Positions 1 to 64,000 of a DNA stretch of 64,000 nt are shown here, in pieces (the first letter of the stretch is position 1; every line of letters begins with the position of its first letter). Location of the stretch: the IMG/VR virus record IMGVR_UViG_3300042291_000957, positions 26,420 through 90,419 of that record, one strand, 5' to 3'. The notes below the pieces were generated by a model, which searched no databases, was not told the origin of the DNA, and saw only the letters and a program-made list of their open reading frames with translations. The position numbers and the translations under genes are program-made. Source of the stretch: a virus.

Positions 1-662
1 TTCCCGCCGTCACTGAGACTGCCTTGAATAATCACAGATCCACTATAGTTTGTAAAATACAATTGAAATGTATGCAAAGAGTTCGGAGCAGTTACTTCTG
101 GTTTAGCATCTATAATGCCGCTAACATAATAATCAGTGAAATCTTCCCCAAAACTCTTGTGCAGGCTAAACACTTTAATAGAATTGCTGATTGTGGGTGC
201 GCCGTAGATAGAATGTGCTACTTCTATAGTCCCCAGCGTTCCGTACTGACTGTCAGAATACAAAGGAGTTTTTTCAATTACTAGGTATTCGTCTGCATTT
301 ATAGTAGTTCTAGTTTCTCTATGCAGACTGTATTGATAACTGCCTGTTTCGATATCTAGTAGGTCAGCAGCAGTAAGGGTAACGTTAATTTTGCCTGTGA
401 CTAGATCAGTGACTGTACAGTCTTTTTCTAAAATTAATTCTTGAGTGTCTCTACCTACTAGGGTAAAAACTACTGTAGATCCGGTTATATTCAAGGATTT
501 TTGATCGGCATTTTTGACCTGCACTTTGATCCGGTTATCCATTCCGCCGTAGACTTTTATGTTTCGTTGATACACTTTTCGATACCTCTCTGTTGTCCAG
601 GCGCCGACATTTGTAAATACATCGATGTTATTTGGGTATAAATAAACTGAAATTTGTTGCAT
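1..662 (-). CDS. Hypothetical virion structural protein (partial, runs off left edge; absent from the ORF track)
   Basis: Hand translation from ATG 662 gives MQQISVYLYPNNIDVFTNVGAWTTERYRKVYQRNIKVYGGMDNRIKVQVKNADQK..., open to base 1. Beta-rich composition; TAAATA motif at 683-688 upstream. Confidence 0.7.
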   Translation of the reverse strand, partial: MQQISVYLYPNNIDVFTNVGAWTTERYRKVYQRNIKVYGGMDNRIKVQVKNADQKSLNITGSTVVFTLVGRDTQELILEKDCTVTDLVTGKINVTLTAADLLDIETGSYQYSLHRETRTTINADEYLVIEKTPLYSDSQYGTLGTIEVAHSIYGAPTISNSIKVFSLHKSFGEDFTDYYVSGIIDAKPEVTAPNSLHTFQLYFTNYSGSVIIQGSLSDGG

Positions 663-691
663 ACATTAACGGACCTTTAGCATATTTATCT

Positions 692-1063
692 ATGAGAATC
701 ACAGAAAACCTACAGCAAAACTTTCCATTCATATCCGTGTTAAACCACGTAGATCAAGAATATGTTGGTATTATAATCAATCAAGATAATCAGATCACTA
801 GTATGTACGACTATTCGTTGATAAAATCAGACCTAGAAAAAAGTAGGTTTATAGAACTAGGAGAAGCTTGGTGGTGGGAATCTAATCGTCAAATACCCAT
901 TAGTATTTTTCTTGCTAGAGAAATTTTTACTTACAGATATGCCATAAGAAATTTTGCAACTAAAGATATCAAAGTTATATTAGGACCAATTACCAGTCTT
1001 AATGACATCATAATTAAACGTGTAAAAAGAAAATCTATTACACTGGTAAGAAGAGTACCTTAA
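692..1063 (+). CDS. Hypothetical phage protein (123 aa)
   Basis: Track ORF 632..1063. ATG 692 (MRITENL) preferred because 632 overlaps the divergent gene. Exact TATAAATA at 637-644. Confidence 0.7.
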   Translation: MRITENLQQNFPFISVLNHVDQEYVGIIINQDNQITSMYDYSLIKSDLEKSRFIELGEAWWWESNRQIPISIFLAREIFTYRYAIRNFATKDIKVILGPITSLNDIIIKRVKRKSITLVRRVP

Positions 1064-1638
1064 GAGTATCCGTAACTGATACCTTCGCAGATCAAATTCA
1101 TTTGTACTGCTATTGCTACAGCATATGCTGTAGCATGACTTTTCTTAAAGTAATAATCATCGGTCTCTGGTTTTGTCCACACTTCTGCCATTACTGTGGT
1201 CCAATCTTTTCCTATCAAATAACGCTTGGCTGGACGTATCATCCCCAATACTGCCGCTAGTTGTTCTATGCTTTTCGGCTGCATTTCTTTGAGTATTGAA
1301 CCATGCCCGTTGACGTGAAAGAGCAAGCTGGTGAAATCGTCTTGTAATAGCAAATCCCATAATGGCTCCTGATTCATTAGATATACTAAATGCTCTTCAT
1401 CTTTAATGCCGTTGTATAATCCAACATTGAGAAAATCTATTTTAAAATACTCTCGTTGTTCAGCGATATCATAGGGTACTGCACACAATCCTGTTAGTGC
1501 ATTAACTGGTACTTCGTGCATGTAGATACCAGTATTATGCTTGACCAACCGATTGTTTTCAACACGGCTGGCTCCTATGTGTTTAAATAATTTTAGTGCA
1601 GAATCTCTGTCTGTAAAATCTATGTCTATATCAGGCAT
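1060..1638 (-). CDS. Miniature DNA polymerase III alpha (DnaE)-like protein, catalytic palm/fingers only
   Basis: Motifs MPDIDIDF, KHNTG, KIDFL, MIRP and YFKKSHATAYA match DnaE motifs PDFDVDF, KHAGG, KFDFLGL, LFRP and FNKSHSAAY in order. Confidence 0.85.
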   Translation of the reverse strand: MPDIDIDFTDRDSALKLFKHIGASRVENNRLVKHNTGIYMHEVPVNALTGLCAVPYDIAEQREYFKIDFLNVGLYNGIKDEEHLVYLMNQEPLWDLLLQDDFTSLLFHVNGHGSILKEMQPKSIEQLAAVLGMIRPAKRYLIGKDWTTVMAEVWTKPETDDYYFKKSHATAYAVAIAVQMNLICEGISYGYS

Positions 1639-1819
1639 CTTTACCATCCCAAACTGCTATTTTTTTCCACTGTAATTTTCCCGAAGTTTCATACGGCACA
1701 TAAACTTCACCAGTTTCTTTATCAGCCAACATCCACTTACCTGGACATTTTGTTTTGATCTTTAGAGTCACTGGCTTAGCTAGTTCTTGAGATTCTGTGC
1801 CGTCTAATAATTTCCTCAT
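1631..1819 (-). CDS. Hypothetical protein (62 aa)
   Basis: Tightly coupled ORF in the minus-strand operon. Confidence 0.6.
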   Translation of the reverse strand: MRKLLDGTESQELAKPVTLKIKTKCPGKWMLADKETGEVYVPYETSGKLQWKKIAVWDGKDA

Positions 1820-2058
1820 TAGTTAAGTCTTGTAGTTTCAAACAATAATAATGGCAATGTTTCTGCTAAAAACTGTGCATATTCTTCAGCGTCTTCAGAG
1901 TCCTCAAATCCGGAAAATTTTACATAAACGTCACTGGAGTCTTCAGCTACAACTACTTCAATGTCAATGTCGTCTCTTGATATATGTTCTTCATTGTCCT
2001 TAAGTTCTTCTTCAACGATTTCTGGTTCCGGCTCTTCTCGTCGTTTTTTAAAAATCAT
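1819..2058 (-). CDS. Hypothetical acidic protein (79 aa)
   Basis: Start/stop overlaps with neighbours; GGAGG RBS upstream. Confidence 0.65.
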   Translation of the reverse strand: MIFKKRREEPEPEIVEEELKDNEEHISRDDIDIEVVVAEDSSDVYVKFSGFEDSEDAEEYAQFLAETLPLLLFETTRLN

Positions 2059-2741
2059 AATATTTTTGCCTCCTTAATGACATCTTTTATTAATTCAACA
2101 TCAGCAGGCAGTGCTTTAAATCGTTTCATCCAAAATTGCGGATCAATATATGGCTCAACAATGGCCAATTGTTCGTCATTCATTTTTGTCAACATCTCTT
2201 TGCCTGCTTTTGTATTTAACACCAGCCAAGGACTAATTGTGCCTTCTTTAATATCATGAGTGGCTCGATTGAGATTGACATAGGCAAAATAGTGTTCCCA
2301 TTGTGCATTGTTCACGTTAGCCCAATCCATCATGGTTTTAATCGATCTTTGAATAGCACCGTCTGCGGGTTCTATTTTTATCAATTCAGAAACATAGGTA
2401 TCATAAAGTTCATCACGACACCAATGGTCTAGTTTGATACCACTCTTGATCACATAGTCTATAAATCTTTCTGGATATATCGGCGATGTATTAATTAGAA
2501 AACTTCCGAATTTAACAAAAGCAGTATAGTATGGACTACTAGCAAAATCATCAAAATTTTTATTAGACTTTGTTGATTGGGTAATTTCATAAAACCTTTG
2601 ATAGGTTAGGAGTCCTGCCTGAACATGTTTTTCTGTCTTTGACATATGGCGACGTTTTTGTTCGCAGACATGAACAAAGAGTGTTTTTTCTTTGGCAAAT
2701 AGTTTTTCACAAAATTCGCATTTATAATTTAAGTTCTGCAA
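2055..2741 (-). CDS. Hypothetical protein with N-terminal zinc finger
   Basis: YKCEFCEKLF...HVCEQKRRH C2H2/C2HC-type motif. TTG 2741 chosen over the track start 2825 to minimise overlap. Confidence 0.65.
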   Translation of the reverse strand: MQNLNYKCEFCEKLFAKEKTLFVHVCEQKRRHMSKTEKHVQAGLLTYQRFYEITQSTKSNKNFDDFASSPYYTAFVKFGSFLINTSPIYPERFIDYVIKSGIKLDHWCRDELYDTYVSELIKIEPADGAIQRSIKTMMDWANVNNAQWEHYFAYVNLNRATHDIKEGTISPWLVLNTKAGKEMLTKMNDEQLAIVEPYIDPQFWMKRFKALPADVELIKDVIKEAKIL

Positions 2742-3201
2742 TTTGTTTTTTATCCCAACCAAGGTCTTGGCAGTATTCTTTGATTTCTTTGTCTGTGGTA
2801 ATTGCGGCAAGAGTTTCAATATCATTGTGTTTCATATTAGGAAAGAATTGACTAATTATTTCTTCTTTTTTATTCTTGGATTTTTTTAAGGGTATGTATT
2901 CGTGAAAATGTGTTTTACCATTACCATAGCTGCATAGGCACAACAACATCCAAACCAATTTGGGATGTTGCTGTATCACGGCCCAATTCTTATTGTAAAT
3001 TTCATTTGTGATTTCTACAAAATGTTCTTGGATTTCTCTGTTAGAACTTTTAACACCACTAATGTAGCGATTTAAATTCCAAAAGTCTCCTTTGATTTCT
3101 TTGCGACCTTCGTCTGTAGTAGCATCCCAAAGTTCTTTGACTCCTAGATCTACAGCAGGAATTATGTCTTTAAAAAGGTCTACGTGTTTATTTTTTGCCA
3201 T
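2722..3201 (-). CDS. Probable clamp-loader small subunit (T4 gp62-like)
   Basis: Size (159 aa) and pattern FWNLNRYIS...NEIYN...HPKLVW...YIPLKK...IISQFF resemble gp62; replication context. Recognition by eye only. Confidence 0.5.
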   Translation of the reverse strand: MAKNKHVDLFKDIIPAVDLGVKELWDATTDEGRKEIKGDFWNLNRYISGVKSSNREIQEHFVEITNEIYNKNWAVIQQHPKLVWMLLCLCSYGNGKTHFHEYIPLKKSKNKKEEIISQFFPNMKHNDIETLAAITTDKEIKEYCQDLGWDKKQIAELKL

Positions 3202-3469
3202 TGTCTTTGCTTAAATGATATACTATTATAGCACGATCTAACACAGATTGCAATGTCTTATTTGTCCTAGCGGCTCGCCGAATTTCTCCCCAAAGTTGAT
3301 CTTCTTTCATATGCTCATATAACGGACGACCGTCGTGAGTTCTTGGATCTATTTTGTTTTCATACTGATATCCAATTAACTTACGATCAGTTTTGCCGGG
3401 TTCTCTAGCGTAGATCTCCTCGCCATTACGTTCGTAGACATAGGTAGTGCCTGGTTTAAGTGTTCCCAT
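3188..3469 (-). CDS. Hypothetical protein
   Basis: Coupled ORF; ATG 3469 (MGTLKPG). Confidence 0.65.
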   Translation of the reverse strand: MGTLKPGTTYVYERNGEEIYAREPGKTDRKLIGYQYENKIDPRTHDGRPLYEHMKEDQLWGEIRRAARTNKTLQSVLDRAIIVYHLSKDNGKK

Positions 3470-4025
3470 GATCAATTTCTGCAAGAATAAAATATTTTTT
3501 TATCAGCATTGGTGTTTTCTGTCCTTTGGGGATTTTGGTATTTTCCAAGTATTGTTCGTCTAAAATTTTATAACCTAAATTTAAAAATTTTTGGCGCCAC
3601 CATTCTTTAGATTCTAATATTAAGTGAGCATTTCGTCCATCGGGTAAAATTAATTTTGCCGGGCTAAGAGCTATTAAATGATAAATGTATCGACTTCTTT
3701 TAGAAAGATATTCTAAAGTTTGATCTACAAATTCAGGTTCAATGTGTTCTAAAACATCTGTAGACATTAACAGATCCACATATACATCATCTAGAGAAGA
3801 ATCAAACTTACAATTTCCTGGATCATACCCTTGTATTATTTTGTCTGGATATTGTTCTTTTAATTTATCTACTAACCTTCCTTTACCGCATCCAAAATCT
3901 AAAATGCTGTTAGGTTTGATTTTAGCAATAAAGTCTTCAGCGAATTTTGGAATTTTAGATCTTTTGCCAAACGGAGTATCGGCATGTATGTCTGTTAGAA
4001 TTTTTTTATATTTGTCGCTAATCAT
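3456..4025 (-). CDS. Class I SAM-dependent methyltransferase
   Basis: ILDFGCGKG, GYDP and STDVLEHI motifs. Confidence 0.85.
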   Translation of the reverse strand: MISDKYKKILTDIHADTPFGKRSKIPKFAEDFIAKIKPNSILDFGCGKGRLVDKLKEQYPDKIIQGYDPGNCKFDSSLDDVYVDLLMSTDVLEHIEPEFVDQTLEYLSKRSRYIYHLIALSPAKLILPDGRNAHLILESKEWWRQKFLNLGYKILDEQYLENTKIPKGQKTPMLIKKYFILAEIDHGNT

Positions 4026-4858
4026 TTTACTCTTAATAACTCTTGTATAGTATATAATTGTTGCATAAACGGAGACGGAGTATCAAGCACACTAGATTCA
4101 AGATCACCCGCCCTTCTTGGGCATATGTTAACTTTAAAATCACAATTATTAACTTTCTTATACAAGTTAATCATTTGTTTTACTGTTGTGCCTACGCCGT
4201 GGCCTAAGTTTTCAATTTGATTTGTCGAACGATCAATTGCTTGTTCTAGAGCATGACAAATTTCATTGACATGCGTATAGTCTCGAACAGCCGAGCCATC
4301 TAGAGTATTATAATCATTGCCGAACAAGTTAAATTCACCAGTCTTTTCAGCATTCATTAAATTCCACATTAGCCCATCTGGATTAGTTGGATTAATGCCG
4401 TCACTGCCTGTAACATTATAAAATCTAAAAATAGTAAACGGTATACTTCGTTCTTTACAATATTGATCTACAATTTGTTCAGACGCTCGTTTGCTAATAC
4501 CGTAGGGATTATTCATTGGACCTGCTGACCCTGTACTAGCATGAACAAATCTCTTGTATTTTAACTCTTGGAGTATTCGTAGTGTGCCTAGAGTATTTGT
4601 TTTATAATACACTATGGGATTTTTTACACTTCGTCCTACAGCAACTTCTGCTGCCAAATGAATTACACAATCAAATTCAAAATCAGTATCCCATAAGAAG
4701 TATCCGGGCATTGTGATATCGTTTCGAGCCTGTTCTTTAACTGGCAGTTGTGGTACTTTTCTATCTAGACCGTAGAGTTCTAGATCGGTTCGCTTACCTA
4801 AGAACTTGGTTAGGTGCGAACCAATATATCCGGCATTACCTGTTATTAATATTTTCAT
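4022..4858 (-). CDS. NAD-dependent epimerase, UDP-glucose 4-epimerase-like
   Basis: GNAGYIGSH, HLAA, YGISK (YxxxK), FRFYNV, RDYTHV and RRAGD motifs. Confidence 0.85.
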   Translation of the reverse strand: MKILITGNAGYIGSHLTKFLGKRTDLELYGLDRKVPQLPVKEQARNDITMPGYFLWDTDFEFDCVIHLAAEVAVGRSVKNPIVYYKTNTLGTLRILQELKYKRFVHASTGSAGPMNNPYGISKRASEQIVDQYCKERSIPFTIFRFYNVTGSDGINPTNPDGLMWNLMNAEKTGEFNLFGNDYNTLDGSAVRDYTHVNEICHALEQAIDRSTNQIENLGHGVGTTVKQMINLYKKVNNCDFKVNICPRRAGDLESSVLDTPSPFMQQLYTIQELLRVK

Positions 4859-5388
4859 TTTTCTAATACAAGAAATCCACAGTCATCATTGTCGTGATAT
4901 TTTATACGCCACTGCGGATTATTGGCCCACCATTTTCTTATACCTGCATAGGTTTCAAATCTAGGTTCTGCTACATCATGAAATACCAAGTATCTCGAAA
5001 CTTTGTCTGCGTGTAATCTTAGTTCATTATAAGTATGCTCTTCGGTATGCATAGTATCTATGAATAATAATTCACAGGGTTCGATTTCTATTTCTAAATC
5101 ATTACCTAACACAAATTGAAATTCAACTCCGGCTTCTTCTGCTGCTTGTTGAAATAACTCTTTGTCTAATGTTGTACCTTGATCAACAGTAACGAATTTT
5201 TTTGGTCTCAACATTAACCAGGCAGATGTTGAACATCCTTGGAATGGACCAAATTCTGTAATAGTTTCTACACCCTGAAATGTCTGCTGTATGTAATCCA
5301 TTCGACGATACATATCACCGACCATTTTCCAGCGAACACCCTCTCTAGTTTTGTTTTTAAAACTGTTAAAAATTTCTTCAATTATCAT
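4855..5388 (-). CDS. SAM-dependent methyltransferase (Methyltransf_24-like)
   Basis: EFG...GCST, LLFIDTMHT and LVFHD motifs. ATG 5388, or ATG 5415 which adds an MKVLITGKF extension. Confidence 0.75.
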   Translation of the reverse strand: MIIEEIFNSFKNKTREGVRWKMVGDMYRRMDYIQQTFQGVETITEFGPFQGCSTSAWLMLRPKKFVTVDQGTTLDKELFQQAAEEAGVEFQFVLGNDLEIEIEPCELLFIDTMHTEEHTYNELRLHADKVSRYLVFHDVAEPRFETYAGIRKWWANNPQWRIKYHDNDDCGFLVLEK

Positions 5389-5411
5389 AAATTTTCCTGT
5401 TATTAAAACTT

Positions 5412-5966
5412 TCATTCTATAAATTTTAACACAAGTTCTGAACCCTGCCAATCTTTAAATTGTTCTTTCCACCAATCTGGGTCTAATCTATCTGCTTTGA
5501 AATATTCGGCTAGTGTATGATCGCCTTTTGATGATTTTCCTTTTTTTAGTCGATTGCCTATAAAACAGAATTTTGTAGCCATCTGCATTAGTTGATTAAC
5601 TACCGTTGGAAAATCTGCATCGGGAATTCCGGTCAGAGATTGAATTGCAATTATGCTGTCAAATTTAGCATCTTGTTCGGGATGCTTAGAATATTCATCA
5701 ACACAGGGATCAAACAGATAAAACGAATCCAGGCCTAGCCATTTATCAAAGGACGCTCCGTTAAACCATTCTTTATATTTTTCTTCATTATAATAATGAA
5801 ATGCCTTGCCGCAGCCATAGTCTAATAATGTCTTAGCATTGTGTTTCTCAACAAGTGCTTTGATATCGGAATGATAACCTAAGGTCGCTACTCCCGAGTA
5901 GACTTCTTTTTTAAGATGATATTGTTTTACTCGATCAATTGTTTGATAGTATACATTGCTATACAT
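5412..5966 (-). CDS. Class I SAM-dependent methyltransferase
   Basis: LLDYGCGK and LFDP motifs; distant paralogue of 3456..4025 (shared WW.xQ). Confidence 0.8.
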   Translation of the reverse strand: MYSNVYYQTIDRVKQYHLKKEVYSGVATLGYHSDIKALVEKHNAKTLLDYGCGKAFHYYNEEKYKEWFNGASFDKWLGLDSFYLFDPCVDEYSKHPEQDAKFDSIIAIQSLTGIPDADFPTVVNQLMQMATKFCFIGNRLKKGKSSKGDHTLAEYFKADRLDPDWWKEQFKDWQGSELVLKFIE

Positions 5967-6597
5967 TTTTTAAAATTTCCTTATATATTCCTAAATACCA
6001 TTCTGCAGTTTTTTGATCTCCTTTAAGAGTTAAAAATGTGCCGCTGCCTTGGCCAAAACTCATCCAATCACCTACATTTAATTTTTTATAGTGATATTTG
6101 TTATCTAATATATTTAAAATATCTTGATCCCAACCATATTGCCAATTTTCTAAAGGCATTGATAATAGTTGTTCTCTAAATTCATTTCTAAATTTAGAAT
6201 CACTACCGTAGGTAACTAATCCGGCCATCCATCTTATATTTTTTTGATGTCGTTGTACGTGTATTGTGGATATAATTATATGCAACTCGTCTCTTGTAAA
6301 TTGTCTAGTACACAGCGTGTCGCAATCTAGTGTCATGACTAATTCGTCGTTAGGAAATAGTTCTGCACATTTTAAAAATCGAACCGCCTGATAATATGGA
6401 ACTTTACAAGATTCGTTTGGAAAGTCAACAATGTCTTCGTGGTATGTTACTCCTGAAATTTTATAATAAGAATTTCTAGGATTTACAATAACGATGTGTA
6501 CATTTAGCCAAGGAGTAAATTTTTGTATGCTTCTTGCACAATTTATGGCCCAGGTGTCGTAATATGCAGAATCACAGGCTAGTAAAATATTATACAT
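5959..6597 (-). CDS. Putative GT-A glycosyltransferase
   Basis: LACD N-terminus, RF...LDCD (DxD), MAG and WDQDILN motifs. Confidence 0.65.
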   Translation of the reverse strand: MYNILLACDSAYYDTWAINCARSIQKFTPWLNVHIVIVNPRNSYYKISGVTYHEDIVDFPNESCKVPYYQAVRFLKCAELFPNDELVMTLDCDTLCTRQFTRDELHIIISTIHVQRHQKNIRWMAGLVTYGSDSKFRNEFREQLLSMPLENWQYGWDQDILNILDNKYHYKKLNVGDWMSFGQGSGTFLTLKGDQKTAEWYLGIYKEILKNV

Positions 6598-6598
6598 A

Positions 6599-7414
6599 TT
6601 AAAAGTTTTTCATTTCCAATAACATAACATCATACGAAGGTATTTTAAAGTCAATAAGTTTTCTAGTATCGATCAATATTTTATTAACTGGCTTAGGCCC
6701 TTGCGTTCTTAATATTGTTTTTTCTAATTGATACACTTCGTTTATTTTTGACACTAGATCATACTTAGTGATTTTGTTTTCATTATTAACCACGTGATAT
6801 ACACCTGTTATTATGGGATTACACATATATTTTTCAATGCACTTTGCAAGTTCTAATGTAGTAATACCATTCCACCAAGCATTGTCCCATCCTTGTAATT
6901 CTTGCTGTGGGTTAGTTACAATCCATTGAAATAATCCAGTGCCCGTTGATTTAATTTCTGGCCCAATAATGCTCATTCTAAATGTAACATCTTTATCATT
7001 GTTAATTTCGCCTAGAGATTTTGACTTGCCATACAAGTTAGTTTCGGTGTGTGTATCCGATTCAACATAGTTTCCTTTTTTGCCATCAAACACACAATCA
7101 GTTGATAAGTGAACTACTCGTGTCTTGCTGTTTAAAAAGGTATGCTCTAAGAAGTGTGGGAACCATCCATTGATTAATGCAGCACGATCCGGACGATCGT
7201 TACTATCTTTGACTAACAATCCTACACAATTAATTACAAAGTCAAACATATTTGTAAATTCATTGAGACGCTGTACTTCTGCAAGATTCTCAACATCCAT
7301 GATAAGATCTGCATCAGACCTTGCCATTGTACTTACATTGTGTCCCTGCTGTTTGAGATATCGCGTGATAACATGACCAGCCATACCGTTGCTGCCAACT
7401 ACTAAGACTTTCAT
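6599..7414 (-). CDS. RmlD-family NDP-4-keto-6-deoxyhexose reductase (QnlA/WbvR-like)
   Basis: GSNGMAG, INCVG, HLSTDCVFDG, YGKSK and RMSIIG motifs. Confidence 0.85.
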   Translation of the reverse strand: MKVLVVGSNGMAGHVITRYLKQQGHNVSTMARSDADLIMDVENLAEVQRLNEFTNMFDFVINCVGLLVKDSNDRPDRAALINGWFPHFLEHTFLNSKTRVVHLSTDCVFDGKKGNYVESDTHTETNLYGKSKSLGEINNDKDVTFRMSIIGPEIKSTGTGLFQWIVTNPQQELQGWDNAWWNGITTLELAKCIEKYMCNPIITGVYHVVNNENKITKYDLVSKINEVYQLEKTILRTQGPKPVNKILIDTRKLIDFKIPSYDVMLLEMKNF

Positions 7415-8403
7415 ATAAAATTACCCTTCTTGAGCATTTCTTTAATGGCATCGTGTTGCATAATAAATGTTTTAGAACTAAATTCTTCTTGTGAAAACTT
7501 TTCTAAATTACTATATTTGTCTACTAATGTTTGTTTAGGATTAAATGGCAGTATCACAAAGTATGCATCGTCATATTTGTAAGACATCACTGCTTCGTGT
7601 TTTGATATCAACATCTCATCTAATTTTTCGCCCGGCTTACTGCCCATCTCTGTAATTTCTGCATTACCGTAGACACTTATTAATATGTCTGCAATGTCTT
7701 TGATGTATGCCGCTGGCATATTCATTACAAATGTTTCACCGCCTATACTTTCTTCGGCAGCTTTAAATAGTAAACCAATTGCTTCTTCAAGTGTTAAAAA
7801 GAATCGAGTCATTCTTAGATCAGTAATAGTAACTGGGCCACCACTGCGAATCTGTTCAATAAAGTACGGAATAACACTGCCATTAGACCCCATGACATTT
7901 CCGCCACGAACGCAGACAAATCTAGTATGGTCCGTTAGATCGTTTGCCTGAATAATTAATTTTTCACCTACTGCTTTAGTCATTCCATATAAATTCAATG
8001 GTTCAACGGCCTTGTCAGTGGATACATCGATAACTTTTTTAACACGATTTTCAATCGCAGCATTAACAACATTTGTTGTGCCTATTACATTTGTTTTAAT
8101 AGCTTCCTGAGGCTGATCTTCGCAGATAGGTACATGTTTAAGAGCTGCCATGTGAAAAATATAATCAACATTTTTAGTAGCAAACTTAACTGCTTCGTAG
8201 TCTCTAACATCACCTATGATGTATTTGATCTTGGGATTTTTAAACTTGCGTTGCATTAATACCTGCTGAAGTTCACCTCTTGAGAAAATAATAATCTCTT
8301 TAGGATTGTGTTTTTCAAGCATTAATCGAGTCAGTGTTTGTCCCCACGACCCGGTGCCGCCGGTAATTAAAATTCGTGCGTTGTCAAAAATACTGTTATT
8401 CAT
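7411..8403 (-). CDS. UDP-GlcNAc 4,6-dehydratase (FnlA/PseB/CapD family)
   Basis: TGGTGSWG, GDVRD, HMAALKHVP, STDKAV, YGMTK, GNVMGS.GSVIP, MTRF and PGEKL motifs. Confidence 0.92.
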   Translation of the reverse strand: MNNSIFDNARILITGGTGSWGQTLTRLMLEKHNPKEIIIFSRGELQQVLMQRKFKNPKIKYIIGDVRDYEAVKFATKNVDYIFHMAALKHVPICEDQPQEAIKTNVIGTTNVVNAAIENRVKKVIDVSTDKAVEPLNLYGMTKAVGEKLIIQANDLTDHTRFVCVRGGNVMGSNGSVIPYFIEQIRSGGPVTITDLRMTRFFLTLEEAIGLLFKAAEESIGGETFVMNMPAAYIKDIADILISVYGNAEITEMGSKPGEKLDEMLISKHEAVMSYKYDDAYFVILPFNPKQTLVDKYSNLEKFSQEEFSSKTFIMQHDAIKEMLKKGNFI

Positions 8404-9154
8404 ATTTTACTCCAATATCATCTGGGTTGTGGAACAGTGCTCTATGTTTGTTATCTAGGGATTCCACTTCTTCTGCAGGTCTTGTATTTGTATAGTAATA
8501 TAAAATTAATGATCTACGACTTCTATCCTCTGGGCACTTTAACGGAGTAGGATGTCCGTGAAAACTAAAATCGTCAGTTCTAAATACAACCAGTCTGTTG
8601 AGTAATGGACTAATCTTGTCAACACACACGTCCGGTTTGTTGTTTGGGGTCCTTGACCACATTTCTAAATGGCCTCCCCATTCTTCTTGCCAATCATCGT
8701 TTAGATATAGGATAACATTTAATCTTCGGTGTACTCCCATTAGATCGTGCCAGTTGCCGTCTGCGTGTACTGCTAGTGTGCCGCCTGTATTAATCTGATT
8801 AAATCCACCGCCTGTTAGATACGGATCGGGAATAAGTCCATCAACGCCAGTTAGCTTAGATAGGAATCTTAAAAATGTTCCACCATTTAAAAAATTAATT
8901 AAATTTAATGTGTTAGCGGGAACATCACTGTCATCCTTCCAATCACTGCGCCATTTAATCTGAATTTTATCGTGGTTGCGTTTGTCCCAACTTTCAAAAT
9001 TTTCATTGTTAAAGTCAGTTAGTGTTTCATTAATAACTTCTTGTGTAAAAAAATTATCTATAGCAATATAGTTAAACGGTTGCTTAGATTGAAATTTACT
9101 AGACAGATCTTCTAGATTAAATTTATCAAATTCTACATATTTCTTTTTCATCAA
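8396..9154 (-). CDS. 2OG-Fe(II) oxygenase
   Basis: HAD (HxD), RRLNVILYLN, GGHLE, NRLVVF, distal His in FHGHP, and RRS. Confidence 0.88.
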   Translation of the reverse strand: MMKKKYVEFDKFNLEDLSSKFQSKQPFNYIAIDNFFTQEVINETLTDFNNENFESWDKRNHDKIQIKWRSDWKDDSDVPANTLNLINFLNGGTFLRFLSKLTGVDGLIPDPYLTGGGFNQINTGGTLAVHADGNWHDLMGVHRRLNVILYLNDDWQEEWGGHLEMWSRTPNNKPDVCVDKISPLLNRLVVFRTDDFSFHGHPTPLKCPEDRSRRSLILYYYTNTRPAEEVESLDNKHRALFHNPDDIGVKYE

Positions 9155-9160
9155 TCGTCC

Positions 9161-10228
9161 TTAGTTTGACAGTAGTATGTTAACAACTACGTCTGATACA
9201 TTATTTTGATCGTACTCTGCAGGTACTTTCCAGTTTCGGTCAGCTGACTTCATTCTGTTAAAGCAGGCAACAATATTGTCTTTATCTAACCCACTAATTA
9301 CATTAGAACCACACCAAACAGTTTCAGGACGCTCAGTAGTATCTCTAATTGTAACAGTTGGTATTTTAAATAAACACATTTCTTCTTGCACAGTGCCCGA
9401 ATCTGAGATTGCCATAAAACTGTTTTGTTCAAGATTTACAAAATCAAAAAATCCAAACGGTTCTAAAATAATAATGTTGTCAGTGTTTACATTAAATTTT
9501 TGTATTTTATCTCGAGTTCTAGGATGACAACTAAACACAATTTTATATTCTTTAGAAATTTCTTGTAATGCTGCAAAAATACTTTTAAGTCTATGATCAT
9601 CGTCAACATTCTCAGCTCGATGCGCGGTTACAATAATGTATTTGTTTGGTTCTAGATTTAATTTATTAAGTATCGACGATTGTGAAATTTTACTTTGATA
9701 TTTGTTGATAACTTCTTTAATAGGGTTGCCAGTAACTGCAATTCTATTGTTAGGAACACCTTCTCTTAGCAAGTTTTGTCTACTTAATTCTGTATAGGGC
9801 AAGTTGTACGTACTAATTGCATCAATAACTTTTCTATTTTTTTCTTCGGGAACTTTTAAATCGTTACATCTATTTCCAGCTTCCATATGGTACACTGGGA
9901 TGTTAAATCTTTCAGCAACAAACGCAGACAATCCTGAATTAGTATCGCCTAGTACTAAAACTCGTGTGGGGTTAAACTCGTTGATTGCCTGTTCTACACC
10001 GGTAAAAATTTTACCAAGTTGTTCACCAAATGACGCAGATTTGCTGTCAATAATTTTATTAGGGTGACGTAATTCTAATTCTTGAAAAAATATTTCATTA
10101 AGATTAGGATCATAATTTTGCCCGGTGTGTAACACATAATGCTCGCAGGCTGCGTCAAGTTTAGGGATAATACAAGACAATCTTATAATTTCAGGTCTTG
10201 TTCCTAAAATTGTTAAAATTTTAGCCAT
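9161..10228 (-). CDS. UDP-N-acetylhexosamine 2-epimerase (WecB/FnlC/QnlB family)
   Basis: GTRPEIIR, HTGQNYD, LGDTNS, HMEAGNR, PEE.NR, HRAEN, SDSGTVQEE and TERPE motifs. Confidence 0.93.
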   Translation of the reverse strand: MAKILTILGTRPEIIRLSCIIPKLDAACEHYVLHTGQNYDPNLNEIFFQELELRHPNKIIDSKSASFGEQLGKIFTGVEQAINEFNPTRVLVLGDTNSGLSAFVAERFNIPVYHMEAGNRCNDLKVPEEKNRKVIDAISTYNLPYTELSRQNLLREGVPNNRIAVTGNPIKEVINKYQSKISQSSILNKLNLEPNKYIIVTAHRAENVDDDHRLKSIFAALQEISKEYKIVFSCHPRTRDKIQKFNVNTDNIIILEPFGFFDFVNLEQNSFMAISDSGTVQEEMCLFKIPTVTIRDTTERPETVWCGSNVISGLDKDNIVACFNRMKSADRNWKVPAEYDQNNVSDVVVNILLSN

Positions 10229-10754
10229 TAGAGAATGCGCCTACAAAGTATTGGTTAAGGCCTTTTAAGTTTAAGTGTTCCCAGTCAGCAAAATCTTGCC
10301 TGTGCCATAGACTTTTATGTATATCAAAATTATTACCATAACACCACAGTGATGGATCATTTACATTTTTATGATTGTCATCCCATATTTCTTCTAGAGG
10401 AGTTAATAAAATAATTTTCTTTTTAGTTATTTTTTTAACGTCATTAATTAACTGTAAGCCAGCTGCTTTATCTAAATGTTCAATAAAATCGATCATTAAC
10501 ACATAGTCAAATTGTTCGTTTTTAACTACGTCTAATATATTATCTGTTTCTAGATTTGCAACGATATCAGGATTAACATCGGCCCAGGCGTCAACAGTTA
10601 AGATTCTACTGCATTTGTTAATAAATGGATTGGAGTACAACTTAGGGCCGCATCCTAGATCTAATAATGTACTACCTTGTTCAATTATACTGTGTAGGTA
10701 ATTAATGAGTTGATCATTAGAACTTGCACGTTTTCCGTTAATTATGTGTTTCAT
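10221..10754 (-). CDS. Class I SAM-dependent methyltransferase
   Basis: LLDLGCG and DFIEHL motifs. Confidence 0.82.
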   Translation of the reverse strand: MKHIINGKRASSNDQLINYLHSIIEQGSTLLDLGCGPKLYSNPFINKCSRILTVDAWADVNPDIVANLETDNILDVVKNEQFDYVLMIDFIEHLDKAAGLQLINDVKKITKKKIILLTPLEEIWDDNHKNVNDPSLWCYGNNFDIHKSLWHRQDFADWEHLNLKGLNQYFVGAFSNG

Positions 10755-11509
10755 TTTATATCTTCCTTATTGTTTGCTCTAATAGACAGATTTTTAATAT
10801 TTTCATTGTGAAAGACAGCGTTATCTTGAGTAGCTGCAGGATTCAACGGATTGTTAAATCCTTTACCGTGATATTGATGTACAACCCAGGGCTTTTCTAC
10901 AAACTGTATCTGCAGTTCTTTCTTTTTAATTCTTTGAATAAATTCGTCATCGTCATAATTAAAGCCAGCAGCGTATCTTTCATCAAATCCATTTAACTCT
11001 ATTAAATTTTTTCTAGTTATTGCTGTGGTAAAATGATAAGATGCAGGTCGATGCACACTGTGATTATACCAACGGCCTGCTGAAGTTGTTACATCCAGAT
11101 AGTTGTTCTTGTGCAAATCAGTTAGTTCCCGTTTGCCGCTAGCAAAGCAATGAAACGAAAGATATACATCATCGTTTAGATTATTTTCAGTATAAGAAAT
11201 AACATCGCCCATATGACAACATTCTGGATTTTGAATAATTATTTTATCGCCTTTACTAGCTCTAAATCCTATGTTATAAGGTATCGACGGACCAACATAC
11301 GATTTTTTTGAATTGATTGTCTGCATCTTAATAATTTTAAAATTTAAAGATGGAAATTCTTTTGGCAAGTTATCTACAGAATGTGCTGCGGCACTATAAT
11401 CGTCTACAATAACAATTTCAAAATTTTTAGATAGGCTTTTTTCAAAAGTTGTTAGAGTATACCGCAATTGCGGTAATCGATTATAGTAGGCCATTACTAT
11501 GGATATCAT
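10751..11509 (-). CDS. Glycosyltransferase family 2
   Basis: ISIVMAYYNR, EIVIVDDYS, YNIG and GFDERY...DD motifs. Confidence 0.88.
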   Translation of the reverse strand: MISIVMAYYNRLPQLRYTLTTFEKSLSKNFEIVIVDDYSAAAHSVDNLPKEFPSLNFKIIKMQTINSKKSYVGPSIPYNIGFRASKGDKIIIQNPECCHMGDVISYTENNLNDDVYLSFHCFASGKRELTDLHKNNYLDVTTSAGRWYNHSVHRPASYHFTTAITRKNLIELNGFDERYAAGFNYDDDEFIQRIKKKELQIQFVEKPWVVHQYHGKGFNNPLNPAATQDNAVFHNENIKNLSIRANNKEDIK

Positions 11510-12123
11510 GATAATTCTAATTCCGCCATTACATACTTAGGCCTTCGATTGAAAGTATTAATAATTTTTACACCTTCTTCAGCTTCGGGCGTGCCTGTTT
11601 TTTTGTACATGACTCGTAAATCCATCACAATTCGTGTTCCTGGATGGGAATGTTTTAAAATTAAATCTCGATAGGTGTTCACCGGATAATGAAATCCGCA
11701 AGATACCCATGAAGTAATCAAATCGAATTTAACATCTGCTGGAATATTGATATTATTACAATCAATTAGATGATAATTAGTAGTTCCTAATTTTTTTAAT
11801 TCTATATCTAAATTTTCTAAAGGATGATAAAATAAAAAGTCATCAACATTTGTGTGATATTTTCCAGTCACTGCTGTAAGCGATTTAGATTCATTATCGC
11901 GAGTATCGCCGTCTAACAACCATAATTCGGAGTTGTATTTCTCATTGAACAATCTAGATTCCCAAGCAAGTCCACATCCAATGTCTAAAATTTTCAATGG
12001 AGGCGTAGTTAAGTGCTTGTCTAATATTTCAAAGTTTTCAATTTTGTATTGTTGATATGCTTCTGTATCCCAAAGACCGCCATCGCCGATCCATTTTTTT
12101 GGTTCTCTTTTTTCTTCTGTCAT
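11506..12123 (-). CDS. Class I SAM-dependent methyltransferase
   Basis: ILDIGCG and FDLITSWVSCGFHYP motifs. Confidence 0.82.
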   Translation of the reverse strand: MTEEKREPKKWIGDGGLWDTEAYQQYKIENFEILDKHLTTPPLKILDIGCGLAWESRLFNEKYNSELWLLDGDTRDNESKSLTAVTGKYHTNVDDFLFYHPLENLDIELKKLGTTNYHLIDCNNINIPADVKFDLITSWVSCGFHYPVNTYRDLILKHSHPGTRIVMDLRVMYKKTGTPEAEEGVKIINTFNRRPKYVMAELELS

Positions 12124-12464
12124 TTAGAATATCCCACGGTTTCTCTTGCAATATCATCGTGGTCAAATTCAGCCCAATATAATTCAAAGGCAACACAATC
12201 AGTAACTGCTTCAAACTGATGATATTCGCCCGGAGCAACTTTGGTATACTGTCCAGGTTTTAATAGTGTTTCGTCAACTAGATCATAATTATTCTTCCAT
12301 ACACGAATAATCATTTCTCCTTGTTCAACAAAAAATCCATTCCATTTAAATTTGTGTTTGTGTTTTGAACATACGCCGCCTGCACGAGCTTCGATGCGAT
12401 GAAATTCTAATACACCGTTTGCTTCAAGGAGTTCTGTTTGACCCCATACTTTTCCTTGTTTCAT
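12120..12464 (-). CDS. Cupin-domain protein (sugar isomerase-like)
   Basis: KVWG, CSKHKH and PGEYHQF cupin motifs; AAGGA RBS. Confidence 0.8.
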   Translation of the reverse strand: MKQGKVWGQTELLEANGVLEFHRIEARAGGVCSKHKHKFKWNGFFVEQGEMIIRVWKNNYDLVDETLLKPGQYTKVAPGEYHQFEAVTDCVAFELYWAEFDHDDIARETVGYSK

Positions 12465-12487
12465 ATAATATCCTTATTTTTTACTTA

Positions 12488-12994
12488 TCACAAAACTTTG
12501 TCCAGTTGCAGTATTTCACTTTGTCTGCTGACTTCTTTGACAAAATAAGCACACGGCGGGTTAGGATCATCGTGTAAAGGAACAGTTAATAACTGTCCGT
12601 TTTTCATTTTGGGAAAATACCAACGCACATCTTGATAAATGTTAACGATCTCTATAGGCATGTATTCACATTTAAATCCTTTTACTGGATTAAAAATAAA
12701 TGCATCAAATCCACGTTCATTAATGCTGGTCAACGGTAATACTTCCGGATCCATACCGCAGTCACGATCTCCTACTATCATACACCAGTCTAGGGGCATC
12801 TGTATTTCATATCCGCCAATGTTTAACAATATTGCAGGGCTATTAAATGATTCAAGAAAAATCAACGGCATAAAGAAGAAATCAGGCTCGCTAGGATTTG
12901 AATTATCTAGTACTGAAAATCTTGTATCTTCATCTACCTCATCTGGCAATTCGTTTAGATCAAAAGATCTATTGTTTAGTGTTAGTATTTTCAT
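12488..12994 (-). CDS. Hypothetical phage protein (168 aa)
   Basis: Clean ORF downstream of UvsW; function not recognised. Confidence 0.7.
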   Translation of the reverse strand: MKILTLNNRSFDLNELPDEVDEDTRFSVLDNSNPSEPDFFFMPLIFLESFNSPAILLNIGGYEIQMPLDWCMIVGDRDCGMDPEVLPLTSINERGFDAFIFNPVKGFKCEYMPIEIVNIYQDVRWYFPKMKNGQLLTVPLHDDPNPPCAYFVKEVSRQSEILQLDKVL

Positions 12995-13047
12995 AATTTC
13001 TTATTGATCCTTTATATTTCTAATAATTTTTTAAGATATCTACAATT

Positions 13048-13695
13048 TCATCTATTAACATTGTTAGCTTGCTCCTTGGCTAATCTAATACATTCCATAT
13101 TAGGGTTTTTTCTTTTTCCATTACCCCAAGTATGACAAAACCAAGGTCCGGTGTTTTTTGCATTAAATTTAGCATTCATATATTCTATTTTTACTTTAGA
13201 ATCATCTACACAATTTCCTAGTGCGGTATTATCGTGATGCGGTAATGGAATATCAAATCTATATTTTAAGTATGGCAACATGTGATCTCTACTGGCCTTG
13301 TTTAATATGAATACACCAGCATTAAATTCACCGTTATCAGGAACACCATATCTGACCACACTCCAATGAGTACAAACTTTGAAACTATCTAATGATGGAT
13401 ACATTTCGAAAATACTAGGACTATCATGATATATTAAAACATCGGAATCTAAATATAAAATTTGATCATATTCATCAGTCCACTTTGATTCTTCAAATAA
13501 TCTAAATCTTTCGTAAGTAGGATGTATATAATTTATATATGGATCTGTCAATAATATATAATCGGCATCTATTCTTTTAGCATACTGTCTAGCCAATGTA
13601 AATGATATTTCGCTTAAAGTATCAAAACTTGGTAGAAGATTTGGATTCCCGTATTTTTTAGTGTCAATATATATTTGGACAATTAAATTTTTCAT
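13048..13695 (-). CDS. GT-A glycosyltransferase (GT8-like)
   Basis: LYLDSDV (DxD), FNAGVF and C-terminal H motifs. Confidence 0.75.
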   Translation of the reverse strand: MKNLIVQIYIDTKKYGNPNLLPSFDTLSEISFTLARQYAKRIDADYILLTDPYINYIHPTYERFRLFEESKWTDEYDQILYLDSDVLIYHDSPSIFEMYPSLDSFKVCTHWSVVRYGVPDNGEFNAGVFILNKASRDHMLPYLKYRFDIPLPHHDNTALGNCVDDSKVKIEYMNAKFNAKNTGPWFCHTWGNGKRKNPNMECIRLAKEQANNVNR

Positions 13696-15146
13696 ATATT
13701 GACCTTTGTTATCACGAAGGGGTACTTCGCTTCTTTATAAAATTTCTTACGTTCCGTAAGATGTCTTTTAGCGTATTTGCAGGCGCTGGTGATATCCCAG
13801 ATTTCCACGTGGTCTTTGTCTTCGGCTCTCCGAATACCCCGTCCAATGCTTTGTATAACTCGAACAAAGCTCTTTCCGGGCTCAATAAGAACCAAATTAA
13901 AAATACGGGGGATATTAATACCCACAGCGGCCACACCGTAAGTCGCCACAATAATCTTATCAGCACTAGTTTTAATTTCATCATATTCTTCTTTTCTGTC
14001 AGTTAATTTAACTGCTCCGCTAATGAACACACTGTCTGGCAACATTGCAGTTAGTTTGTCGCCTGTGTCAATTCTATTCACTAGTACAAGAGTGTTGCCG
14101 GTCTGAGAAATTTCTTTGATTTTATTCCCCATCCAACTGATACGATGATCGTCAGTGACTAGAAAGCTATATTCTTCTTGATAATTACGGAAAACCTGCA
14201 CGTCATTGGTTTGTAGAATATTGATCTGTAAATTAGCCAACACGCCTTTTTCTTGTAGATCGTGTGCAGATACTTGATTGATTACTGGACCTATACTGGC
14301 AAGAATTCCTTGAAATTCCCATGCTTCTTTAGGCACAGTACCTGTAAGTCCCCAACGTATGGCGCAGTTGCTAAAATTCTGTGTAAGAAGTTTTGTTAAC
14401 ACGTCTGCTTTGGCCTGATGTACTTCGTCTATGATAATAGCTGCTACACCCTCGATAAACTCTGCCAAGCTAAGTGTAGCATCGTCATAACTTTTCTTAT
14501 CAAGTACGTTGAGACTTTGCCACGTACAGATAGTATGAGTACGACCTAGTTCTTTCCTATCACCAAAGTACACGCCAACGTCTAGTCCAAGATTTCGATA
14601 ATCTTCTTCAGTCTGTACTACTAGACTTTTGTTAGGTACGATAACCATGGTGCGACCATAGGGCTCGCACAAGTGGCTGAGCGTGGCAGTGGTAATGGTC
14701 TTGCCAGCACCTGTAGCCACTTCTTGCAAGGCCTGTGTATTTTCTAAAAATTTGTTGACAACATCAAATTGATAATCACGCAGTACAATGGGCGTGCCAG
14801 CTTCAGGATGTCCCTTGGGCCAAGTCTTGCCTTGATCGGCCCAGTAATTTTCTGTGATAGGTTCAAATTCTATTCGACTGTGTTGTCTTAGATCTTCTAT
14901 GTCAATTTCATATCCTGCATCTTCAATTATAGGCAGTATTACATCTAGATGTGCAAGATATCCCGTCCCGCCAATACCAAAATAAGTTTTAGTTCCATCC
15001 CATCTGCCCAGCTTGTAAGAAGGCATATGACGTGCGTAAGGCAAATCAAACTTTAATTTGTTGGCGATCTTTCGACGTGTTTCTACTGCAAGTCCTTCGA
15101 ACTTGATATTTACTTCGTCTTTAATTATAAGTCTACAAGATGTCAA
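13692..15146 (-). CDS. uvsW: SF2 DNA helicase, UvsW-like
   Basis: WDG, LRDYQ, ATGAGKT (Walker A), DEVH, GLTGT and QSIGRGIR motifs. Confidence 0.9.
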   Translation of the reverse strand: MTSCRLIIKDEVNIKFEGLAVETRRKIANKLKFDLPYARHMPSYKLGRWDGTKTYFGIGGTGYLAHLDVILPIIEDAGYEIDIEDLRQHSRIEFEPITENYWADQGKTWPKGHPEAGTPIVLRDYQFDVVNKFLENTQALQEVATGAGKTITTATLSHLCEPYGRTMVIVPNKSLVVQTEEDYRNLGLDVGVYFGDRKELGRTHTICTWQSLNVLDKKSYDDATLSLAEFIEGVAAIIIDEVHQAKADVLTKLLTQNFSNCAIRWGLTGTVPKEAWEFQGILASIGPVINQVSAHDLQEKGVLANLQINILQTNDVQVFRNYQEEYSFLVTDDHRISWMGNKIKEISQTGNTLVLVNRIDTGDKLTAMLPDSVFISGAVKLTDRKEEYDEIKTSADKIIVATYGVAAVGINIPRIFNLVLIEPGKSFVRVIQSIGRGIRRAEDKDHVEIWDITSACKYAKRHLTERKKFYKEAKYPFVITKVNI

Positions 15147-16329
15147 ATGATGTTGCCCCTTTGGGTAGAGTTGGTTTTATTTCACCTAGATAAATTACAC
15201 ATGGATGACTAGTCATCCAGTCGTTTACATAGGTATTGGGATTGATATATAAGTTATTTGTAACAACAATTTTAACATCAATGTTATTTTTAAACAACCA
15301 CTTAGCCGGTTTATGTTCAAATATAAAAATTTTTCCGTCTTCAACAGGTCTCCCAAGATCATTGTCTTTGATCCATTGATTAAGCCCAGTGTTAGATTCT
15401 TTACTTTCTCTAAAACAAATTCTAATATCAGACCTTGAAATTTGACATTTTTCAGAATCTTTTATAAATGTTTCTAACCATTGTTCTTTGTTGGATGCAC
15501 GATCTAACACTATAGAAATTTTACCATCTATTTTTTTATATACATCAAACAATTTTTCGTTGCTATCAATCCAAAAAATATTGTTGTTACTTGATGCAAT
15601 TTTTTCCACAATTTCTTGTGATTTTGAAACAAGTTTTAAAGGAAACTGCATGGCTTTTGCTAACAACATATCGTGGTATATATCACCAGTTGAATTTTTT
15701 TCAAAGTATGCATCTGCATATTCATTGCTGTTTATCAAGACCAATTGATTTTCAAAAATTGTACTGTGAGGCACGAAATCTTCCTGATTGGCCCATATTT
15801 CTTCCACCAATTCTACTGCCTCTAAAAAAGAATCATCTATTTCAAAATTATGTTTTTGTAAAAATTCATACAGAGCCACAACATTGATTTCTGAAAATTT
15901 TACTTCTCTCAGTTTCTTTTCTTGATTCCACTTCGAATGCCTAAAATGGTCTTTTTCAGTTGAAAATTCTCGGTCAAATGTTTCTTTCATACTAAACGGG
16001 AATTTTAAAAATATCAAAAGTTCTCCAGTCTCATCTTTTTCTACAAATATTTTTTTGGTGAGATCTAGTATTCTAAATTCATTTTTCCATACTGGATTTT
16101 CAATTTGATCAGAATAGTCAAAATTATATTTTTGTGCTATGACCTTGTGTTTTTTTAGTATTTTTACAATCAGTCCAGCCTGACTCTGAGTCAACAGTGA
16201 TCCATTTGATATCAACGAATAAAAATTATAAGTGGCACTTTGATCTTGACCAGTCAAGGCAAAACCGTGACGTACCATAAGATTATAAAATTCTAAAAAG
16301 ATGTCTTCAGTGTATTGATACGGTACCAT
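15133..16329 (-). CDS. Hypothetical protein upstream of UvsW (398 aa)
   Basis: ATG 16329 lies directly after a sigma70 promoter; the track start 16449 overlaps the upstream gene. Confidence 0.7.
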   Translation of the reverse strand: MVPYQYTEDIFLEFYNLMVRHGFALTGQDQSATYNFYSLISNGSLLTQSQAGLIVKILKKHKVIAQKYNFDYSDQIENPVWKNEFRILDLTKKIFVEKDETGELLIFLKFPFSMKETFDREFSTEKDHFRHSKWNQEKKLREVKFSEINVVALYEFLQKHNFEIDDSFLEAVELVEEIWANQEDFVPHSTIFENQLVLINSNEYADAYFEKNSTGDIYHDMLLAKAMQFPLKLVSKSQEIVEKIASSNNNIFWIDSNEKLFDVYKKIDGKISIVLDRASNKEQWLETFIKDSEKCQISRSDIRICFRESKESNTGLNQWIKDNDLGRPVEDGKIFIFEHKPAKWLFKNNIDVKIVVTNNLYINPNTYVNDWMTSHPCVIYLGEIKPTLPKGATSFDIL

Positions 16330-16335
16330 TGTTAT

Positions 16336-16364
16336 ATTATAACACCGATAATTTTTAAAATCAA
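16336..16364 (-). promoter_or_regulatory. Sigma70-type promoter TTGATT-N17-TATAAT with extended -10 (TGn)
   Basis: Minus strand reads TTGATTttaaaaattatcggTGtTATAATataacaATG. Confidence 0.75.
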
Positions 16365-17215
16365 CTATGTGTTTGTAATAGATGCTCGATGTGTTTCTGT
16401 AGTCTAAGAATTGGCATTCCCTGACCAATCTCTTCCACAGTCCACTCACTATGACAGAGTTTTAAAAACCATTCATCTCGATCCAGCAGTTGAGGATTCT
16501 CCAAATTTTCCCATTTTTCACTAACCGGATGTGCCAAACTTGATGTATCGCATATTACAGGAATTCCATTTATAGCTGCCTGCACGGCCGGTCCGCTATT
16601 ATGATTTATTACACAATGGTAATTGTAATTAATGTCAAAATCGTCATAACTGTTTTGTATTTTTCTTGGCGTCTCAACCACAGCGTCTACAAATTTCTCA
16701 CGAATTTGTGATCTTGGGTGGGGCCTAACCACGATTTTTCTATCACTGTATTTCTTTATTTCGAGAATGGTTTGCTTGACCCATTGTTCCATTGATGGTT
16801 GATCGCACCATTGCAAACTAGCACTATGTTGGCAGGCAATTAGAATTTCTTGCCTTCGATGATGATTTACAGGTTGTAGTGAAACCCCTAAAATTTGTGG
16901 TCTTGCTAGATCTAAATCTTGTTGATTGCCAAATATACCAAAATTGTTGATATGGTTTAGTCCTATTCGCCAGGTCATTCCTCTTTTTAAATTTCCCACC
17001 TCGATGATTATAATAGGTCTGTGATTTTTAATAGAATTTTCATAGATCAACTTATTTGGCCGCATTCTCCCTTGCCATAGCACAGACCAAATCACACCTA
17101 CATCTTCATCCCTATCTACTACTGAATGTCCTAGTTTTTTTAAGCCTGCAGAAAAGGCTGCAAATACAGGAGTGCTGTTTAGTGCTCCATTTTCTTGATA
17201 AATTCTAAAACGCAT
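16361..17215 (-). CDS. Capsule-synthesis (KpsS/KpsC-like) GT-B protein, paralogue 1
   Basis: ILIACQ, VVRPHP, INHNSGPAVQAAINGIPV and WFLKL..SEW..EEI.QG motifs. Confidence 0.65.
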   Translation of the reverse strand: MRFRIYQENGALNSTPVFAAFSAGLKKLGHSVVDRDEDVGVIWSVLWQGRMRPNKLIYENSIKNHRPIIIIEVGNLKRGMTWRIGLNHINNFGIFGNQQDLDLARPQILGVSLQPVNHHRRQEILIACQHSASLQWCDQPSMEQWVKQTILEIKKYSDRKIVVRPHPRSQIREKFVDAVVETPRKIQNSYDDFDINYNYHCVINHNSGPAVQAAINGIPVICDTSSLAHPVSEKWENLENPQLLDRDEWFLKLCHSEWTVEEIGQGMPILRLQKHIEHLLQTHS

Positions 17216-17244
17216 TTTCTTTGAAATAAATATATGAGTATTTA

Positions 17245-17652
17245 ATGAAACGTATGAACAAATTTATTAAAAGAATTAGTAAATCAAAAAAAAATATTAG
17301 AAATATTCTAGTAGTAGGCACCGGATGGGAGAAACTACCAAATCTTTGTAATGGATTTGCCAGTGTGTTTGTAATTTCTACCGGAACGCAAGACTTTCGA
17401 AGAAAAAATCTCATATATAAAGAAAGTTTCGATCAAATAGAAACATTGCCAGACATAGACGCTATTGTGATGGATAGAGATCAAGACATACATGTGTCTA
17501 AATTGCTCCCGTTACTTCAAAGGTATCAATCAGTTATACTAGTTCAAGGTGTTGAGTTGTTTGCCAAGACAGAATACAAGTTTTTGAAAACATACGGATA
17601 TGCTGTCACAGAAATGTTCGGAGATTCTCATATATGGAAAAAAATAAATTGA
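17245..17652 (+). CDS. Hypothetical protein, possibly a degenerate Rossmann/methyltransferase fold
   Basis: NILVVGTG motif; TAAATA upstream; coupled to the next ORF. Confidence 0.55.
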   Translation: MKRMNKFIKRISKSKKNIRNILVVGTGWEKLPNLCNGFASVFVISTGTQDFRRKNLIYKESFDQIETLPDIDAIVMDRDQDIHVSKLLPLLQRYQSVILVQGVELFAKTEYKFLKTYGYAVTEMFGDSHIWKKIN

Positions 17653-18482
17653 AAATTGCAGTCGTAACTACCTTTCACGGAGAAGGTCTAGAAAAGTATG
17701 CACAACGTATGATCAATACTTTTTGCACTAACTGGCCTGCTGAAGTTGTTCTTCATCTCTATCCGGAAAACTGTAATCCTGCAATCAGTGATCACAGTCA
17801 CGTTACGCTGAAAAGGTTAGAAGAAGTTGAAGAATTGATGGCTTTCAAAAACACATGGCAAGGTGTACCTAAAGCCAACGGCGACGTCAGCGCCGACCCG
17901 GTGAGATCACTAAGAAAGGATGCCGGCAAAGGATTCAAATGGCACGCAGTAAGATTTGCACACAAAGTCTATGCTATTTTTGACTGTGCAAGGACTACCG
18001 ATGCAGATATCTTGGTATGGATGGACGCAGACACTATTTGCCATAGTCCTATATCCATGCAAAACTTGTACAGAATGATTCCTGCAGATTCAGAACTGTG
18101 TTATCTTGGAAGAAAAGGCAAATATTCAGAGTGTGGATTATATTCTATGAACCTACGCAGTCCTAATGTACAGGCATTCTTGAAAGAATTTCAAAGATTC
18201 TATGATCAAGCAGAACAGGGAATTTTTCAGTTAGCCGAATGGCATGACAGTTTTGTTTTTGATGCTGTGCGTGTGAAATTTCCACAAATGAGGCAGTTAG
18301 ATTGGGCTGCTCATCTACATGATATTCGTCCTAGATTAGGAAGTTCACAAGGTGAAGGCCATCCGTTAATCAACAGCGAATGGGGTGCCTGGTTAGATCA
18401 TCTTAAGGGAGGCCGAAAGAAATTAGGTCGTAGTAAGTTAGAAGATCTAAAGGTTAAAAGAACGGAAGCCTACTGGAGCTAG
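17634..18482 (+). CDS. GT-A glycosyltransferase
   Basis: RFAHKVYA, LVWMDAD (DxD), SECG, WHDS and DHLKG motifs. Confidence 0.75.
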   Translation: MEKNKLKIAVVTTFHGEGLEKYAQRMINTFCTNWPAEVVLHLYPENCNPAISDHSHVTLKRLEEVEELMAFKNTWQGVPKANGDVSADPVRSLRKDAGKGFKWHAVRFAHKVYAIFDCARTTDADILVWMDADTICHSPISMQNLYRMIPADSELCYLGRKGKYSECGLYSMNLRSPNVQAFLKEFQRFYDQAEQGIFQLAEWHDSFVFDAVRVKFPQMRQLDWAAHLHDIRPRLGSSQGEGHPLINSEWGAWLDHLKGGRKKLGRSKLEDLKVKRTEAYWS

Positions 18483-19402
18483 ATATATTGTTTAAAAAAT
18501 TTCCAAGCTTCGCCGGATCGGAGTTCATCAAAATTCCAATGACACATACTAATTTTTTCAACCCAGGCTTGGCGTTCTAGCAAAACTGGATTTTCTATAT
18601 TACTTAGATCAATATTGGCTACTGCAACTGTTTGACTGTGTTCTGGTATAGGATCAGTTAAAAAAATTGGAATTCCTTCAATTACACTAGCTACACTAGG
18701 ACTACTATTGTAAACTACTGTAGCCCAGGCATTATGTAAATCTTCTTTGAGCTCGGTTCTAGTACTAAGTGAAACTGCCTTGTGATTTATCTTGAGATAG
18801 CCCATAATTTTTTTATCTCCAGGATGCGCTCTGACAACTATCGGCCTCTGGCTATATTTTCTTATTTCTAAGATAGTGGAATTCATCCATTGTATAACAT
18901 CTAGCCCTCCCATACTCCATCCGCCATTACGTTGAAGACATAATAGAATATGATTACCAGTTTTACGATATGGTTTTAGTGAAATATTTAAATTTTGACT
19001 AATTTTTTGCCACCTAGTATGATCAACATCTTTATCAAAATAAAATCCTGTGGTAGGAAATACTCCGTCGAAGCTATATCTCAGATAATGCCAAGGATTA
19101 GCTTTATTTGAAAACAAAAAAAGACTGCTGTCTACTATTAGCGATCTTTTATTTTGACTTTTTTGCAGATTTACCACATTTTTTCTTAATTGCAGATGCG
19201 GTGCAGATTTACCCTGATCATGTACAAAACCTTGTATCAGTGCAACGTCACAAGGAACAACATTTGTTCCATAGTGTGCCACAGCGGTATCACCTATAGT
19301 TGTAACACCTTGACAAAAATAATCTAATATTTGGGGTTTTTCTAAATTTTTGTTATTAGGTGGTATACCAGCATAGTAAGCCACTGCTGTGATATTAGAC
19401 AC
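18479..19402 (-). CDS. KpsS/KpsC-like GT-B protein, paralogue 2
   Basis: ILLCLQ, VVRAHPGD, VVYNSSPSVASVIEGIPIF and W..DELRSGEAW motifs. Confidence 0.65.
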   Translation of the reverse strand: MSNITAVAYYAGIPPNNKNLEKPQILDYFCQGVTTIGDTAVAHYGTNVVPCDVALIQGFVHDQGKSAPHLQLRKNVVNLQKSQNKRSLIVDSSLFLFSNKANPWHYLRYSFDGVFPTTGFYFDKDVDHTRWQKISQNLNISLKPYRKTGNHILLCLQRNGGWSMGGLDVIQWMNSTILEIRKYSQRPIVVRAHPGDKKIMGYLKINHKAVSLSTRTELKEDLHNAWATVVYNSSPSVASVIEGIPIFLTDPIPEHSQTVAVANIDLSNIENPVLLERQAWVEKISMCHWNFDELRSGEAWKFFKQYI

Positions 19403-20489
19403 CGTGATATTCCTTCACAATATTCAATGCAGTGCCGTCCATTAGTTCATCGTAAGTAAATTGACAATAGCTGAGCCACGCTAGCCAATCTCCTAGTGGT
19501 CCATAATATAAATCGTTGACCTGTGCAAGATTGTTTCTAGTTACAGAATTACTCACGTGCTTGTTAAGGGTAATAGCAGGTATACCAGCCCAAATAGATT
19601 CTACAGCACTATTGGAATTGATGCTGACTGTGCAATAGTAATCCCCTTGCATTAATGTTTTATATAGACTAGTTCGACTTTTTTTATTGACCTTGGATCT
19701 AATTTCTATAGGTCGGTCTGTGTGTTTTTTTAATTCCAGTATAACAGATTCTGTCCAAGATTTTGCTTCTACGTGCATGATGCTAGCAGCAAATTCTCCC
19801 GGTTCAACAATCAATATCTTCTTACCCTCTTTACGCCAGGGACTAGGAAATTCTGTAAAATTTTTTAACCTATCTGCAGGTGCAATAAATTGATTATTAA
19901 AATGCAAGTGATTTCTTGTGAGCCTATGCCACTTTTTATTGGATTCAATAAAATTTGTATATCCGCTATCTATAAACCAAAACGGGAGATTGTTATCAAT
20001 TTTATCTACAATGATATGTTCATTACCCACAGTGTTTCTTAACAGGCAATCTTCTACACTGTTTATGAAATCTTTCCGTCTAACCATAGTTGCTGTAGGA
20101 TCAATTTGTTGTCCAACAGTTTTGATAAAATATTGTCGATTACTTTTCATATAAGAGTCAATAATATTGTTGACTCCTAATTTTTCTATTACATATTCTG
20201 TTTGTTTATGTATTTGACCAAAATAATTTTTTCTATAGTTTTCTAAAATTGTATTGACTTTACTGCGCCATTCTGTAGTATCTGCAGTTACTCCCCTTAG
20301 CAATTTTTGTTTAAATTTATCACGGAATTTTTCAATGTCAAATTTATGATGATTTCTTTTGTCAATAACAAAATCTATTGCTTCGGCGGTTTTTAATTCA
20401 TTTAACTCAATATGAGAACAATGATCTTTTAGATCTATAAGACTTATAAGATAGTGTGCAATTTCTTTGTCGTTTACTAGTAGTTTCAT
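19395..20489 (-). CDS. KpsS/KpsC-like GT-B protein, paralogue 3, with N-terminal extension
   Basis: FIDSGY, WHR, ILIVEP, SINSNSAVESIWAGIPA and LSYCQFTYDELMDG motifs. Confidence 0.62.
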   Translation of the reverse strand: MKLLVNDKEIAHYLISLIDLKDHCSHIELNELKTAEAIDFVIDKRNHHKFDIEKFRDKFKQKLLRGVTADTTEWRSKVNTILENYRKNYFGQIHKQTEYVIEKLGVNNIIDSYMKSNRQYFIKTVGQQIDPTATMVRRKDFINSVEDCLLRNTVGNEHIIVDKIDNNLPFWFIDSGYTNFIESNKKWHRLTRNHLHFNNQFIAPADRLKNFTEFPSPWRKEGKKILIVEPGEFAASIMHVEAKSWTESVILELKKHTDRPIEIRSKVNKKSRTSLYKTLMQGDYYCTVSINSNSAVESIWAGIPAITLNKHVSNSVTRNNLAQVNDLYYGPLGDWLAWLSYCQFTYDELMDGTALNIVKEYHGV

Positions 20490-21256
20490 TGGTTTAATAT
20501 TTTCCAGGCTGTGCCGTTGGCAATTTCTTCATTAGTGAATTGACCATAAGACAAGGTCTTACACATCTTAGTTATATCTTCTAATAGTGGTCTATACGGA
20601 TTTTTAAGTGTGGACAGATCAGTAGATGCCAATGTGCTGGCTGCGCAAGGCACTGAAATAAATGCAGGAATACCGTATAGTACACTTTCCAAAGATGCTA
20701 TACTATTAAAAGAAACAGTGGCATAGACTCCGCTATCAAAAGCATTATAGATAGAATATCCGTGATTTCTTTCGCTTCTTGCACCCTTGACCCTAACTTC
20801 AACAGGAAGATCTGAATAAGTTTTGATTTTTTCTGTAGTTTCTACAATCCAAGCATCGCAGTCTATATCATAATATCTACAGGCTTTAGGATTAGGTAAT
20901 ACTAACAAAATTTTCTTATTGTGATTTTTCCATCCTTGCCATACTAGTCTAGGATCTTGTTTCTGTAATTTTTCCCATCTATCAGAATCTACATTTTTAG
21001 GAAGTGAATGTTGTAGATTGTTTTTAACTACTCTGTGCCATATTTTTTTCCCGGAAGTATTTCCTGGACTAGGAAAATTCCCCAAATAACCAGTATCTAT
21101 ATAATAGAAATCTCTTTGCGTTTTTTGACATTCAACTATTTCACTTTTGCTAGTTACACCACGAACTACCATAGGCTTAGAAAATTCTTCCATTTTTGTT
21201 GTACAGTAATTAGTTGACCCTTGTACCAAAGCTTCTTCTAAAGATATTTCTTTCAT
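20486..21256 (-). CDS. KpsS/KpsC-like GT-B protein, paralogue 4
   Basis: YIDTGY, WHRVVKN, ILLVLP, SFNSIASLESVLYGIPAF and LSYGQFT.EEI.NGTAW motifs. Confidence 0.62.
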   Translation of the reverse strand: MKEISLEEALVQGSTNYCTTKMEEFSKPMVVRGVTSKSEIVECQKTQRDFYYIDTGYLGNFPSPGNTSGKKIWHRVVKNNLQHSLPKNVDSDRWEKLQKQDPRLVWQGWKNHNKKILLVLPNPKACRYYDIDCDAWIVETTEKIKTYSDLPVEVRVKGARSERNHGYSIYNAFDSGVYATVSFNSIASLESVLYGIPAFISVPCAASTLASTDLSTLKNPYRPLLEDITKMCKTLSYGQFTNEEIANGTAWKILNQ

Positions 21257-22044
21257 TGTGTTAATAGTTCCATTGCTTTGCCGTTTTTTAATTCGTTGTT
21301 GTGAAACTGCCCGTAGGCTAGATGACAGGCCCAGGCATATAATTTATCTTGATCAGGGTAGTAAGGAGTTTGGATCTTACTGATATCTTGAAGACTTACT
21401 GGACTTGCTGCATTTGTGGGAGCAAGAGTAAATGCTGGAATACCATGAAATATACTTTCTATTGCTGCAACACTGTTGAATGTTACTAGAGCAAATACAT
21501 CATTATCAAGCGCCTGCTGTAATGTGTCTGTGACAATTCTATCTATTCTTTTAGGTGCTCGCTCTCTAACTATTACTGGTCTATCAGTGTGTTCTTTGAT
21601 TTTTGCAACAGTTTCATGAACCCATTGATCCTTAGTAACTCCGTAGAATTTGCAAGGTTTTTCGTCTGGCGCTGCAACCAGTATCTTTCTGCCGTCTTTT
21701 TTCCAGGGACGAAAAGTTTTATTAAATTTTTTAAAACGATCGTCTGGTCGCGAAATAATCTCACTGTGTTGTAGATCGTTTTTTACTATGCGATGCCAAA
21801 GTTTCCAACCGTTAGGATTAGATGCAGTTCTCTCATTGCCAAAATATCCCGTGTCCATATAATAAAATGTGCGGCCGTCTTTCCAACAACGTTTCATTAT
21901 TTTGTGTTTAAGAATTCCTCTTAAAATAATTGGATCTTGAGAATCTGTATAAACAAAATCTTCTGTTGACACTGGTACAGTTTTGCATCCCGAGGCAAAC
22001 AAGTTAATGTATTCGTCCTCACCTTCTTTACTTAGAAAAATCAT
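21253..22044 (-). CDS. KpsS/KpsC-like GT-B protein, paralogue 5
   Basis: YMDTGY, WHRIVKN, ILVAAP, TFNSVAAIESIFHGIPAF and LAYGQF..ELKNG motifs. Confidence 0.62.
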   Translation of the reverse strand: MIFLSKEGEDEYINLFASGCKTVPVSTEDFVYTDSQDPIILRGILKHKIMKRCWKDGRTFYYMDTGYFGNERTASNPNGWKLWHRIVKNDLQHSEIISRPDDRFKKFNKTFRPWKKDGRKILVAAPDEKPCKFYGVTKDQWVHETVAKIKEHTDRPVIVRERAPKRIDRIVTDTLQQALDNDVFALVTFNSVAAIESIFHGIPAFTLAPTNAASPVSLQDISKIQTPYYPDQDKLYAWACHLAYGQFHNNELKNGKAMELLTQ

Positions 22045-22718
22045 AGATTGCGTTGTAGACAGTAATCTGTATAAATGCGTTCACGGTGCCATTCATCTCC
22101 CATAGGAGTTGTAGCAAAGTCGTGAAAACTTGGAGTACCTAAGGTGTAGTGTAACAGCTTTGCATCTTGATTTGCGCCGAACTCATCAGGCAACCAGTTC
22201 CATACTTTAGGTAATTCTCCAACCAATTCATCAGCAAGCCAAGTAAATCTATGAAGTTGAGCGCCTGTGGCAGTTTCAATAAATTCAGGTGTTACTACTT
22301 TATTTGCGGAATGACCGCAATTCCAAAGAATAACACTTGACCAATTCTTTCGAGGATAATTTTCGTTTTTAGCACCGAGGTACTTTTCTGTCATTTTAGT
22401 TTTGTAGTCGTGTTTAACTACCATTACTGCTTTGCTGTCGTCTCGAAGAGCCCATAACTTTTCAATATCATCTCTAACTAGCATGTCGCCATCCATAAAG
22501 ATTGCCCAGCCTTTATATTCCATTAGGTGTGGAACTAAGAAGCGACTGTATATAAACTGATTACTACCGTCGGTATGTGTTTCTTGATAATCTTGCATAT
22601 TTGTTAACGCAAGTGGTGTAAACGAAATTGGTTTACTAGAATGTCTAATAATACTGTTGGCACATACATGGTATGCTATTGCTTCTCTATGGTCATAACC
22701 GATAAAAATATTAATCAT
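22041..22718 (-). CDS. GT-A glycosyltransferase (GT8/CDI-like)
   Basis: IFIGYD.RE, F.YSRFLVP, FMDGDM, YPRKNWSS, WNWL and HYTLGTP motifs. Confidence 0.82.
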   Translation of the reverse strand: MINIFIGYDHREAIAYHVCANSIIRHSSKPISFTPLALTNMQDYQETHTDGSNQFIYSRFLVPHLMEYKGWAIFMDGDMLVRDDIEKLWALRDDSKAVMVVKHDYKTKMTEKYLGAKNENYPRKNWSSVILWNCGHSANKVVTPEFIETATGAQLHRFTWLADELVGELPKVWNWLPDEFGANQDAKLLHYTLGTPSFHDFATTPMGDEWHRERIYTDYCLQRNL

Positions 22719-23479
22719 TTTCTTTCTATGTCCTCTTCTACACAGTTTTCACCATATTGAATTTCAATAACTCGCAAGGGTTGATCTGTCTCATTACATA
22801 ACTTATGCCATTGAGTTTTATTGATATGTATGTGTTGATGCTGTGTATATTCACCTAATAAATCCATGTCTGAGCTTTGATCTATTGTATAGACTGTAGC
22901 TATGCCTTCAGCTACAAACCAATGTTCTGCACGGTCTTGGTGACGTTGCATACTGAGACAAGTTTTAGGATTGACTGTTAGTTCTTTGAGTTTAACATGA
23001 TTGCCAACTTCATGTAGTACTCGATAGTACCCCCAGGCTCTACCAGTTTTAGGTGCTTTCCATTCTTGAAGAATCCACGAACTAGAATTCTTTTTATCTT
23101 CACCACCCACACCAAACACAAATTCTAGGTTGTTGTCTTGAATATCCATTTCTGGAATATTCTTATCTGTTCTATCGCCACCGTTGGCAAAGATGATTGT
23201 ATCTTCTGGAAAATCTTTTCTAACTTCTAGTATAGCACCTTTTGATGAGCCGTCGGCATCGTCAAAATCATAAACAATACCGTCTACGCATTTAATATTG
23301 TCTACGATATATGATCGTTCAGAAAAAGGCATAAAGGCTGCACCTTTTTTACGAACAAGCCATTCATCGGAATTGAGCCCTACAAGGAGTATGTCTCCTA
23401 GTTCTTTGGCTGCTTGGAAGTAGGCAATGTGCCCGGAATGTAGAGGATCAAATCCACCTGTGACTAATATTATTTTCAT
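22715..23479 (-). CDS. HxGH nucleotidyltransferase fused to a C-terminal cupin (type II mannose-6-phosphate isomerase-like)
   Basis: TGGFDPLHSGH, GLNSD, FANGGDR and NSSS, followed by R.WGYY, LSMQRH..RAEHW and EIQYG..C.E.DIER. Confidence 0.85.
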   Translation of the reverse strand: MKIILVTGGFDPLHSGHIAYFQAAKELGDILLVGLNSDEWLVRKKGAAFMPFSERSYIVDNIKCVDGIVYDFDDADGSSKGAILEVRKDFPEDTIIFANGGDRTDKNIPEMDIQDNNLEFVFGVGGEDKKNSSSWILQEWKAPKTGRAWGYYRVLHEVGNHVKLKELTVNPKTCLSMQRHQDRAEHWFVAEGIATVYTIDQSSDMDLLGEYTQHQHIHINKTQWHKLCNETDQPLRVIEIQYGENCVEEDIERK

Positions 23480-23512
23480 GCAGATATTTATCTGCGTATA
23501 TAATGAACTAGT

Positions 23513-23968
23513 TCAAAGAGTGGCGTCTTCTAACCCGGCTGTGCGTAGTTTTACAATATTGCTTAATTGCCACTGCTTTATATCTAGAGCCTTGATAATG
23601 CCCAACCATTTATTTCTAAGTAGGGCGAAATCGTTAATAATCTTTTCGAAATCTACAACGTCAGCTTCGCCTTCGACAAACTTTTCACAGTCTCTACTGC
23701 TTAACTGACGTTGATAGGTTTCAAGATACTTGCGAAAGTGTTGACTACGAAGTCTACGAAGTTCAATATTGAGATATTCTAAAATACCTTCAATTTCTTG
23801 AAGTTGGTTAAATCGATTTTCTACAATGCCGGGCATCTGCGCAGAGGCTTTTTCAATGTTACCTGCTACACGGACATCTTGTTTTGCATGAATTAATTCA
23901 GCTTCATAATAGGCCACAGCATCCGGAATATTTGAAATATCTTTAGAAACACGATCGTACCAATTCAT
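23513..23968 (-). CDS. uvsY: Recombination mediator UvsY-like
   Basis: Helical 151-aa protein (KYLE.Y.R.L..RD.EK.VEGE; GIIKALD.KQWQL.NIVKLR.AG) next to UvsX. Confidence 0.75.
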   Translation of the reverse strand: MNWYDRVSKDISNIPDAVAYYEAELIHAKQDVRVAGNIEKASAQMPGIVENRFNQLQEIEGILEYLNIELRRLRSQHFRKYLETYQRQLSSRDCEKFVEGEADVVDFEKIINDFALLRNKWLGIIKALDIKQWQLSNIVKLRTAGLEDATL

Positions 23969-24199
23969 TTATTCCTCATCTTCGTAGCTATCTTCATCCT
24001 CAATTTCTTCACCATCGATGACATAGTTAATTGCATCATCAAGATATGAGTCAACTCCTTTGAGACTGTCAAGCACACTTTCTTTAATACCATAATCCAT
24101 TAGTGTATTAACAAAATCTGCTGCCACATCTTTGCGATGTTTCTCTGGTATGTGTTCTAATACCAATGTCCAAATATCTGCAATTAAATCTTCTTTCAT
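23969..24199 (-). CDS. Hypothetical acidic protein
   Basis: Coupled between uvsX and uvsY; GGAGG RBS. Confidence 0.7.
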   Translation of the reverse strand: MKEDLIADIWTLVLEHIPEKHRKDVAADFVNTLMDYGIKESVLDSLKGVDSYLDDAINYVIDGEEIEDEDSYEDEE

Positions 24200-25275
24200 T
24201 CGGTGACCTCCAAGTCTGGTTCAACTGTAGTAGTTATCTCAGAAGTGGAAATTTCACCGTGTTTAGAAATGTCTGCCATTGCAATGTCTAGGCCGTCTTT
24301 CTCATTCTTTTCCCAAGCCTTGCGGAACTGTTTGATGATCTCACCGTCTTTGGTTGTGTAGACAAGGCTGTTACCTTCTTTCTTGAGCATGCCTTTAGCT
24401 TCGAACAGGTCGACTAATCCACTATATGGACTCATACCTGTTTCATAAGGAATCTCAACCTGTACACTTTCAAACGGCTTTGCATAACGAGTTTTCATAA
24501 TCTTACAGGCTGCACGAATACCCTGTACGGTTGTGGTCTTATTGCCGTCTGCATCAAGTTTCAATTTCAACTTACGCATGGCAACAACGATTGAACTTGC
24601 GTAGATAAAACCTTGACCACCACTAATCTTGTCATCCGGATCAAACATGTCTTGACTTGCGTATGTGTGATTGGTACATACCATACCAATATTGTAGGCG
24701 CCGAACATATTAACACAGTTGCGAACCAGTGCTGTCAGTGCCTTAGGCTTACGGCCCATGTCACCTTTCATGTCGCCTGCTTGAAACTGATTAACGTCTG
24801 TAGGAGTCAACAACATACCTAACGAATCAATAATGAACAAGATCTTAGGACGATCTGCTTCATCCATAGTTTTATATTCTGCAATAAACTCTGTAATAGT
24901 CTTTGCCACGTCATCAATCATAGCCATATTAAGTTTTAACAACTTATCTGGACTTGTGTCAACGCCAAGAGCGTGTAACCATTTTTCGTCAAGTGCGTTT
25001 TCTGTATCGATTAAGATAGGATAAATGCCTGCTTTCTGTGCGTTTGCTACAAGATTGCCTGAACAGATAAATGATTTACCTGCACCACTTTCTCCTGCAA
25101 ACACAGTTACCTTGCCTAACGGAATACCACGATCAAAATATCCGCTGATAAGATAGTTTAATGCGTAGTTGTTTGTACTGACCCAGTCAGTTGGGTCGTT
25201 GAAGCCAATACTTAAACCGTCGATAGATTTAGTAATTGACTTTCTAAATTTAGAAATATCAAATGCTTTTGCCAT
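24196..25275 (-). CDS. uvsX: RecA-family recombinase UvsX
   Basis: GESGAGKS Walker A, IDTENA, IIDSLG, NHTY and SGGQG..YASS motifs; ATG 25275 (MAKAF). Confidence 0.92.
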   Translation of the reverse strand: MAKAFDISKFRKSITKSIDGLSIGFNDPTDWVSTNNYALNYLISGYFDRGIPLGKVTVFAGESGAGKSFICSGNLVANAQKAGIYPILIDTENALDEKWLHALGVDTSPDKLLKLNMAMIDDVAKTITEFIAEYKTMDEADRPKILFIIDSLGMLLTPTDVNQFQAGDMKGDMGRKPKALTALVRNCVNMFGAYNIGMVCTNHTYASQDMFDPDDKISGGQGFIYASSIVVAMRKLKLKLDADGNKTTTVQGIRAACKIMKTRYAKPFESVQVEIPYETGMSPYSGLVDLFEAKGMLKKEGNSLVYTTKDGEIIKQFRKAWEKNEKDGLDIAMADISKHGEISTSEITTTVEPDLEVTE

Positions 25276-25296
25276 ATTATTTTTTTTGCCCTGTTG

Positions 25297-25328
25297 AGAA
25301 ATAGAGTGTGAGTTGCCCCACACTCTAT
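25297..25328 (-). terminator. Stem-loop after gp32 (GCAA tetraloop); weak terminator or stabiliser
   Basis: ATAGAGTGTGGG-GCAA-CTCACACTCTAT followed by a short TTCT. Confidence 0.55.
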
Positions 25329-25339
25329 GTTTAGTCTAA

Positions 25340-26335
25340 TTACTTTTGACGATTGCGAATCATGGCAAGGATGTCTTGCGCACGACTTGCACTTTCACCA
25401 GTAGGTGCTGCTGGTGCTGCCTTCACTGCCGGAGTAGCAGGTTCTTCCCAAGGAGCATCTTCTTCAACTGCTGAAGCGGCTACTGGAGCGGCCACTGCGG
25501 CACGTGGTGCGGCAGATTTATTAGGATCACCTGTTGCTTGACCCATTCCAGCTGGTTTGAAGTACTGACCCCAACGTTCCATATCATATGCTTCACCGTC
25601 AACTGACGCTTCAAACATTTCCTTCATAACCTTAAGCTCAACATCTGTTGGCTTCTTAGGTAGGAAGTCGCTTAGATTGTGTAATCCAAACTGTTCAATT
25701 GCTGCCTTGTCGGCGTCGGAAATAGCACGTTCACGACGGCTCCACTTTGATGTAGAGTAGTCAGCAAATCCGCCTTTGCTGGTCTTAGCAATACGGAAGT
25801 CAACACCACGCATAAAGTCAGTTGGCAATTCTTCCAACTCTGGATCCATCAATGCTGAACGGATAATTTGATAGATTTGAGGACCGATGATAAATCTACG
25901 AATTGGATTTTCTGGTGTCTTATCTTCCTTAATAGGATCTTCAACAACAAAGCCTTGGAAAATGTACGAACGCTTTTTCCAATACTTACGCCCCATTTCT
26001 TCTAGAGCTTTGTCTTTAAACCAGCCACGAACTTCTGTAAGAATTGGACAGGCCGTACCGTCATTGTACATTTCTACACAAGGAACCTGTACCTGCACAG
26101 CTCGTGAATCTGTTTCGCCTTTGATACCTGCAAACGGCAATTTGATCATTGCACGTTCTACCCAAAAGAATGTATTGGCAGAGTTGCCGTCTGGTAGTAA
26201 GCGAATTACTGCTTCCTTACCTTCCTGCATATTCCAATGTGGGTAAATTGCGTTGTCTCCACCGCCGGTGGATTGTCCTGTGGACTTTGATTGTGCTTCT
26301 TGAAGTTTCGCACGAATTTCTGCTAATGTTGCCAT
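25340..26335 (-). CDS. Single-stranded DNA-binding protein, gp32-like
   Basis: AVIRLLP, CPI, YWKKR, G.DF...KT.KGG.ADY..S.W and acidic/Ala-Pro tail; next to uvsX. Confidence 0.85.
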   Translation of the reverse strand: MATLAEIRAKLQEAQSKSTGQSTGGGDNAIYPHWNMQEGKEAVIRLLPDGNSANTFFWVERAMIKLPFAGIKGETDSRAVQVQVPCVEMYNDGTACPILTEVRGWFKDKALEEMGRKYWKKRSYIFQGFVVEDPIKEDKTPENPIRRFIIGPQIYQIIRSALMDPELEELPTDFMRGVDFRIAKTSKGGFADYSTSKWSRRERAISDADKAAIEQFGLHNLSDFLPKKPTDVELKVMKEMFEASVDGEAYDMERWGQYFKPAGMGQATGDPNKSAAPRAAVAAPVAASAVEEDAPWEEPATPAVKAAPAAPTGESASRAQDILAMIRNRQK

Positions 26336-26391
26336 TTTAAATGCCTCCTATGTTATGCCTAAAATGTTTATATGCCTTATGCACATATGTT

Positions 26392-26420
26392 ATTATGCGC
26401 TTTTTATTTAGCAAGGTCAA
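26392..26420 (-). promoter_or_regulatory. Sigma70 promoter TTGACC-N17-CATAAT with an embedded TAAATA late motif
   Basis: Minus strand reads TTGACCttgcTAAATAaaaagcgCATAAT. Confidence 0.7.
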
Positions 26421-26454
26421 TGATTTTTTGTTTATTTTTGATTTTATTTTGCCA

Positions 26455-26486
26455 ATAAAAAAGCCCAGGGCTTAACCGTGAGCTTT
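26455..26486 (-). terminator. Rho-independent terminator
   Basis: AAGCTCACGG-TTAAG-CCCTGGGCTT followed by TTTTATT. Confidence 0.6.
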
Positions 26487-26819
26487 TCTATATTTGGCCA
26501 ATGCCATTTGTCTAGCTAGCCATAATCTAAACTTTACATAGTCTGATAGGTCATCATCTTCAACTAACTTACCAAACTCTGCGCTTCGTCGATTACGGCC
26601 ATAAGTGATCTCATCATCAAGGACAAGATCACTATCTTCTAAATCAAATTTACTTCGCTGGAACAGCGGCTGGCTTTGCGTCTGCTTTAGGTGCGTCTTT
26701 CTTAGCACTGTCACTTTTTGCAGGCTTTTTCTCTTCCTTCTTAACTTCAGCCTTGGCAGGTGCTGTTGCAACCGGGGCTGCTGGCTTGGCTTCTTCTTTC
26801 TTGGCAGGTGCTTGTGCAA
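26472..26819 (-). CDS. Possible small protein; start uncertain, overlaps the upstream gene in another frame
   Basis: The C-terminal ~58 codons look protein-like (DDEITYGRNRR...DDDLSDYVKFRLWLARQMALAKY) but have no ATG/GTG/TTG start after the upstream stop except one near the end. Confidence 0.4.
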   Translation of the reverse strand: MHKHLPRKKKPSQQPRLQQHLPRLKLRRKRKSLQKVTVLRKTHLKQTQSQPLFQRSKFDLEDSDLVLDDEITYGRNRRSAEFGKLVEDDDLSDYVKFRLWLARQMALAKYRKAHG

Positions 26820-26868
26820 ATGCTGATACTGCGAACACGGTAGCGAGGATTGCGATTACTGATTTCAT
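26650..26868 (-). CDS. Small secreted Ala/Lys/Pro-rich protein
   Basis: Sec signal peptide MKSVIAILATVFAVSAFA/Q; AAAGGA RBS; low-complexity mature part. Confidence 0.8.
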   Translation of the reverse strand: MKSVIAILATVFAVSAFAQAPAKKEEAKPAAPVATAPAKAEVKKEEKKPAKSDSAKKDAPKADAKPAAVPAK

Positions 26869-26955
26869 TTTAAAGTTTCCTTTGGTTATGTAGGAATTTC
26901 TACCCCTACATATATATAACGCGGTAGCCTATGAACTCGTTGACAAGCAATTTAG

Positions 26956-26983
26956 CCAAAAAGAAAGGGCACCTAAGTGCCCG
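26956..26983 (-). terminator. Rho-independent terminator
   Basis: GGGCAC-TTAG-GTGCCC followed by TTTCTTTTT. Confidence 0.75.
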
Positions 26984-27002
26984 ATCTAGTTGATATTATA
27001 TC

Positions 27003-28997
27003 TTAATAGCCTGCAAGTTCTCTAATACGAGCAAGTTCTGCAATCTGCGGATCTTGCTGTTGTGGAGCCATTCTTTCTACCATTTTGCGAGCAACCATTT
27101 CTGCCTGTTCGCCAAACTTCTTGCCTACCATAATAGCAACGCCTTCTGGGCCTTTAGGGAATGTGCCTGATTCACGATCATAAAATGTATGAACAAATTC
27201 TGCTAACTCTTGAACATTCATTTTAGACTGCATGCCTCGTTGTGCTAATGCTTTAGCACTATCTTGACCTGTTCGGTTCGGATTGTTGGGCTTTTTAAAA
27301 TTTGACTTTTCATCATCTGCATCCCAAGGAGGAGAATTGTCATCGTCGTCTTTTTTAGACGGTTCAGTGTCAGCTTCTCCCATACCTAGTTCTTGTTTTC
27401 TACGTGCTAGACCAGCGGAGCTAGTTGGCGATTTTGTTTTCTCGTCATCTATATCCTTGGTGCTCATTTTCCAATCATCGTCGCCTTTGGCTTTTCTCAT
27501 AAAAGCAGGAACATCACTTTTATTTGGACCATCGGATCCTTCTTGTGGTGCTTCTGGCGCTGTTATATCACCCCCTTGGTCAGTCGCCGGCGCTTCACCT
27601 TCTGGCGGAACAAAATCTCCAAAGTCTAGTTGTTCTAGAGTATCCGGCGCATTTTGTTCTAACCATTCTTTTACTAGACCCCTTACACAACTGTCCGGGT
27701 CTTGTTTTGATTGTTCTTTTATTTCTTGAAATAATTGTGGATCTTCAATTATGCCTTTTAGGCTTTCAATAGCATTTGTGCCATCGACACCTGCTGGAAA
27801 ATGTTGTCCTACTAATTCTTGTAATTCTTTTATGGCTGCTGATTTTTCTTCTTCATCTTCGCTGGAAATTGCCGAAGCTTCTCCTAGCCCCATTGCCCAA
27901 GTTTCAAATCTAGCAAATGGATCGTTGTAATTTACACTAACCTCGTTTTCTACTACGTCTGGTTGTGTCATTTCGACTATGTCGTCATAGCCTATTTCGC
28001 TTTCTTTCATTAGTCTATATAGAACAGGAAATACTGATTTGATATCTTCTTTGAAATTTCTTACTGTGAATTGATCTGTGTACTGTTCTACTACGTCTTG
28101 TGGAATCTCTACGGGTTCCATTGCCTGGAAATTTTCTTTGTATGCCTCGTAATGACCTTGTTTGGCCAGTGCTTTGATTTGTTCTCTTAGACCATTTAGA
28201 TACTGCGACGATCTTTCTACAATAGAGTTGTTCATTGAATTCATTAGGTCATTGCGCACGACATAACTTTCAAAACTTTTTAGTTGCGCAATTTCTTCAC
28301 TCATACCTACAATACTTTTTCCAAGGTCATCGTAAGGTAATCCACCATTGGCCACGTGACGTTGCATTGCACGAGCGCCAGCTAGATGGATAAAGGGATA
28401 TTTGAATCTTTCACCGTCTTGATTTTCCACAAACAATGCGCCGATGTTTCTTGTTCTACTACCAGGGGCAGTGTCGTCCATAACTGCTTTGCTGTGTTTG
28501 ATGATTAGACGTGTGTCCATTAATTTTTGGAAGCTGACGTTCTTGCTGCCATACATTGCGCTTTCGCTCATAATTGATTCTCCAACAGTGGGGGATGTAT
28601 TTGGTTGTGATTGTTTGGGCGTATTATACTGACTTAGAAATGCAAAGTCTCTACGATCTAAATTGTCTTTGGCAATATCTCTAGTATCAAAGCTCATCAA
28701 TCTTCTTTTTGCAAATAACCGTAATTCTTTTAGAAATCCATACCATCCTTCTTTCTGGGTGGTGTCCATGCTTTCTGTAATACCTGTACTAAAATAAACT
28801 TTGATAGAATTATTTTCAGCAAGACTAATACTTACATGGCCAATTGCCGCTTCACCGTCTTTGTAATCAAAATCAAAGAATCTTGCTTCTTCGGGATTGA
28901 TAGTGATAGCACCGGTATCATTTCCTAATTTTAGGCCAGAAAATCTACTACGTATTTTGTAGAATAGATCAGTGGCAATGTTGTTTGTTGCATCCAT
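27003..28997 (-). CDS. Large hypothetical late protein, possibly head-associated
   Basis: TAAATA 5 nt before ATG 28997; acidic low-complexity linker; C-terminus ELARIRELAGY; follows the terminase gene. Confidence 0.6.
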   Translation of the reverse strand: MDATNNIATDLFYKIRSRFSGLKLGNDTGAITINPEEARFFDFDYKDGEAAIGHVSISLAENNSIKVYFSTGITESMDTTQKEGWYGFLKELRLFAKRRLMSFDTRDIAKDNLDRRDFAFLSQYNTPKQSQPNTSPTVGESIMSESAMYGSKNVSFQKLMDTRLIIKHSKAVMDDTAPGSRTRNIGALFVENQDGERFKYPFIHLAGARAMQRHVANGGLPYDDLGKSIVGMSEEIAQLKSFESYVVRNDLMNSMNNSIVERSSQYLNGLREQIKALAKQGHYEAYKENFQAMEPVEIPQDVVEQYTDQFTVRNFKEDIKSVFPVLYRLMKESEIGYDDIVEMTQPDVVENEVSVNYNDPFARFETWAMGLGEASAISSEDEEEKSAAIKELQELVGQHFPAGVDGTNAIESLKGIIEDPQLFQEIKEQSKQDPDSCVRGLVKEWLEQNAPDTLEQLDFGDFVPPEGEAPATDQGGDITAPEAPQEGSDGPNKSDVPAFMRKAKGDDDWKMSTKDIDDEKTKSPTSSAGLARRKQELGMGEADTEPSKKDDDDNSPPWDADDEKSNFKKPNNPNRTGQDSAKALAQRGMQSKMNVQELAEFVHTFYDRESGTFPKGPEGVAIMVGKKFGEQAEMVARKMVERMAPQQQDPQIAELARIRELAGY

Positions 28998-29008
28998 AGT
29001 TATATTTA

Positions 29009-30598
29009 TCAAAACCCGCTACTGACAAAGATCGGCATTGGCATTTGATCTTCTGTGAGTTTTTCTGTCATTTTTTCGTAGATTTTAGGATCCCAATCGC
29101 TGAGAATAGTGGCCATACGCAGTATTAGTAATGTTGCACTCACAAGATCGTCGTGTTCTCCGGTCTTGGCTCCAAATCCTACTCCGTGAGCTACAAAAGT
29201 TTTTAATTCGGAAATCAAAGGCTTACTATTGATCTTCATCTTTTGTGTTTCTAGCATATGCTTGAGCTGACTGCAGGTGGTTATTTTTGTACGGTGTGTA
29301 GTGTTAAATCCCTTACGGAATTTTCGAACATGACCTTTACGTATAGGCTCACTTAGGAACAGTCCAGGAAAGTTTTCTTCACCTATATTATTGATCACAA
29401 TTAATGCAGCTTCACCTAAGGTGTTATTTTCTACACTGTAGTAGATCTGCGAACTTGCACCACCTAGTTCTGTGCTTCTGTCTTGAATATATTTGCAGAC
29501 TTCTCTTAGGTGTTTTACTTGAGTTTGTATAGGAGTTAGATTGTGACGCCACTCGGCTACCTGAATCATACTAGGCATTTCAAACACCTGGATGGCAGCA
29601 TAGTCTCCACCAGTACCAAGACTGGGATCTAATGATACTAGATAGGTGCATCTAGAATCAATTTCTTTATACCAACGTGTTTGGCCCATGGTCATTATGG
29701 GATCGACACCTTTAAGTTCTGCAAGTTTAACAGCATTGATCAGTGTTTCATCAAAGATTAAAAATTCGCAATCAAATTCTCTACGAAATCGCTCGTCCCC
29801 TATTTTGGCTCGTTCTGTTTGTGCCCAGGCATCGTCGCGATCAGGGTGTTCATTCCAGTGTGCAAAAAAACTGTGAAATCCGTTGGCTCCTAATGGAGTT
29901 TCATTGCCAAATTCATCAAAACGTTTTTGAGCTTCTGTCCAAATAAGTGCAAACTGATCTTCGTCTGAGTTTGGAGTTGATGTAATAATACATTTACCAC
30001 CAGTTGACAGGGTTGGTGATAATGCAGTCCAAAACTCTTTGGCTTTTTCTGGGGGTTGTACAAATGCAAACTCATCGCAATAGATCAATGAAAGAGATTT
30101 ACCACGACCTGTATTTTCTGTAGTTGTCACTGCCTGTATACGAGCGCCGTTGTCATATTCGATGGTATTTCTGTTATACGAATAAACGCCAGCACGAATA
30201 AAGTCTGGCAAGTTTTCATAGCCGAATCGATAACGATTCATAATATCCTGCGCACCTTCATATTTGTGAGCGGCAATAAGCACTTGTGCTTCTGGAACAA
30301 ACTGTGTGTACCATAATAGGTATCCTGTGGCACAGGTAGTTTTGCCCATCTGACGAGGTAGCATACCAATAGACTGTTTATAGTTGTGGTATGATTGAAT
30401 CAATCGTTCTTGATACTCGTAGGGTACAAAAGGAATTGATCCTCGTACAGGATGTTGAATCTTTAAAAAGTTTTTACAAAAATACAGCGGACCGTTAACA
30501 GGATCCATACAGGCTTCTAGATGCTTGACTTCCTCTAACGTGTATCGTTGAGGTGCGTGTGCTTTCTTAATTAAATTACCGTCTAGTGATTTTGCCAT
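29009..30598 (-). CDS. Terminase large subunit (gp17-like)
   Basis: YQ, PRQMGKTT (Walker A), GRG, YCDEFAF (Walker B), ITSTPN, F.REF.CEF, DPSLG.GGDY and HDDLV motifs. Confidence 0.95.
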   Translation of the reverse strand: MAKSLDGNLIKKAHAPQRYTLEEVKHLEACMDPVNGPLYFCKNFLKIQHPVRGSIPFVPYEYQERLIQSYHNYKQSIGMLPRQMGKTTCATGYLLWYTQFVPEAQVLIAAHKYEGAQDIMNRYRFGYENLPDFIRAGVYSYNRNTIEYDNGARIQAVTTTENTGRGKSLSLIYCDEFAFVQPPEKAKEFWTALSPTLSTGGKCIITSTPNSDEDQFALIWTEAQKRFDEFGNETPLGANGFHSFFAHWNEHPDRDDAWAQTERAKIGDERFRREFDCEFLIFDETLINAVKLAELKGVDPIMTMGQTRWYKEIDSRCTYLVSLDPSLGTGGDYAAIQVFEMPSMIQVAEWRHNLTPIQTQVKHLREVCKYIQDRSTELGGASSQIYYSVENNTLGEAALIVINNIGEENFPGLFLSEPIRKGHVRKFRKGFNTTHRTKITTCSQLKHMLETQKMKINSKPLISELKTFVAHGVGFGAKTGEHDDLVSATLLILRMATILSDWDPKIYEKMTEKLTEDQMPMPIFVSSGF

Positions 30599-30612
30599 AC
30601 TGTTATTTACTG

Positions 30613-30640
30613 AAAAAAATAGGCTCCGAAGAGCCTATTT
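30613..30640 (-). terminator. Rho-independent terminator with cUUCGg tetraloop
   Basis: AAATAGGCTC-TTCG-GAGCCTATTT followed by TTTT. Confidence 0.88.
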
Positions 30641-30657
30641 GAGTTTATGTTGTTATA

Positions 30658-31011
30658 TTAAGCAACAGTAATACTTGTTGCTGCTGTAACGGTAGTTCCT
30701 GTAACGTCAACATCATTAGGGCCAACTACTGTACCTAGGTTTCTAATCCTAGTTTGAATATCTGCTGCTGAAAGACTTAAATCAGTAACAATGTGTATTG
30801 TTCCTGCCGATGAATCAGTTACCAAAAACATCAAAGGATTAATTTCTTTAACAATCATTTCAACTGTTTCGTCTACAGCATCATCTTCTGCTCTTAGATC
30901 TCGTGCGCTTGCTGCTGCATTTTTCACCGTGATTAAAAATGCATTAGCATTTAAATTATACAGGGTGGCTACGGTACAGTTGAGTCCGTTAGTTCTTGTA
31001 AATGATCCCAT
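30658..31011 (-). CDS. Hypothetical small virion protein
   Basis: AAGGAG RBS; Thr/Ala/Val-rich; followed by a strong terminator. Confidence 0.6.
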   Translation of the reverse strand: MGSFTRTNGLNCTVATLYNLNANAFLITVKNAAASARDLRAEDDAVDETVEMIVKEINPLMFLVTDSSAGTIHIVTDLSLSAADIQTRIRNLGTVVGPNDVDVTGTTVTAATSITVA

Positions 31012-31021
31012 TTATAGCTCC

Positions 31022-31897
31022 TTAATCTTTTAATCTACCATCAGCTTCAGCTGACTTTAACATTGCTGCACGGTCTGGATAGCTACCACGCTTGACATCT
31101 TTGGCAGCAGCCTTTTCACCTTTAGTAGGATTCTTAACGTGCTTTAATGCGTCAAACTTTTCAGATTTAGCTTCTGCTAAACGATTACGTAGTTCGTTTC
31201 TAATAGAAGTTCTTAAATCAACAGCTTCAACACGTTGCATAGGGTTGTCGCCGCCTGCTACTTTAGGGTATGTGCCTTTAGGTCCGTTCATACCGCCAGC
31301 AAGTTTGTTCACCATGTAGTCAATGTCTTTGTATTTTTCTTCCGGCTCGTTGGCATATTCATTTTTCTTTTCGTCATCTTTTTCCATGCCGCGATCATCG
31401 TCTTGATCATCTTTATCGCTTGAGACTTTGTCAATGTCATTGTCGTCAGGCATATTGTCAGAGTCCATGTCGCTTGGGCCGCCCATATTATCTGCATCTG
31501 GCTCATCGTGTGGTTTGTCCATGTCTAGATCTGGCAACATTTTTAATGGTCCAGCATCTAGGTTACCGAGATCACCTATAGCAGATATGCTAGGTCCTGG
31601 AGGAGTCAACGATGGCATTGCAGTCATGGTAGGCATTGGCATCATCTTGGATGGCTGGTTAATCATATCTGGATTAACTTTAGTCATAAGTTTCATTAAA
31701 CTTTCAATGTTGTCCATACCTTGTGCATTAAGATTCACACTCATACTAGGATGACTTGGCGGTGGTGTTTGACTAGTCACCGACGGTGGCATACTCATAG
31801 GCATAGGTGCATCACCGCAGGCTTCTGTAGCAGGCATTGATTGTGTAGTTGGTTGATCCAAGTCTCTCATCTTGGCTAACAGTTGATTAAAGTCCAT
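31022..31897 (-). CDS. Hypothetical low-complexity (Met/Pro/Asp-rich) protein
   Basis: Coupled ORF in the late operon; probably disordered. Confidence 0.65.
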   Translation of the reverse strand: MDFNQLLAKMRDLDQPTTQSMPATEACGDAPMPMSMPPSVTSQTPPPSHPSMSVNLNAQGMDNIESLMKLMTKVNPDMINQPSKMMPMPTMTAMPSLTPPGPSISAIGDLGNLDAGPLKMLPDLDMDKPHDEPDADNMGGPSDMDSDNMPDDNDIDKVSSDKDDQDDDRGMEKDDEKKNEYANEPEEKYKDIDYMVNKLAGGMNGPKGTYPKVAGGDNPMQRVEAVDLRTSIRNELRNRLAEAKSEKFDALKHVKNPTKGEKAAAKDVKRGSYPDRAAMLKSAEADGRLKD

Positions 31898-32466
31898 TAT
31901 TTACTCCCCATTGCGCTTTTAAGGCCTAACTTGTCGGTCTTGCCTTTGGGCAGCTTATATTCTGTTGGCCCAGTTTGATCTTTTTTACGTTGTTTTGCAG
32001 TTTTTTCAAGGTCTTTTAAAAAGCCTTTGTTGAAGTCATCACCAAAATAGTCTTTGTGTTTGGCATTTGTATTTTCTTTGTAGTTGGAATCTGTTAACAG
32101 TGCTTGTCCTGATGGTTCGTTGTCTAGCAGAACTTGATCAGCTTCTGTTGGTTCACTACCACCTCGTACACGAAAGCTGGATTCGTCGAGTCCCAGTGCC
32201 TTGACATCATTAGTTATTTCTGGTCCTGTAATAGGATATTCACAAATTACTTCGAACACAGTTACTTCACAATTTTTCATTGTGGGGAAGTCCAGAGGCA
32301 ATGCCTGTATTGGTGTGGTCTTGATTTTTTCTAACTTGATACATTTGCAGCGATCTAGTGCTGTCTTCAAGTTTTCTTGAAAAGCCTCGGGCAATTCTCC
32401 AGCCACTTTGACTTTAAAGTTATAGATTTTTTTGCTTTCGGCAAGATATTCTGTAAATGGTTTCAT
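31897..32466 (-). CDS. Hypothetical late protein
   Basis: N-terminus MKPFTEYLAES resembles T4-type head-targeting leaders; TAAATA 5 nt before ATG. Confidence 0.6.
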   Translation of the reverse strand: MKPFTEYLAESKKIYNFKVKVAGELPEAFQENLKTALDRCKCIKLEKIKTTPIQALPLDFPTMKNCEVTVFEVICEYPITGPEITNDVKALGLDESSFRVRGGSEPTEADQVLLDNEPSGQALLTDSNYKENTNAKHKDYFGDDFNKGFLKDLEKTAKQRKKDQTGPTEYKLPKGKTDKLGLKSAMGSK

Positions 32467-32474
32467 GTTAGTAT

Positions 32475-32963
32475 TTATGCTTTGCCGCTTAATTTCTTAA
32501 TGAGCTCGTTGCGATCTGTAATTACATAACCCTGTCCGTTGATTACATCATTTGGATCTTCGTTATTGTCTTTGTCAATCTTGTATTTTTTAAGCTGTAG
32601 ATCTATGGCTTTGAGCTTTTTATCAATCTTTGCTGCTTTTGCTGTAATAGCATTGCCCATCATAGAACTTGCCACTTCAAATATGCGGCCGCTGTAACGA
32701 ACTTCAACATTCATACCTAGATCCATTAGATCGTCGTAGGCTTTTTCTGCTTTACTAGCAAGATTGTCTAACTCATTATCGTTTAAATCATTTAATTCAA
32801 CTATCTGCGGCAGATTTCTAGTAATTTGATTAACAGCTTCAATGCTTTCATCTAGTGTTTTTACTTCCGTGGCTTTTTCTACTAATTCTTCGTTAATAGA
32901 TTTAGGAACAATGTTTATTTGTTTATCGTCTAAATTAAATAATTCTTCAAGTTTCTTGGTCAT
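32475..32963 (-). CDS. Probable terminase small subunit (gp16-like)
   Basis: 162 aa, helical; RIFEVA.SM resembles the gp16 R.yEV motif; C-terminal DRNELIK; near the large terminase. Confidence 0.5.
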   Translation of the reverse strand: MTKKLEELFNLDDKQINIVPKSINEELVEKATEVKTLDESIEAVNQITRNLPQIVELNDLNDNELDNLASKAEKAYDDLMDLGMNVEVRYSGRIFEVASSMMGNAITAKAAKIDKKLKAIDLQLKKYKIDKDNNEDPNDVINGQGYVITDRNELIKKLSGKA

Positions 32964-32974
32964 AGCAATACTTA

Positions 32975-33412
32975 TCAGCGTTTTGAACCTTGATGGAAAA
33001 TATGTTCCTCGTTGACCACACGAAATTTTATACCTTGCTGCTTACACCATTTAGTAGCAGCTTCCCATTTGGCCATATTCTTTATATATTGTTGTTGATT
33101 ATAAACGCTCTTGCCAACATTGGCCAGCAGCGTTTGACTAGCTGGCTTTACTTCAACCACTTCCGCATGTTTTGCTCCGTTCTTGTCGACGTAGGTAATA
33201 AAAAAATCAGGAACATATATAGTATATTTTCCTGTTAGCGGATCTCTGTAGGGTATTTGTATGCTTTCGCTGGCCCATTTTTCTACCCCTTGATGCTCGT
33301 CTAGCATACGCATGAATACAAATTCCCAACTTGATCTTGCCAATGGTGTTTTGATCCCAACATATTTGCCAGGATTTTTCATTTCGAATCTTCCTTGAGC
33401 AAATTTGGCCAT
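32975..33412 (-). CDS. Head completion nuclease (T4 gp4-like, TnsA-type PD-(D/E)xK fold)
   Basis: G.F...NP.KY.G, RSSWE, WASE...IPY, YVPDF, EVKP and KWEAA..WC motifs. Confidence 0.88.
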   Translation of the reverse strand: MAKFAQGRFEMKNPGKYVGIKTPLARSSWEFVFMRMLDEHQGVEKWASESIQIPYRDPLTGKYTIYVPDFFITYVDKNGAKHAEVVEVKPASQTLLANVGKSVYNQQQYIKNMAKWEAATKWCKQQGIKFRVVNEEHIFHQGSKR

Positions 33413-33783
33413 TATGGTAAAATATTTCTTGTTTGATTTATCTTGATGACATTCACAGCTCTAAATCCCAATGAAGATGTATTAGGACGATATTTGTTGA
33501 GAATCTGTGCGACTACTGCACTAAGTTGGGTACCGTTGAGTTCTTTCAAGGTGTCTAGTATTTCAAAAACTTGGACACCATCAACTTTGGCTTGACGCAG
33601 TATAGTCATTGCTGTGGTTGTAGCAGCTTCTTTTTCAAATCCCTTACTTGTAAAAAATCCTATGCTGGCAGAGACTTCATTGGCTCCGAATTCTAAAGGT
33701 CGGCGGCCGTAGGTATCAAAAAATAATTTTGTACTTGCAGCACTGTCTGTTTTTGTAACTGCTGGTAAATTAATTGAGCTCAT
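33412..33783 (-). CDS. Hypothetical protein in morphogenesis operon
   Basis: Coupled ORF. Confidence 0.65.
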   Translation of the reverse strand: MSSINLPAVTKTDSAASTKLFFDTYGRRPLEFGANEVSASIGFFTSKGFEKEAATTTAMTILRQAKVDGVQVFEILDTLKELNGTQLSAVVAQILNKYRPNTSSLGFRAVNVIKINQTRNILP

Positions 33784-34862
33784 GGAAATTCCACCGGGCT
33801 TTCATTACTGCTGCCTGATGACTGTGGGAATGTGTTATTAGCTGACTGCGTTTGCAAAACTTTTCTAGTGGCGGTAGTGGCTGCAATAGATCCCAATGCT
33901 GCTCCTATTTTAGGAAAGCTGGCTCCTACAATGCCGCCAACGGTGTTGGCCGCTGTTAAAATATTTGCAGGATTTTTTAATTCTCCAATAACTCCGTCTA
34001 CTGTAGGGAATTGTCCCCCATTGTTTTTGTAGGTATTGATTTGAGAAATTGCTGTGCTTATAAAGCCACCTGGATTTTTTAATATATTCTTTTTAGTTAC
34101 ATCACCAAATACCGATTCAATACCACCTAGCACATCACCGATTGGGCCAAGCACATTACCCAGTCCCAGCGAGCCACCTAAGACATTTGGACTCTGTACA
34201 ACATCGTAGGATAGGCTAGCAAATCCATCGGGCTGTCCATAGGCCACACTGCCCGAAAGATATTTTACGCCTTCGTATTCAACGGTCATTGTGTTATCTA
34301 GTGGTTCATTTGACGAATAGTCCACTTGCCCGTGAGACCAAGATTTAATTCTAGGCGCCATTAGTTCATATCCGTTAAATCTATGCCTACTTAAAGTATA
34401 TAGAGATATTTTTTTAAAAAAGTTTGTTGGAGTAGCAAATCCCATCCCGTATGCTCCAGAATAATTGAACAGACTCATGGGATGATTGATTTGATCGTTT
34501 CCTCCGTCATAGGCATAGTGTGCATAGTAGGCCGAATACAATGAATGCATCAAACCGGCATTGTCATCGTGGAATGTTAAACTAATAGGTTCGTAATTTA
34601 TTTTCTTATAAACGTGTTTGGTACGATTGTACACATTTTTAGTTGACGTGTCAAAGTTAAATTTAGGCAGGTCGGTTGATTTGATTAGTAGGCTAACTTC
34701 ACGTTCAGCTCCCGAGAATACAGCATAATAAAGAAATTTGGTTCTAGGAGTCAGTCGATAGTTGTTGTCAACAAATATTCGTGTGGCATGCTGAAAATTC
34801 CCAACTACTCCTTTGGGTCCTCTGAGAGCACTATTTAAAAATCTTGTAAACTTATTGGCCAT
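33780..34862 (-). CDS. Tail tube-related baseplate/tube-initiator protein (gp54/gp48-like)
   Basis: Tube-fold pattern DLPKF...YN...YEPISLTFHDD...DY....VEYE; adjacent to the tail tube gene. Confidence 0.6.
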   Translation of the reverse strand: MANKFTRFLNSALRGPKGVVGNFQHATRIFVDNNYRLTPRTKFLYYAVFSGAEREVSLLIKSTDLPKFNFDTSTKNVYNRTKHVYKKINYEPISLTFHDDNAGLMHSLYSAYYAHYAYDGGNDQINHPMSLFNYSGAYGMGFATPTNFFKKISLYTLSRHRFNGYELMAPRIKSWSHGQVDYSSNEPLDNTMTVEYEGVKYLSGSVAYGQPDGFASLSYDVVQSPNVLGGSLGLGNVLGPIGDVLGGIESVFGDVTKKNILKNPGGFISTAISQINTYKNNGGQFPTVDGVIGELKNPANILTAANTVGGIVGASFPKIGAALGSIAATTATRKVLQTQSANNTFPQSSGSSNESPVEFP

Positions 34863-34878
34863 ATAATTATTTAGTCAT

Positions 34879-34908
34879 AAAAAAAGCCCGATATATTCGG
34901 GCTTTTTT
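34879..34908. terminator. Intrinsic terminator after tail tube gene (bidirectional architecture)
   Basis: AAAAAAGCCCGA-TATAT-TCGGGCTTTTTT. Confidence 0.85.
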
Positions 34909-34924
34909 GGGATTATGATATTAA

Positions 34925-35560
34925 TCAACCAGGATTGCTACCTACTGCTAGAGCACTAGCGGCTGATCTAGCTGCGCCGGCGGTGCCTATGCCAATAACT
35001 CCAACTGAATCTGGTGTATTCATTGCATTATCATAGACAATAGTCAGAGCCACTGTGGCTGGTTCGTTAGTTGTATAGTTTAAATCACCGTAGTCAGTGT
35101 TTTGCAAGAAACATCCATAACATTCCCAGGTTTCTAAAACTACAGGAGCAGCAGCACCGTTACCACCGTCTAGTATTTCAATACGTGTGGTAAACTTGTA
35201 GTCAATACCAGAGCGGGCGCTAGCCTGCTCATGAAAATCAAACTGTTTCTGAATCTGTTGACCAACTAACTTGATAACATTACTGCTGGCATCGTCTCTG
35301 AGATTCAACGTGATGTTTTCCCAAGTGTACTTGCCTGCAATTTTAATCTTGGAATTGTAAATTTCGATTGGAATTTCCTCAAAGGAAACTTTTGGTCGAG
35401 TAACGTCCATGACCTGTTTGGTAAGTTCTGTACTAGCCGATGTGCCGAAACCCAGTAAAGTAACACGAAAGCGATACTTTAGTTTCGGCATCAACATACC
35501 GGTATTTGAACCAGGACCAGATGGGTTAATCGAGTAGTTTGTTAATGATGTAATTGCCAT
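34925..35560 (-). CDS. Tail tube protein (gp19-like)
   Basis: PKLKYRFRV, RP.VSFEE, AGK.TW..ITL..RDD and W...GCF.....YG.L.Y motifs; follows the sheath gene. Confidence 0.88.
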   Translation of the reverse strand: MAITSLTNYSINPSGPGSNTGMLMPKLKYRFRVTLLGFGTSASTELTKQVMDVTRPKVSFEEIPIEIYNSKIKIAGKYTWENITLNLRDDASSNVIKLVGQQIQKQFDFHEQASARSGIDYKFTTRIEILDGGNGAAAPVVLETWECYGCFLQNTDYGDLNYTTNEPATVALTIVYDNAMNTPDSVGVIGIGTAGAARSAASALAVGSNPG

Positions 35561-35590
35561 TGTCTTATGCTCCGATATTGTATTTATTCA

Positions 35591-38500
35591 TTAAATTTCA
35601 CCTGTGTTCTTGAGACGCAATGGTATGTAAATAAATTCAACGGCCTTGGTTGGCTCAATGGCAACATCTACATATAATTCATTACGATCAATTCTACTTG
35701 GTGTGTTGTTGGTTTCGTCGCATACTACTGCAAAGTCATAGATAGCTCTTAGACCCACTAGTTCCAGCAACAAACTTTCTACAGCTTGTTTGATCTCGTC
35801 ACGGGTGATAGAATCATTTGGCTCAAAGATATATGGGCGAGCTAGTTTTGTTAGTTGACTACGTAGATATACAACTAAACGAGCTACGTTAATACGATCC
35901 AGTGCTGATGCATTTCTTGCACGAGTCTTTTGACCATAAGCTACCAGTCCTGTGCCAACAAAGAACGGAATTGGATTAACCTTTAGATCATACAGTGTAT
36001 CTCTTTGACCGTTGTTTAAAGCAACGCTTTGGAATTCACCGGTCAACGAATCAATGTATCCCACTGCTGTGGCATTAGTAATACCACCACGGCGTGTACC
36101 TGCTGGGGCAAACCAAGGAAAGCTCACTTGGTCGCTTAGAGCAATAGTTCTTAGCATCATGTGACTGGCTGGAACCACAGCATTTGCGCCTGTAAGATCA
36201 GTGGTAAATCCATTTGGATAGTAAACCGCTGCATATTCGTCATAGGTAACAATACCATTGTCTCCGTTGTCCAGTGCTAGATTAGCATTGGTACCCCAGG
36301 TAGTTAGACTTGTTGCATCACTCTTTAGACGCAATGGTGTATCACCGACCACAAAAGCTGTGACCTTGCGATCCAGATTCAAGTTGATTAGATTGCTGAG
36401 TGCTTCTGGATATCCAGGGCAAGCAATTAGGTTGAAGTTTCTGCGTTCTTCATCACGAGCTTCTTCGCTGGTGTCAATGGCGCTCTTCAATGCAGCAACC
36501 ACAGCTGATCTCTGGGCCTTGCGACCAAAGCTGCCTGAACCATCTTCATTGTTAGGGCTAGCAGTGGTCCAACGATCTGGCCAGTATGCTTCCATACTTG
36601 GTGATCCTGATTGTCTTTCGTTGTCTGCTGTAGTATCAATATAACCATCGTTGTATTTCTTGACGTTTCCACCGCTTCTACGTAGGTTCCACAGCAACAT
36701 GCCTTTGGGATATAGATCTGGATCCGGTGCATCTGGATCTAAAAAGTTGTTGGTCAACAAGTCTTTGATTGATCCAGTAGGCGCAGCCGTAGTCGAGCCT
36801 CCAGTTGTACCTGCACGAGCATCTGCAAATAACACACCTTCTTCTGTGGTTTGATCGGTTTTGTCAACCAGAACCCATTTTAGTGCAAGTTTTGTGCCTG
36901 CGTCAGGATTGAATTTGTATATGCTTGGGAAATTTTCTAGATCTGCTGTGCTGATCCAAATATCACCGCTGACCAGCGCAGTGCCGTCAGTTTGTGTTTC
37001 AGGCATTGTTGCGGATACAAGTGGACCTTCTGGATCAGTGCCAGTGTATCCTGTGAAGTTTTGATAGCCCACCCAGGTTGTGCCATTGTGAATCATTAGA
37101 TCTACATCGCCAAAGGCAGGATTGTACCATAGTTGTCCGTCTGCTGGCTCTTCTAATGGAGCATCCGGAGTGGCAGCAAACACATCACCAACCAATGGAA
37201 TCCATAAGGAAGCCAAATAACCTTCTTGTGCTCCTGTGGCCAAGCCACCTGACAATGCGTAGAAATTACTGGTGCCAGCACCTGTTTCTAGGTTGTAGGC
37301 TGTAAACAATGTACTAACAGCAGTACCTGTGACATCAGTTAGTCTGATGTCGCCACCGGTCTTGTGTGTGATCACTAATTCGTTGCTGGTAGTAACACTA
37401 GCAACTACGTTGTTTGTGATAGCATCGCCAGCTGAATCAGTGTAACTAGCAGCGTTAATTAATCCTGCGATTGTAAACGCATCGTCTGCTGTGCCTGCTG
37501 CTGTGAATGTAAATGAAGCTGCTGTGCTCAGTGCAGTATCTCCAACAATCGACTGTTTGATTGTGAAGGTTCTTGCTACTGCACTCAGTGTGCCTGTGGT
37601 AATAATTTTAGATTTGATTGCAGTTGTGCCGCTGGCTGCTCTTTTAAATATTCTAAAAGTAGTAGTGGCCAATGTTTCATCTGGTGCGTCAAAACCATTT
37701 ACTGCTCCAGTAGTAGCAGAATATGATCCTGCGTGTTCACTAGCATTTGTTTGCACAAATAATGCATCCTTAGGAAGATTTGCGCCACCACCGGATTTAT
37801 CTAAAAAGTACAAGGCAGAGTGCGGAGTTGCGTACAAAGGTGCTTCATTGGCTACCCAAGAATCAGTACTTTGATTGTAGCGTTTTACTCTCCAACGAGA
37901 TCCATTGTTTGGTTCGGTGGTTTTAAGCCATACAGAACCTGTAGGACGAGCATTTACAGTAGATCCAAAATCTGATCTCTTAAACAGTGGGATGCTGGTG
38001 TGTGGTTGTTGGGCCAAAGCTGGGCACATGTATGTACCAGCAGCAATGTTTAATAGGCCAGCGCCGACGCCTAGTGTAGTTCCACTGAGTACAATGCCAC
38101 CAGTTCCACCACCAATTGCTGTAGAGTCACCGCCTGTAGCAGTAGAAGTACCATCACTGTATAGATATAATCTGTTGTTGCTGGCAACGGCTGTAATACC
38201 GCTGCCATTCATCTTTGTATTGATGTCTGAAACACAAGAAGCTAGACTAACACCCGGTGTAATAGAAACATCGTTGATAACCAATGTGCCTGATAATGCA
38301 CCTACCGCTGCTGAACTAAATGCTGTAGGGTGACTAGAAGTCCATTCAGGACTACCAACTAGTACCCAAGTACCAGCTGTGATACCAGCTGTGGCATTGC
38401 CTGCACTCTTGTAGTATATTCTTACCAGTTCATCGTCAGCTAAAAATGTTCCATCGCCTGCGGCTGTTTGAAACACCACAGCATAATCACCGATTGTGCC

Positions 38501-39058
38501 TACTGATGTTTTAGGAGCATTACTGTTGATATTGTCAAGATCAGCATCTGTGAGTACCAAAGGAGTTTTAGCAGTAAATTTTTGACCGCTGTCGGCTAAT
38601 GCTAAACCGTTCCATTCGTTGATACCCCAAGTGGTGGTTTGTGTGTCTACCCACCACTTGCCATCAGCTGGATCCGCTCCCGGTGCATCTGTTTGACCTT
38701 CTAGTTCATTTAGGTTAATGTCTGCACGTAGGATGAATGCAGAATTTGAAACGCCCAACAAGCTGTAAGCAGCTAGTAGACCGTATTCGTTTCTTTCGCC
38801 ACCGTGTATAGGACTAGCCGATACTGTCTTTTCAAAGAACGGTGAACCAAATGTGTCAACAAGTTCTCGTTGACTGGTCATTTTGAATACTTTGCCTGCA
38901 TTGGCTGCAGTGGTACCTGAAGCTGTGCCTGTGCCAGCTCCGTTTATTTTGTTTTCAGCAGTGGCTACAACAATTAACGGAACCGTACCTGGTTCAGCTG
39001 GAGTATAAAAACTCTCGTCAATTACTTGTACTTCTACGCCTGGTGATGTTAGTGCCAT
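35591..39058 (-). CDS. Tail sheath protein (gp18-like) with large insertion domains
   Basis: SPGVEVQVIDES N-terminus; PWFAPAG.RRG, LY...VNPI, GQKT, ALDRINVARL, FEPND, CDETNNTP..IDRNEL and P.KAVEFIYIP motifs. Confidence 0.95.
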   Translation of the reverse strand: MALTSPGVEVQVIDESFYTPAEPGTVPLIVVATAENKINGAGTGTASGTTAANAGKVFKMTSQRELVDTFGSPFFEKTVSASPIHGGERNEYGLLAAYSLLGVSNSAFILRADINLNELEGQTDAPGADPADGKWWVDTQTTTWGINEWNGLALADSGQKFTAKTPLVLTDADLDNINSNAPKTSVGTIGDYAVVFQTAAGDGTFLADDELVRIYYKSAGNATAGITAGTWVLVGSPEWTSSHPTAFSSAAVGALSGTLVINDVSITPGVSLASCVSDINTKMNGSGITAVASNNRLYLYSDGTSTATGGDSTAIGGGTGGIVLSGTTLGVGAGLLNIAAGTYMCPALAQQPHTSIPLFKRSDFGSTVNARPTGSVWLKTTEPNNGSRWRVKRYNQSTDSWVANEAPLYATPHSALYFLDKSGGGANLPKDALFVQTNASEHAGSYSATTGAVNGFDAPDETLATTTFRIFKRAASGTTAIKSKIITTGTLSAVARTFTIKQSIVGDTALSTAASFTFTAAGTADDAFTIAGLINAASYTDSAGDAITNNVVASVTTSNELVITHKTGGDIRLTDVTGTAVSTLFTAYNLETGAGTSNFYALSGGLATGAQEGYLASLWIPLVGDVFAATPDAPLEEPADGQLWYNPAFGDVDLMIHNGTTWVGYQNFTGYTGTDPEGPLVSATMPETQTDGTALVSGDIWISTADLENFPSIYKFNPDAGTKLALKWVLVDKTDQTTEEGVLFADARAGTTGGSTTAAPTGSIKDLLTNNFLDPDAPDPDLYPKGMLLWNLRRSGGNVKKYNDGYIDTTADNERQSGSPSMEAYWPDRWTTASPNNEDGSGSFGRKAQRSAVVAALKSAIDTSEEARDEERRNFNLIACPGYPEALSNLINLNLDRKVTAFVVGDTPLRLKSDATSLTTWGTNANLALDNGDNGIVTYDEYAAVYYPNGFTTDLTGANAVVPASHMMLRTIALSDQVSFPWFAPAGTRRGGITNATAVGYIDSLTGEFQSVALNNGQRDTLYDLKVNPIPFFVGTGLVAYGQKTRARNASALDRINVARLVVYLRSQLTKLARPYIFEPNDSITRDEIKQAVESLLLELVGLRAIYDFAVVCDETNNTPSRIDRNELYVDVAIEPTKAVEFIYIPLRLKNTGEI

Positions 39059-39166
39059 TCGACTGTCTCCTAGGGTTAAATCAATGTACTATTATTTAGC
39101 GGCATCATTAAAAAACACCAGGATATACAATATGGAAAAAGGGGCTGAAAAGGTGTAAATATGTTT

Positions 39167-39502
39167 ATGAGACCTCTTTGCAAGTGCGGACAACGACCCC
39201 GTGCCGTTAACTATAAAAAAAACGACAAGATCTATTATAGATCATTGTGCGAAATCTGCATGGCCAACGGTCTAGGCTTTGGCATTCCTAGATGGCATCG
39301 ATCCGGGTATCGAATAAAAAATCAATGTGACAAATGTGGGTTTCGATCAGCCCACAAAGAAGTTTTTAGAGTATTTCACATAGACGGCAATCTAGATCAC
39401 TGTCGTCACAGCAATTTAAAAACTGTATGTTCGAACTGTGCTCAAATACTAGGCAAAGAAGGAATCACTTGGCGACAGGGCGATCTTGTCGCTGACTACT
39501 AG
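39167..39502 (+). CDS. Small Zn-binding HNH-like protein
   Basis: CKCG, C..C, CDKCGF and HIDGN......NL.TVCSNC motifs. ATG 39167 lies 5 nt after TAAATA (track start 39161). Confidence 0.7.
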   Translation: MRPLCKCGQRPRAVNYKKNDKIYYRSLCEICMANGLGFGIPRWHRSGYRIKNQCDKCGFRSAHKEVFRVFHIDGNLDHCRHSNLKTVCSNCAQILGKEGITWRQGDLVADY

Positions 39503-40105
39503 ACTGGCTGATTGTCTATAAAGATCATCAATAGAACCGTTGTTATCAATGACTATATCAAAGTCACTGCCTAACCAAGCCCACTCGCTGGCGTGTATCT
39601 TGCGCATTTTCATTGCGTTCAATCCCACGTTGTTGCCTTGATTTGCACTGACTGCATCTGCATACCAGTCGGGTAGTGTGCCTCTTTGTACCCAAACAAT
39701 ACTGCCGCCTGCACGTTTTAGAGATTCAATTTCATTAGGAAATCTGCAATCTGAAATAACAATGTTATCTCGACTGTTGCGCAGTTTGTTTTCTAGGCTG
39801 GCAATCCATATATCATCGTGAAATGCCTTACGACAAACTTCAGTACCCCAATATTGCAACACCCATCTTGGAGTCAATGTAGGCATATCAAGTCTTGCGG
39901 CCCACCATGGATCTACTTGTTCTCGCCATTCACGGGCTTCTTTTGTACGCCCTTCAAGCATGGTTCTATCCCAACCGAATACTGATGCCACTGCATCTTT
40001 TAGTGTTGATGCAAAGCTCTCTCGTCTAAATTCGTGAAAGTTTTGTAAGTAATCTGCAACGGTATCCTTACCGCTGCCTATAAATCCGCATACACCTATA
40101 ATCAT
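39449..40105 (-). CDS. Deoxynucleoside monophosphate kinase (T4 gp1-like)
   Basis: IIGVCGFIGSGKDT, FA..LKD, TPRWVLQ..GTE..R, ISDCRFPNE and H.SE motifs. Confidence 0.92.
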   Translation of the reverse strand: MIIGVCGFIGSGKDTVADYLQNFHEFRRESFASTLKDAVASVFGWDRTMLEGRTKEAREWREQVDPWWAARLDMPTLTPRWVLQYWGTEVCRKAFHDDIWIASLENKLRNSRDNIVISDCRFPNEIESLKRAGGSIVWVQRGTLPDWYADAVSANQGNNVGLNAMKMRKIHASEWAWLGSDFDIVIDNNGSIDDLYRQSASLVVSDKIALSPSDSFFA

Positions 40106-40154
40106 AATATTCTCCAACTGTATAAAGTATACAGGAGAATATTGCTGCGGTCAA
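40106..40154 (-). promoter_or_regulatory. Sigma70 promoter TTGACC-N17-TATACT overlapping an RBS-sequestering hairpin
   Basis: -35 at 40149-40154, -10 at 40126-40131; inverted repeat AATATTCTCC/GGAGAATATT spanning 40106-40143. Confidence 0.75.
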
Positions 40155-40909
40155 CCTATAATAAAAGTATATCCTTGACCACCTGGTACTAATTTCATCA
40201 AATCGTCTGTTAGTTTTTCAATTTCAGCTGTGGCTTCTGCTTTCATTGCTGCCCCGTTTAGACTGCTTCCACCCTGAGGTCCAGCAATTTGAGCAAACTT
40301 TTCACGGGCTTGACCCAGCATCATCTTACAGTTGGCCAAACTATAGTCTTTGATCCATTGTCCTGCATAGGTATCGTCGATAATAGCAAAATCTGGTTTG
40401 GTATTATAGACCCATAACATTACTTCTTCATCGCCTCGAGGACGTTGTTGGATCATTATCTTGCGACTTTGTGGTTGCCAGGTAAAATTAATAAAAGATC
40501 CAAACATCTTGCCTACTAATTCTTGATAACCGCTGAATAATTCATAGGTTAGTAGGCCGCCCATATTCGTTGAACTTAGCAAATAGGTGTTGGTATAGGC
40601 CATGTTGAACGGCTCAAATACTGTGCCGCCTGTGCCGTTGCCACTTCTTGACCCAACTGATCTGCGAAATATCTGTCGCACTTGTTGTACTTCTTTGGGC
40701 AAAATATATTCTTGCTGATTTTCTCTCAGCGTTAAAAACGCATAACTTTCTTCAACGGCATTATCTGAACGTTGTCGAAACACGCCTAATGCTCTATTAA
40801 GTGCAGTTTCGTAGTGTACGGGATCTAGCTCTACGTCAATCATGCCGTCGCCTAGCATGGCTTTGCAGTAACTAAAAACTTCTTGCTTGGATTGGTCTAT
40901 TTGGCTCAT
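40151..40909 (-). CDS. Neck protein (gp13-like)
   Basis: LG...IDVELD, WIKDY.LA..K..LG..R.KF...GP.GG..LNG motifs; ATG 40909. Confidence 0.85.
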   Translation of the reverse strand: MSQIDQSKQEVFSYCKAMLGDGMIDVELDPVHYETALNRALGVFRQRSDNAVEESYAFLTLRENQQEYILPKEVQQVRQIFRRSVGSRSGNGTGGTVFEPFNMAYTNTYLLSSTNMGGLLTYELFSGYQELVGKMFGSFINFTWQPQSRKIMIQQRPRGDEEVMLWVYNTKPDFAIIDDTYAGQWIKDYSLANCKMMLGQAREKFAQIAGPQGGSSLNGAAMKAEATAEIEKLTDDLMKLVPGGQGYTFIIG

Positions 40910-40942
40910 ACAACTATTTATCGTAGCGGTAAATATATGACT

Positions 40943-42334
40943 ATGCCAAGACTGAGCCTTTACCGCCCTGAAAAGGGCAATGATTATAAATTTATAGATA
41001 AAAATATCTGGGAAATGTTCCAGGTTGGTGGTACTGATGTGTTTATACATCGATATCTAGGTCCCGGATCTACTGGGAATACTGCCTCCCCTACACAACC
41101 CGTATATAATACCAGCGATCCTACACAGATCCAAGACCTGCTGTTTTTAGAAAATAGAGATCGCAAGTATGATCCTGATATCTATGTCATGCGAGGAGTA
41201 TACAGTCTTCAAGATCTAGATTTTAATCTCAGCCAATTTGGATTATTCTTACAAAACGATACTGTTTTTATTACATTTCACATCAACGATACTATTGAAA
41301 AACTAGGTCGTAAATTGATCAGTGGGGATGTCATTGAACTGCCACATCTCAAAGACGATCATGCTCTCAATGATCTTCAATTTGCTCTTAAAAGATTCTA
41401 TGTGATTGAAGAAGTAAACCGAGCTGCGGAAGGATTCTCAGTTACTTGGTACCCGCATCTATATCGTGCCAAATGTAAACCATTAGTTGATAGTCAAGAA
41501 TTCAAAGAAATACTAGATCAGGTTGCTAACAAAGATGCAATGGTTGGCACCTACAACTCTGCTGTAACCTATTATCCAGGTGATGTTGTTACTGGGTTGG
41601 ATGGAAAAAATTACACGGTGCTACAAGAAGTCACAGGAGTTGCACCTCCTAACGCTACCTATTATGAACTAGCCGACAGCTTACGAAACATAATGAGCAC
41701 CTACGAAAAAGAAATGCAGATCACCCAGGCAGTTCTTGATCAAGCTGAAACAGATGCTCCAAGGAGCGGTTCGGACACCACGCAGTTTTACACGCTGACC
41801 GTGGACGAAGATAAATTACCGGTACTGGTCAGCGCAGATAACAGCCTATTAGATGCTAGCTTAGAAACTCAGGCCACTGATGAAGCAGGCAATCTCTTGT
41901 TTAATACTGACGGTACTCCTGTATATGTAGGATCCACTGCTGCTACCGCTTTACTATCATCAGAAGTATCTGGGTATAACGGATACCTTGTTGGCGATGG
42001 TGTTCCACCAAACGGTGCGCCATTCACAGCTGGCATAGCCTTTCCTCTAGCTCCTGCAGATGGTCAATTCTGTCTACGTAAAGATTATTTCCCTTATAGA
42101 TTGTTTAGATACAACGGATCAAGATGGGTCAAAGTCGAAGACAAGGTACGAATGACCATGAATAACCTAGGACCAAGTGATGTTGGGGTTGGTGATCAAT
42201 TTGAAGGCAAGGATGTTCGCCAGACACAAAAAGCTGGATTTATCAACAATACAAATACAGACATAATAAATGGCAACACTGTGAAAGAAAGACAGAGTCT
42301 CAGCAAGGCTCTCAGACCAGAGGCAGATGAATAA
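40943..42334 (+). CDS. Neck protein (gp14-like) with C-terminal extension
   Basis: DLLFLENRDRKY, LSQFGLFL..D and GDVIELPHL motifs; lies between gp13 and gp15. Confidence 0.7.
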   Translation: MPRLSLYRPEKGNDYKFIDKNIWEMFQVGGTDVFIHRYLGPGSTGNTASPTQPVYNTSDPTQIQDLLFLENRDRKYDPDIYVMRGVYSLQDLDFNLSQFGLFLQNDTVFITFHINDTIEKLGRKLISGDVIELPHLKDDHALNDLQFALKRFYVIEEVNRAAEGFSVTWYPHLYRAKCKPLVDSQEFKEILDQVANKDAMVGTYNSAVTYYPGDVVTGLDGKNYTVLQEVTGVAPPNATYYELADSLRNIMSTYEKEMQITQAVLDQAETDAPRSGSDTTQFYTLTVDEDKLPVLVSADNSLLDASLETQATDEAGNLLFNTDGTPVYVGSTAATALLSSEVSGYNGYLVGDGVPPNGAPFTAGIAFPLAPADGQFCLRKDYFPYRLFRYNGSRWVKVEDKVRMTMNNLGPSDVGVGDQFEGKDVRQTQKAGFINNTNTDIINGNTVKERQSLSKALRPEADE

Positions 42335-43812
42335 TGGATTATTTTTACGATGCGCAAGTAAGACGATATGTTACACAGTTTATGAGAATCTTTATAGGAT
42401 TCAAATATAAAACTGGAGGTGATGTTCCCGAAGAGAGACACGTGCCTGTGTTGTACGGTGATATGACCAGACAGGTTGCCAGCATGATCAAAGACAACAG
42501 TGAAAACAAACTGTCAACAGTGCCTAGAATAGCCTGTTACATCAGCGGCCTCGAGTTAGATAATTCTAGACTTAGTGACTACAGTTTTGTTAGTAAACTA
42601 TCTGTAAGAGAACGGCAGTATACTACCAATCAAGCAGGTGAAAGAGAATACGGTGGAGTACAAGGCGGTGGGTATACTGTGGAAAGACTCATGCCTACAC
42701 CGTTCAAACTGTCTATGAAAGCAGAAATCTGGACTTCTAACACAGATCAAAAACTTCAGTTGCTGGAACAGATTCTGGTGTTGTTTAATCCCAGTCTTGA
42801 AATTCAAACCACAGACAATTACGTTGACTGGACCAGTATTAGTGTAGTAGATCTTAGTAGCATTAATTTTAGTTCTAGAACTATTCCGCAAGGAACAGAA
42901 AGTGACATTGATGTTTGTACTCTAGATTTTCAAACTCCTATTTGGATCAGTCCGCCTGCCAAGGTTAAGAAAATGGGCATTATTAAAAACATCATCATGA
43001 ATGTATTTGGGGAATCAGGCCAATTGTTAGGTCTAGAAGATCTCATATTCAATGGTGATGGTGCAACTACTCAGGTACAAAACACTGTGGATCGATTTGG
43101 GGTATTACTAATACTAAACAAGGCCACAGGGTTCTATGATCTCACTGTGCTGAATGTCTATGAAGCAGTATTGTCGTTGGGCCTGGATGAGACTCCTTAC
43201 AAAGGCAATCAACAAAGACTAGATTGGTATAAGATACTAGAGATTCACGGTGGATATACAGGTACTAGTAGAATACATTTTACACAACCTAGTGGCTACG
43301 AAGTCACTGGCACATTTACCGTAAATGAAATTGACCCTACATACCTAGTAATTGATCTTGATATGGACACAGTCCCTAGCAATACAATATTACCTGTAAC
43401 TGCTATCGTTGATCCCTACAAGTTTAGCCCAATTGAAAAATTTGGAAGTATTGCTGCGATTCCTGTAGGCACAAGATATCTAGTACTAGACGATGTCAAC
43501 AACAGTGCAAATGTTGGACAGACTGTGGAAAATTCAGGATGGAACAACTTTGATTCCGGCTCAACTGCCTATGACGGACCAGATGCTTGGAAAGATCTCA
43601 TAGGCAACGATACTGTGATCAAGGCTAATTCTATAATTGAATGGACTGGTACTGTATGGCAGGAAACGTTTGACCCTAGTATAGTGACAATTATTCAATA
43701 TTTCACTAACTTGACCACAGGTGTACAATACAAGTGGGATGGCACACAATGGTTGAGATCTTTCGAAGGTGAATACGCTGCCGGATATTGGAGATTTGAT
43801 CTAGATGCTTGA
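42334..43812 (+). CDS. Tail terminator / sheath stabiliser (gp15-like) with C-terminal extension
   Basis: YFYD.Q.RRY..QF..IF, VPV.YG, PRI, P.PF.L and Q.LQLLEQIL..FNP motifs. Confidence 0.82.
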   Translation: MDYFYDAQVRRYVTQFMRIFIGFKYKTGGDVPEERHVPVLYGDMTRQVASMIKDNSENKLSTVPRIACYISGLELDNSRLSDYSFVSKLSVRERQYTTNQAGEREYGGVQGGGYTVERLMPTPFKLSMKAEIWTSNTDQKLQLLEQILVLFNPSLEIQTTDNYVDWTSISVVDLSSINFSSRTIPQGTESDIDVCTLDFQTPIWISPPAKVKKMGIIKNIIMNVFGESGQLLGLEDLIFNGDGATTQVQNTVDRFGVLLILNKATGFYDLTVLNVYEAVLSLGLDETPYKGNQQRLDWYKILEIHGGYTGTSRIHFTQPSGYEVTGTFTVNEIDPTYLVIDLDMDTVPSNTILPVTAIVDPYKFSPIEKFGSIAAIPVGTRYLVLDDVNNSANVGQTVENSGWNNFDSGSTAYDGPDAWKDLIGNDTVIKANSIIEWTGTVWQETFDPSIVTIIQYFTNLTTGVQYKWDGTQWLRSFEGEYAAGYWRFDLDA

Positions 43813-43823
43813 TAAGTATCTAG

Positions 43824-44222
43824 ATGCAACAACGTGCCGGCTTATTGTTTCTAAGTAAAAACACCAAGAGAATTCTTCTTATTTTAGAAGATGCCAAATG
43901 GACTGTGCCTACTTTTGTGAGAAACAGCAGTCTATTAGAAGATGCCGAACCGTTGTTAAATAATTTCTCAGTGGGTAAAATTTTACCCATAGAATTGTAT
44001 CTCAGTGAGGACCGTGGATTTGAATATGGAACATATATCTGTCTAGTTGATGATGAATTTCTTACAACATCAGCTGCTACTATATGTTGGGCTGCATTGA
44101 ATCACTTGCCCAAACAATTGCATACCGGTTTAAAAAACACATTGAGCAATACCATAATTCGTACAAAAATTGAAACTATATTGGAGTTAGAAAATGTCAA
44201 GCATACTGCAAAAATCTACTAG
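43824..44222 (+). CDS. Nudix-fold-like protein lacking the Nudix box
   Basis: AGLLFL....RILL....W..P and W.....LP..LH.GL flank the position where GX5EX7REUXEEXG is expected but absent. Confidence 0.5.
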   Translation: MQQRAGLLFLSKNTKRILLILEDAKWTVPTFVRNSSLLEDAEPLLNNFSVGKILPIELYLSEDRGFEYGTYICLVDDEFLTTSAATICWAALNHLPKQLHTGLKNTLSNTIIRTKIETILELENVKHTAKIY

Positions 44223-44472
44223 ATTTATCAAAGACTGTGAAAGATATGAATCAGTAATAGCCACAATGCCAGCGGGCGATGTAAAAAATGAAACTGTTCA
44301 ATTGTTACAAAAATTAACCTATAGCATTAAAAAACTTGATAACATGCATCTAGAAATGATATACTCTAGACAGTTGCCAACTATGGGCAACGAAATGAAA
44401 GACGAAATATCAGATTTGCGAAAAAAATTAGAAACTAGAATTAGAGACTGGTCGCAAGCACAGAAAAATTAA
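44194..44472 (+). CDS. Hypothetical helical protein (92 aa)
   Basis: GGAG RBS; overlaps the upstream ORF. Confidence 0.6.
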   Translation: MSSILQKSTRFIKDCERYESVIATMPAGDVKNETVQLLQKLTYSIKKLDNMHLEMIYSRQLPTMGNEMKDEISDLRKKLETRIRDWSQAQKN

Positions 44473-46553
44473 ATACTGCTAAAGTTTTTAATGAAAATAG
44501 TACCAATCATAGCAGCATGAACACTGCACTGATATCTGTAGCTACCACTAATTGAATCTGGAATCTTCCAATACAGTGTACCAGATGTTTGCCCTTGAGC
44601 AGATGCACCTGTAGTCACAACGCCTCCTGTGGTTACGTGTACTAACCCAGTGTTGTAATTTGCACCTGCGCCGTCCTGTATCAAAAAAGGATGACCTGCC
44701 ACATTAAGATTGAAAGCTATAGTGGTGCCATTTATGGCATATACTGTAGGATCGTCAGTAGTGCCATATTGATCAAATCTGTATGCAGTAGCACCGTTAT
44801 TAGTTACATTAAGTCTTGTTATGGCCGGTAGATAGAACTGATCCACCGTTAGCCCAGCAGCATCCGTCAAGTCAGTAAATGCTGAGGCACCTGCTGAGGC
44901 CGTATTGGTGATTGTAACGGTATCTGTGCTGGCATCTGTGGTGATTGAGATACCGGTGCCTGCGGCTATAGTAAGAGTGTCAGTGGCTGAATCAGCAACA
45001 ACTGAACTTTGCCCTGCTACCGCTATAGTGGCAAAACTATCTGATGCAGTTCCGCCGCCGGCGGCAGCAATGGTAATAGTGTCTGTACCAGCATTGGTAG
45101 TTATAGTTATATTTGAACCTGCTACCAAAGTCAGGGTATCTGTGGCTGAATCCGCTACCACTGAAGTTTGTCCGGCCACTGCTATTGTAGCAAAACTGTC
45201 TGATGATGAACCGCCTGAAACTGTAGCCCAAGAATTATCCCCACGGAGATAGGTACTAGCACTGGCTGTTCCTGTGGCTCCTATACGAGCTATAGGTACA
45301 GTACCTGAAGTTAACTGAGTGGCATTGAGTGCTGTTAAATTAACACCCGAACTTGCAGGTAATGTAGCTGGAAATCTTGCATCAGGTACAGTACCTGAAG
45401 TTAACTGAGTGGCATTGAGTGCTGTTAAATTAACACCCGAACTTGCAGGTAATGTAGCTGGAAATCTTGCATCAGGTACAGTACCTGAAGTTAATTCAGT
45501 GGCATTTAAAGCGGTTATCAAACTGCCGTCACCGCTGAAACTTGTAGCAGTTAATAACCCTACATCTGATATACTGGCACTACTAACCTGTATGATTGTG
45601 CCTGTTGTGCCATCGTAGCGCACAATCCTGTTGTCCACATAGCCGCCGCCTGCACTCAATACATCGCCTGATCCAGATCCTGACGCTCCTGGAGGACCAA
45701 TCTCTCCCTGAGGTCCAGGAACCCCCACAGCAGAAGTAGCCTGTCTTGAGCCGTCTGCAAATACAATTTCATTGCCTACCACAACATCTGATTCAAAATT
45801 CACTGCTGGGGTTACTGTAATAGCTGTGCTATCTGTGCTGTCTATGGTGTTAGCCACAAAGGTGATGTTGCCTGTGCTGGCAGTACCTGTGATAGTAATG
45901 GTATCTGTACTAGCGTTGGTAGTTAGTGTAATACCAGTACCAGCAACTAGTGTCAGTGTGTCTGCGGTTGTATCTGCTATCACTGAACTTTGTCCTGCGA
46001 TAGCAATAGTTGCAAATGTATTGGGCAGACTGCTTTCTGCAGCCACAGGTACCCAAGCGCCGGCATGTGCATAATACAATTTGCCTGTATCATGCACATG
46101 AGCTACCATACCGTGATAATCTATAGGGGACACTTCATCTGTAAGATCTGCTAGGGTGTCCCAATGGAATCTGATGCGATTTTTTTGTCCTGAGATATCT
46201 ATCACACCCGATAACATCAACGTATTAGTGGAATCATCTAACCAAGTCAATGCAGCAAGATCGTTGACTTGGGAACCATTTGACGGATAATATGCTATTT
46301 TTCCAGAGACGCCTGACTGCACACCGCCACTGAATCCTGCAGAATTTGCTTTGGCTAAAAAATCTGTATTAGATATATTGGTTAAATCTGCTTTTGCAAG
46401 ATTTACACCGCTAGCTGTGGCTCCATCATATAGTCTCAGGGTATTAGCTGTTCGATCATAAAAAATTTCACCTCGATTTCCGGATCTTCTGTTAAGAAAA
46501 TCTGTTTCTCTAGGTATAATTCTTATTGCGTCAAGTACGGGTATCTTTGCCAT
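44469..46553 (-). CDS. Fibre-like virion protein with repeats, a short collagen segment and a C-terminal cupredoxin-like domain
   Basis: Thr/Ala/Gly/Ser-rich; GVPGPQGEIGPPG; three FATIA.AGQ.SV.AD...DTLT repeats; GHPF...YRYQCSVHAAMIG. Confidence 0.72.
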   Translation of the reverse strand: MAKIPVLDAIRIIPRETDFLNRRSGNRGEIFYDRTANTLRLYDGATASGVNLAKADLTNISNTDFLAKANSAGFSGGVQSGVSGKIAYYPSNGSQVNDLAALTWLDDSTNTLMLSGVIDISGQKNRIRFHWDTLADLTDEVSPIDYHGMVAHVHDTGKLYYAHAGAWVPVAAESSLPNTFATIAIAGQSSVIADTTADTLTLVAGTGITLTTNASTDTITITGTASTGNITFVANTIDSTDSTAITVTPAVNFESDVVVGNEIVFADGSRQATSAVGVPGPQGEIGPPGASGSGSGDVLSAGGGYVDNRIVRYDGTTGTIIQVSSASISDVGLLTATSFSGDGSLITALNATELTSGTVPDARFPATLPASSGVNLTALNATQLTSGTVPDARFPATLPASSGVNLTALNATQLTSGTVPIARIGATGTASASTYLRGDNSWATVSGGSSSDSFATIAVAGQTSVVADSATDTLTLVAGSNITITTNAGTDTITIAAAGGGTASDSFATIAVAGQSSVVADSATDTLTIAAGTGISITTDASTDTVTITNTASAGASAFTDLTDAAGLTVDQFYLPAITRLNVTNNGATAYRFDQYGTTDDPTVYAINGTTIAFNLNVAGHPFLIQDGAGANYNTGLVHVTTGGVVTTGASAQGQTSGTLYWKIPDSISGSYRYQCSVHAAMIGTIFIKNFSSI
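45294..45494. repeat. Perfect 90-bp tandem repeat (~2.2 copies) encoding a 30-aa unit
   Basis: 45301-45390 is identical to 45391-45480; unit TALNATQLTSGTVPDARFPATLPASSGVNL. Confidence 0.95.
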
Positions 46554-46570
46554 ATTATTATTTATTCAAA

Positions 46571-47440
46571 TTAGTAATAACGAGTTTTAGCCAAATAATC
46601 TATGTACTTTGCGATGCCTTCATACACGTTGGTGAAACTTTTGACATCTACCCCAGATTTTGTTAACAATTTCGTATCAGCTAATGTATTTATTTGATAC
46701 TGTTTTTTAAGATCATCGGGCATATCTACAAATCTTTTTTTGCCTTTGTTTGTATTAGATATTACAAGATCTGCTATGGTTTCAAAATCCGTGCTAGATC
46801 CGCTGCCGAGATCATAGATTCCAGGTTGATAATTTTCAAACATAAAATAATATATGGTTTTTGCTATATCTTCTACCCATACAAAATCTCTAAAATAATT
46901 CTTGCTGTTTTCGAATATCGTTATTTCCTCAGTTTCTTTGATTTGATCAAACCAATGTAAAATTGTAGAAGCCATTCTGCCTTTGTGATACTCATTAGGC
47001 CCATATACATTGAACAATCGAAGGACAACTCCTTCTACTTCATTTTCACTGAGCAGTTTGCTAAATGCGTATTGATTCATTGGGCCAGAGCCGTTACCAT
47101 ATACTGATGCGCTAGAAGTAAAAATAAAAGGTATTTTGCGTTGTTTACAAAATGCATTCCATTTCCTTGTAGATTTAACATTCGTTGCATAGATCGAACT
47201 CCAATTTTTTTCTAGAGTATTAGCATTTGCACCGATATGTATGACTCCAGTGATGTTTTCATCTATTGAATCGATGTCATCTATAGAAACAAGTCTTTTA
47301 TACTGTTTACCTATGAGATTTTTATACTGATTTTCATAAGGCAGATCGTCAACTATAATAATATCAGTGACTCGTTGCAAATTCAAGTAACCTAATACCA
47401 CACTACCAATAAATCCTCCGGCTCCGGTTAGTATAATCAT
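46571..47440 (-). CDS. hldD: ADP-L-glycero-D-manno-heptose 6-epimerase
   Basis: TGAGGFIGS, IIIVDDL, SSASVYG, YAFSK, LRLFNVYGPNEYHKGRMAS, RDFVWVED and YQ..T.AD motifs. Confidence 0.88.
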   Translation of the reverse strand: MIILTGAGGFIGSVVLGYLNLQRVTDIIIVDDLPYENQYKNLIGKQYKRLVSIDDIDSIDENITGVIHIGANANTLEKNWSSIYATNVKSTRKWNAFCKQRKIPFIFTSSASVYGNGSGPMNQYAFSKLLSENEVEGVVLRLFNVYGPNEYHKGRMASTILHWFDQIKETEEITIFENSKNYFRDFVWVEDIAKTIYYFMFENYQPGIYDLGSGSSTDFETIADLVISNTNKGKKRFVDMPDDLKKQYQINTLADTKLLTKSGVDVKSFTNVYEGIAKYIDYLAKTRYY

Positions 47441-48204
47441 TGTATTTCTTCCAGTCTTGGTGCATACACCCCTATGTGTTGTACTGTTACTGCCGATGCC
47501 TTGTTTGCAAATTTTACTGCATCAGGAATGCGGCCTGTTTTTAAAAACTCGTATACTAATGCTGCTAAAAATGTATCACCTGCACCGCATACATCAGTTA
47601 CATCGCCTACAATTTCAGCAGGGTATATACAATCATTCCAATAAGCGCCACCTCCACCGTGCGTAACAATCAAATGCTCTGCGTTGGGTAAACTTGTTGC
47701 ACGACTTTTTTCCAGTGCATTAATCTTGACATAGCAACCTGATAGTCTTGCTAGGTCTGTTTTCTTTGTGTCAACAAAGATAGGCACGTCAACTTCTTTA
47801 ACTAGCTCTTCTATTAATTCGTAGGTCACTGTGCCTTTGTTGTAGTCACTGATTACAATGGCATCATACCCAGGAGGTATTGATGTGTCAAAAGTGATAG
47901 GATCGCTGGCAACATCTTGATCCATACGCAATAATTGTTGTTTGGTACGTGCATCGATTAATCTGTTTTTTTCGCTAGATTTGCCGTGTAGGAAGTTGAC
48001 TGTGCATCCCAATGCTTCTAGATTCTTACACACATTGCCAGCCATTCCATCTTTGTGAATAGTATACTGTGGTTCAAACACAGGAACTGGTGCTTCGGGA
48101 CTGATACGATTTACATAACCATAGGTGTAAATGTCGTGACAGTCGTCACCTATTAGCAATATCCTGAATTGTTTTAGTTGTTGAATAGTCGCTGACTCTG
48201 TCAT
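47437..48204 (-). CDS. Heptose-7-phosphate kinase (stand-alone HldE kinase domain, HldA-like; PfkB family)
   Basis: RISPEAPVPV, G.AGNV..NL.ALG, QQLLRMD, ISDYNKG and DVCGAGDTF motifs. Confidence 0.9.
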   Translation of the reverse strand: MTESATIQQLKQFRILLIGDDCHDIYTYGYVNRISPEAPVPVFEPQYTIHKDGMAGNVCKNLEALGCTVNFLHGKSSEKNRLIDARTKQQLLRMDQDVASDPITFDTSIPPGYDAIVISDYNKGTVTYELIEELVKEVDVPIFVDTKKTDLARLSGCYVKINALEKSRATSLPNAEHLIVTHGGGGAYWNDCIYPAEIVGDVTDVCGAGDTFLAALVYEFLKTGRIPDAVKFANKASAVTVQHIGVYAPRLEEIQ

Positions 48205-48544
48205 AAAAAAATACCTTTGGTACGTGTGCTTCGCCTACTATACGCTGTCCGCGATAATCACTGCCTTTGACCATTACACTTGGTTTATACAGTTTGATTA
48301 ATGCTATCAGTTCTTCTTCGCTGTCAAAAAATTCTACAATATCAACAGCTTTTAAATTTTGTAACATCACTTTGCGATCAATCTGGTCGTTGATCGGCCG
48401 GCTTTGGCCTTTTAATTCTCGAACTCTTCTGTCTGTATCAATGCATACAACAAGATAATCTCCTAGACTACGAGCTGTGTTCAACATGGCAACATGCCCG
48501 GGATGCAAAATATCAAAAGTACCGTTAACTATTATTGTAGACAT
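48146..48544 (-). CDS. Heptose-1-phosphate adenylyltransferase (stand-alone HldE NTase domain, HldC-like)
   Basis: NGTFDILHPGH, VRELKG..RPI, KGSDY and YSTT motifs. Confidence 0.88.
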   Translation of the reverse strand: MSTIIVNGTFDILHPGHVAMLNTARSLGDYLVVCIDTDRRVRELKGQSRPINDQIDRKVMLQNLKAVDIVEFFDSEEELIALIKLYKPSVMVKGSDYRGQRIVGEAHVPKVFFYDRVSDYSTTKTIQDIANR

Positions 48545-48545
48545 A

Positions 48546-49115
48546 CTAGTGATCCAGTGAATACCACCCGGTTATAATATATTTGTAACCCTTATATATG
48601 GGATTCCCCCTGTGAGGGTGGGTAAAATAGGCAGGCCAAATAACCAACTTGCCAGTTTCTGGTTTAATCTTAAGACCTTGATACAGAAATTCTGTTTCGC
48701 CACCCTCTTCAATATCATTGAGATACAAGGTATAAGCTAGGATTCTATTGGCTGATGATTGATCTGCATTTTCACAATGCCACGCATGGTAGCCTTGGCG
48801 CGGGCCGGTTCTCTGTACGCTCATGCCTTTGGGTGTGTGTTGAAAACAAAATCCAAGACTCTGATATTTTTCAAAATACTGTTCTATATAATACTTGTTT
48901 AGAGTTTTATAAAAGAAAGAACACAGGTCAGGATCTACGCTGAAATTTTGTTGACTGTGAAATGCCCAATCAAAAAATATTCGATCGTCCTGATTTTTCA
49001 TCATGCTGTTTTGTGTGAGATGTTGACCCATTTTGACCATATCTTCAAATCTTTGTATGATAGTTTTACAGTAGTCTTTGGGAAATGCGTCTGGATACAC
49101 TTCAATAAAATTCAT
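48546..49115 (-). CDS. 2OG-Fe(II) oxygenase
   Basis: YHAWHCE, LYLND.EEGGETEF, WPA.FTHPHRGNP and KYIITGW motifs. Confidence 0.88.
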   Translation of the reverse strand: MNFIEVYPDAFPKDYCKTIIQRFEDMVKMGQHLTQNSMMKNQDDRIFFDWAFHSQQNFSVDPDLCSFFYKTLNKYYIEQYFEKYQSLGFCFQHTPKGMSVQRTGPRQGYHAWHCENADQSSANRILAYTLYLNDIEEGGETEFLYQGLKIKPETGKLVIWPAYFTHPHRGNPIYKGYKYIITGWYSLDH

Positions 49116-49474
49116 CGTTGACTATCTCCGGGAAATATTCTAAAATTATCTTCTACTGAATCGGGGGTACTTACTTCGACTATGATTGAATTGTCTTCCA
49201 ACGCTTCAAGTTGATGCGGTAACCCTGGAGGATTATGCCAATTATCGCCTGTGTTTAAGATTTTTTCCTGCATCGTGGCAGTCTTTGTGTCTATGTATCT
49301 TAACAAGAAGCTACCCTGATTGACGTTCCAGCTTTCATCTTTGACAAGATGGTAATGCATACTGAACTTGTCGCCAGCCTTGGCAAACACCAGATATTTT
49401 CCACAGTATTGGTCAGTGGACGAAAATATTATTTCATGTCCCCAACCTTTTTCTATTTTACCGAATAATTTCAT
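49112..49474 (-). CDS. Cupin-domain protein (sugar isomerase-like)
   Basis: KGWGHE, FSMHYH..KDESW, PG.PHQL and EVST motifs. Confidence 0.8.
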   Translation of the reverse strand: MKLFGKIEKGWGHEIIFSSTDQYCGKYLVFAKAGDKFSMHYHLVKDESWNVNQGSFLLRYIDTKTATMQEKILNTGDNWHNPPGLPHQLEALEDNSIIVEVSTPDSVEDNFRIFPGDSQR

Positions 49475-49986
49475 TTTTGAAAGTAATTTAAATTAATAAT
49501 AATTCTTCTTTTTGCATCTGTTGCACTTATCATTTTATGAGAAATAGCAGTATCAAAAATTAATATCCTGTTTTCAACAGAATCAATCCCAATTATTTCT
49601 TTTTCAACCTCTATCATCGTTTTAGCATTACAAGTTGTCATATATAATATGGCTGTTTTAGAATCTCCATCAGGGTAATCAACATGCCAAGAAGATTCGT
49701 ATCGATCTTCTTTACTTATAGACATATTTGTTCTAGCTTGGAGTAATGAAAAAACTTTTAATTTATATAATAATGATTCTAGTAAATTAAAGTAAGGACT
49801 ACAAACATGGTTGTTTATAAAGAAATTATGTGTAAAATAACACATACCGTGCTCATCATCTTTTGATGTCATATTGTCTCTATAAAACCAATTCATATCT
49901 AATGACGTTAGTGTATTTTTTATTGTATCAAAATATTCTTTATCTAAAAAATTATCTATTACTTCGTACTCTGATTTTTTAGTCAT
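49471..49986 (-). CDS. 2OG-Fe(II) oxygenase
   Basis: VIDNFL, WHVD, TAILY, ENRILIFD...SH and R.IINLNY motifs. Confidence 0.8.
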   Translation of the reverse strand: MTKKSEYEVIDNFLDKEYFDTIKNTLTSLDMNWFYRDNMTSKDDEHGMCYFTHNFFINNHVCSPYFNLLESLLYKLKVFSLLQARTNMSISKEDRYESSWHVDYPDGDSKTAILYMTTCNAKTMIEVEKEIIGIDSVENRILIFDTAISHKMISATDAKRRIIINLNYFQK

Positions 49987-50004
49987 AATAAAAATTCTCC
50001 TGCA

Positions 50005-50565
50005 TTAGCCGTAGATGTCGGCTGCATCATGATCTTTTACCGACACGTCCATGTTCCACGAAATGATTGTTTTAGTTTCTTCTGAGGTATTAATCGGAGC
50101 TCGGTGAATTACCCAGCTAGGAAATGTAATGATGTCACCTTCATGTACATCAAATATGTGTATATCTTTGGTCACTGGATCTATCCATTCTGTTTGGGTG
50201 CCGCCTTCAGGCAAATGCACATAATATACGTTGGTAAAGTTATTGCTATGGGTATGCCAGGCATGTTTGCCTCCAGTGGCATACTGTTGAAACCAAATTT
50301 CAGTAATACCAAATGTTTGATATCCCATGGTATTGCACCATTCGTTGAGATGAATAGCAAGAGGATAATTTATAATTTTAAGCCACTCTCTGTCGCCATC
50401 ATATCGAGATGTACTCCAATCGCATCTAATGATATCGCTGTTAAATGCCAGCATGTGTTCTGCTCGATCTTGTCTTGAAATGGCATCTATTACTTGTTGT
50501 TTTAGTTGAATATGTTCCTTAAATGGTTTAATACTTATAGGAAACGGTATAACAGTAGGTGACAT
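50005..50565 (-). CDS. Putative 2OG-Fe(II) oxygenase (TIGR02466-like)
   Basis: WFQQY...H.WHTH, VYY and EGDIITFPS...HR motifs. Confidence 0.78.
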   Translation of the reverse strand: MSPTVIPFPISIKPFKEHIQLKQQVIDAISRQDRAEHMLAFNSDIIRCDWSTSRYDGDREWLKIINYPLAIHLNEWCNTMGYQTFGITEIWFQQYATGGKHAWHTHSNNFTNVYYVHLPEGGTQTEWIDPVTKDIHIFDVHEGDIITFPSWVIHRAPINTSEETKTIISWNMDVSVKDHDAADIYG

Positions 50566-51176
50566 TAGTACAAGCTACCTTGTCTTTTTATTACTATGTT
50601 TGATGCAAACACAACTCTTGATTCATTTGTTTGATTATAATATACATAATGTTCAAGACAGGATGGGAATATTATCAATATTCCTTCTTCCATTGGTGGC
50701 TTATATATGTTTTGATAGTGATCTTGCGGATCTAATTCTAAATATTTTAAATGATTTGATAAATTAGGAGTCCTGAAAACTAGCTGTCCCGAATCTGCAT
50801 TAGGTTGTTTTAGTATGACCACACACGAAAATGCCGGTACATTTGTTGTTATGTGATTGTGTAACTGTTGATGATCATATTGATTATGCACATTATACCA
50901 TGTATCTATTTCAACTTTATAGGAAAATTGAAACATAAAAGAATCTATGTAAGACTGGATATAGGGCGCAGGTAGTAATATATCATTCCATTTTTTAAAA
51001 AAGTCAGCATCGCTCCAGCGTTGAGATGCATTTTTAGAAATTCTACTTTCTTCGCCTTTGTATTCATCTTCTTTGCCATTTAATATCAATGGAAGATAAT
51101 GATCCTGTAGAATTTTTAGATCTACAGTATTCAATCGAGAAATGCTTACCGGATATCCTTCAAGATGTATTTTCAT
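50565..51176 (-). CDS. Putative 2OG-Fe(II) oxygenase (TIGR02466-like)
   Basis: W.N......Q..HNH, EG..IIFPS.LEHYV and R...ASN motifs. Confidence 0.8.
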   Translation of the reverse strand: MKIHLEGYPVSISRLNTVDLKILQDHYLPLILNGKEDEYKGEESRISKNASQRWSDADFFKKWNDILLPAPYIQSYIDSFMFQFSYKVEIDTWYNVHNQYDHQQLHNHITTNVPAFSCVVILKQPNADSGQLVFRTPNLSNHLKYLELDPQDHYQNIYKPPMEEGILIIFPSCLEHYVYYNQTNESRVVFASNIVIKRQGSLY

Positions 51177-51904
51177 TAGATAGTATCTTTAGTATGAATG
51201 CCAGTTTTAAACCCAGTTGTAAGATCCACAGTGGTACCAGTGTTAAAGAAGTCAATTACTTTATTTGCTAAAATTTTATGATTAACTTCTGAAAAGTGGT
51301 TATAACGCAGATCGCCGCCAACTCTATTATGATATGTGTTACATGTTTCGATACTGTCAAACTCTAAGTTTGAGGTTTCAAACATATTTCCTTGTACCCC
51401 TGCAACGTTGTGAAACCCTGGCAGGATTAAAAATTGAATACCTTGTTGTGCATATAGCATAGTTCTAAGAGTTATTGCATCATAAATTGCATCATATTGT
51501 ATAAAAAGACGGTGATCGGAATGCAGATACTTTTTATACATTTCTAATGCCTTGGCTTGTTCTTTTGTAACATGAACTCCTGGCACAAATTTTGCATTTA
51601 GGAAATTTGCCATGCCTGGTTTATCTTCAAAAATCCATTCTCTGTAATAAGAAGTAAGCTGTACTATAACACAGTCCCCACTTTTAAACGACGATTCACG
51701 CTCTCTTAGGGTATGGAAAATGTATTCATTGGAACACCCGAGCTGAGAGTCATTTACATGATTATCATCCCCGATTAAACTTTCACTAACAATCCTAGTC
51801 CAATTCTTTTCTAACGGCATGAACGTTACTAGACCTGTAGGCCCAATAACTTCATTCTTGTGTGCATCGGGTACACTAAAACTATCGCCGAAAACATATA
51901 ACAT
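51176..51904 (-). CDS. SGNH/GDSL-like hydrolase or acyltransferase
   Basis: VFGDSF N-terminal motif, GCSN and NHFS..NH motifs. Confidence 0.6.
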   Translation of the reverse strand: MLYVFGDSFSVPDAHKNEVIGPTGLVTFMPLEKNWTRIVSESLIGDDNHVNDSQLGCSNEYIFHTLRERESSFKSGDCVIVQLTSYYREWIFEDKPGMANFLNAKFVPGVHVTKEQAKALEMYKKYLHSDHRLFIQYDAIYDAITLRTMLYAQQGIQFLILPGFHNVAGVQGNMFETSNLEFDSIETCNTYHNRVGGDLRYNHFSEVNHKILANKVIDFFNTGTTVDLTTGFKTGIHTKDTI

Positions 51905-52533
51905 TAATTAGTTGCTCCTGTTTCTAACAAAATATTGAAAGACAAACTAATACGATCTTCATTGGTTGTATTTTCATTAACACTGTGATCTAAATAGCCG
52001 GGCCACATACTTAATCTGCCTTGCTCTGGGGCAAATGCGTTTTCATGAGCATATGAACTACCAATTGGATTGCATTTTAATGCTTTAAGAGCATTTCTAA
52101 AAACTAGATCACCGTCTTGCCCATTTGTTTTAAACCAATACACTCCACTGACGTGGCTGGTACCGTGATCGTGAACATGAGCATACTGCCCCGGTTTGGT
52201 TAGTGTAAGCCATGAAGTTTCGATGGCTGCTTTGTACAGCGGTTTAACATTCATCATTCTCATATAATTAAAACAATGGTGCATTATACACGAAGTGATC
52301 ACTCTCATTTTTTCGTCTTTTAAAATAGACTGGTTAAAATCACCTTGATTAGATAGGTAATGAGTGTGAGAATTCCAATATGGATTTTGTCCCCAACGAT
52401 CTTCTAGATGCAGTTTATCAACCACAGTCTGCATCTCGGCCTGTATTTCAGTATATTCTTTGCTTTCTGTTTTGTATGTGTATAGGGGGGAAGGAAACAA
52501 GGAGTAAATTCGGCCTTCGGTTTGATTGTTCAT
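51904..52533 (-). CDS. Putative 2OG-Fe(II) oxygenase (TIGR02466-like)
   Basis: LFPSP, SW...HDH....SGVYW, WP.YL.HSV and RISLSFN motifs; GGAGG RBS before ATG 52533. Confidence 0.82.
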   Translation of the reverse strand: MNNQTEGRIYSLFPSPLYTYKTESKEYTEIQAEMQTVVDKLHLEDRWGQNPYWNSHTHYLSNQGDFNQSILKDEKMRVITSCIMHHCFNYMRMMNVKPLYKAAIETSWLTLTKPGQYAHVHDHGTSHVSGVYWFKTNGQDGDLVFRNALKALKCNPIGSSYAHENAFAPEQGRLSMWPGYLDHSVNENTTNEDRISLSFNILLETGATN

Positions 52534-52547
52534 GTTTTCCTCCATAT

Positions 52548-53138
52548 TTAAATAAACATCATCTGATTGATTCTGTAAGCATCTTCAACAAACCAATCAG
52601 GTTGCATCACTGCGGTGTGAACATCAGTTTGCCTGTATAATACCAATCTATTAAAAGCCATTTCTGCATATCCTAGTTCTTGTCCGGTTTCAGAATAAAA
52701 AGCTGTGCCGCCGTGAGATTCGTCATTGTAGTTTAAATATACCGATGCTGCAAATCTACCTGGATCTGCACTATCTCTATGGGGAGTTGGCTGGTCTTGT
52801 CCTTGCATTACATTTACCATGAATGTTATAAAATCAAATGTTTTACGTATGTCTTTATCAATCTTGCGAGGACCGTCATTAAAATTTTCACTGATTAGTT
52901 TAACAAACGTATCGGCTAAACTTGTTAGATTAATTCCAAGACTAATTGACAGTCCGGGGTATGTATTTCTAATCATGCTCTTCGATGCAGGAATAGAAAG
53001 AGCCAATTCTCTAACTTTTTCAGGATTAAGATAAAAGTTATCAACAATGACACATTTGGTATCACCTAACTGATGTACATGTACTTCAAAATTAGGATTA
53101 ACTGCAAATATATCTTGTTCATTTATTTTTTTAATCAT
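52548..53138 (-). CDS. Putative 2OG-Fe(II) oxygenase (DUF6445-like)
   Basis: IVDNFY.NP..VR, PHRD, VYLN, GGTAFY and FNRLVLY....H motifs. Confidence 0.75.
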   Translation of the reverse strand: MIKKINEQDIFAVNPNFEVHVHQLGDTKCVIVDNFYLNPEKVRELALSIPASKSMIRNTYPGLSISLGINLTSLADTFVKLISENFNDGPRKIDKDIRKTFDFITFMVNVMQGQDQPTPHRDSADPGRFAASVYLNYNDESHGGTAFYSETGQELGYAEMAFNRLVLYRQTDVHTAVMQPDWFVEDAYRINQMMFI

Positions 53139-54958
53139 GCTCTGTCATTATGTTCAATCTCTACCATCATTTTAACAGCTGGAAAATAAATGTAATTAAT
53201 TCCTGAGTTGTAAAGAGTACGCATGGCATCGTCGATGGTTTCAACCAATGGCTCGCCGCCTAGGTTAAAGCTGGTATTAAACAATGCAGGAACACCTGTT
53301 TGATTTTTAAATTCTTTAATCAGATTATACCAATGAAAGTTTTGTTCTTCAGTCACTGTTTGAATTCTACAGGTACCATCAACGTGTATAACTGCTGGAA
53401 TCTTTTCTTTCACGCCCGGCTGACAATTTACAGCATACATCATAGACGGAGAATCTTCCATGCCACGCAGATCAAACCAATCGTGTACATCATCTTGTAA
53501 TACTGATGCAGCAAATGGTCTAAAATATTCTCGTTTTTTAATCAAATTAACAAAATCTTTACCGTCGGCAAATGTTGGATCAAACATCAGTGATCTGTTG
53601 CCTAGTGCTCTAGGACCGTTTTCGCAGCGTTCTTGGAATAGTGCTACGATGTTTTTAGATCTAATAGTCTTAATAACATCTTTGTAATCAACATTTATTG
53701 TTACGCTGCCACTGTATTTGGCCGCAGTTTCTATAACTGCATCTTCAGTGATATGTTGTACCGGACCTAAAAATAAATTTTCATCTTTTGATCTTACTTT
53801 TGTATCTTGAGATGTTTTATAGTAATGATAAAATGCTGCACCCATAGCTGTACCTGCATCGTTCGAAACAGGTTCAACATATATCTTTACACCTTCCGGT
53901 AAGTGCTGTAGATAGAAATAGTTGGCAACACAATTTAAACCATACCCGCCGCTGATAACGATATTTTTATTACCTGTACGTTTAATTGATTTTAGAATCA
54001 AGTCAAGTACTAGTTGTTGCGATTCAGTTTGTACATTGTAGGCCATGTTTCTTCTAGAAGCCAATTGTGTTAGATCTTCTGCATCAGCTTCACGCATTTG
54101 TTGCTCGTACCGCTGCATTTGTCGTTGATCGTTGGGGTCAGTCACTGATCTATGAATTACTTTTGGATCGTACACCCTGTCATCTAGTTCAGCATAGCCT
54201 TCTTCATTGACCAGTGCGCCATTGGGATATGTATTAGTGAATAGATCTTTATTCCCACCAAAATTACCATAAATCTTAGGTGCTTTGTTCGGTTCTCCAT
54301 ACGGAAACAGACCCATAGTTTTACCCGCTTCTATCGAGTCGAATCCACAAAATCTAGTTACTGCTTCATATGCTTTAACAATACCTGTTTTATCATTAAC
54401 TATAACTTCTGTACCGTTCCCATCACTGTTGTAATGTTCAGTCCTCCAAGGTCCGTTGCCTCCAAAATGCTTGTACACTTCCTCAAAGTTTGCAGGGTAT
54501 GAACAATCATATATACTTTCAACTTCAAACATGGTTTGACCGTCGGGGCGTTCAATAAATGTACCTGCCCCATCTACAATAATAGCACTTGCTTTATCAA
54601 ACCCAGATCTATAAAATGCCAACGCGGCGTGACTTCTATGGTGTTGATCGTGATATTTAATTACTTGGGTATTAACATCGTCGATTAATCTCAACTTCCT
54701 AGCAAGTGCAGAATACACATCTTGCCTTACAAAATCGTTTATTGGTTCGTCATGACCTTGTGTGTGAGATATTACCAAATAATCAATCTTGTCAGTATAG
54801 TCAAGAATTTTAATCATACTCGCAAGCGGGCCGCCGTCATATTTGTAGCGAGATAGTCTTTCTTCTTCAATAGAAAATACAATTTGTCCATCTTTTAAAA
54901 GACAAACTCCTGCATTATGCCCTCGAGCAATACCTGCAATGTATCCTGTTTTTTTCAT
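53135..54958 (-). CDS. Carbamoyltransferase (NodU/CmcH/TobZ family)
   Basis: GHN, EEERLSR.K, HH.SHA, DGAG, GKTMGL, SGG..LNCVAN, DAG...GAA, GPRALGNRS, KRE.FRPFA, HVDGT.RIQT and NTSFN..GEPLV motifs. Confidence 0.95.
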   Translation of the reverse strand: MKKTGYIAGIARGHNAGVCLLKDGQIVFSIEEERLSRYKYDGGPLASMIKILDYTDKIDYLVISHTQGHDEPINDFVRQDVYSALARKLRLIDDVNTQVIKYHDQHHRSHAALAFYRSGFDKASAIIVDGAGTFIERPDGQTMFEVESIYDCSYPANFEEVYKHFGGNGPWRTEHYNSDGNGTEVIVNDKTGIVKAYEAVTRFCGFDSIEAGKTMGLFPYGEPNKAPKIYGNFGGNKDLFTNTYPNGALVNEEGYAELDDRVYDPKVIHRSVTDPNDQRQMQRYEQQMREADAEDLTQLASRRNMAYNVQTESQQLVLDLILKSIKRTGNKNIVISGGYGLNCVANYFYLQHLPEGVKIYVEPVSNDAGTAMGAAFYHYYKTSQDTKVRSKDENLFLGPVQHITEDAVIETAAKYSGSVTINVDYKDVIKTIRSKNIVALFQERCENGPRALGNRSLMFDPTFADGKDFVNLIKKREYFRPFAASVLQDDVHDWFDLRGMEDSPSMMYAVNCQPGVKEKIPAVIHVDGTCRIQTVTEEQNFHWYNLIKEFKNQTGVPALFNTSFNLGGEPLVETIDDAMRTLYNSGINYIYFPAVKMMVEIEHNDRA

Positions 54959-54981
54959 TATTTTTCCTTGTGACATTTATT

Positions 54982-55968
54982 TTAAGCACAGCCGGGTGCA
55001 GCACACCCAGCAGCTTGTTTGGGTTCAGCATATGCCTTGGCAGTTTTACTCAATGTAGTTTTAATCCCGTTGGTAATTGTCTTAATAGTTTCGTCATTGA
55101 GCACCATTAGATTTTCATTGTGTCTATCAATCCTAATGTCTATCGCAACTCTTATTGGAGAATACTTTCTTTCGTCTTTGCCGTTATCGATTATAGTAAG
55201 TGTACTGCTACTAGGATACGAAATGTTTTCAGGGAATGTACCGCCTATAACCACTGTGCCCGGTTTCTTTAAGGCATGTGCAATATGCTGTCCCACTGAG
55301 TCGCAGCCCAAGAAATAATCAGCAGCATTGATAATTGCAGTCCATTGTAAAAGACTAACGCTTTCCGGTACCATTACCCCTAATGCTTTGTTTCCAGGAA
55401 TTTTTAACTCGCTCATCATTATAACAGCGTAATTTTTATTCAGTTCTTCAAGTATTTTTATAATATCATCAACTTCGAATGATCTACCACTTTCGTCAAT
55501 GATGGTGTTGCCCTGTAATCCAGCTGTTTTTCCAAATGGTTGGAAGATTACTACTTGTTGCTTTTTAAAATGATTTCTAGCTTCATTGACTAGTTCGTTT
55601 GCTTGTGCAATATCCTTTTTGCCAATAAAAATATCATATTCTTTGGTTTCTGGGATAAGTTCAGGCGGAACATCGTAGTTGATCAACATGTCAAACGCCT
55701 GCACAAGATTGCATCTTTGAGTAAAGTATGCGTTTAGTTTATACGGTTCGGGAGTTATGATTTCTCTATCTTTTAATTTTTCAAAAAGATCTGGGTTTGT
55801 AGCATGATGCACATTATTTGCTAATGTTTTGCTGGTTAAATATAGATCAATCCAACCTTCAACAACAATGACTGCTGTTGGATCAGTGTTTTTAACATAG
55901 TACTCTAGTGCGGGAATGGCGCATAGTACTCGACCTGCGCCGCCATTTATAAAAAATGCTTTTTTCAT
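54982..55968 (-). CDS. GT9-like (heptosyltransferase-type) GT-B glycosyltransferase
   Basis: GGAGRVLCAIPAL (cf. GD.....P.l), IFQPFG and AIINAADYFLGCDSVGQHIAHAL.KP..V..G (cf. GT9 DSG..HlA.A). Confidence 0.7.
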   Translation of the reverse strand: MKKAFFINGGAGRVLCAIPALEYYVKNTDPTAVIVVEGWIDLYLTSKTLANNVHHATNPDLFEKLKDREIITPEPYKLNAYFTQRCNLVQAFDMLINYDVPPELIPETKEYDIFIGKKDIAQANELVNEARNHFKKQQVVIFQPFGKTAGLQGNTIIDESGRSFEVDDIIKILEELNKNYAVIMMSELKIPGNKALGVMVPESVSLLQWTAIINAADYFLGCDSVGQHIAHALKKPGTVVIGGTFPENISYPSSSTLTIIDNGKDERKYSPIRVAIDIRIDRHNENLMVLNDETIKTITNGIKTTLSKTAKAYAEPKQAAGCAAPGCA

Positions 55969-56046
55969 TGATATCGTAACCTTTGCTATCTAGTACGATA
56001 TTTATTTTGAGGGCTAGGCCTCTAAGAATAATGTGAGCGAGCGTTG

Positions 56047-56074
56047 AGTATTGTGCTGTTACCAGCACAATACT
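56047..56074. other. Perfect 12-bp stem-loop between the tail chaperone gene and the modification operon
   Basis: AGTATTGTGCTG-TTAC-CAGCACAATACT (GTAA loop on the minus strand); no U-tract. Confidence 0.7.
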
Positions 56075-56082
56075 ATTGGAAA

Positions 56083-56799
56083 TTAGTAAACGCCTGGGGG
56101 TAGATTTTGTAAAGCATCGGCATCGGAGGCATCTCTGTCTGCGATTCTAATAACCTTAACATGCTCATTTTCAAATTCCATGTTGGGTCCGTCTTCAGGA
56201 CTACGCGGAAATCTTACAAGATATTTAGGAACATCTGCCCAATCTGCAGGAAGGTCTCTAAGTTTTTGTCTATAATCCAGCCATTGTTGTTTTAGAGCTT
56301 CTGGCATATCTGGAGCAATTTTGCCATCACTTGCAGCTAGTCTTGTATCTCTCTCACGTCTAATAAACGCATCATCTCTAATTCTTTTGTTCTCAAAGAA
56401 TTTAAGCGGTGCTGTGTAATCGTCAGTTACAGATTGTTTATCATAAACTATTCTAATATCTGAAGGATCTACAACTGTGGCGTTTGGTTGATCGACTGGA
56501 CCAACCGAAACTTCGTAGATCTTTGGGTCTTCTAATCCGCCGTAGATCAATCCAATTTTGCAGCAGTTTATGTCGGTGTCTGCTTTTAATATTTCTCTTT
56601 TGAGATCTAATGGAAGCGGACGATCAGGTTCGTCTTCTGGTGCAAACGCCTGCATTAAATAGCCAGTTTCTTTATCAAGCCACATGACTATTTCTTCTGG
56701 GCCTTCGTATAACTGTGTACTGGTTTTACCCAACGTATTTTCCAACGAAAATAAGTGATCTGGTATACTGTATGTTAGCATTTTGGTTATCTTTGCCAT
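56083..56799 (-). CDS. Tail fibre assembly chaperone-like protein
   Basis: IRRERD.RL..SD.....D.P......W..YRQ.LRDLP motif; directly downstream of fibre genes. Confidence 0.8.
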   Translation of the reverse strand: MAKITKMLTYSIPDHLFSLENTLGKTSTQLYEGPEEIVMWLDKETGYLMQAFAPEDEPDRPLPLDLKREILKADTDINCCKIGLIYGGLEDPKIYEVSVGPVDQPNATVVDPSDIRIVYDKQSVTDDYTAPLKFFENKRIRDDAFIRRERDTRLAASDGKIAPDMPEALKQQWLDYRQKLRDLPADWADVPKYLVRFPRSPEDGPNMEFENEHVKVIRIADRDASDADALQNLPPGVY

Positions 56800-56809
56800 T
56801 TATTTCTCC

Positions 56810-57637
56810 TTAACTGTACGTTATTCTAACAAGGCCGCCAGCGCCAAAACTGCCCCAGCAGGCACTCGATGAGTCGATTGCGTGGCCTGAGCCGCCACCG
56901 CCTGGGAAAGCTGCGTGTGCTGAACAGCAGGCCAAATTGCCCACGCAGCGATGTTTGCCGCCAATTCCATGAGGTGCAGCCCACGGGCCGCTTGGGCCTC
57001 CTGCTACTGCGAACGCATCAGCACAACAGTTGTATTGGTGATTGTATGATCCAGTTGTGCCTCTAAAACACATGTCGGACCCGTATACTGGCGTATTACA
57101 GGCGTGATTGACCCAACCGGCATTGTAGTTGCCTAGATCGCATTGAGTATTTCCAATGTGGCAGTTATAGCAGTTTGAGATCATGTCCCAAGAAGTTGAC
57201 CCGCCCATGCCGCCGATGGCACAGAAATTGCTGAGACCAGTGCCATTGACAAAACTGGTGCATCCATGTCGACAATTTTGATTACATGAACAGCAGCAGC
57301 TACATTCCGATGAGCCAGCGGCACATACAGTATATGTTGCGCCATCTGCAAATCCATTTACTGATTTTTGCAGGGTTCTTACGCCGTAATTGCCGCCTTG
57401 GCCACCAACTCCGTGATCATGGTCACCACCTGATGAGCCACCTGGGCCGCCACCTGACAGTATTTCAAACTTGATCGACGTGGTTCCATTAGGTACTACA
57501 AAAGCACAACAGCGACCACCATTTAGTGGTGTCCAGTTGTTGGTATTCCAAACATAGATTTCATACTGTTCTGCAATTTTACATTGATGTTGAGCGTTAG
57601 CGTAAATTATTCCTGCACTTGATAAACACGTTGGCAT
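56810..57637 (-). CDS. Cys/Gly-rich tail fibre-like protein, paralogue A (275 aa)
   Basis: VP.G...IKFEILSGGGPG, GGQGGNY and G..GLVRITY Gly-rich fibre motifs; ~24 Cys. Confidence 0.7.
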   Translation of the reverse strand: MPTCLSSAGIIYANAQHQCKIAEQYEIYVWNTNNWTPLNGGRCCAFVVPNGTTSIKFEILSGGGPGGSSGGDHDHGVGGQGGNYGVRTLQKSVNGFADGATYTVCAAGSSECSCCCSCNQNCRHGCTSFVNGTGLSNFCAIGGMGGSTSWDMISNCYNCHIGNTQCDLGNYNAGWVNHACNTPVYGSDMCFRGTTGSYNHQYNCCADAFAVAGGPSGPWAAPHGIGGKHRCVGNLACCSAHAAFPGGGGSGHAIDSSSACWGSFGAGGLVRITYS

Positions 57638-57647
57638 TTATTTCTCC

Positions 57648-58475
57648 TTAACTATATGTTATTCTAACAAGACCACCGGCGCCAAAGCTGCCCCAGCAGG
57701 CACTCGATGAGTCGGTTGCGTGGCCTGCGCCGCCACCACCTGGCCAGGTTGCGTGTGCTGAACAACAGGCCAAATTGCCCACGCAGCGATGTTTGCCGCC
57801 AACTCCATGATTTGTGCTAATTGGTCCGGAAGGTGAGCCTGCAACAGAAAAGTTATCTGCACAACAGTCATATGAAGAATTGTATGATCCAGCTGTGCCT
57901 CTAAAACACATATCAGACCCGTATACTGGTGTATCACAAGCATTATTGCCCCAACCGGCATTGTAGTTACCCACGTTACACTGAACATTACCAATGTGGC
58001 AGTTATAGCAGCTGGAGGTCATATCCCACATAGTAAAGCCACCCATGCCGCCGATGGCACAGAAATTGCTGAGACCAGTGCCATTGACAAAGCTGGTGCA
58101 TCCATGTCGACAATTTTGATTACATGAACAGCAGCAGCTACAATCCGATGAGCCAGCAGCGCATACAGTATATACAGAGCCATCTGTAAATCCATTCACT
58201 GATTTTTGCAATGTTCTTACGCCGTAATTGCCGCCTTGGCCACCGATGCCGTGATCATAGTCACCACCTGACGAGCCACCTGGGCCGCCACCTGACAGTA
58301 TTTCAAACTTGATTGTAGTAGTCCCTGTGGGTACTGTCCACGCACAACACTGGCCACCATTTTGTGGGCTCCAATTGTTGAGATTCCAGATATACTGTTC
58401 TCTTTGTTCTTCGATCCTGCACTTGTGCTGACCGTTGGAAAAAATTATACCGCAATTTGATAATTGTACTGGCAT
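57648..58475 (-). CDS. Cys/Gly-rich tail fibre-like protein, paralogue B (275 aa)
   Basis: Colinear, gap-free paralogue of 56810..57637. Confidence 0.7.
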   Translation of the reverse strand: MPVQLSNCGIIFSNGQHKCRIEEQREQYIWNLNNWSPQNGGQCCAWTVPTGTTTIKFEILSGGGPGGSSGGDYDHGIGGQGGNYGVRTLQKSVNGFTDGSVYTVCAAGSSDCSCCCSCNQNCRHGCTSFVNGTGLSNFCAIGGMGGFTMWDMTSSCYNCHIGNVQCNVGNYNAGWGNNACDTPVYGSDMCFRGTAGSYNSSYDCCADNFSVAGSPSGPISTNHGVGGKHRCVGNLACCSAHATWPGGGGAGHATDSSSACWGSFGAGGLVRITYS

Positions 58476-58477
58476 TT

Positions 58478-59353
58478 TTAATTCTCTCTTTTCATATCTT
58501 CAATTTCTGCTTTTAGAGCCTTGACAGCTTCTATCAGCAAAGGAATTAATTTTTCATACTTTACAGCAAGATATCCATCTTCTCTTTCAACCACAGCTGA
58601 TGGTATTATTTCTTTTACTTCTTGAGCAAGAACTCCTACGTCCAGCATGGTACGTTCTGGATACATTTCTTGCGCAATTTTATTCCAGTGATACTGATAG
58701 CCTGATATTTTTAGTAATTTTTCTAGGCTATTATCAATCTTTGAAATATTCTCTTTCAGTTTAATATCCGAAGCTGCATATGCAACAATTTCTCCGCCTA
58801 CATACATGGCACCAGTTACGCCAACGCCGCCAGTGACTGTTAGTGTTCCGGTAGAGTTGCTGCTGCTGGTCTGAGCACCTAATAAATTCAACTTACCAGT
58901 GCTTGGTTGATATGTCATTTTGGTAGACGACACATTCACGGCAGTTATATTGCCCGATGTAGCTGAGGTGAGCAAAGGATAGTGTAGGGTTGCCGATGTT
59001 GTTTGATCACTGAGTGAAATACCAGCCGATGCAAAACTTAATGTTCCAGAGCCGTTGGTTGAAAGAAGTTGATTGGCTGTGCCGTCAGCGGCAGGCAGTG
59101 TCCATACTAAATTAGCTGATATTGTTGCAGGGGCTTGAAATCCAACGTAATTTGACGAATCACTATCTGCGAATCGCAAATCATTTTGTGCATTTAACTG
59201 AATGTTTGCGGTAGCAACAACTTGTCCAGTTCCGCCCGGACTAAGAGTGATATTCTGATCCGCCGCGGTGGTCAAGGCTTGTTCGGGCGAAATTTGAATA
59301 GATCCTACTAGTGCAGGGCTACCCACAAGTCCGCTATTGATTCTTCTTGCCAT
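58478..59353 (-). CDS. Tail fibre protein with C-terminal peptidase S74 intramolecular chaperone
   Basis: SDIKLKENI, GVLAQEV....P..V and V.YEKLIPLLIEAVKAL motifs. Confidence 0.85.
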   Translation of the reverse strand: MARRINSGLVGSPALVGSIQISPEQALTTAADQNITLSPGGTGQVVATANIQLNAQNDLRFADSDSSNYVGFQAPATISANLVWTLPAADGTANQLLSTNGSGTLSFASAGISLSDQTTSATLHYPLLTSATSGNITAVNVSSTKMTYQPSTGKLNLLGAQTSSSNSTGTLTVTGGVGVTGAMYVGGEIVAYAASDIKLKENISKIDNSLEKLLKISGYQYHWNKIAQEMYPERTMLDVGVLAQEVKEIIPSAVVEREDGYLAVKYEKLIPLLIEAVKALKAEIEDMKREN

Positions 59354-59368
59354 GATCTTATCCTTTTA

Positions 59369-59689
59369 TTAAGCTGTTGCAGTTTCAATACCGTAGACTA
59401 CAGCATTTACACCTATAGCACTTGAGCGAACAACTAATAGTTTTCCGGCATCTAGTACAATACCTGTGCGCTCTAGCACACCTTTAGCTGACAGACTAGT
59501 GTCAAATTCAATATATTCCGAATCTGCTGGTGTGGCTGATGACGATACTGCTACTCTAACGGTAGCTGCCGAAGCACCTCTGTTTACTATATTGACAGTT
59601 ACTACTGAAAATGTGCTTGCGGGTACTGTATACAGCGTAGTATTCGTTGCCGCTGCTAGATCTGCTATTCCTAATCTTCCTGTTGCCAT
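59369..59689 (-). CDS. Small virion structural protein
   Basis: TTLYTVP...VNR... beta-sandwich-like sequence; late motif plus GGAG RBS. Confidence 0.6.
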   Translation of the reverse strand: MATGRLGIADLAAATNTTLYTVPASTFSVVTVNIVNRGASAATVRVAVSSSATPADSEYIEFDTSLSAKGVLERTGIVLDAGKLLVVRSSAIGVNAVVYGIETATA

Positions 59690-59711
59690 AATGTATTCTC
59701 CATGTATTTAT

Positions 59712-62700
59712 TTAGCTTAAAAAGTAATTGAATGCTATAGGTATGCCTATGACTCCGCCTCTGAACTCAAAGACTGCATTCATCTTGATTGGTCCTGCTG
59801 TTACCGTAGTTATCACGTTTGAGCTGATAAAAATACTACCTGCTGTTACGGAGTTAACATTCAAGCTGGCACCACCACCGCCAATCTGTCCGGCGATATA
59901 TGCTTTGATTGCTCGTTGTGTGGGTACGATGTTATCTGAATCTGCTGTAAAGAACGGGTCTGTTGAAAATTCAGTGATTGTAGCTGACCCACCTCCCAGT
60001 GTTACGTTGCCCAGGTTAAGTTCTTGCAGTCCTGAAATATTAAACGCATCTGCATTTAATGTAGCAATACCAGTTGATTGTTCAATGGCAAACAAATCGC
60101 CAACTCGGAAGTTACCGTCTTGGTCAGTACTTGTAAAGAACACTCTACCCCCACCATTTTCTACTGTTTCATTTGCAGGAATTGCCGATTGTAGTGGTAT
60201 TCCTGGATAATTAGTATCGATGAAGCTGCCTGTACCTATGTCTAAGAAGTCATGTCCTGTAAGTCGAACTTGGCTGTATTTCAGTCGCGTAGTAACATCT
60301 GTGCCGTCAGGTGGCGCTTCTGATATGGTTAGTTGCGGGCTGATCTGTAAAAACGCTGTGTAGGCGCCGTCGTTAGTGCCCAAGAATGTAATCACGTTGA
60401 CTAACTTGAAAGTTCTGTCAGGTAAATGACTGAACACCACATTTGCACCTGGTGTAGGACGTTCAAAAAGTCTGCGAGTGGCCACAAAAGTGCCAGGTTG
60501 AAACAGATCTGAATAACCATCACCGGTATCTACTTCACCGCTGCCTGTGACAAACTGTGTGCCCCTGTTTACAAAACTAGGATTAGCCAATACACCACTG
60601 TTTTTCCTTACTGTCACAGGAGATTCAAACGTGTTGTTAGGATCGGTAAATGTGATTGTAGGCACAGTAGCGTAGCCTGATCCAGGTTCTGTGATATTGA
60701 CCTGGAATAGTTTGTCAGCGGCCACTTTGGCTCGACCTCTAGCAGTAGCGCCGGTTCTGATATATGTAGCTACATCACCTGTGCTGCCACCGACTCCCAC
60801 AAACAAGCCGTAACGATTTCTATTACCAAAAGTGATTGCTGAGAAACCACTAGCAGCCGTAGAAGTAGTTCTGGTTGTCCATGTCACTCCATCTGGCGAT
60901 GTAGCTGCTGCTGTAGTTGTGCTCACTGCAAGGAATACTCCCTGACCGTAAGTGACTTTAGTCCAAACTGCTGTAGCTGGTAATGTGCTGGCTGTCCAAG
61001 TTATACCGTCTAAACTATAAGCAGCAATAGTACCGCTAGTGCTTGAAATAGCAACGAATCTGTTGTTACCGTAAGCGATGCTGTTCCAGTTTGAGCTAGA
61101 AGGCAATGTGCCTGCAGTCCAAGTGCCTGTGACTGTGGTCGATGTAGCATAATTAGTTACGTTGGTACCACTCTTGATTGCAACAAATCTGTTTTTGCCG
61201 TAAGCGATAGCTGTAAATCCAGTGGTAGTTAATGTACCAGTTTGATCCCAATTTTCACCGTCATTGCTGATTCGTACTGTGGTTACATCACTGCTAACAG
61301 CTACAAATTTTTGTTTACCAAAAGCCACATCAACCCATGTAGCAGAAGTCTGCATGCTAGTTGCTGACCAAGTAATACCATCATCACTGTATGCTCCAGT
61401 GGTATTAGCACTAGTGCCAACCACGGCAACAAATTTGCTGACCTTGCCTACAGAAGAACTGTCGTCAAACAGGCCTGCAGTCATTGCTGACCATGCTGCT
61501 GCGCTAGGCATCAAGCTGGCTCTAGTAGTCCATGCTACTCCATCTTCTGAAGTTGCACCTACTGTGCTTCCGCTTCTTAAGGCCACATATCTACCACCAA
61601 TACCGTAACCGCTGTGATCAAATTCTAAGATAGCACCTGTGGTAGAATTCACTGCGGTGATTGTAATCACTAGATCGTTAGCAGTTGTAGTGCCGCCTAG
61701 GCTGGTACCTAATATGGTTATGGTCTCTAATCTAGTATAACCTGTTCCAGCACCTTGAATAGATGGTATATATTTCCATCCATTACGTATCACTGTGAAG
61801 GTAGCTCCTGTGCCCGAACCTGCATATGTTCCTGTTACCGTAGTATACACAGAAGTAGTTTCACCGTATTTCGCAGCGGTCCATGTGCCTGAAGTTGGCA
61901 GTGTGACTGCTGTGCTGGCATATCCAGGCGCTGAGAACGTTACTCTAGGTTCAATAATATATGTAGTAGAAGCATCAGGCGATGTAATTGCAGTGCCCGC
62001 AACCAAATGATCAAATCCTGCTGTGCCGTCTGATTCTTTAAGTAATCCTGCTACTTTAGTGCCTGAATTATATGTGTTAATGATACCAAACTGACCAACA
62101 CCTGCGCCACCTGTTAACACAATCTTCATACCTATGTAGGCAGTGCTAGATTCACCGTCTGTAGCAGCAATGGTCACTGAAGTAGAAGTGCCGCCCTGTG
62201 CAGTATTGGAGTTGGTTATGTAACCAAAGCCTCCAAGATTGCCTTCTGCCTCTGGGGCATTTGTACTGTCATCAACAAGATCCAACATGCGAACTTCAAA
62301 TACAGCATCGTCACGGAATTCATCATTCTCAACAACTTGCCCACTTCCGCCACCTGTGAGTGTATAACTGACTTCTGTGTAATCTATACCTGCATTTTGG
62401 AATTCTATTTGCAGCAAGGCAGATCCGTCAGTGATCACACGATCAATCACTGCTTCAAACTGTAGTCTGTTGTCAACTACTCCAGTTCCTGCAGTTTCGG
62501 TTGCATCAAAACCTTCTGCTACGGATCCAAAATCACCGTATGAGTTGTTACCGTTGGTTGCTCTGATTCGACCACCGTTTTCTGCTAGATATGCAATGTG
62601 GGCGTAATAGCTAAACACGGACACTAATTCAGCACGACCGTTGTTGGTAATCCAAGCGCCAATACCGTCTGATATTACCTGTGTAAAGTCGTTGGAAACA

Positions 62701-64000
62701 ATACTGTCGTTGCCGCCGTTATGCAAAGCACCATCAATCTTTTGACCAACAGCCGCTGTACCTAGAGTAGTAACACCCTGCACATAAGGTGAACGTGTTA
62801 TAATCCAAGTACGATAATCTTCTGGGCCCCAGCCTGGATCAAGCGATGCATACGCACCTGCAGATACTCTTGAGGTACCGTATTCATTTTCGGCTAACAG
62901 ATCTCCAGTAAGTCCTTGCAGAGTTTGATCTCTAACACCAGTAGCGTCTCTGAGATAATACATGTCTTCTTCTAGGCTGCCCATCACACTGTTTGCATAG
63001 TATCTAGCTGCGTATCTAGATTTGTAGTTGCCTGGATATTTCAAATCATACTTTAGTGCATCAATGTAAGCATTAACATCTCTGAGGCAGGCTGTGCTGC
63101 TGTAGAATAGACTCACTGTCATAGACCCACTACCGTCGCTGGCAATATCAAACGCTGTATTTGAATCTCTTGTGGTAGCAATCTTAAAAGTAGTTGAGCT
63201 GACCACATTCTGTACATAATAAGTGGTTGTGGTATTGACTCCGCCAAATACAGTACCAGTGAATCTAATAGCTGCGTTTCTGGTCATCCAAGCAGTTGAT
63301 GTGCAGGTAAACAAGTCAGTGGCTGCTGTGGCTGCTGTGACCGCGGTAGTGTAGGTTGAATCAATGTAAGCATCAATTTCTGCAACAATATAGTCTCTGT
63401 TGCGCTCTAATTGTAGCACAGCATAGTCAACCATTCTATTGCCTGTGGCACAACGACTGCCTTCATTGGTAGCACCGTAGACAATATCATCTACCATGGT
63501 CATTAGTGTTTCAATACGAGCCTGTGCTGTAGCATCGCCGCCTACGTTGGCCAGTGCTTCTGTCTTGGCATTAGTTAGTGCGTCTCTAGTAATGGTTTTT
63601 TGATTACCAACAAACACATCTGCTGCTGAAGCTCTTAGATATGAGTATGCTGCTTCTCTAGTTTTGAAGTTGCTGTTGAACATAAAGTCAAACATCACAG
63701 CTTCTAGGATCAATCGAGTATCTCTAATACATTTGGTTTGGAGATATCGAATCTTAGGTGTAACTCCGTCAGTTTTGTACGCACTTGGGAATATCGCATT
63801 AAAGGCTGTACCACCTGACGATAAGCAAGATACAGTAATGCTTGTTATGTTAACAATATCACCTGCTGCTAAACCGTGTGTTGCAGTAGTCACTACCGCA
63901 TATCCTGTAGAGTTATTATAGACAAAGTTACTAACTGCTAACTCTGTTCCATTGGATTTCGTTACTATTCCACCACTGACATAGGTGTGTGCGAGAGTAT
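59712..64000 (-). CDS. Very large virion structural protein (baseplate/fibre), partial
   Basis: Frame stays open from the track start 63893 to the window edge (...HTYVSGGIVTKSNG...). Contains C.RD repeats, an SPYVQ...NDFTQ...G.G domain, W..(I/V)AYG..RFVA propeller-type repeats and C-terminal TDQDGNFRVG / EFSTD / PTQRA. Confidence 0.8.
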   Translation of the reverse strand, partial: TLAHTYVSGGIVTKSNGTELAVSNFVYNNSTGYAVVTTATHGLAAGDIVNITSITVSCLSSGGTAFNAIFPSAYKTDGVTPKIRYLQTKCIRDTRLILEAVMFDFMFNSNFKTREAAYSYLRASAADVFVGNQKTITRDALTNAKTEALANVGGDATAQARIETLMTMVDDIVYGATNEGSRCATGNRMVDYAVLQLERNRDYIVAEIDAYIDSTYTTAVTAATAATDLFTCTSTAWMTRNAAIRFTGTVFGGVNTTTTYYVQNVVSSTTFKIATTRDSNTAFDIASDGSGSMTVSLFYSSTACLRDVNAYIDALKYDLKYPGNYKSRYAARYYANSVMGSLEEDMYYLRDATGVRDQTLQGLTGDLLAENEYGTSRVSAGAYASLDPGWGPEDYRTWIITRSPYVQGVTTLGTAAVGQKIDGALHNGGNDSIVSNDFTQVISDGIGAWITNNGRAELVSVFSYYAHIAYLAENGGRIRATNGNNSYGDFGSVAEGFDATETAGTGVVDNRLQFEAVIDRVITDGSALLQIEFQNAGIDYTEVSYTLTGGGSGQVVENDEFRDDAVFEVRMLDLVDDSTNAPEAEGNLGGFGYITNSNTAQGGTSTSVTIAATDGESSTAYIGMKIVLTGGAGVGQFGIINTYNSGTKVAGLLKESDGTAGFDHLVAGTAITSPDASTTYIIEPRVTFSAPGYASTAVTLPTSGTWTAAKYGETTSVYTTVTGTYAGSGTGATFTVIRNGWKYIPSIQGAGTGYTRLETITILGTSLGGTTTANDLVITITAVNSTTGAILEFDHSGYGIGGRYVALRSGSTVGATSEDGVAWTTRASLMPSAAAWSAMTAGLFDDSSSVGKVSKFVAVVGTSANTTGAYSDDGITWSATSMQTSATWVDVAFGKQKFVAVSSDVTTVRISNDGENWDQTGTLTTTGFTAIAYGKNRFVAIKSGTNVTNYATSTTVTGTWTAGTLPSSSNWNSIAYGNNRFVAISSTSGTIAAYSLDGITWTASTLPATAVWTKVTYGQGVFLAVSTTTAAATSPDGVTWTTRTTSTAASGFSAITFGNRNRYGLFVGVGGSTGDVATYIRTGATARGRAKVAADKLFQVNITEPGSGYATVPTITFTDPNNTFESPVTVRKNSGVLANPSFVNRGTQFVTGSGEVDTGDGYSDLFQPGTFVATRRLFERPTPGANVVFSHLPDRTFKLVNVITFLGTNDGAYTAFLQISPQLTISEAPPDGTDVTTRLKYSQVRLTGHDFLDIGTGSFIDTNYPGIPLQSAIPANETVENGGGRVFFTSTDQDGNFRVGDLFAIEQSTGIATLNADAFNISGLQELNLGNVTLGGGSATITEFSTDPFFTADSDNIVPTQRAIKAYIAGQIGGGGASLNVNSVTAGSIFISSNVITTVTAGPIKMNAVFEFRGGVIGIPIAFNYFLS

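Follow-up and report, generated by a model that had tools for sequence, protein, structure and literature searches.

Probable late genes and TAA(A/G)TA boxes of the fragment

The sequence analysed here, hereafter the window, is a 64-kb stretch of a viral contig of 90 kb overall (G+C 40%). The source fragment is about 25% complete and comes from an uncultured freshwater phage of approximately 360 kb related to PA5oct; the TerL proteins of PA5oct, CBB and GAP32, which belong to the same broad group, are 44-53% identical to its own. The relatives used for comparison were 80 related contigs; G001-G004 are near-complete relatives, G002 being complete. According to the original prediction, ten genes of the window start 5 nt behind a TAA(A/G)TA box, and all ten TAA(A/G)TA-N5-ATG sites were indeed found. 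In the following, the coordinates of a site span the box, the spacer and the ATG, and d is the number of nucleotides between box and ATG.

The TerL gene (29009-30598, minus strand; phrog_36964, E 1.9e-120) begins with TAAATA-acagt-ATG (30596-30609; predicted +1 at 30598), and in relatives its box is invariant while nine different 5-nt spacers occur. An intrinsic terminator on the same strand (30610-30640), composed of a 10-bp stem (30617-30640) and a T-run (30610-30616), ends 3 nt short of this box, and its stem shows compensatory changes among relatives (GGCTCTTCGGAGCC / GCATCCTTCGGGGTGC / GGGCCTACGGGCCC). Similarly, the gene of a 360-aa tail-tube paralogue (33780-34862, minus strand; phrog_4542) begins with TAAATA-attat-ATG (34860-34873; predicted +1 at 34862), and a terminator hairpin (GCCCGA-atatat-TCGGGC followed by seven T; 34879-34902, minus strand), which also has compensatory stem variants in relatives, stops 5 nt ahead of the box. 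Its orthologues have d=5 in 30 of 31 unique sequences and d=4 in the other one. Both starts thus lie 14-16 nt past terminator hairpins.

Two further sites concern divergent neighbours. On the plus strand, divergent from the sheath gene, a 111-aa gene with no assigned function (39167-39502) begins with TAAATA-tgttt-ATG (39156-39169); d=5 is kept in 26/26 unique orthologous sequences with 17 different spacers, and an earlier in-frame ATG at 39161 is missing in relatives. The gene of a gp13-like head-tail adaptor (40151-40909, minus strand; phrog_211, E 4.9e-33) begins with TAAATA-gttgt-ATG (40907-40920; d=5 in 9/9 orthologues), and the protein that starts there is 252 aa long, as compared to 250 aa in PA5oct. 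Back to back with it stands TAAATA-tatgact-ATG (40930-40945, plus strand), a layout with a 7-nt gap that is repeated in G002, in front of a 463-aa virion protein gene (40943-42334; phrog_11591), so that the start codons at 40909 and 40943 are just 33 nt apart. Because terminators lie upstream or the neighbours are divergent, a promoter is needed at the starts of TerL, 34862, 40909 and 39167.

The remaining sites on the minus strand are TAAATA-taact-ATG (28995-29008), which begins right behind the TGA stop of TerL and opens a 664-aa virion protein gene (27003-28997; phrog_13484; 25 orthologues at d=5 and two at d=4); TAAATA-ctaac-ATG (32464-32477), whose TAA also terminates the preceding gene and which opens a 189-aa virion protein gene (31897-32466; d=5 in 29/29 unique orthologous sequences, 13 different spacers); TAAATA-tctgc-ATG (23477-23490), opening a 254-aa nucleotidyltransferase-like gene (22715-23479; phrog_7878; d=5 in 17 of 18 unique orthologous sequences), the first of a glycan-gene block; and TAAATA-ataat-ATG (46551-46564), opening a 694-aa gene of baseplate wedge or fibre-connector type (44469-46553; phrog_677, E 1.8e-47), for which an N-terminal match was sought in G002 and none was found.

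The two sites with the variant TAAGTA, which has G at -8 where T4 gp55 reads A, are both weaker, though to different degrees. TAAGTA-ttgct-ATG (32961-32974, minus strand) opens a 162-aa gene with a weak small terminase match (32475-32963); its box, with an invariant G, occurs in all 27 unique orthologous sequences (eight at d=5 and 19 at d=4). TAAGTA-tctag-ATG (43813-43826, plus strand), behind a TGA stop, opens a 132-aa gene (43824-44222) and is a doubtful member of the set, the G002 orthologue of the gene (56% identity; the single relative tested) having a boxless ATG.

The original prediction had also described a second class of genes, with the box 15-34 nt upstream and an SD-like sequence in between; these gaps and leaders of GGAG or AAGG type were confirmed. 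All six are on the minus strand. The box of the sheath gene (35591-39058; phrog_10581) lies at 39093-39098, with a 34-nt gap containing AGGAGA (39059-39098 in all), and both box and SD are kept in relatives at variable spacing. The tail tube gene (34925-35560; phrog_4542, E 6e-52) has TAAATA at 35581-35586 and a 20-nt gap with CGGAGC (35561-35586). A fibre-like gene (59369-59689) has two overlapping boxes (59705-59710 and 59709-59714), at 15 and 19 nt, with TGGAGA (59690-59714). The gene at 54982-55968 has TAAATA at 55999-56004 (30 nt; 55969-56004) and the virion protein-like gene at 3-662 has it at 683-688 (20 nt; 663-688; conserved in G002), both with AAAGG in the leader. The sixth, TAAGTA at 12482-12487 with TAAGGA in a 17-nt gap (12465-12487), is a doubtful promoter of the gene at 12120-12464, the G002 orthologue of which (86% identity) is boxless upstream.

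Spacing of the box in the contig and its relatives

In the window, TAA(A/G)TA-N5-ATG occurs 13 times versus 3.03 ± 1.60 in 100 dinucleotide shuffles, none of which reached 13. The three matches besides the ten described above (614, 52734 and 59701) are indeed chance matches, opening ORFs of just 6-25 codons or overlapping the box of an SD-led gene. Over the 90-kb contig, the histogram of box-to-ATG distances, which had been expected to peak sharply at 5, gives 15 matches at d=5 and between zero and six at any other distance from 0 to 40; 12 of these 15 open ORFs of at least 69 codons. An unbiased positional scan of hexamers before ORF-opening ATGs ranked TAAATA at spacing 5 first (nine observed versus 0.08 expected, i.e. 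109-fold), above AAGGAG, an SD hexamer, at spacing 6. Of the 61 TAAATA of the contig, 12 are followed at d=4-6 by an ATG that opens an ORF (0.84 expected), as are 26 of the 145 of G002 (1.9 expected), a genome in which TAAATA is depleted (327 expected).

The distances in G002 are bimodal: either 4-7 nt, or at least 16 nt with a GGAG site, only three sites falling at 8-15 nt, and the SD-led genes carry the same box 16-45 nt upstream. The main spacing is 5 nt, not strictly so, relatives and G002 showing a tail from 4 to 7. Fused starts, as we call those at the short distance, are ATG only (11/11 and 22/22), even though GTG and TTG were permitted in the search; GGAG is missing from all 5-nt gaps, the fused genes having no SD; and a pyrimidine occupies -1 at 11/12 fused sites of the contig and 20/23 of G002. 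A pyrimidine at -1 followed by a purine at +1 is the usual context of a transcription start site.

Eight sets of orthologous genes provided 186 distinct upstream sequences, with d=5 in 158, d=4 in 25 and no box in three. The box letters are constant across sets and each gene shows 6-17 different spacers, so that in 183/186 variants the length of the gap is kept as the spacer sequence drifts, which supports strong purifying selection on gap length. The chosen ATGs are the real starts: the N-termini of the proteins of relatives align from them, and the sequence upstream belongs to a divergent gene, a different reading frame or a terminator hairpin. The upstream consensus of relatives contains no conserved element beyond the box, and no -35.

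These data bear on the idea that the layout arose by chance from AT-rich sequence and from TAA stops standing beside starts. It could draw on the G+C content of 40%, on the boxes whose TAA is a stop codon and on the three chance matches out of 13, but the shuffles, the spacing histogram, the hexamer scan and the conservation of the box next to drifting spacers refute it; furthermore, among letter permutations of the hexamer none combines such scarcity with such a peak. We therefore leave it virtually no chance of being correct.

A gp55-like sigma factor and the promoter class

The original prediction also called for a gp55-like sigma factor elsewhere in the genome. None was found on the 25%-complete fragment, whereas all four near-complete relatives, as well as PA5oct, encode one (phrog_12791, E ~1e-80; phrog_234, E ~1e-25). 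The sigma of this clade matches T4 gp55 in BLASTP (E 4e-10) and retains five of the seven residues of the T4 gp55 box-reading pocket (N13, R57, F86, Y97 and T99; compared with PMC7892883). In T4, late transcription involves the gp55 sigma, the gp33 co-activator and the gp45 clamp (PMC2988020, PMC7892883). Sequence searches of the relatives for gp33 gave only phrog_254 at E 0.03-0.04, on a GIY-YIG-like 144-aa ORF, although a more diverged counterpart may exist; for gp45 there was one marginal match (phrog_223, E 0.0055), on a 245-aa ORF of G001 that is phrog_12062, with no assigned function and no PDB or Pfam match.

The T4 late box TATAAATA spans -13 to -6 ("A(-13)"; PMC2988020), and on the P23 scaffold 5 nt separate the box from +1 (PMC7892883). 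With this geometry, which is also that of the original prediction, a 5-nt gap is predicted to place +1 on the A of the ATG. Conservation does not extend to the leading TA of the T4 box, -12 being A in about 60% of sites, so that the box would be a shortened variant, RTAAATA. It precedes the genes of sheath, tube, tube paralogue, TerL, gp13-like adaptor, baseplate or fibre proteins and virion proteins. Together, these sequence comparisons support TAAATA as a T4-type late -10 box in the clade. As for the two fused sites with TAAGTA that the prediction had included, the one at 32974 is conserved and the one at 43813 is doubtful.

Fusion to ATGs is also seen for near-consensus promoters of the sigma70 type, most often at d=6 (12 observed versus 2.1 expected). 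The 1-nt offset from the late mode of 5 is expected because the sigma70 -10 hexamer ends at -7. Leaderless expression would thus not be specific to late genes, and the original prediction, confined to late mRNAs, is too narrow in this respect.

Fused promoters as probable sources of leaderless messages

From the spacing, its conservation and the sigma factor, we propose, with a probability of about 0.7, that box-N5-ATG is a late promoter fused to its start codon, with a predicted leaderless mRNA. The host RNA polymerase with the phage gp55-like sigma would read the TAAATA box; between one quarter and one third of the late promoters have their box 5 nt (4-7 nt overall) ahead of the ATG, so that transcription would begin on, or 1-2 bases from, the A of the start codon, leaving neither 5' leader nor SD; and the message would be translated via the 5'-terminal AUG route. 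The other late promoters lie at least 16 nt upstream and have a GGAG-type site, and sigma70-type promoters fused likewise would make leaderless messages a general option in the phage. What the sequences show is the motif with its enrichment, conservation and bimodal spacing, the lack of an SD and the gp55-like gene of relatives; the box-reading sigma, the exact start site and the leaderless translation are what we infer from these data.

Four of the ten sites stand right behind an upstream stop codon: at three, a TGA and the TAA of the box form tandem stops (TGA-TAA), and at the fourth the box itself supplies the stop. These genes might also be expressed by coupling on a read-through mRNA. UAAAUA-N5-AUG might act in RNA, by SD-independent recruitment of ribosomes or by termination-reinitiation in polycistronic late messages. 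The 5-nt gap resembles the distance between SD and ATG (AAGGAG at 5-6 nt), and, among lake metatranscriptome contigs that match the region in part (90-95% identity) and cannot reveal transcript starts, one spans the TerL terminator and box. This explanation is nevertheless quite improbable, from the following lines of evidence. First, the hexamer is also found 16-45 nt ahead of SD-led genes, where no ribosome site is possible. Second, it occurs past terminators and between divergent genes, both of them places that require a promoter. Third, beyond UAA it has no pairing with the anti-SD. Fourth, T4 late promoters have this hexamer as the core of their box, and the clade encodes gp55. Fifth, an RNA signal leaves unexplained the sigma70-type fusion at a spacing of its own.

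Alternatively, the boxes may be real but minor promoters, read-through and coupling making most of the protein, or transcription may start slightly off the ATG to yield short, non-functional leaders. Gene packing is dense, stops and starts often overlapping, six of the ten sites have no terminator ahead and the spacing does range from 4 to 7. We regard this as unlikely, since selection for a gap of 4-5 nt would be pointless at a minor promoter, the TerL and 34862 boxes lie just past terminators, neither 40909 nor 39167 has an upstream gene in its own direction, and spacings of 8-15 nt are avoided.

If fused promoters do make leaderless messages, such mRNAs would form a regular, tunable tier beside SD-led ones, and leaderless translation would be an ordinary part of phage gene dosage control. 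The original idea that two tiers set stoichiometry may hold, as it fits presumably low-copy proteins (TerL, adaptor, tube paralogue) of the leaderless type and high-copy ones (sheath, tube) that are SD-led; that late translation might thereby be less sensitive to host shut-off or stress is speculative. The hosts, proteobacterium-like, would have to translate 5'-AUG mRNAs efficiently or be forced to by the phage. The bimodal spacing offers a clean and testable rule, fused or a gap of at least 16 nt, and the box would mark promoter and start codon precisely, at starts that SD-expecting gene callers would misplace in such phages.

T4 late transcription is textbook knowledge, and leaderless mRNAs are considered rare in proteobacteria and their phages. 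The present system resembles that of T4 in its TAAATA core without a -35 element before structural genes, in its gp55-family sigma and in the 5 nt from box to +1. It differs in that the T4 box is not set against start codons (TATAAATA-N3-7-ATG, 3 versus 4 in the control), in the unconserved leading TA, in the size of the sigma (about 290 aa versus 185 aa in T4) and in the profile searches of relatives, where gp33 was not found and gp45 was only marginal. In the related CBB and GAP32 (Rak2-like jumbo phages), ATAAATA has been proposed as a late promoter (PMC5259590), and CBB, GAP32 and PA5oct have, as here, the box ahead of structural genes together with a gp55-like sigma, and no gp33 or gp45 detected. 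In contrast, the box of CBB and PA5oct is separated from the gene by 20-30 nt that include an SD leader, and TAAATA-N5-ATG is not enriched (PA5oct, 15 versus 12 in the control; CBB, 4 versus 10). The fused layout was sought in the cultured phages T4, PA5oct, CBB, Atu_ph07 and Phosso and is not present there, so that experiments on these phages carry no weight here.

Other parallels are found in Thermus phages, phiYS40 and Lalka27a having leaderless transcripts (bioRxiv 10.64898/2026.04.20.719267), and in Deinococcus-Thermus, where -10 boxes adjoin ORFs (PMC12340547). The Thermus phages likewise place a -10 element at a fixed short distance from the start codon, so that the mRNA has the initiator A (or G) as its 5' end, and do so systematically, late genes included. 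However, they have other promoter types and sigma factors and a host from another phylum, one in which leaderless messages are the norm; here they would use ATG only and serve a minority of genes, GGAG sites serving the rest, and the 5' ends, mapped in those systems, are predicted in ours.

Whether sigma70- and gp55-type promoters were rewired throughout this freshwater jumbo phage clade, and in other aquatic T4-like phages, so that the transcription start is the AUG, is a wider claim to which we give an even chance. It extends to other phages on account of HTVC008M, a cultured SAR11/Pelagibacter myophage, for which we found no paper describing such a layout. This is a 147-kb T4-like marine phage rather than a jumbo phage, and counting motif matches gave 14 TAAATA-N5-ATG versus 4 in the control, which makes it a cultured system that probably shares the layout.

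Spacing between the TAAATA box and the start codon

According to the original prediction, the hexamer TAA(A/G)TA (the box) lies exactly 5 nt before the ATG of ten genes, which would yield leaderless late mRNAs. All ten sites were recovered, ahead of the genes starting at positions 23479, 28997, 30598 (TerL), 32466, 32963, 34862 (a tube paralogue), 39167, 40909 (a gp13-like adaptor), 43824 and 46553 of the window (coordinates are those of the window unless marked contig). Thus, the observation is confirmed, and its interpretation is partly supported by the analyses presented here. The window has 13 TAARTA-N5-ATG matches versus 3.03 ± 1.60 in shuffled sequences, a number reached by none of 100 shuffles; the three matches outside the ten sites open ORFs of 6–25 codons or overlap with another box. 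On the whole IMG/VR virus contig (90,419 bp, 40% G+C, of which the window forms bases 26420–90419), the histogram of box-to-ATG distances from 0 to 40 nt peaks at 5 nt with 15 sites (zero to six at each other distance), 12 of which open ORFs of at least 69 codons. When every hexamer was scored at every offset from ORF-opening ATGs, TAAATA at spacing 5 ranked first (nine observed versus 0.08 expected, 109-fold), and the Shine-Dalgarno (SD) hexamer AAGGAG at spacing 6 ranked second. The starts fused to a box (about 4–7 nt) were ATG in 11/11 cases on the contig and in 22/22 cases in G002 (a complete related phage), GTG and TTG being allowed in the search. A pyrimidine occupies position −1 of 11 of 12 fused ATGs on the contig and 20 of 23 in G002, in keeping with the Y(−1)R(+1) context typical of start sites.

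The second class of genes, in which the box stands 15–34 nt upstream together with an SD sequence, was also found as described: the distances are 34 nt for the sheath gene, 20 nt for the tube gene, and 15/19, 17, 20 and 30 nt for the genes at 59689, 12464, 662 and 55968, respectively, and each of the six leaders harbors a GGAG/AAGG-like sequence. For the sheath and tube genes, transcription is predicted to begin near 39087 and 35575, respectively. The proposal that the two classes set protein stoichiometry fits the window genes, to which the "low-copy" comparison is confined, in that TerL, the adaptor and the tube paralogue would be expressed from fused boxes versus strong SD sites for the sheath, the tube and SSB; the other fused-promoter genes of G002 nearly all belong to PHROGs of unknown function.

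Some boxes are non-functional, as shown by the TAAATA copies at 52545–52550 (the stop codon of the preceding gene plus GGAGG, at 11 nt from the ATG) and 31898–31903 (GGGGAG-TAAATA-ATG, i.e., SD plus stop), neither of which is a promoter. Two TAAATA boxes on opposite strands, 17227–17232 (+) and 17239–17244 (−), are interleaved between two genes that diverge from starts at 17215 and 17245, with gaps of 23 and 12 nt and no SD in either.

Conservation of the fused boxes in related phages

The window TerL is 53% identical to that of the Pseudomonas jumbo phage PA5oct, and 44–51% identical to those of Phosso, Atu_ph07 and CBB. The gene order of the PA5oct structural block (adaptor, dNMP kinase, sheath, tube, tube paralogue, TerL) is matched in the window. 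The clade is uncultured and is represented in IMG/VR by at least 80 related contigs with 86–100% identical TerL, including four long ones, G001 (353 kb, 98% complete), G002 (364 kb, 100%), G003 and G004. In G002, TAAATA occurs 145 times versus 327 expected from a second-order model, and is therefore avoided elsewhere, while 23 copies lie in sense 4–7 nt before a gene ATG (seven at 4 nt, 13 at 5 nt and two at 6 nt for the called genes, plus sites at 7 nt). A further 57 copies fall in the 8–45 nt bin, nearly all at 16–45 nt and most with a GGAG-like site; only three lie at 8–15 nt. This bimodal spacing fits with a promoter, for which either the AUG would be the 5′ end or the leader would be long enough to accommodate an SD.

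We propose, with a probability of about 0.7, that the adjoining box drives transcription of most fused genes, and that the AUG would lie at most two bases from the 5′ end. At some fused sites, expression could alternatively proceed by translational coupling on read-through RNA, as four of the ten sites come immediately after the stop codon of a preceding gene. The comparative evidence is as follows. First, the orthologous starts of eight fused genes, located in 80 related contigs, provided 186 distinct upstream sequences, in which the box stands at 5 nt (158 cases) or 4 nt (25), is absent in three, and occurs at no other spacing. Second, the hexamer is invariant across orthologues, with 6–17 spacer sequences per gene. 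Third, TerL and the tube paralogue at 34862 start 14–16 nt after intrinsic terminators, the stems of which show compensatory substitutions in relatives; only 33 nt, containing two back-to-back boxes, separate the start codon of the adaptor gene at 40909 from that of the divergent gene at 40943; and the gene at 39167 diverges from the sheath gene. At these terminator-backed and divergent starts, the promoter must lie within a few bases of the ATG, where no conserved element other than the box is present.

Among the related TerL-region loci, five lack both the terminator and the box ahead of TerL and carry the SD-type leader AATAAGGATACGACCCC-ATG in their place; therefore, at this one gene, one mode of expression has been swapped for the other among members of the clade.

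The TAAGTA variant has a G at −8, a position read as A by the T4 late sigma gp55. In the box at 32961–32974, before a 162-aa gene, this G is kept in 27/27 distinct orthologous sequences (L003–L082), in non-coding DNA and next to a spacer of either 4 or 5 nt, whereas alternation of A and G would be expected at this position if the promoter were simply weak. G002 does not retain the TAAGTA boxes at 43813 and 12487.

Relationship to T4-type late promoters and distribution among phages

The T4 late box TATAAATA occupies positions −13 to −6 (PMC2988020, which refers to A(−13)), and five bases separate the box from +1 in the P23 scaffold used for cryo-EM (PMC7892883). Hence, the earlier calculation that a 5-nt gap places the A of the ATG at +1 holds. 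The suggested search for a gp55-like sigma yielded none on the contig, which is a 25%-complete fragment according to CheckV, and one in each of the four long relatives and PA5oct (phrog_12791, E about 1e-80; phrog_234, E about 1e-25). The G002 protein (ORF at L092:1426–2316) aligns with T4 gp55 (E 4e-10) and keeps five of the seven base-flipping pocket residues (N13, R57, F86, Y97 and T99), H95 and L54 being changed to F and Y, respectively. Sequence searches in the relatives did not find the co-activator gp33, the marginal match being a GIY-YIG-like ORF, and gave only a marginal candidate for the sliding clamp gp45, a 245-aa protein (L113:1420–2157) with no PDB or Pfam match. The situation of gp33 and gp45 has been reported to be likewise in CBB, for which ATAAATA was proposed as the late promoter (PMC5259590). 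The GIY-YIG-like ORF (144 aa; G002 106.3–106.8 kb; L115:1387–1821, − strand), about 3.4 kb from the gp55-like gene, is the only gp33 match and is spurious.

Genomes differ in whether TAAATA-N5-ATG is enriched over a reversed-pattern control: we counted 20 versus 5 in G001, 16 versus 3 in G003, 12 versus 3 in G004, 15 versus 12 in PA5oct, 10 versus 5 in T4, 4 versus 10 in CBB, 15 versus 9 in Atu_ph07, 3 versus 2 in Phosso and 14 versus 4 in HTVC008M, a cultured SAR11 myophage. The full T4 box TATAAATA-N3–7-ATG gave 3 versus 4 in T4. In PA5oct, the box GATAAATA differs in lying 20–30 nt upstream of SD-led structural genes; the PA5oct paper gives only sigma70-like promoters, with neither late promoters nor leaderless data (PMC7318152). 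Systematic leaderless transcripts are described for the Thermus phages phiYS40 and Lalka27a in bioRxiv 10.64898/2026.04.20.719267, and −10 boxes adjoin ORFs in Deinococcus-Thermus (PMC12340547). The literature searched contained no description of start codons with a T4-type late box fused to them. The present layout has its nearest known counterparts in T4-type late promoters and leaderless phage mRNAs.

Twelve RNA runs, all lake or freshwater metatranscriptomes, contain small shares of the region. In the four that were compared with it, the Logan contigs come from relatives (90–95% identity) and carry no 5′-end information; neither their ends near 34851, 32945, 32434 and 35579 nor their depths can serve as evidence. 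A terminator-TAAATA-N5-ATG arrangement precedes an 82% identical TerL at 2960–3003 of a 5.8-kb contig (JBBAKF010000119.1) binned in a Polynucleobacter sp. MAG; this binning is the sole host lead, and a weak hint. The TATAAT-N6-ATG pattern occurs 25 versus 18 times in that MAG, which is not a clear enrichment.

Sigma70-type promoters fused to start codons

The idea of a late-specific leaderless device was not borne out, as near-consensus sigma70-type promoters (TTGACA-N16–18-TATAAT, at least 10/12 matches) are likewise fused to start codons, in 12 cases versus 2.1 expected in G002 and four versus 1.0 on the window-bearing contig. In G002, the −10 hexamer stands 5 nt from the ORF-opening ATG four times, 6 nt six times and 7 nt twice, with none at 11–15 nt and a main cluster at 22–34 nt. 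The most frequent distance exceeds that of TAAATA by one base, as expected given that the last base of the sigma70 hexamer is at −7 and that of the T4 box at −6. The best in silico support for leaderless transcripts is that, in both promoter classes, the A of the ATG falls on the +1 predicted for that class.

The fused sigma70-type sites (6–7 nt), exemplified by TTGACA-17-TATAAT-aaacac-ATG, comprise three outside the window, at 11351 (+), 26300 (−) and 7388 (+) of the contig, and one at the window ATG 5415 (−). The 338-aa gene at contig 26300 has a G002 orthologue with an identical 6-nt gap, and a different spacer and −10 hexamer.

In the structural block (28–47 kb), conventional promoters are not in excess, the sigma70-like consensus scan giving 59 matches versus 50.4 ± 7.6 in shuffles. 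The gene at 25340–26335, ruled out as a capsid gene, encodes SSB (gp32-like) and is preceded by a sigma70-like promoter, TTGACC-17-CATAAT, within 26336–26420 (−). Its leader of about 55 nt comprises three AGGCATA repeats, conserved in relatives, followed by a strong AGGAGG site; these repeats may form an operator for autoregulation, as in T4 gene 32.
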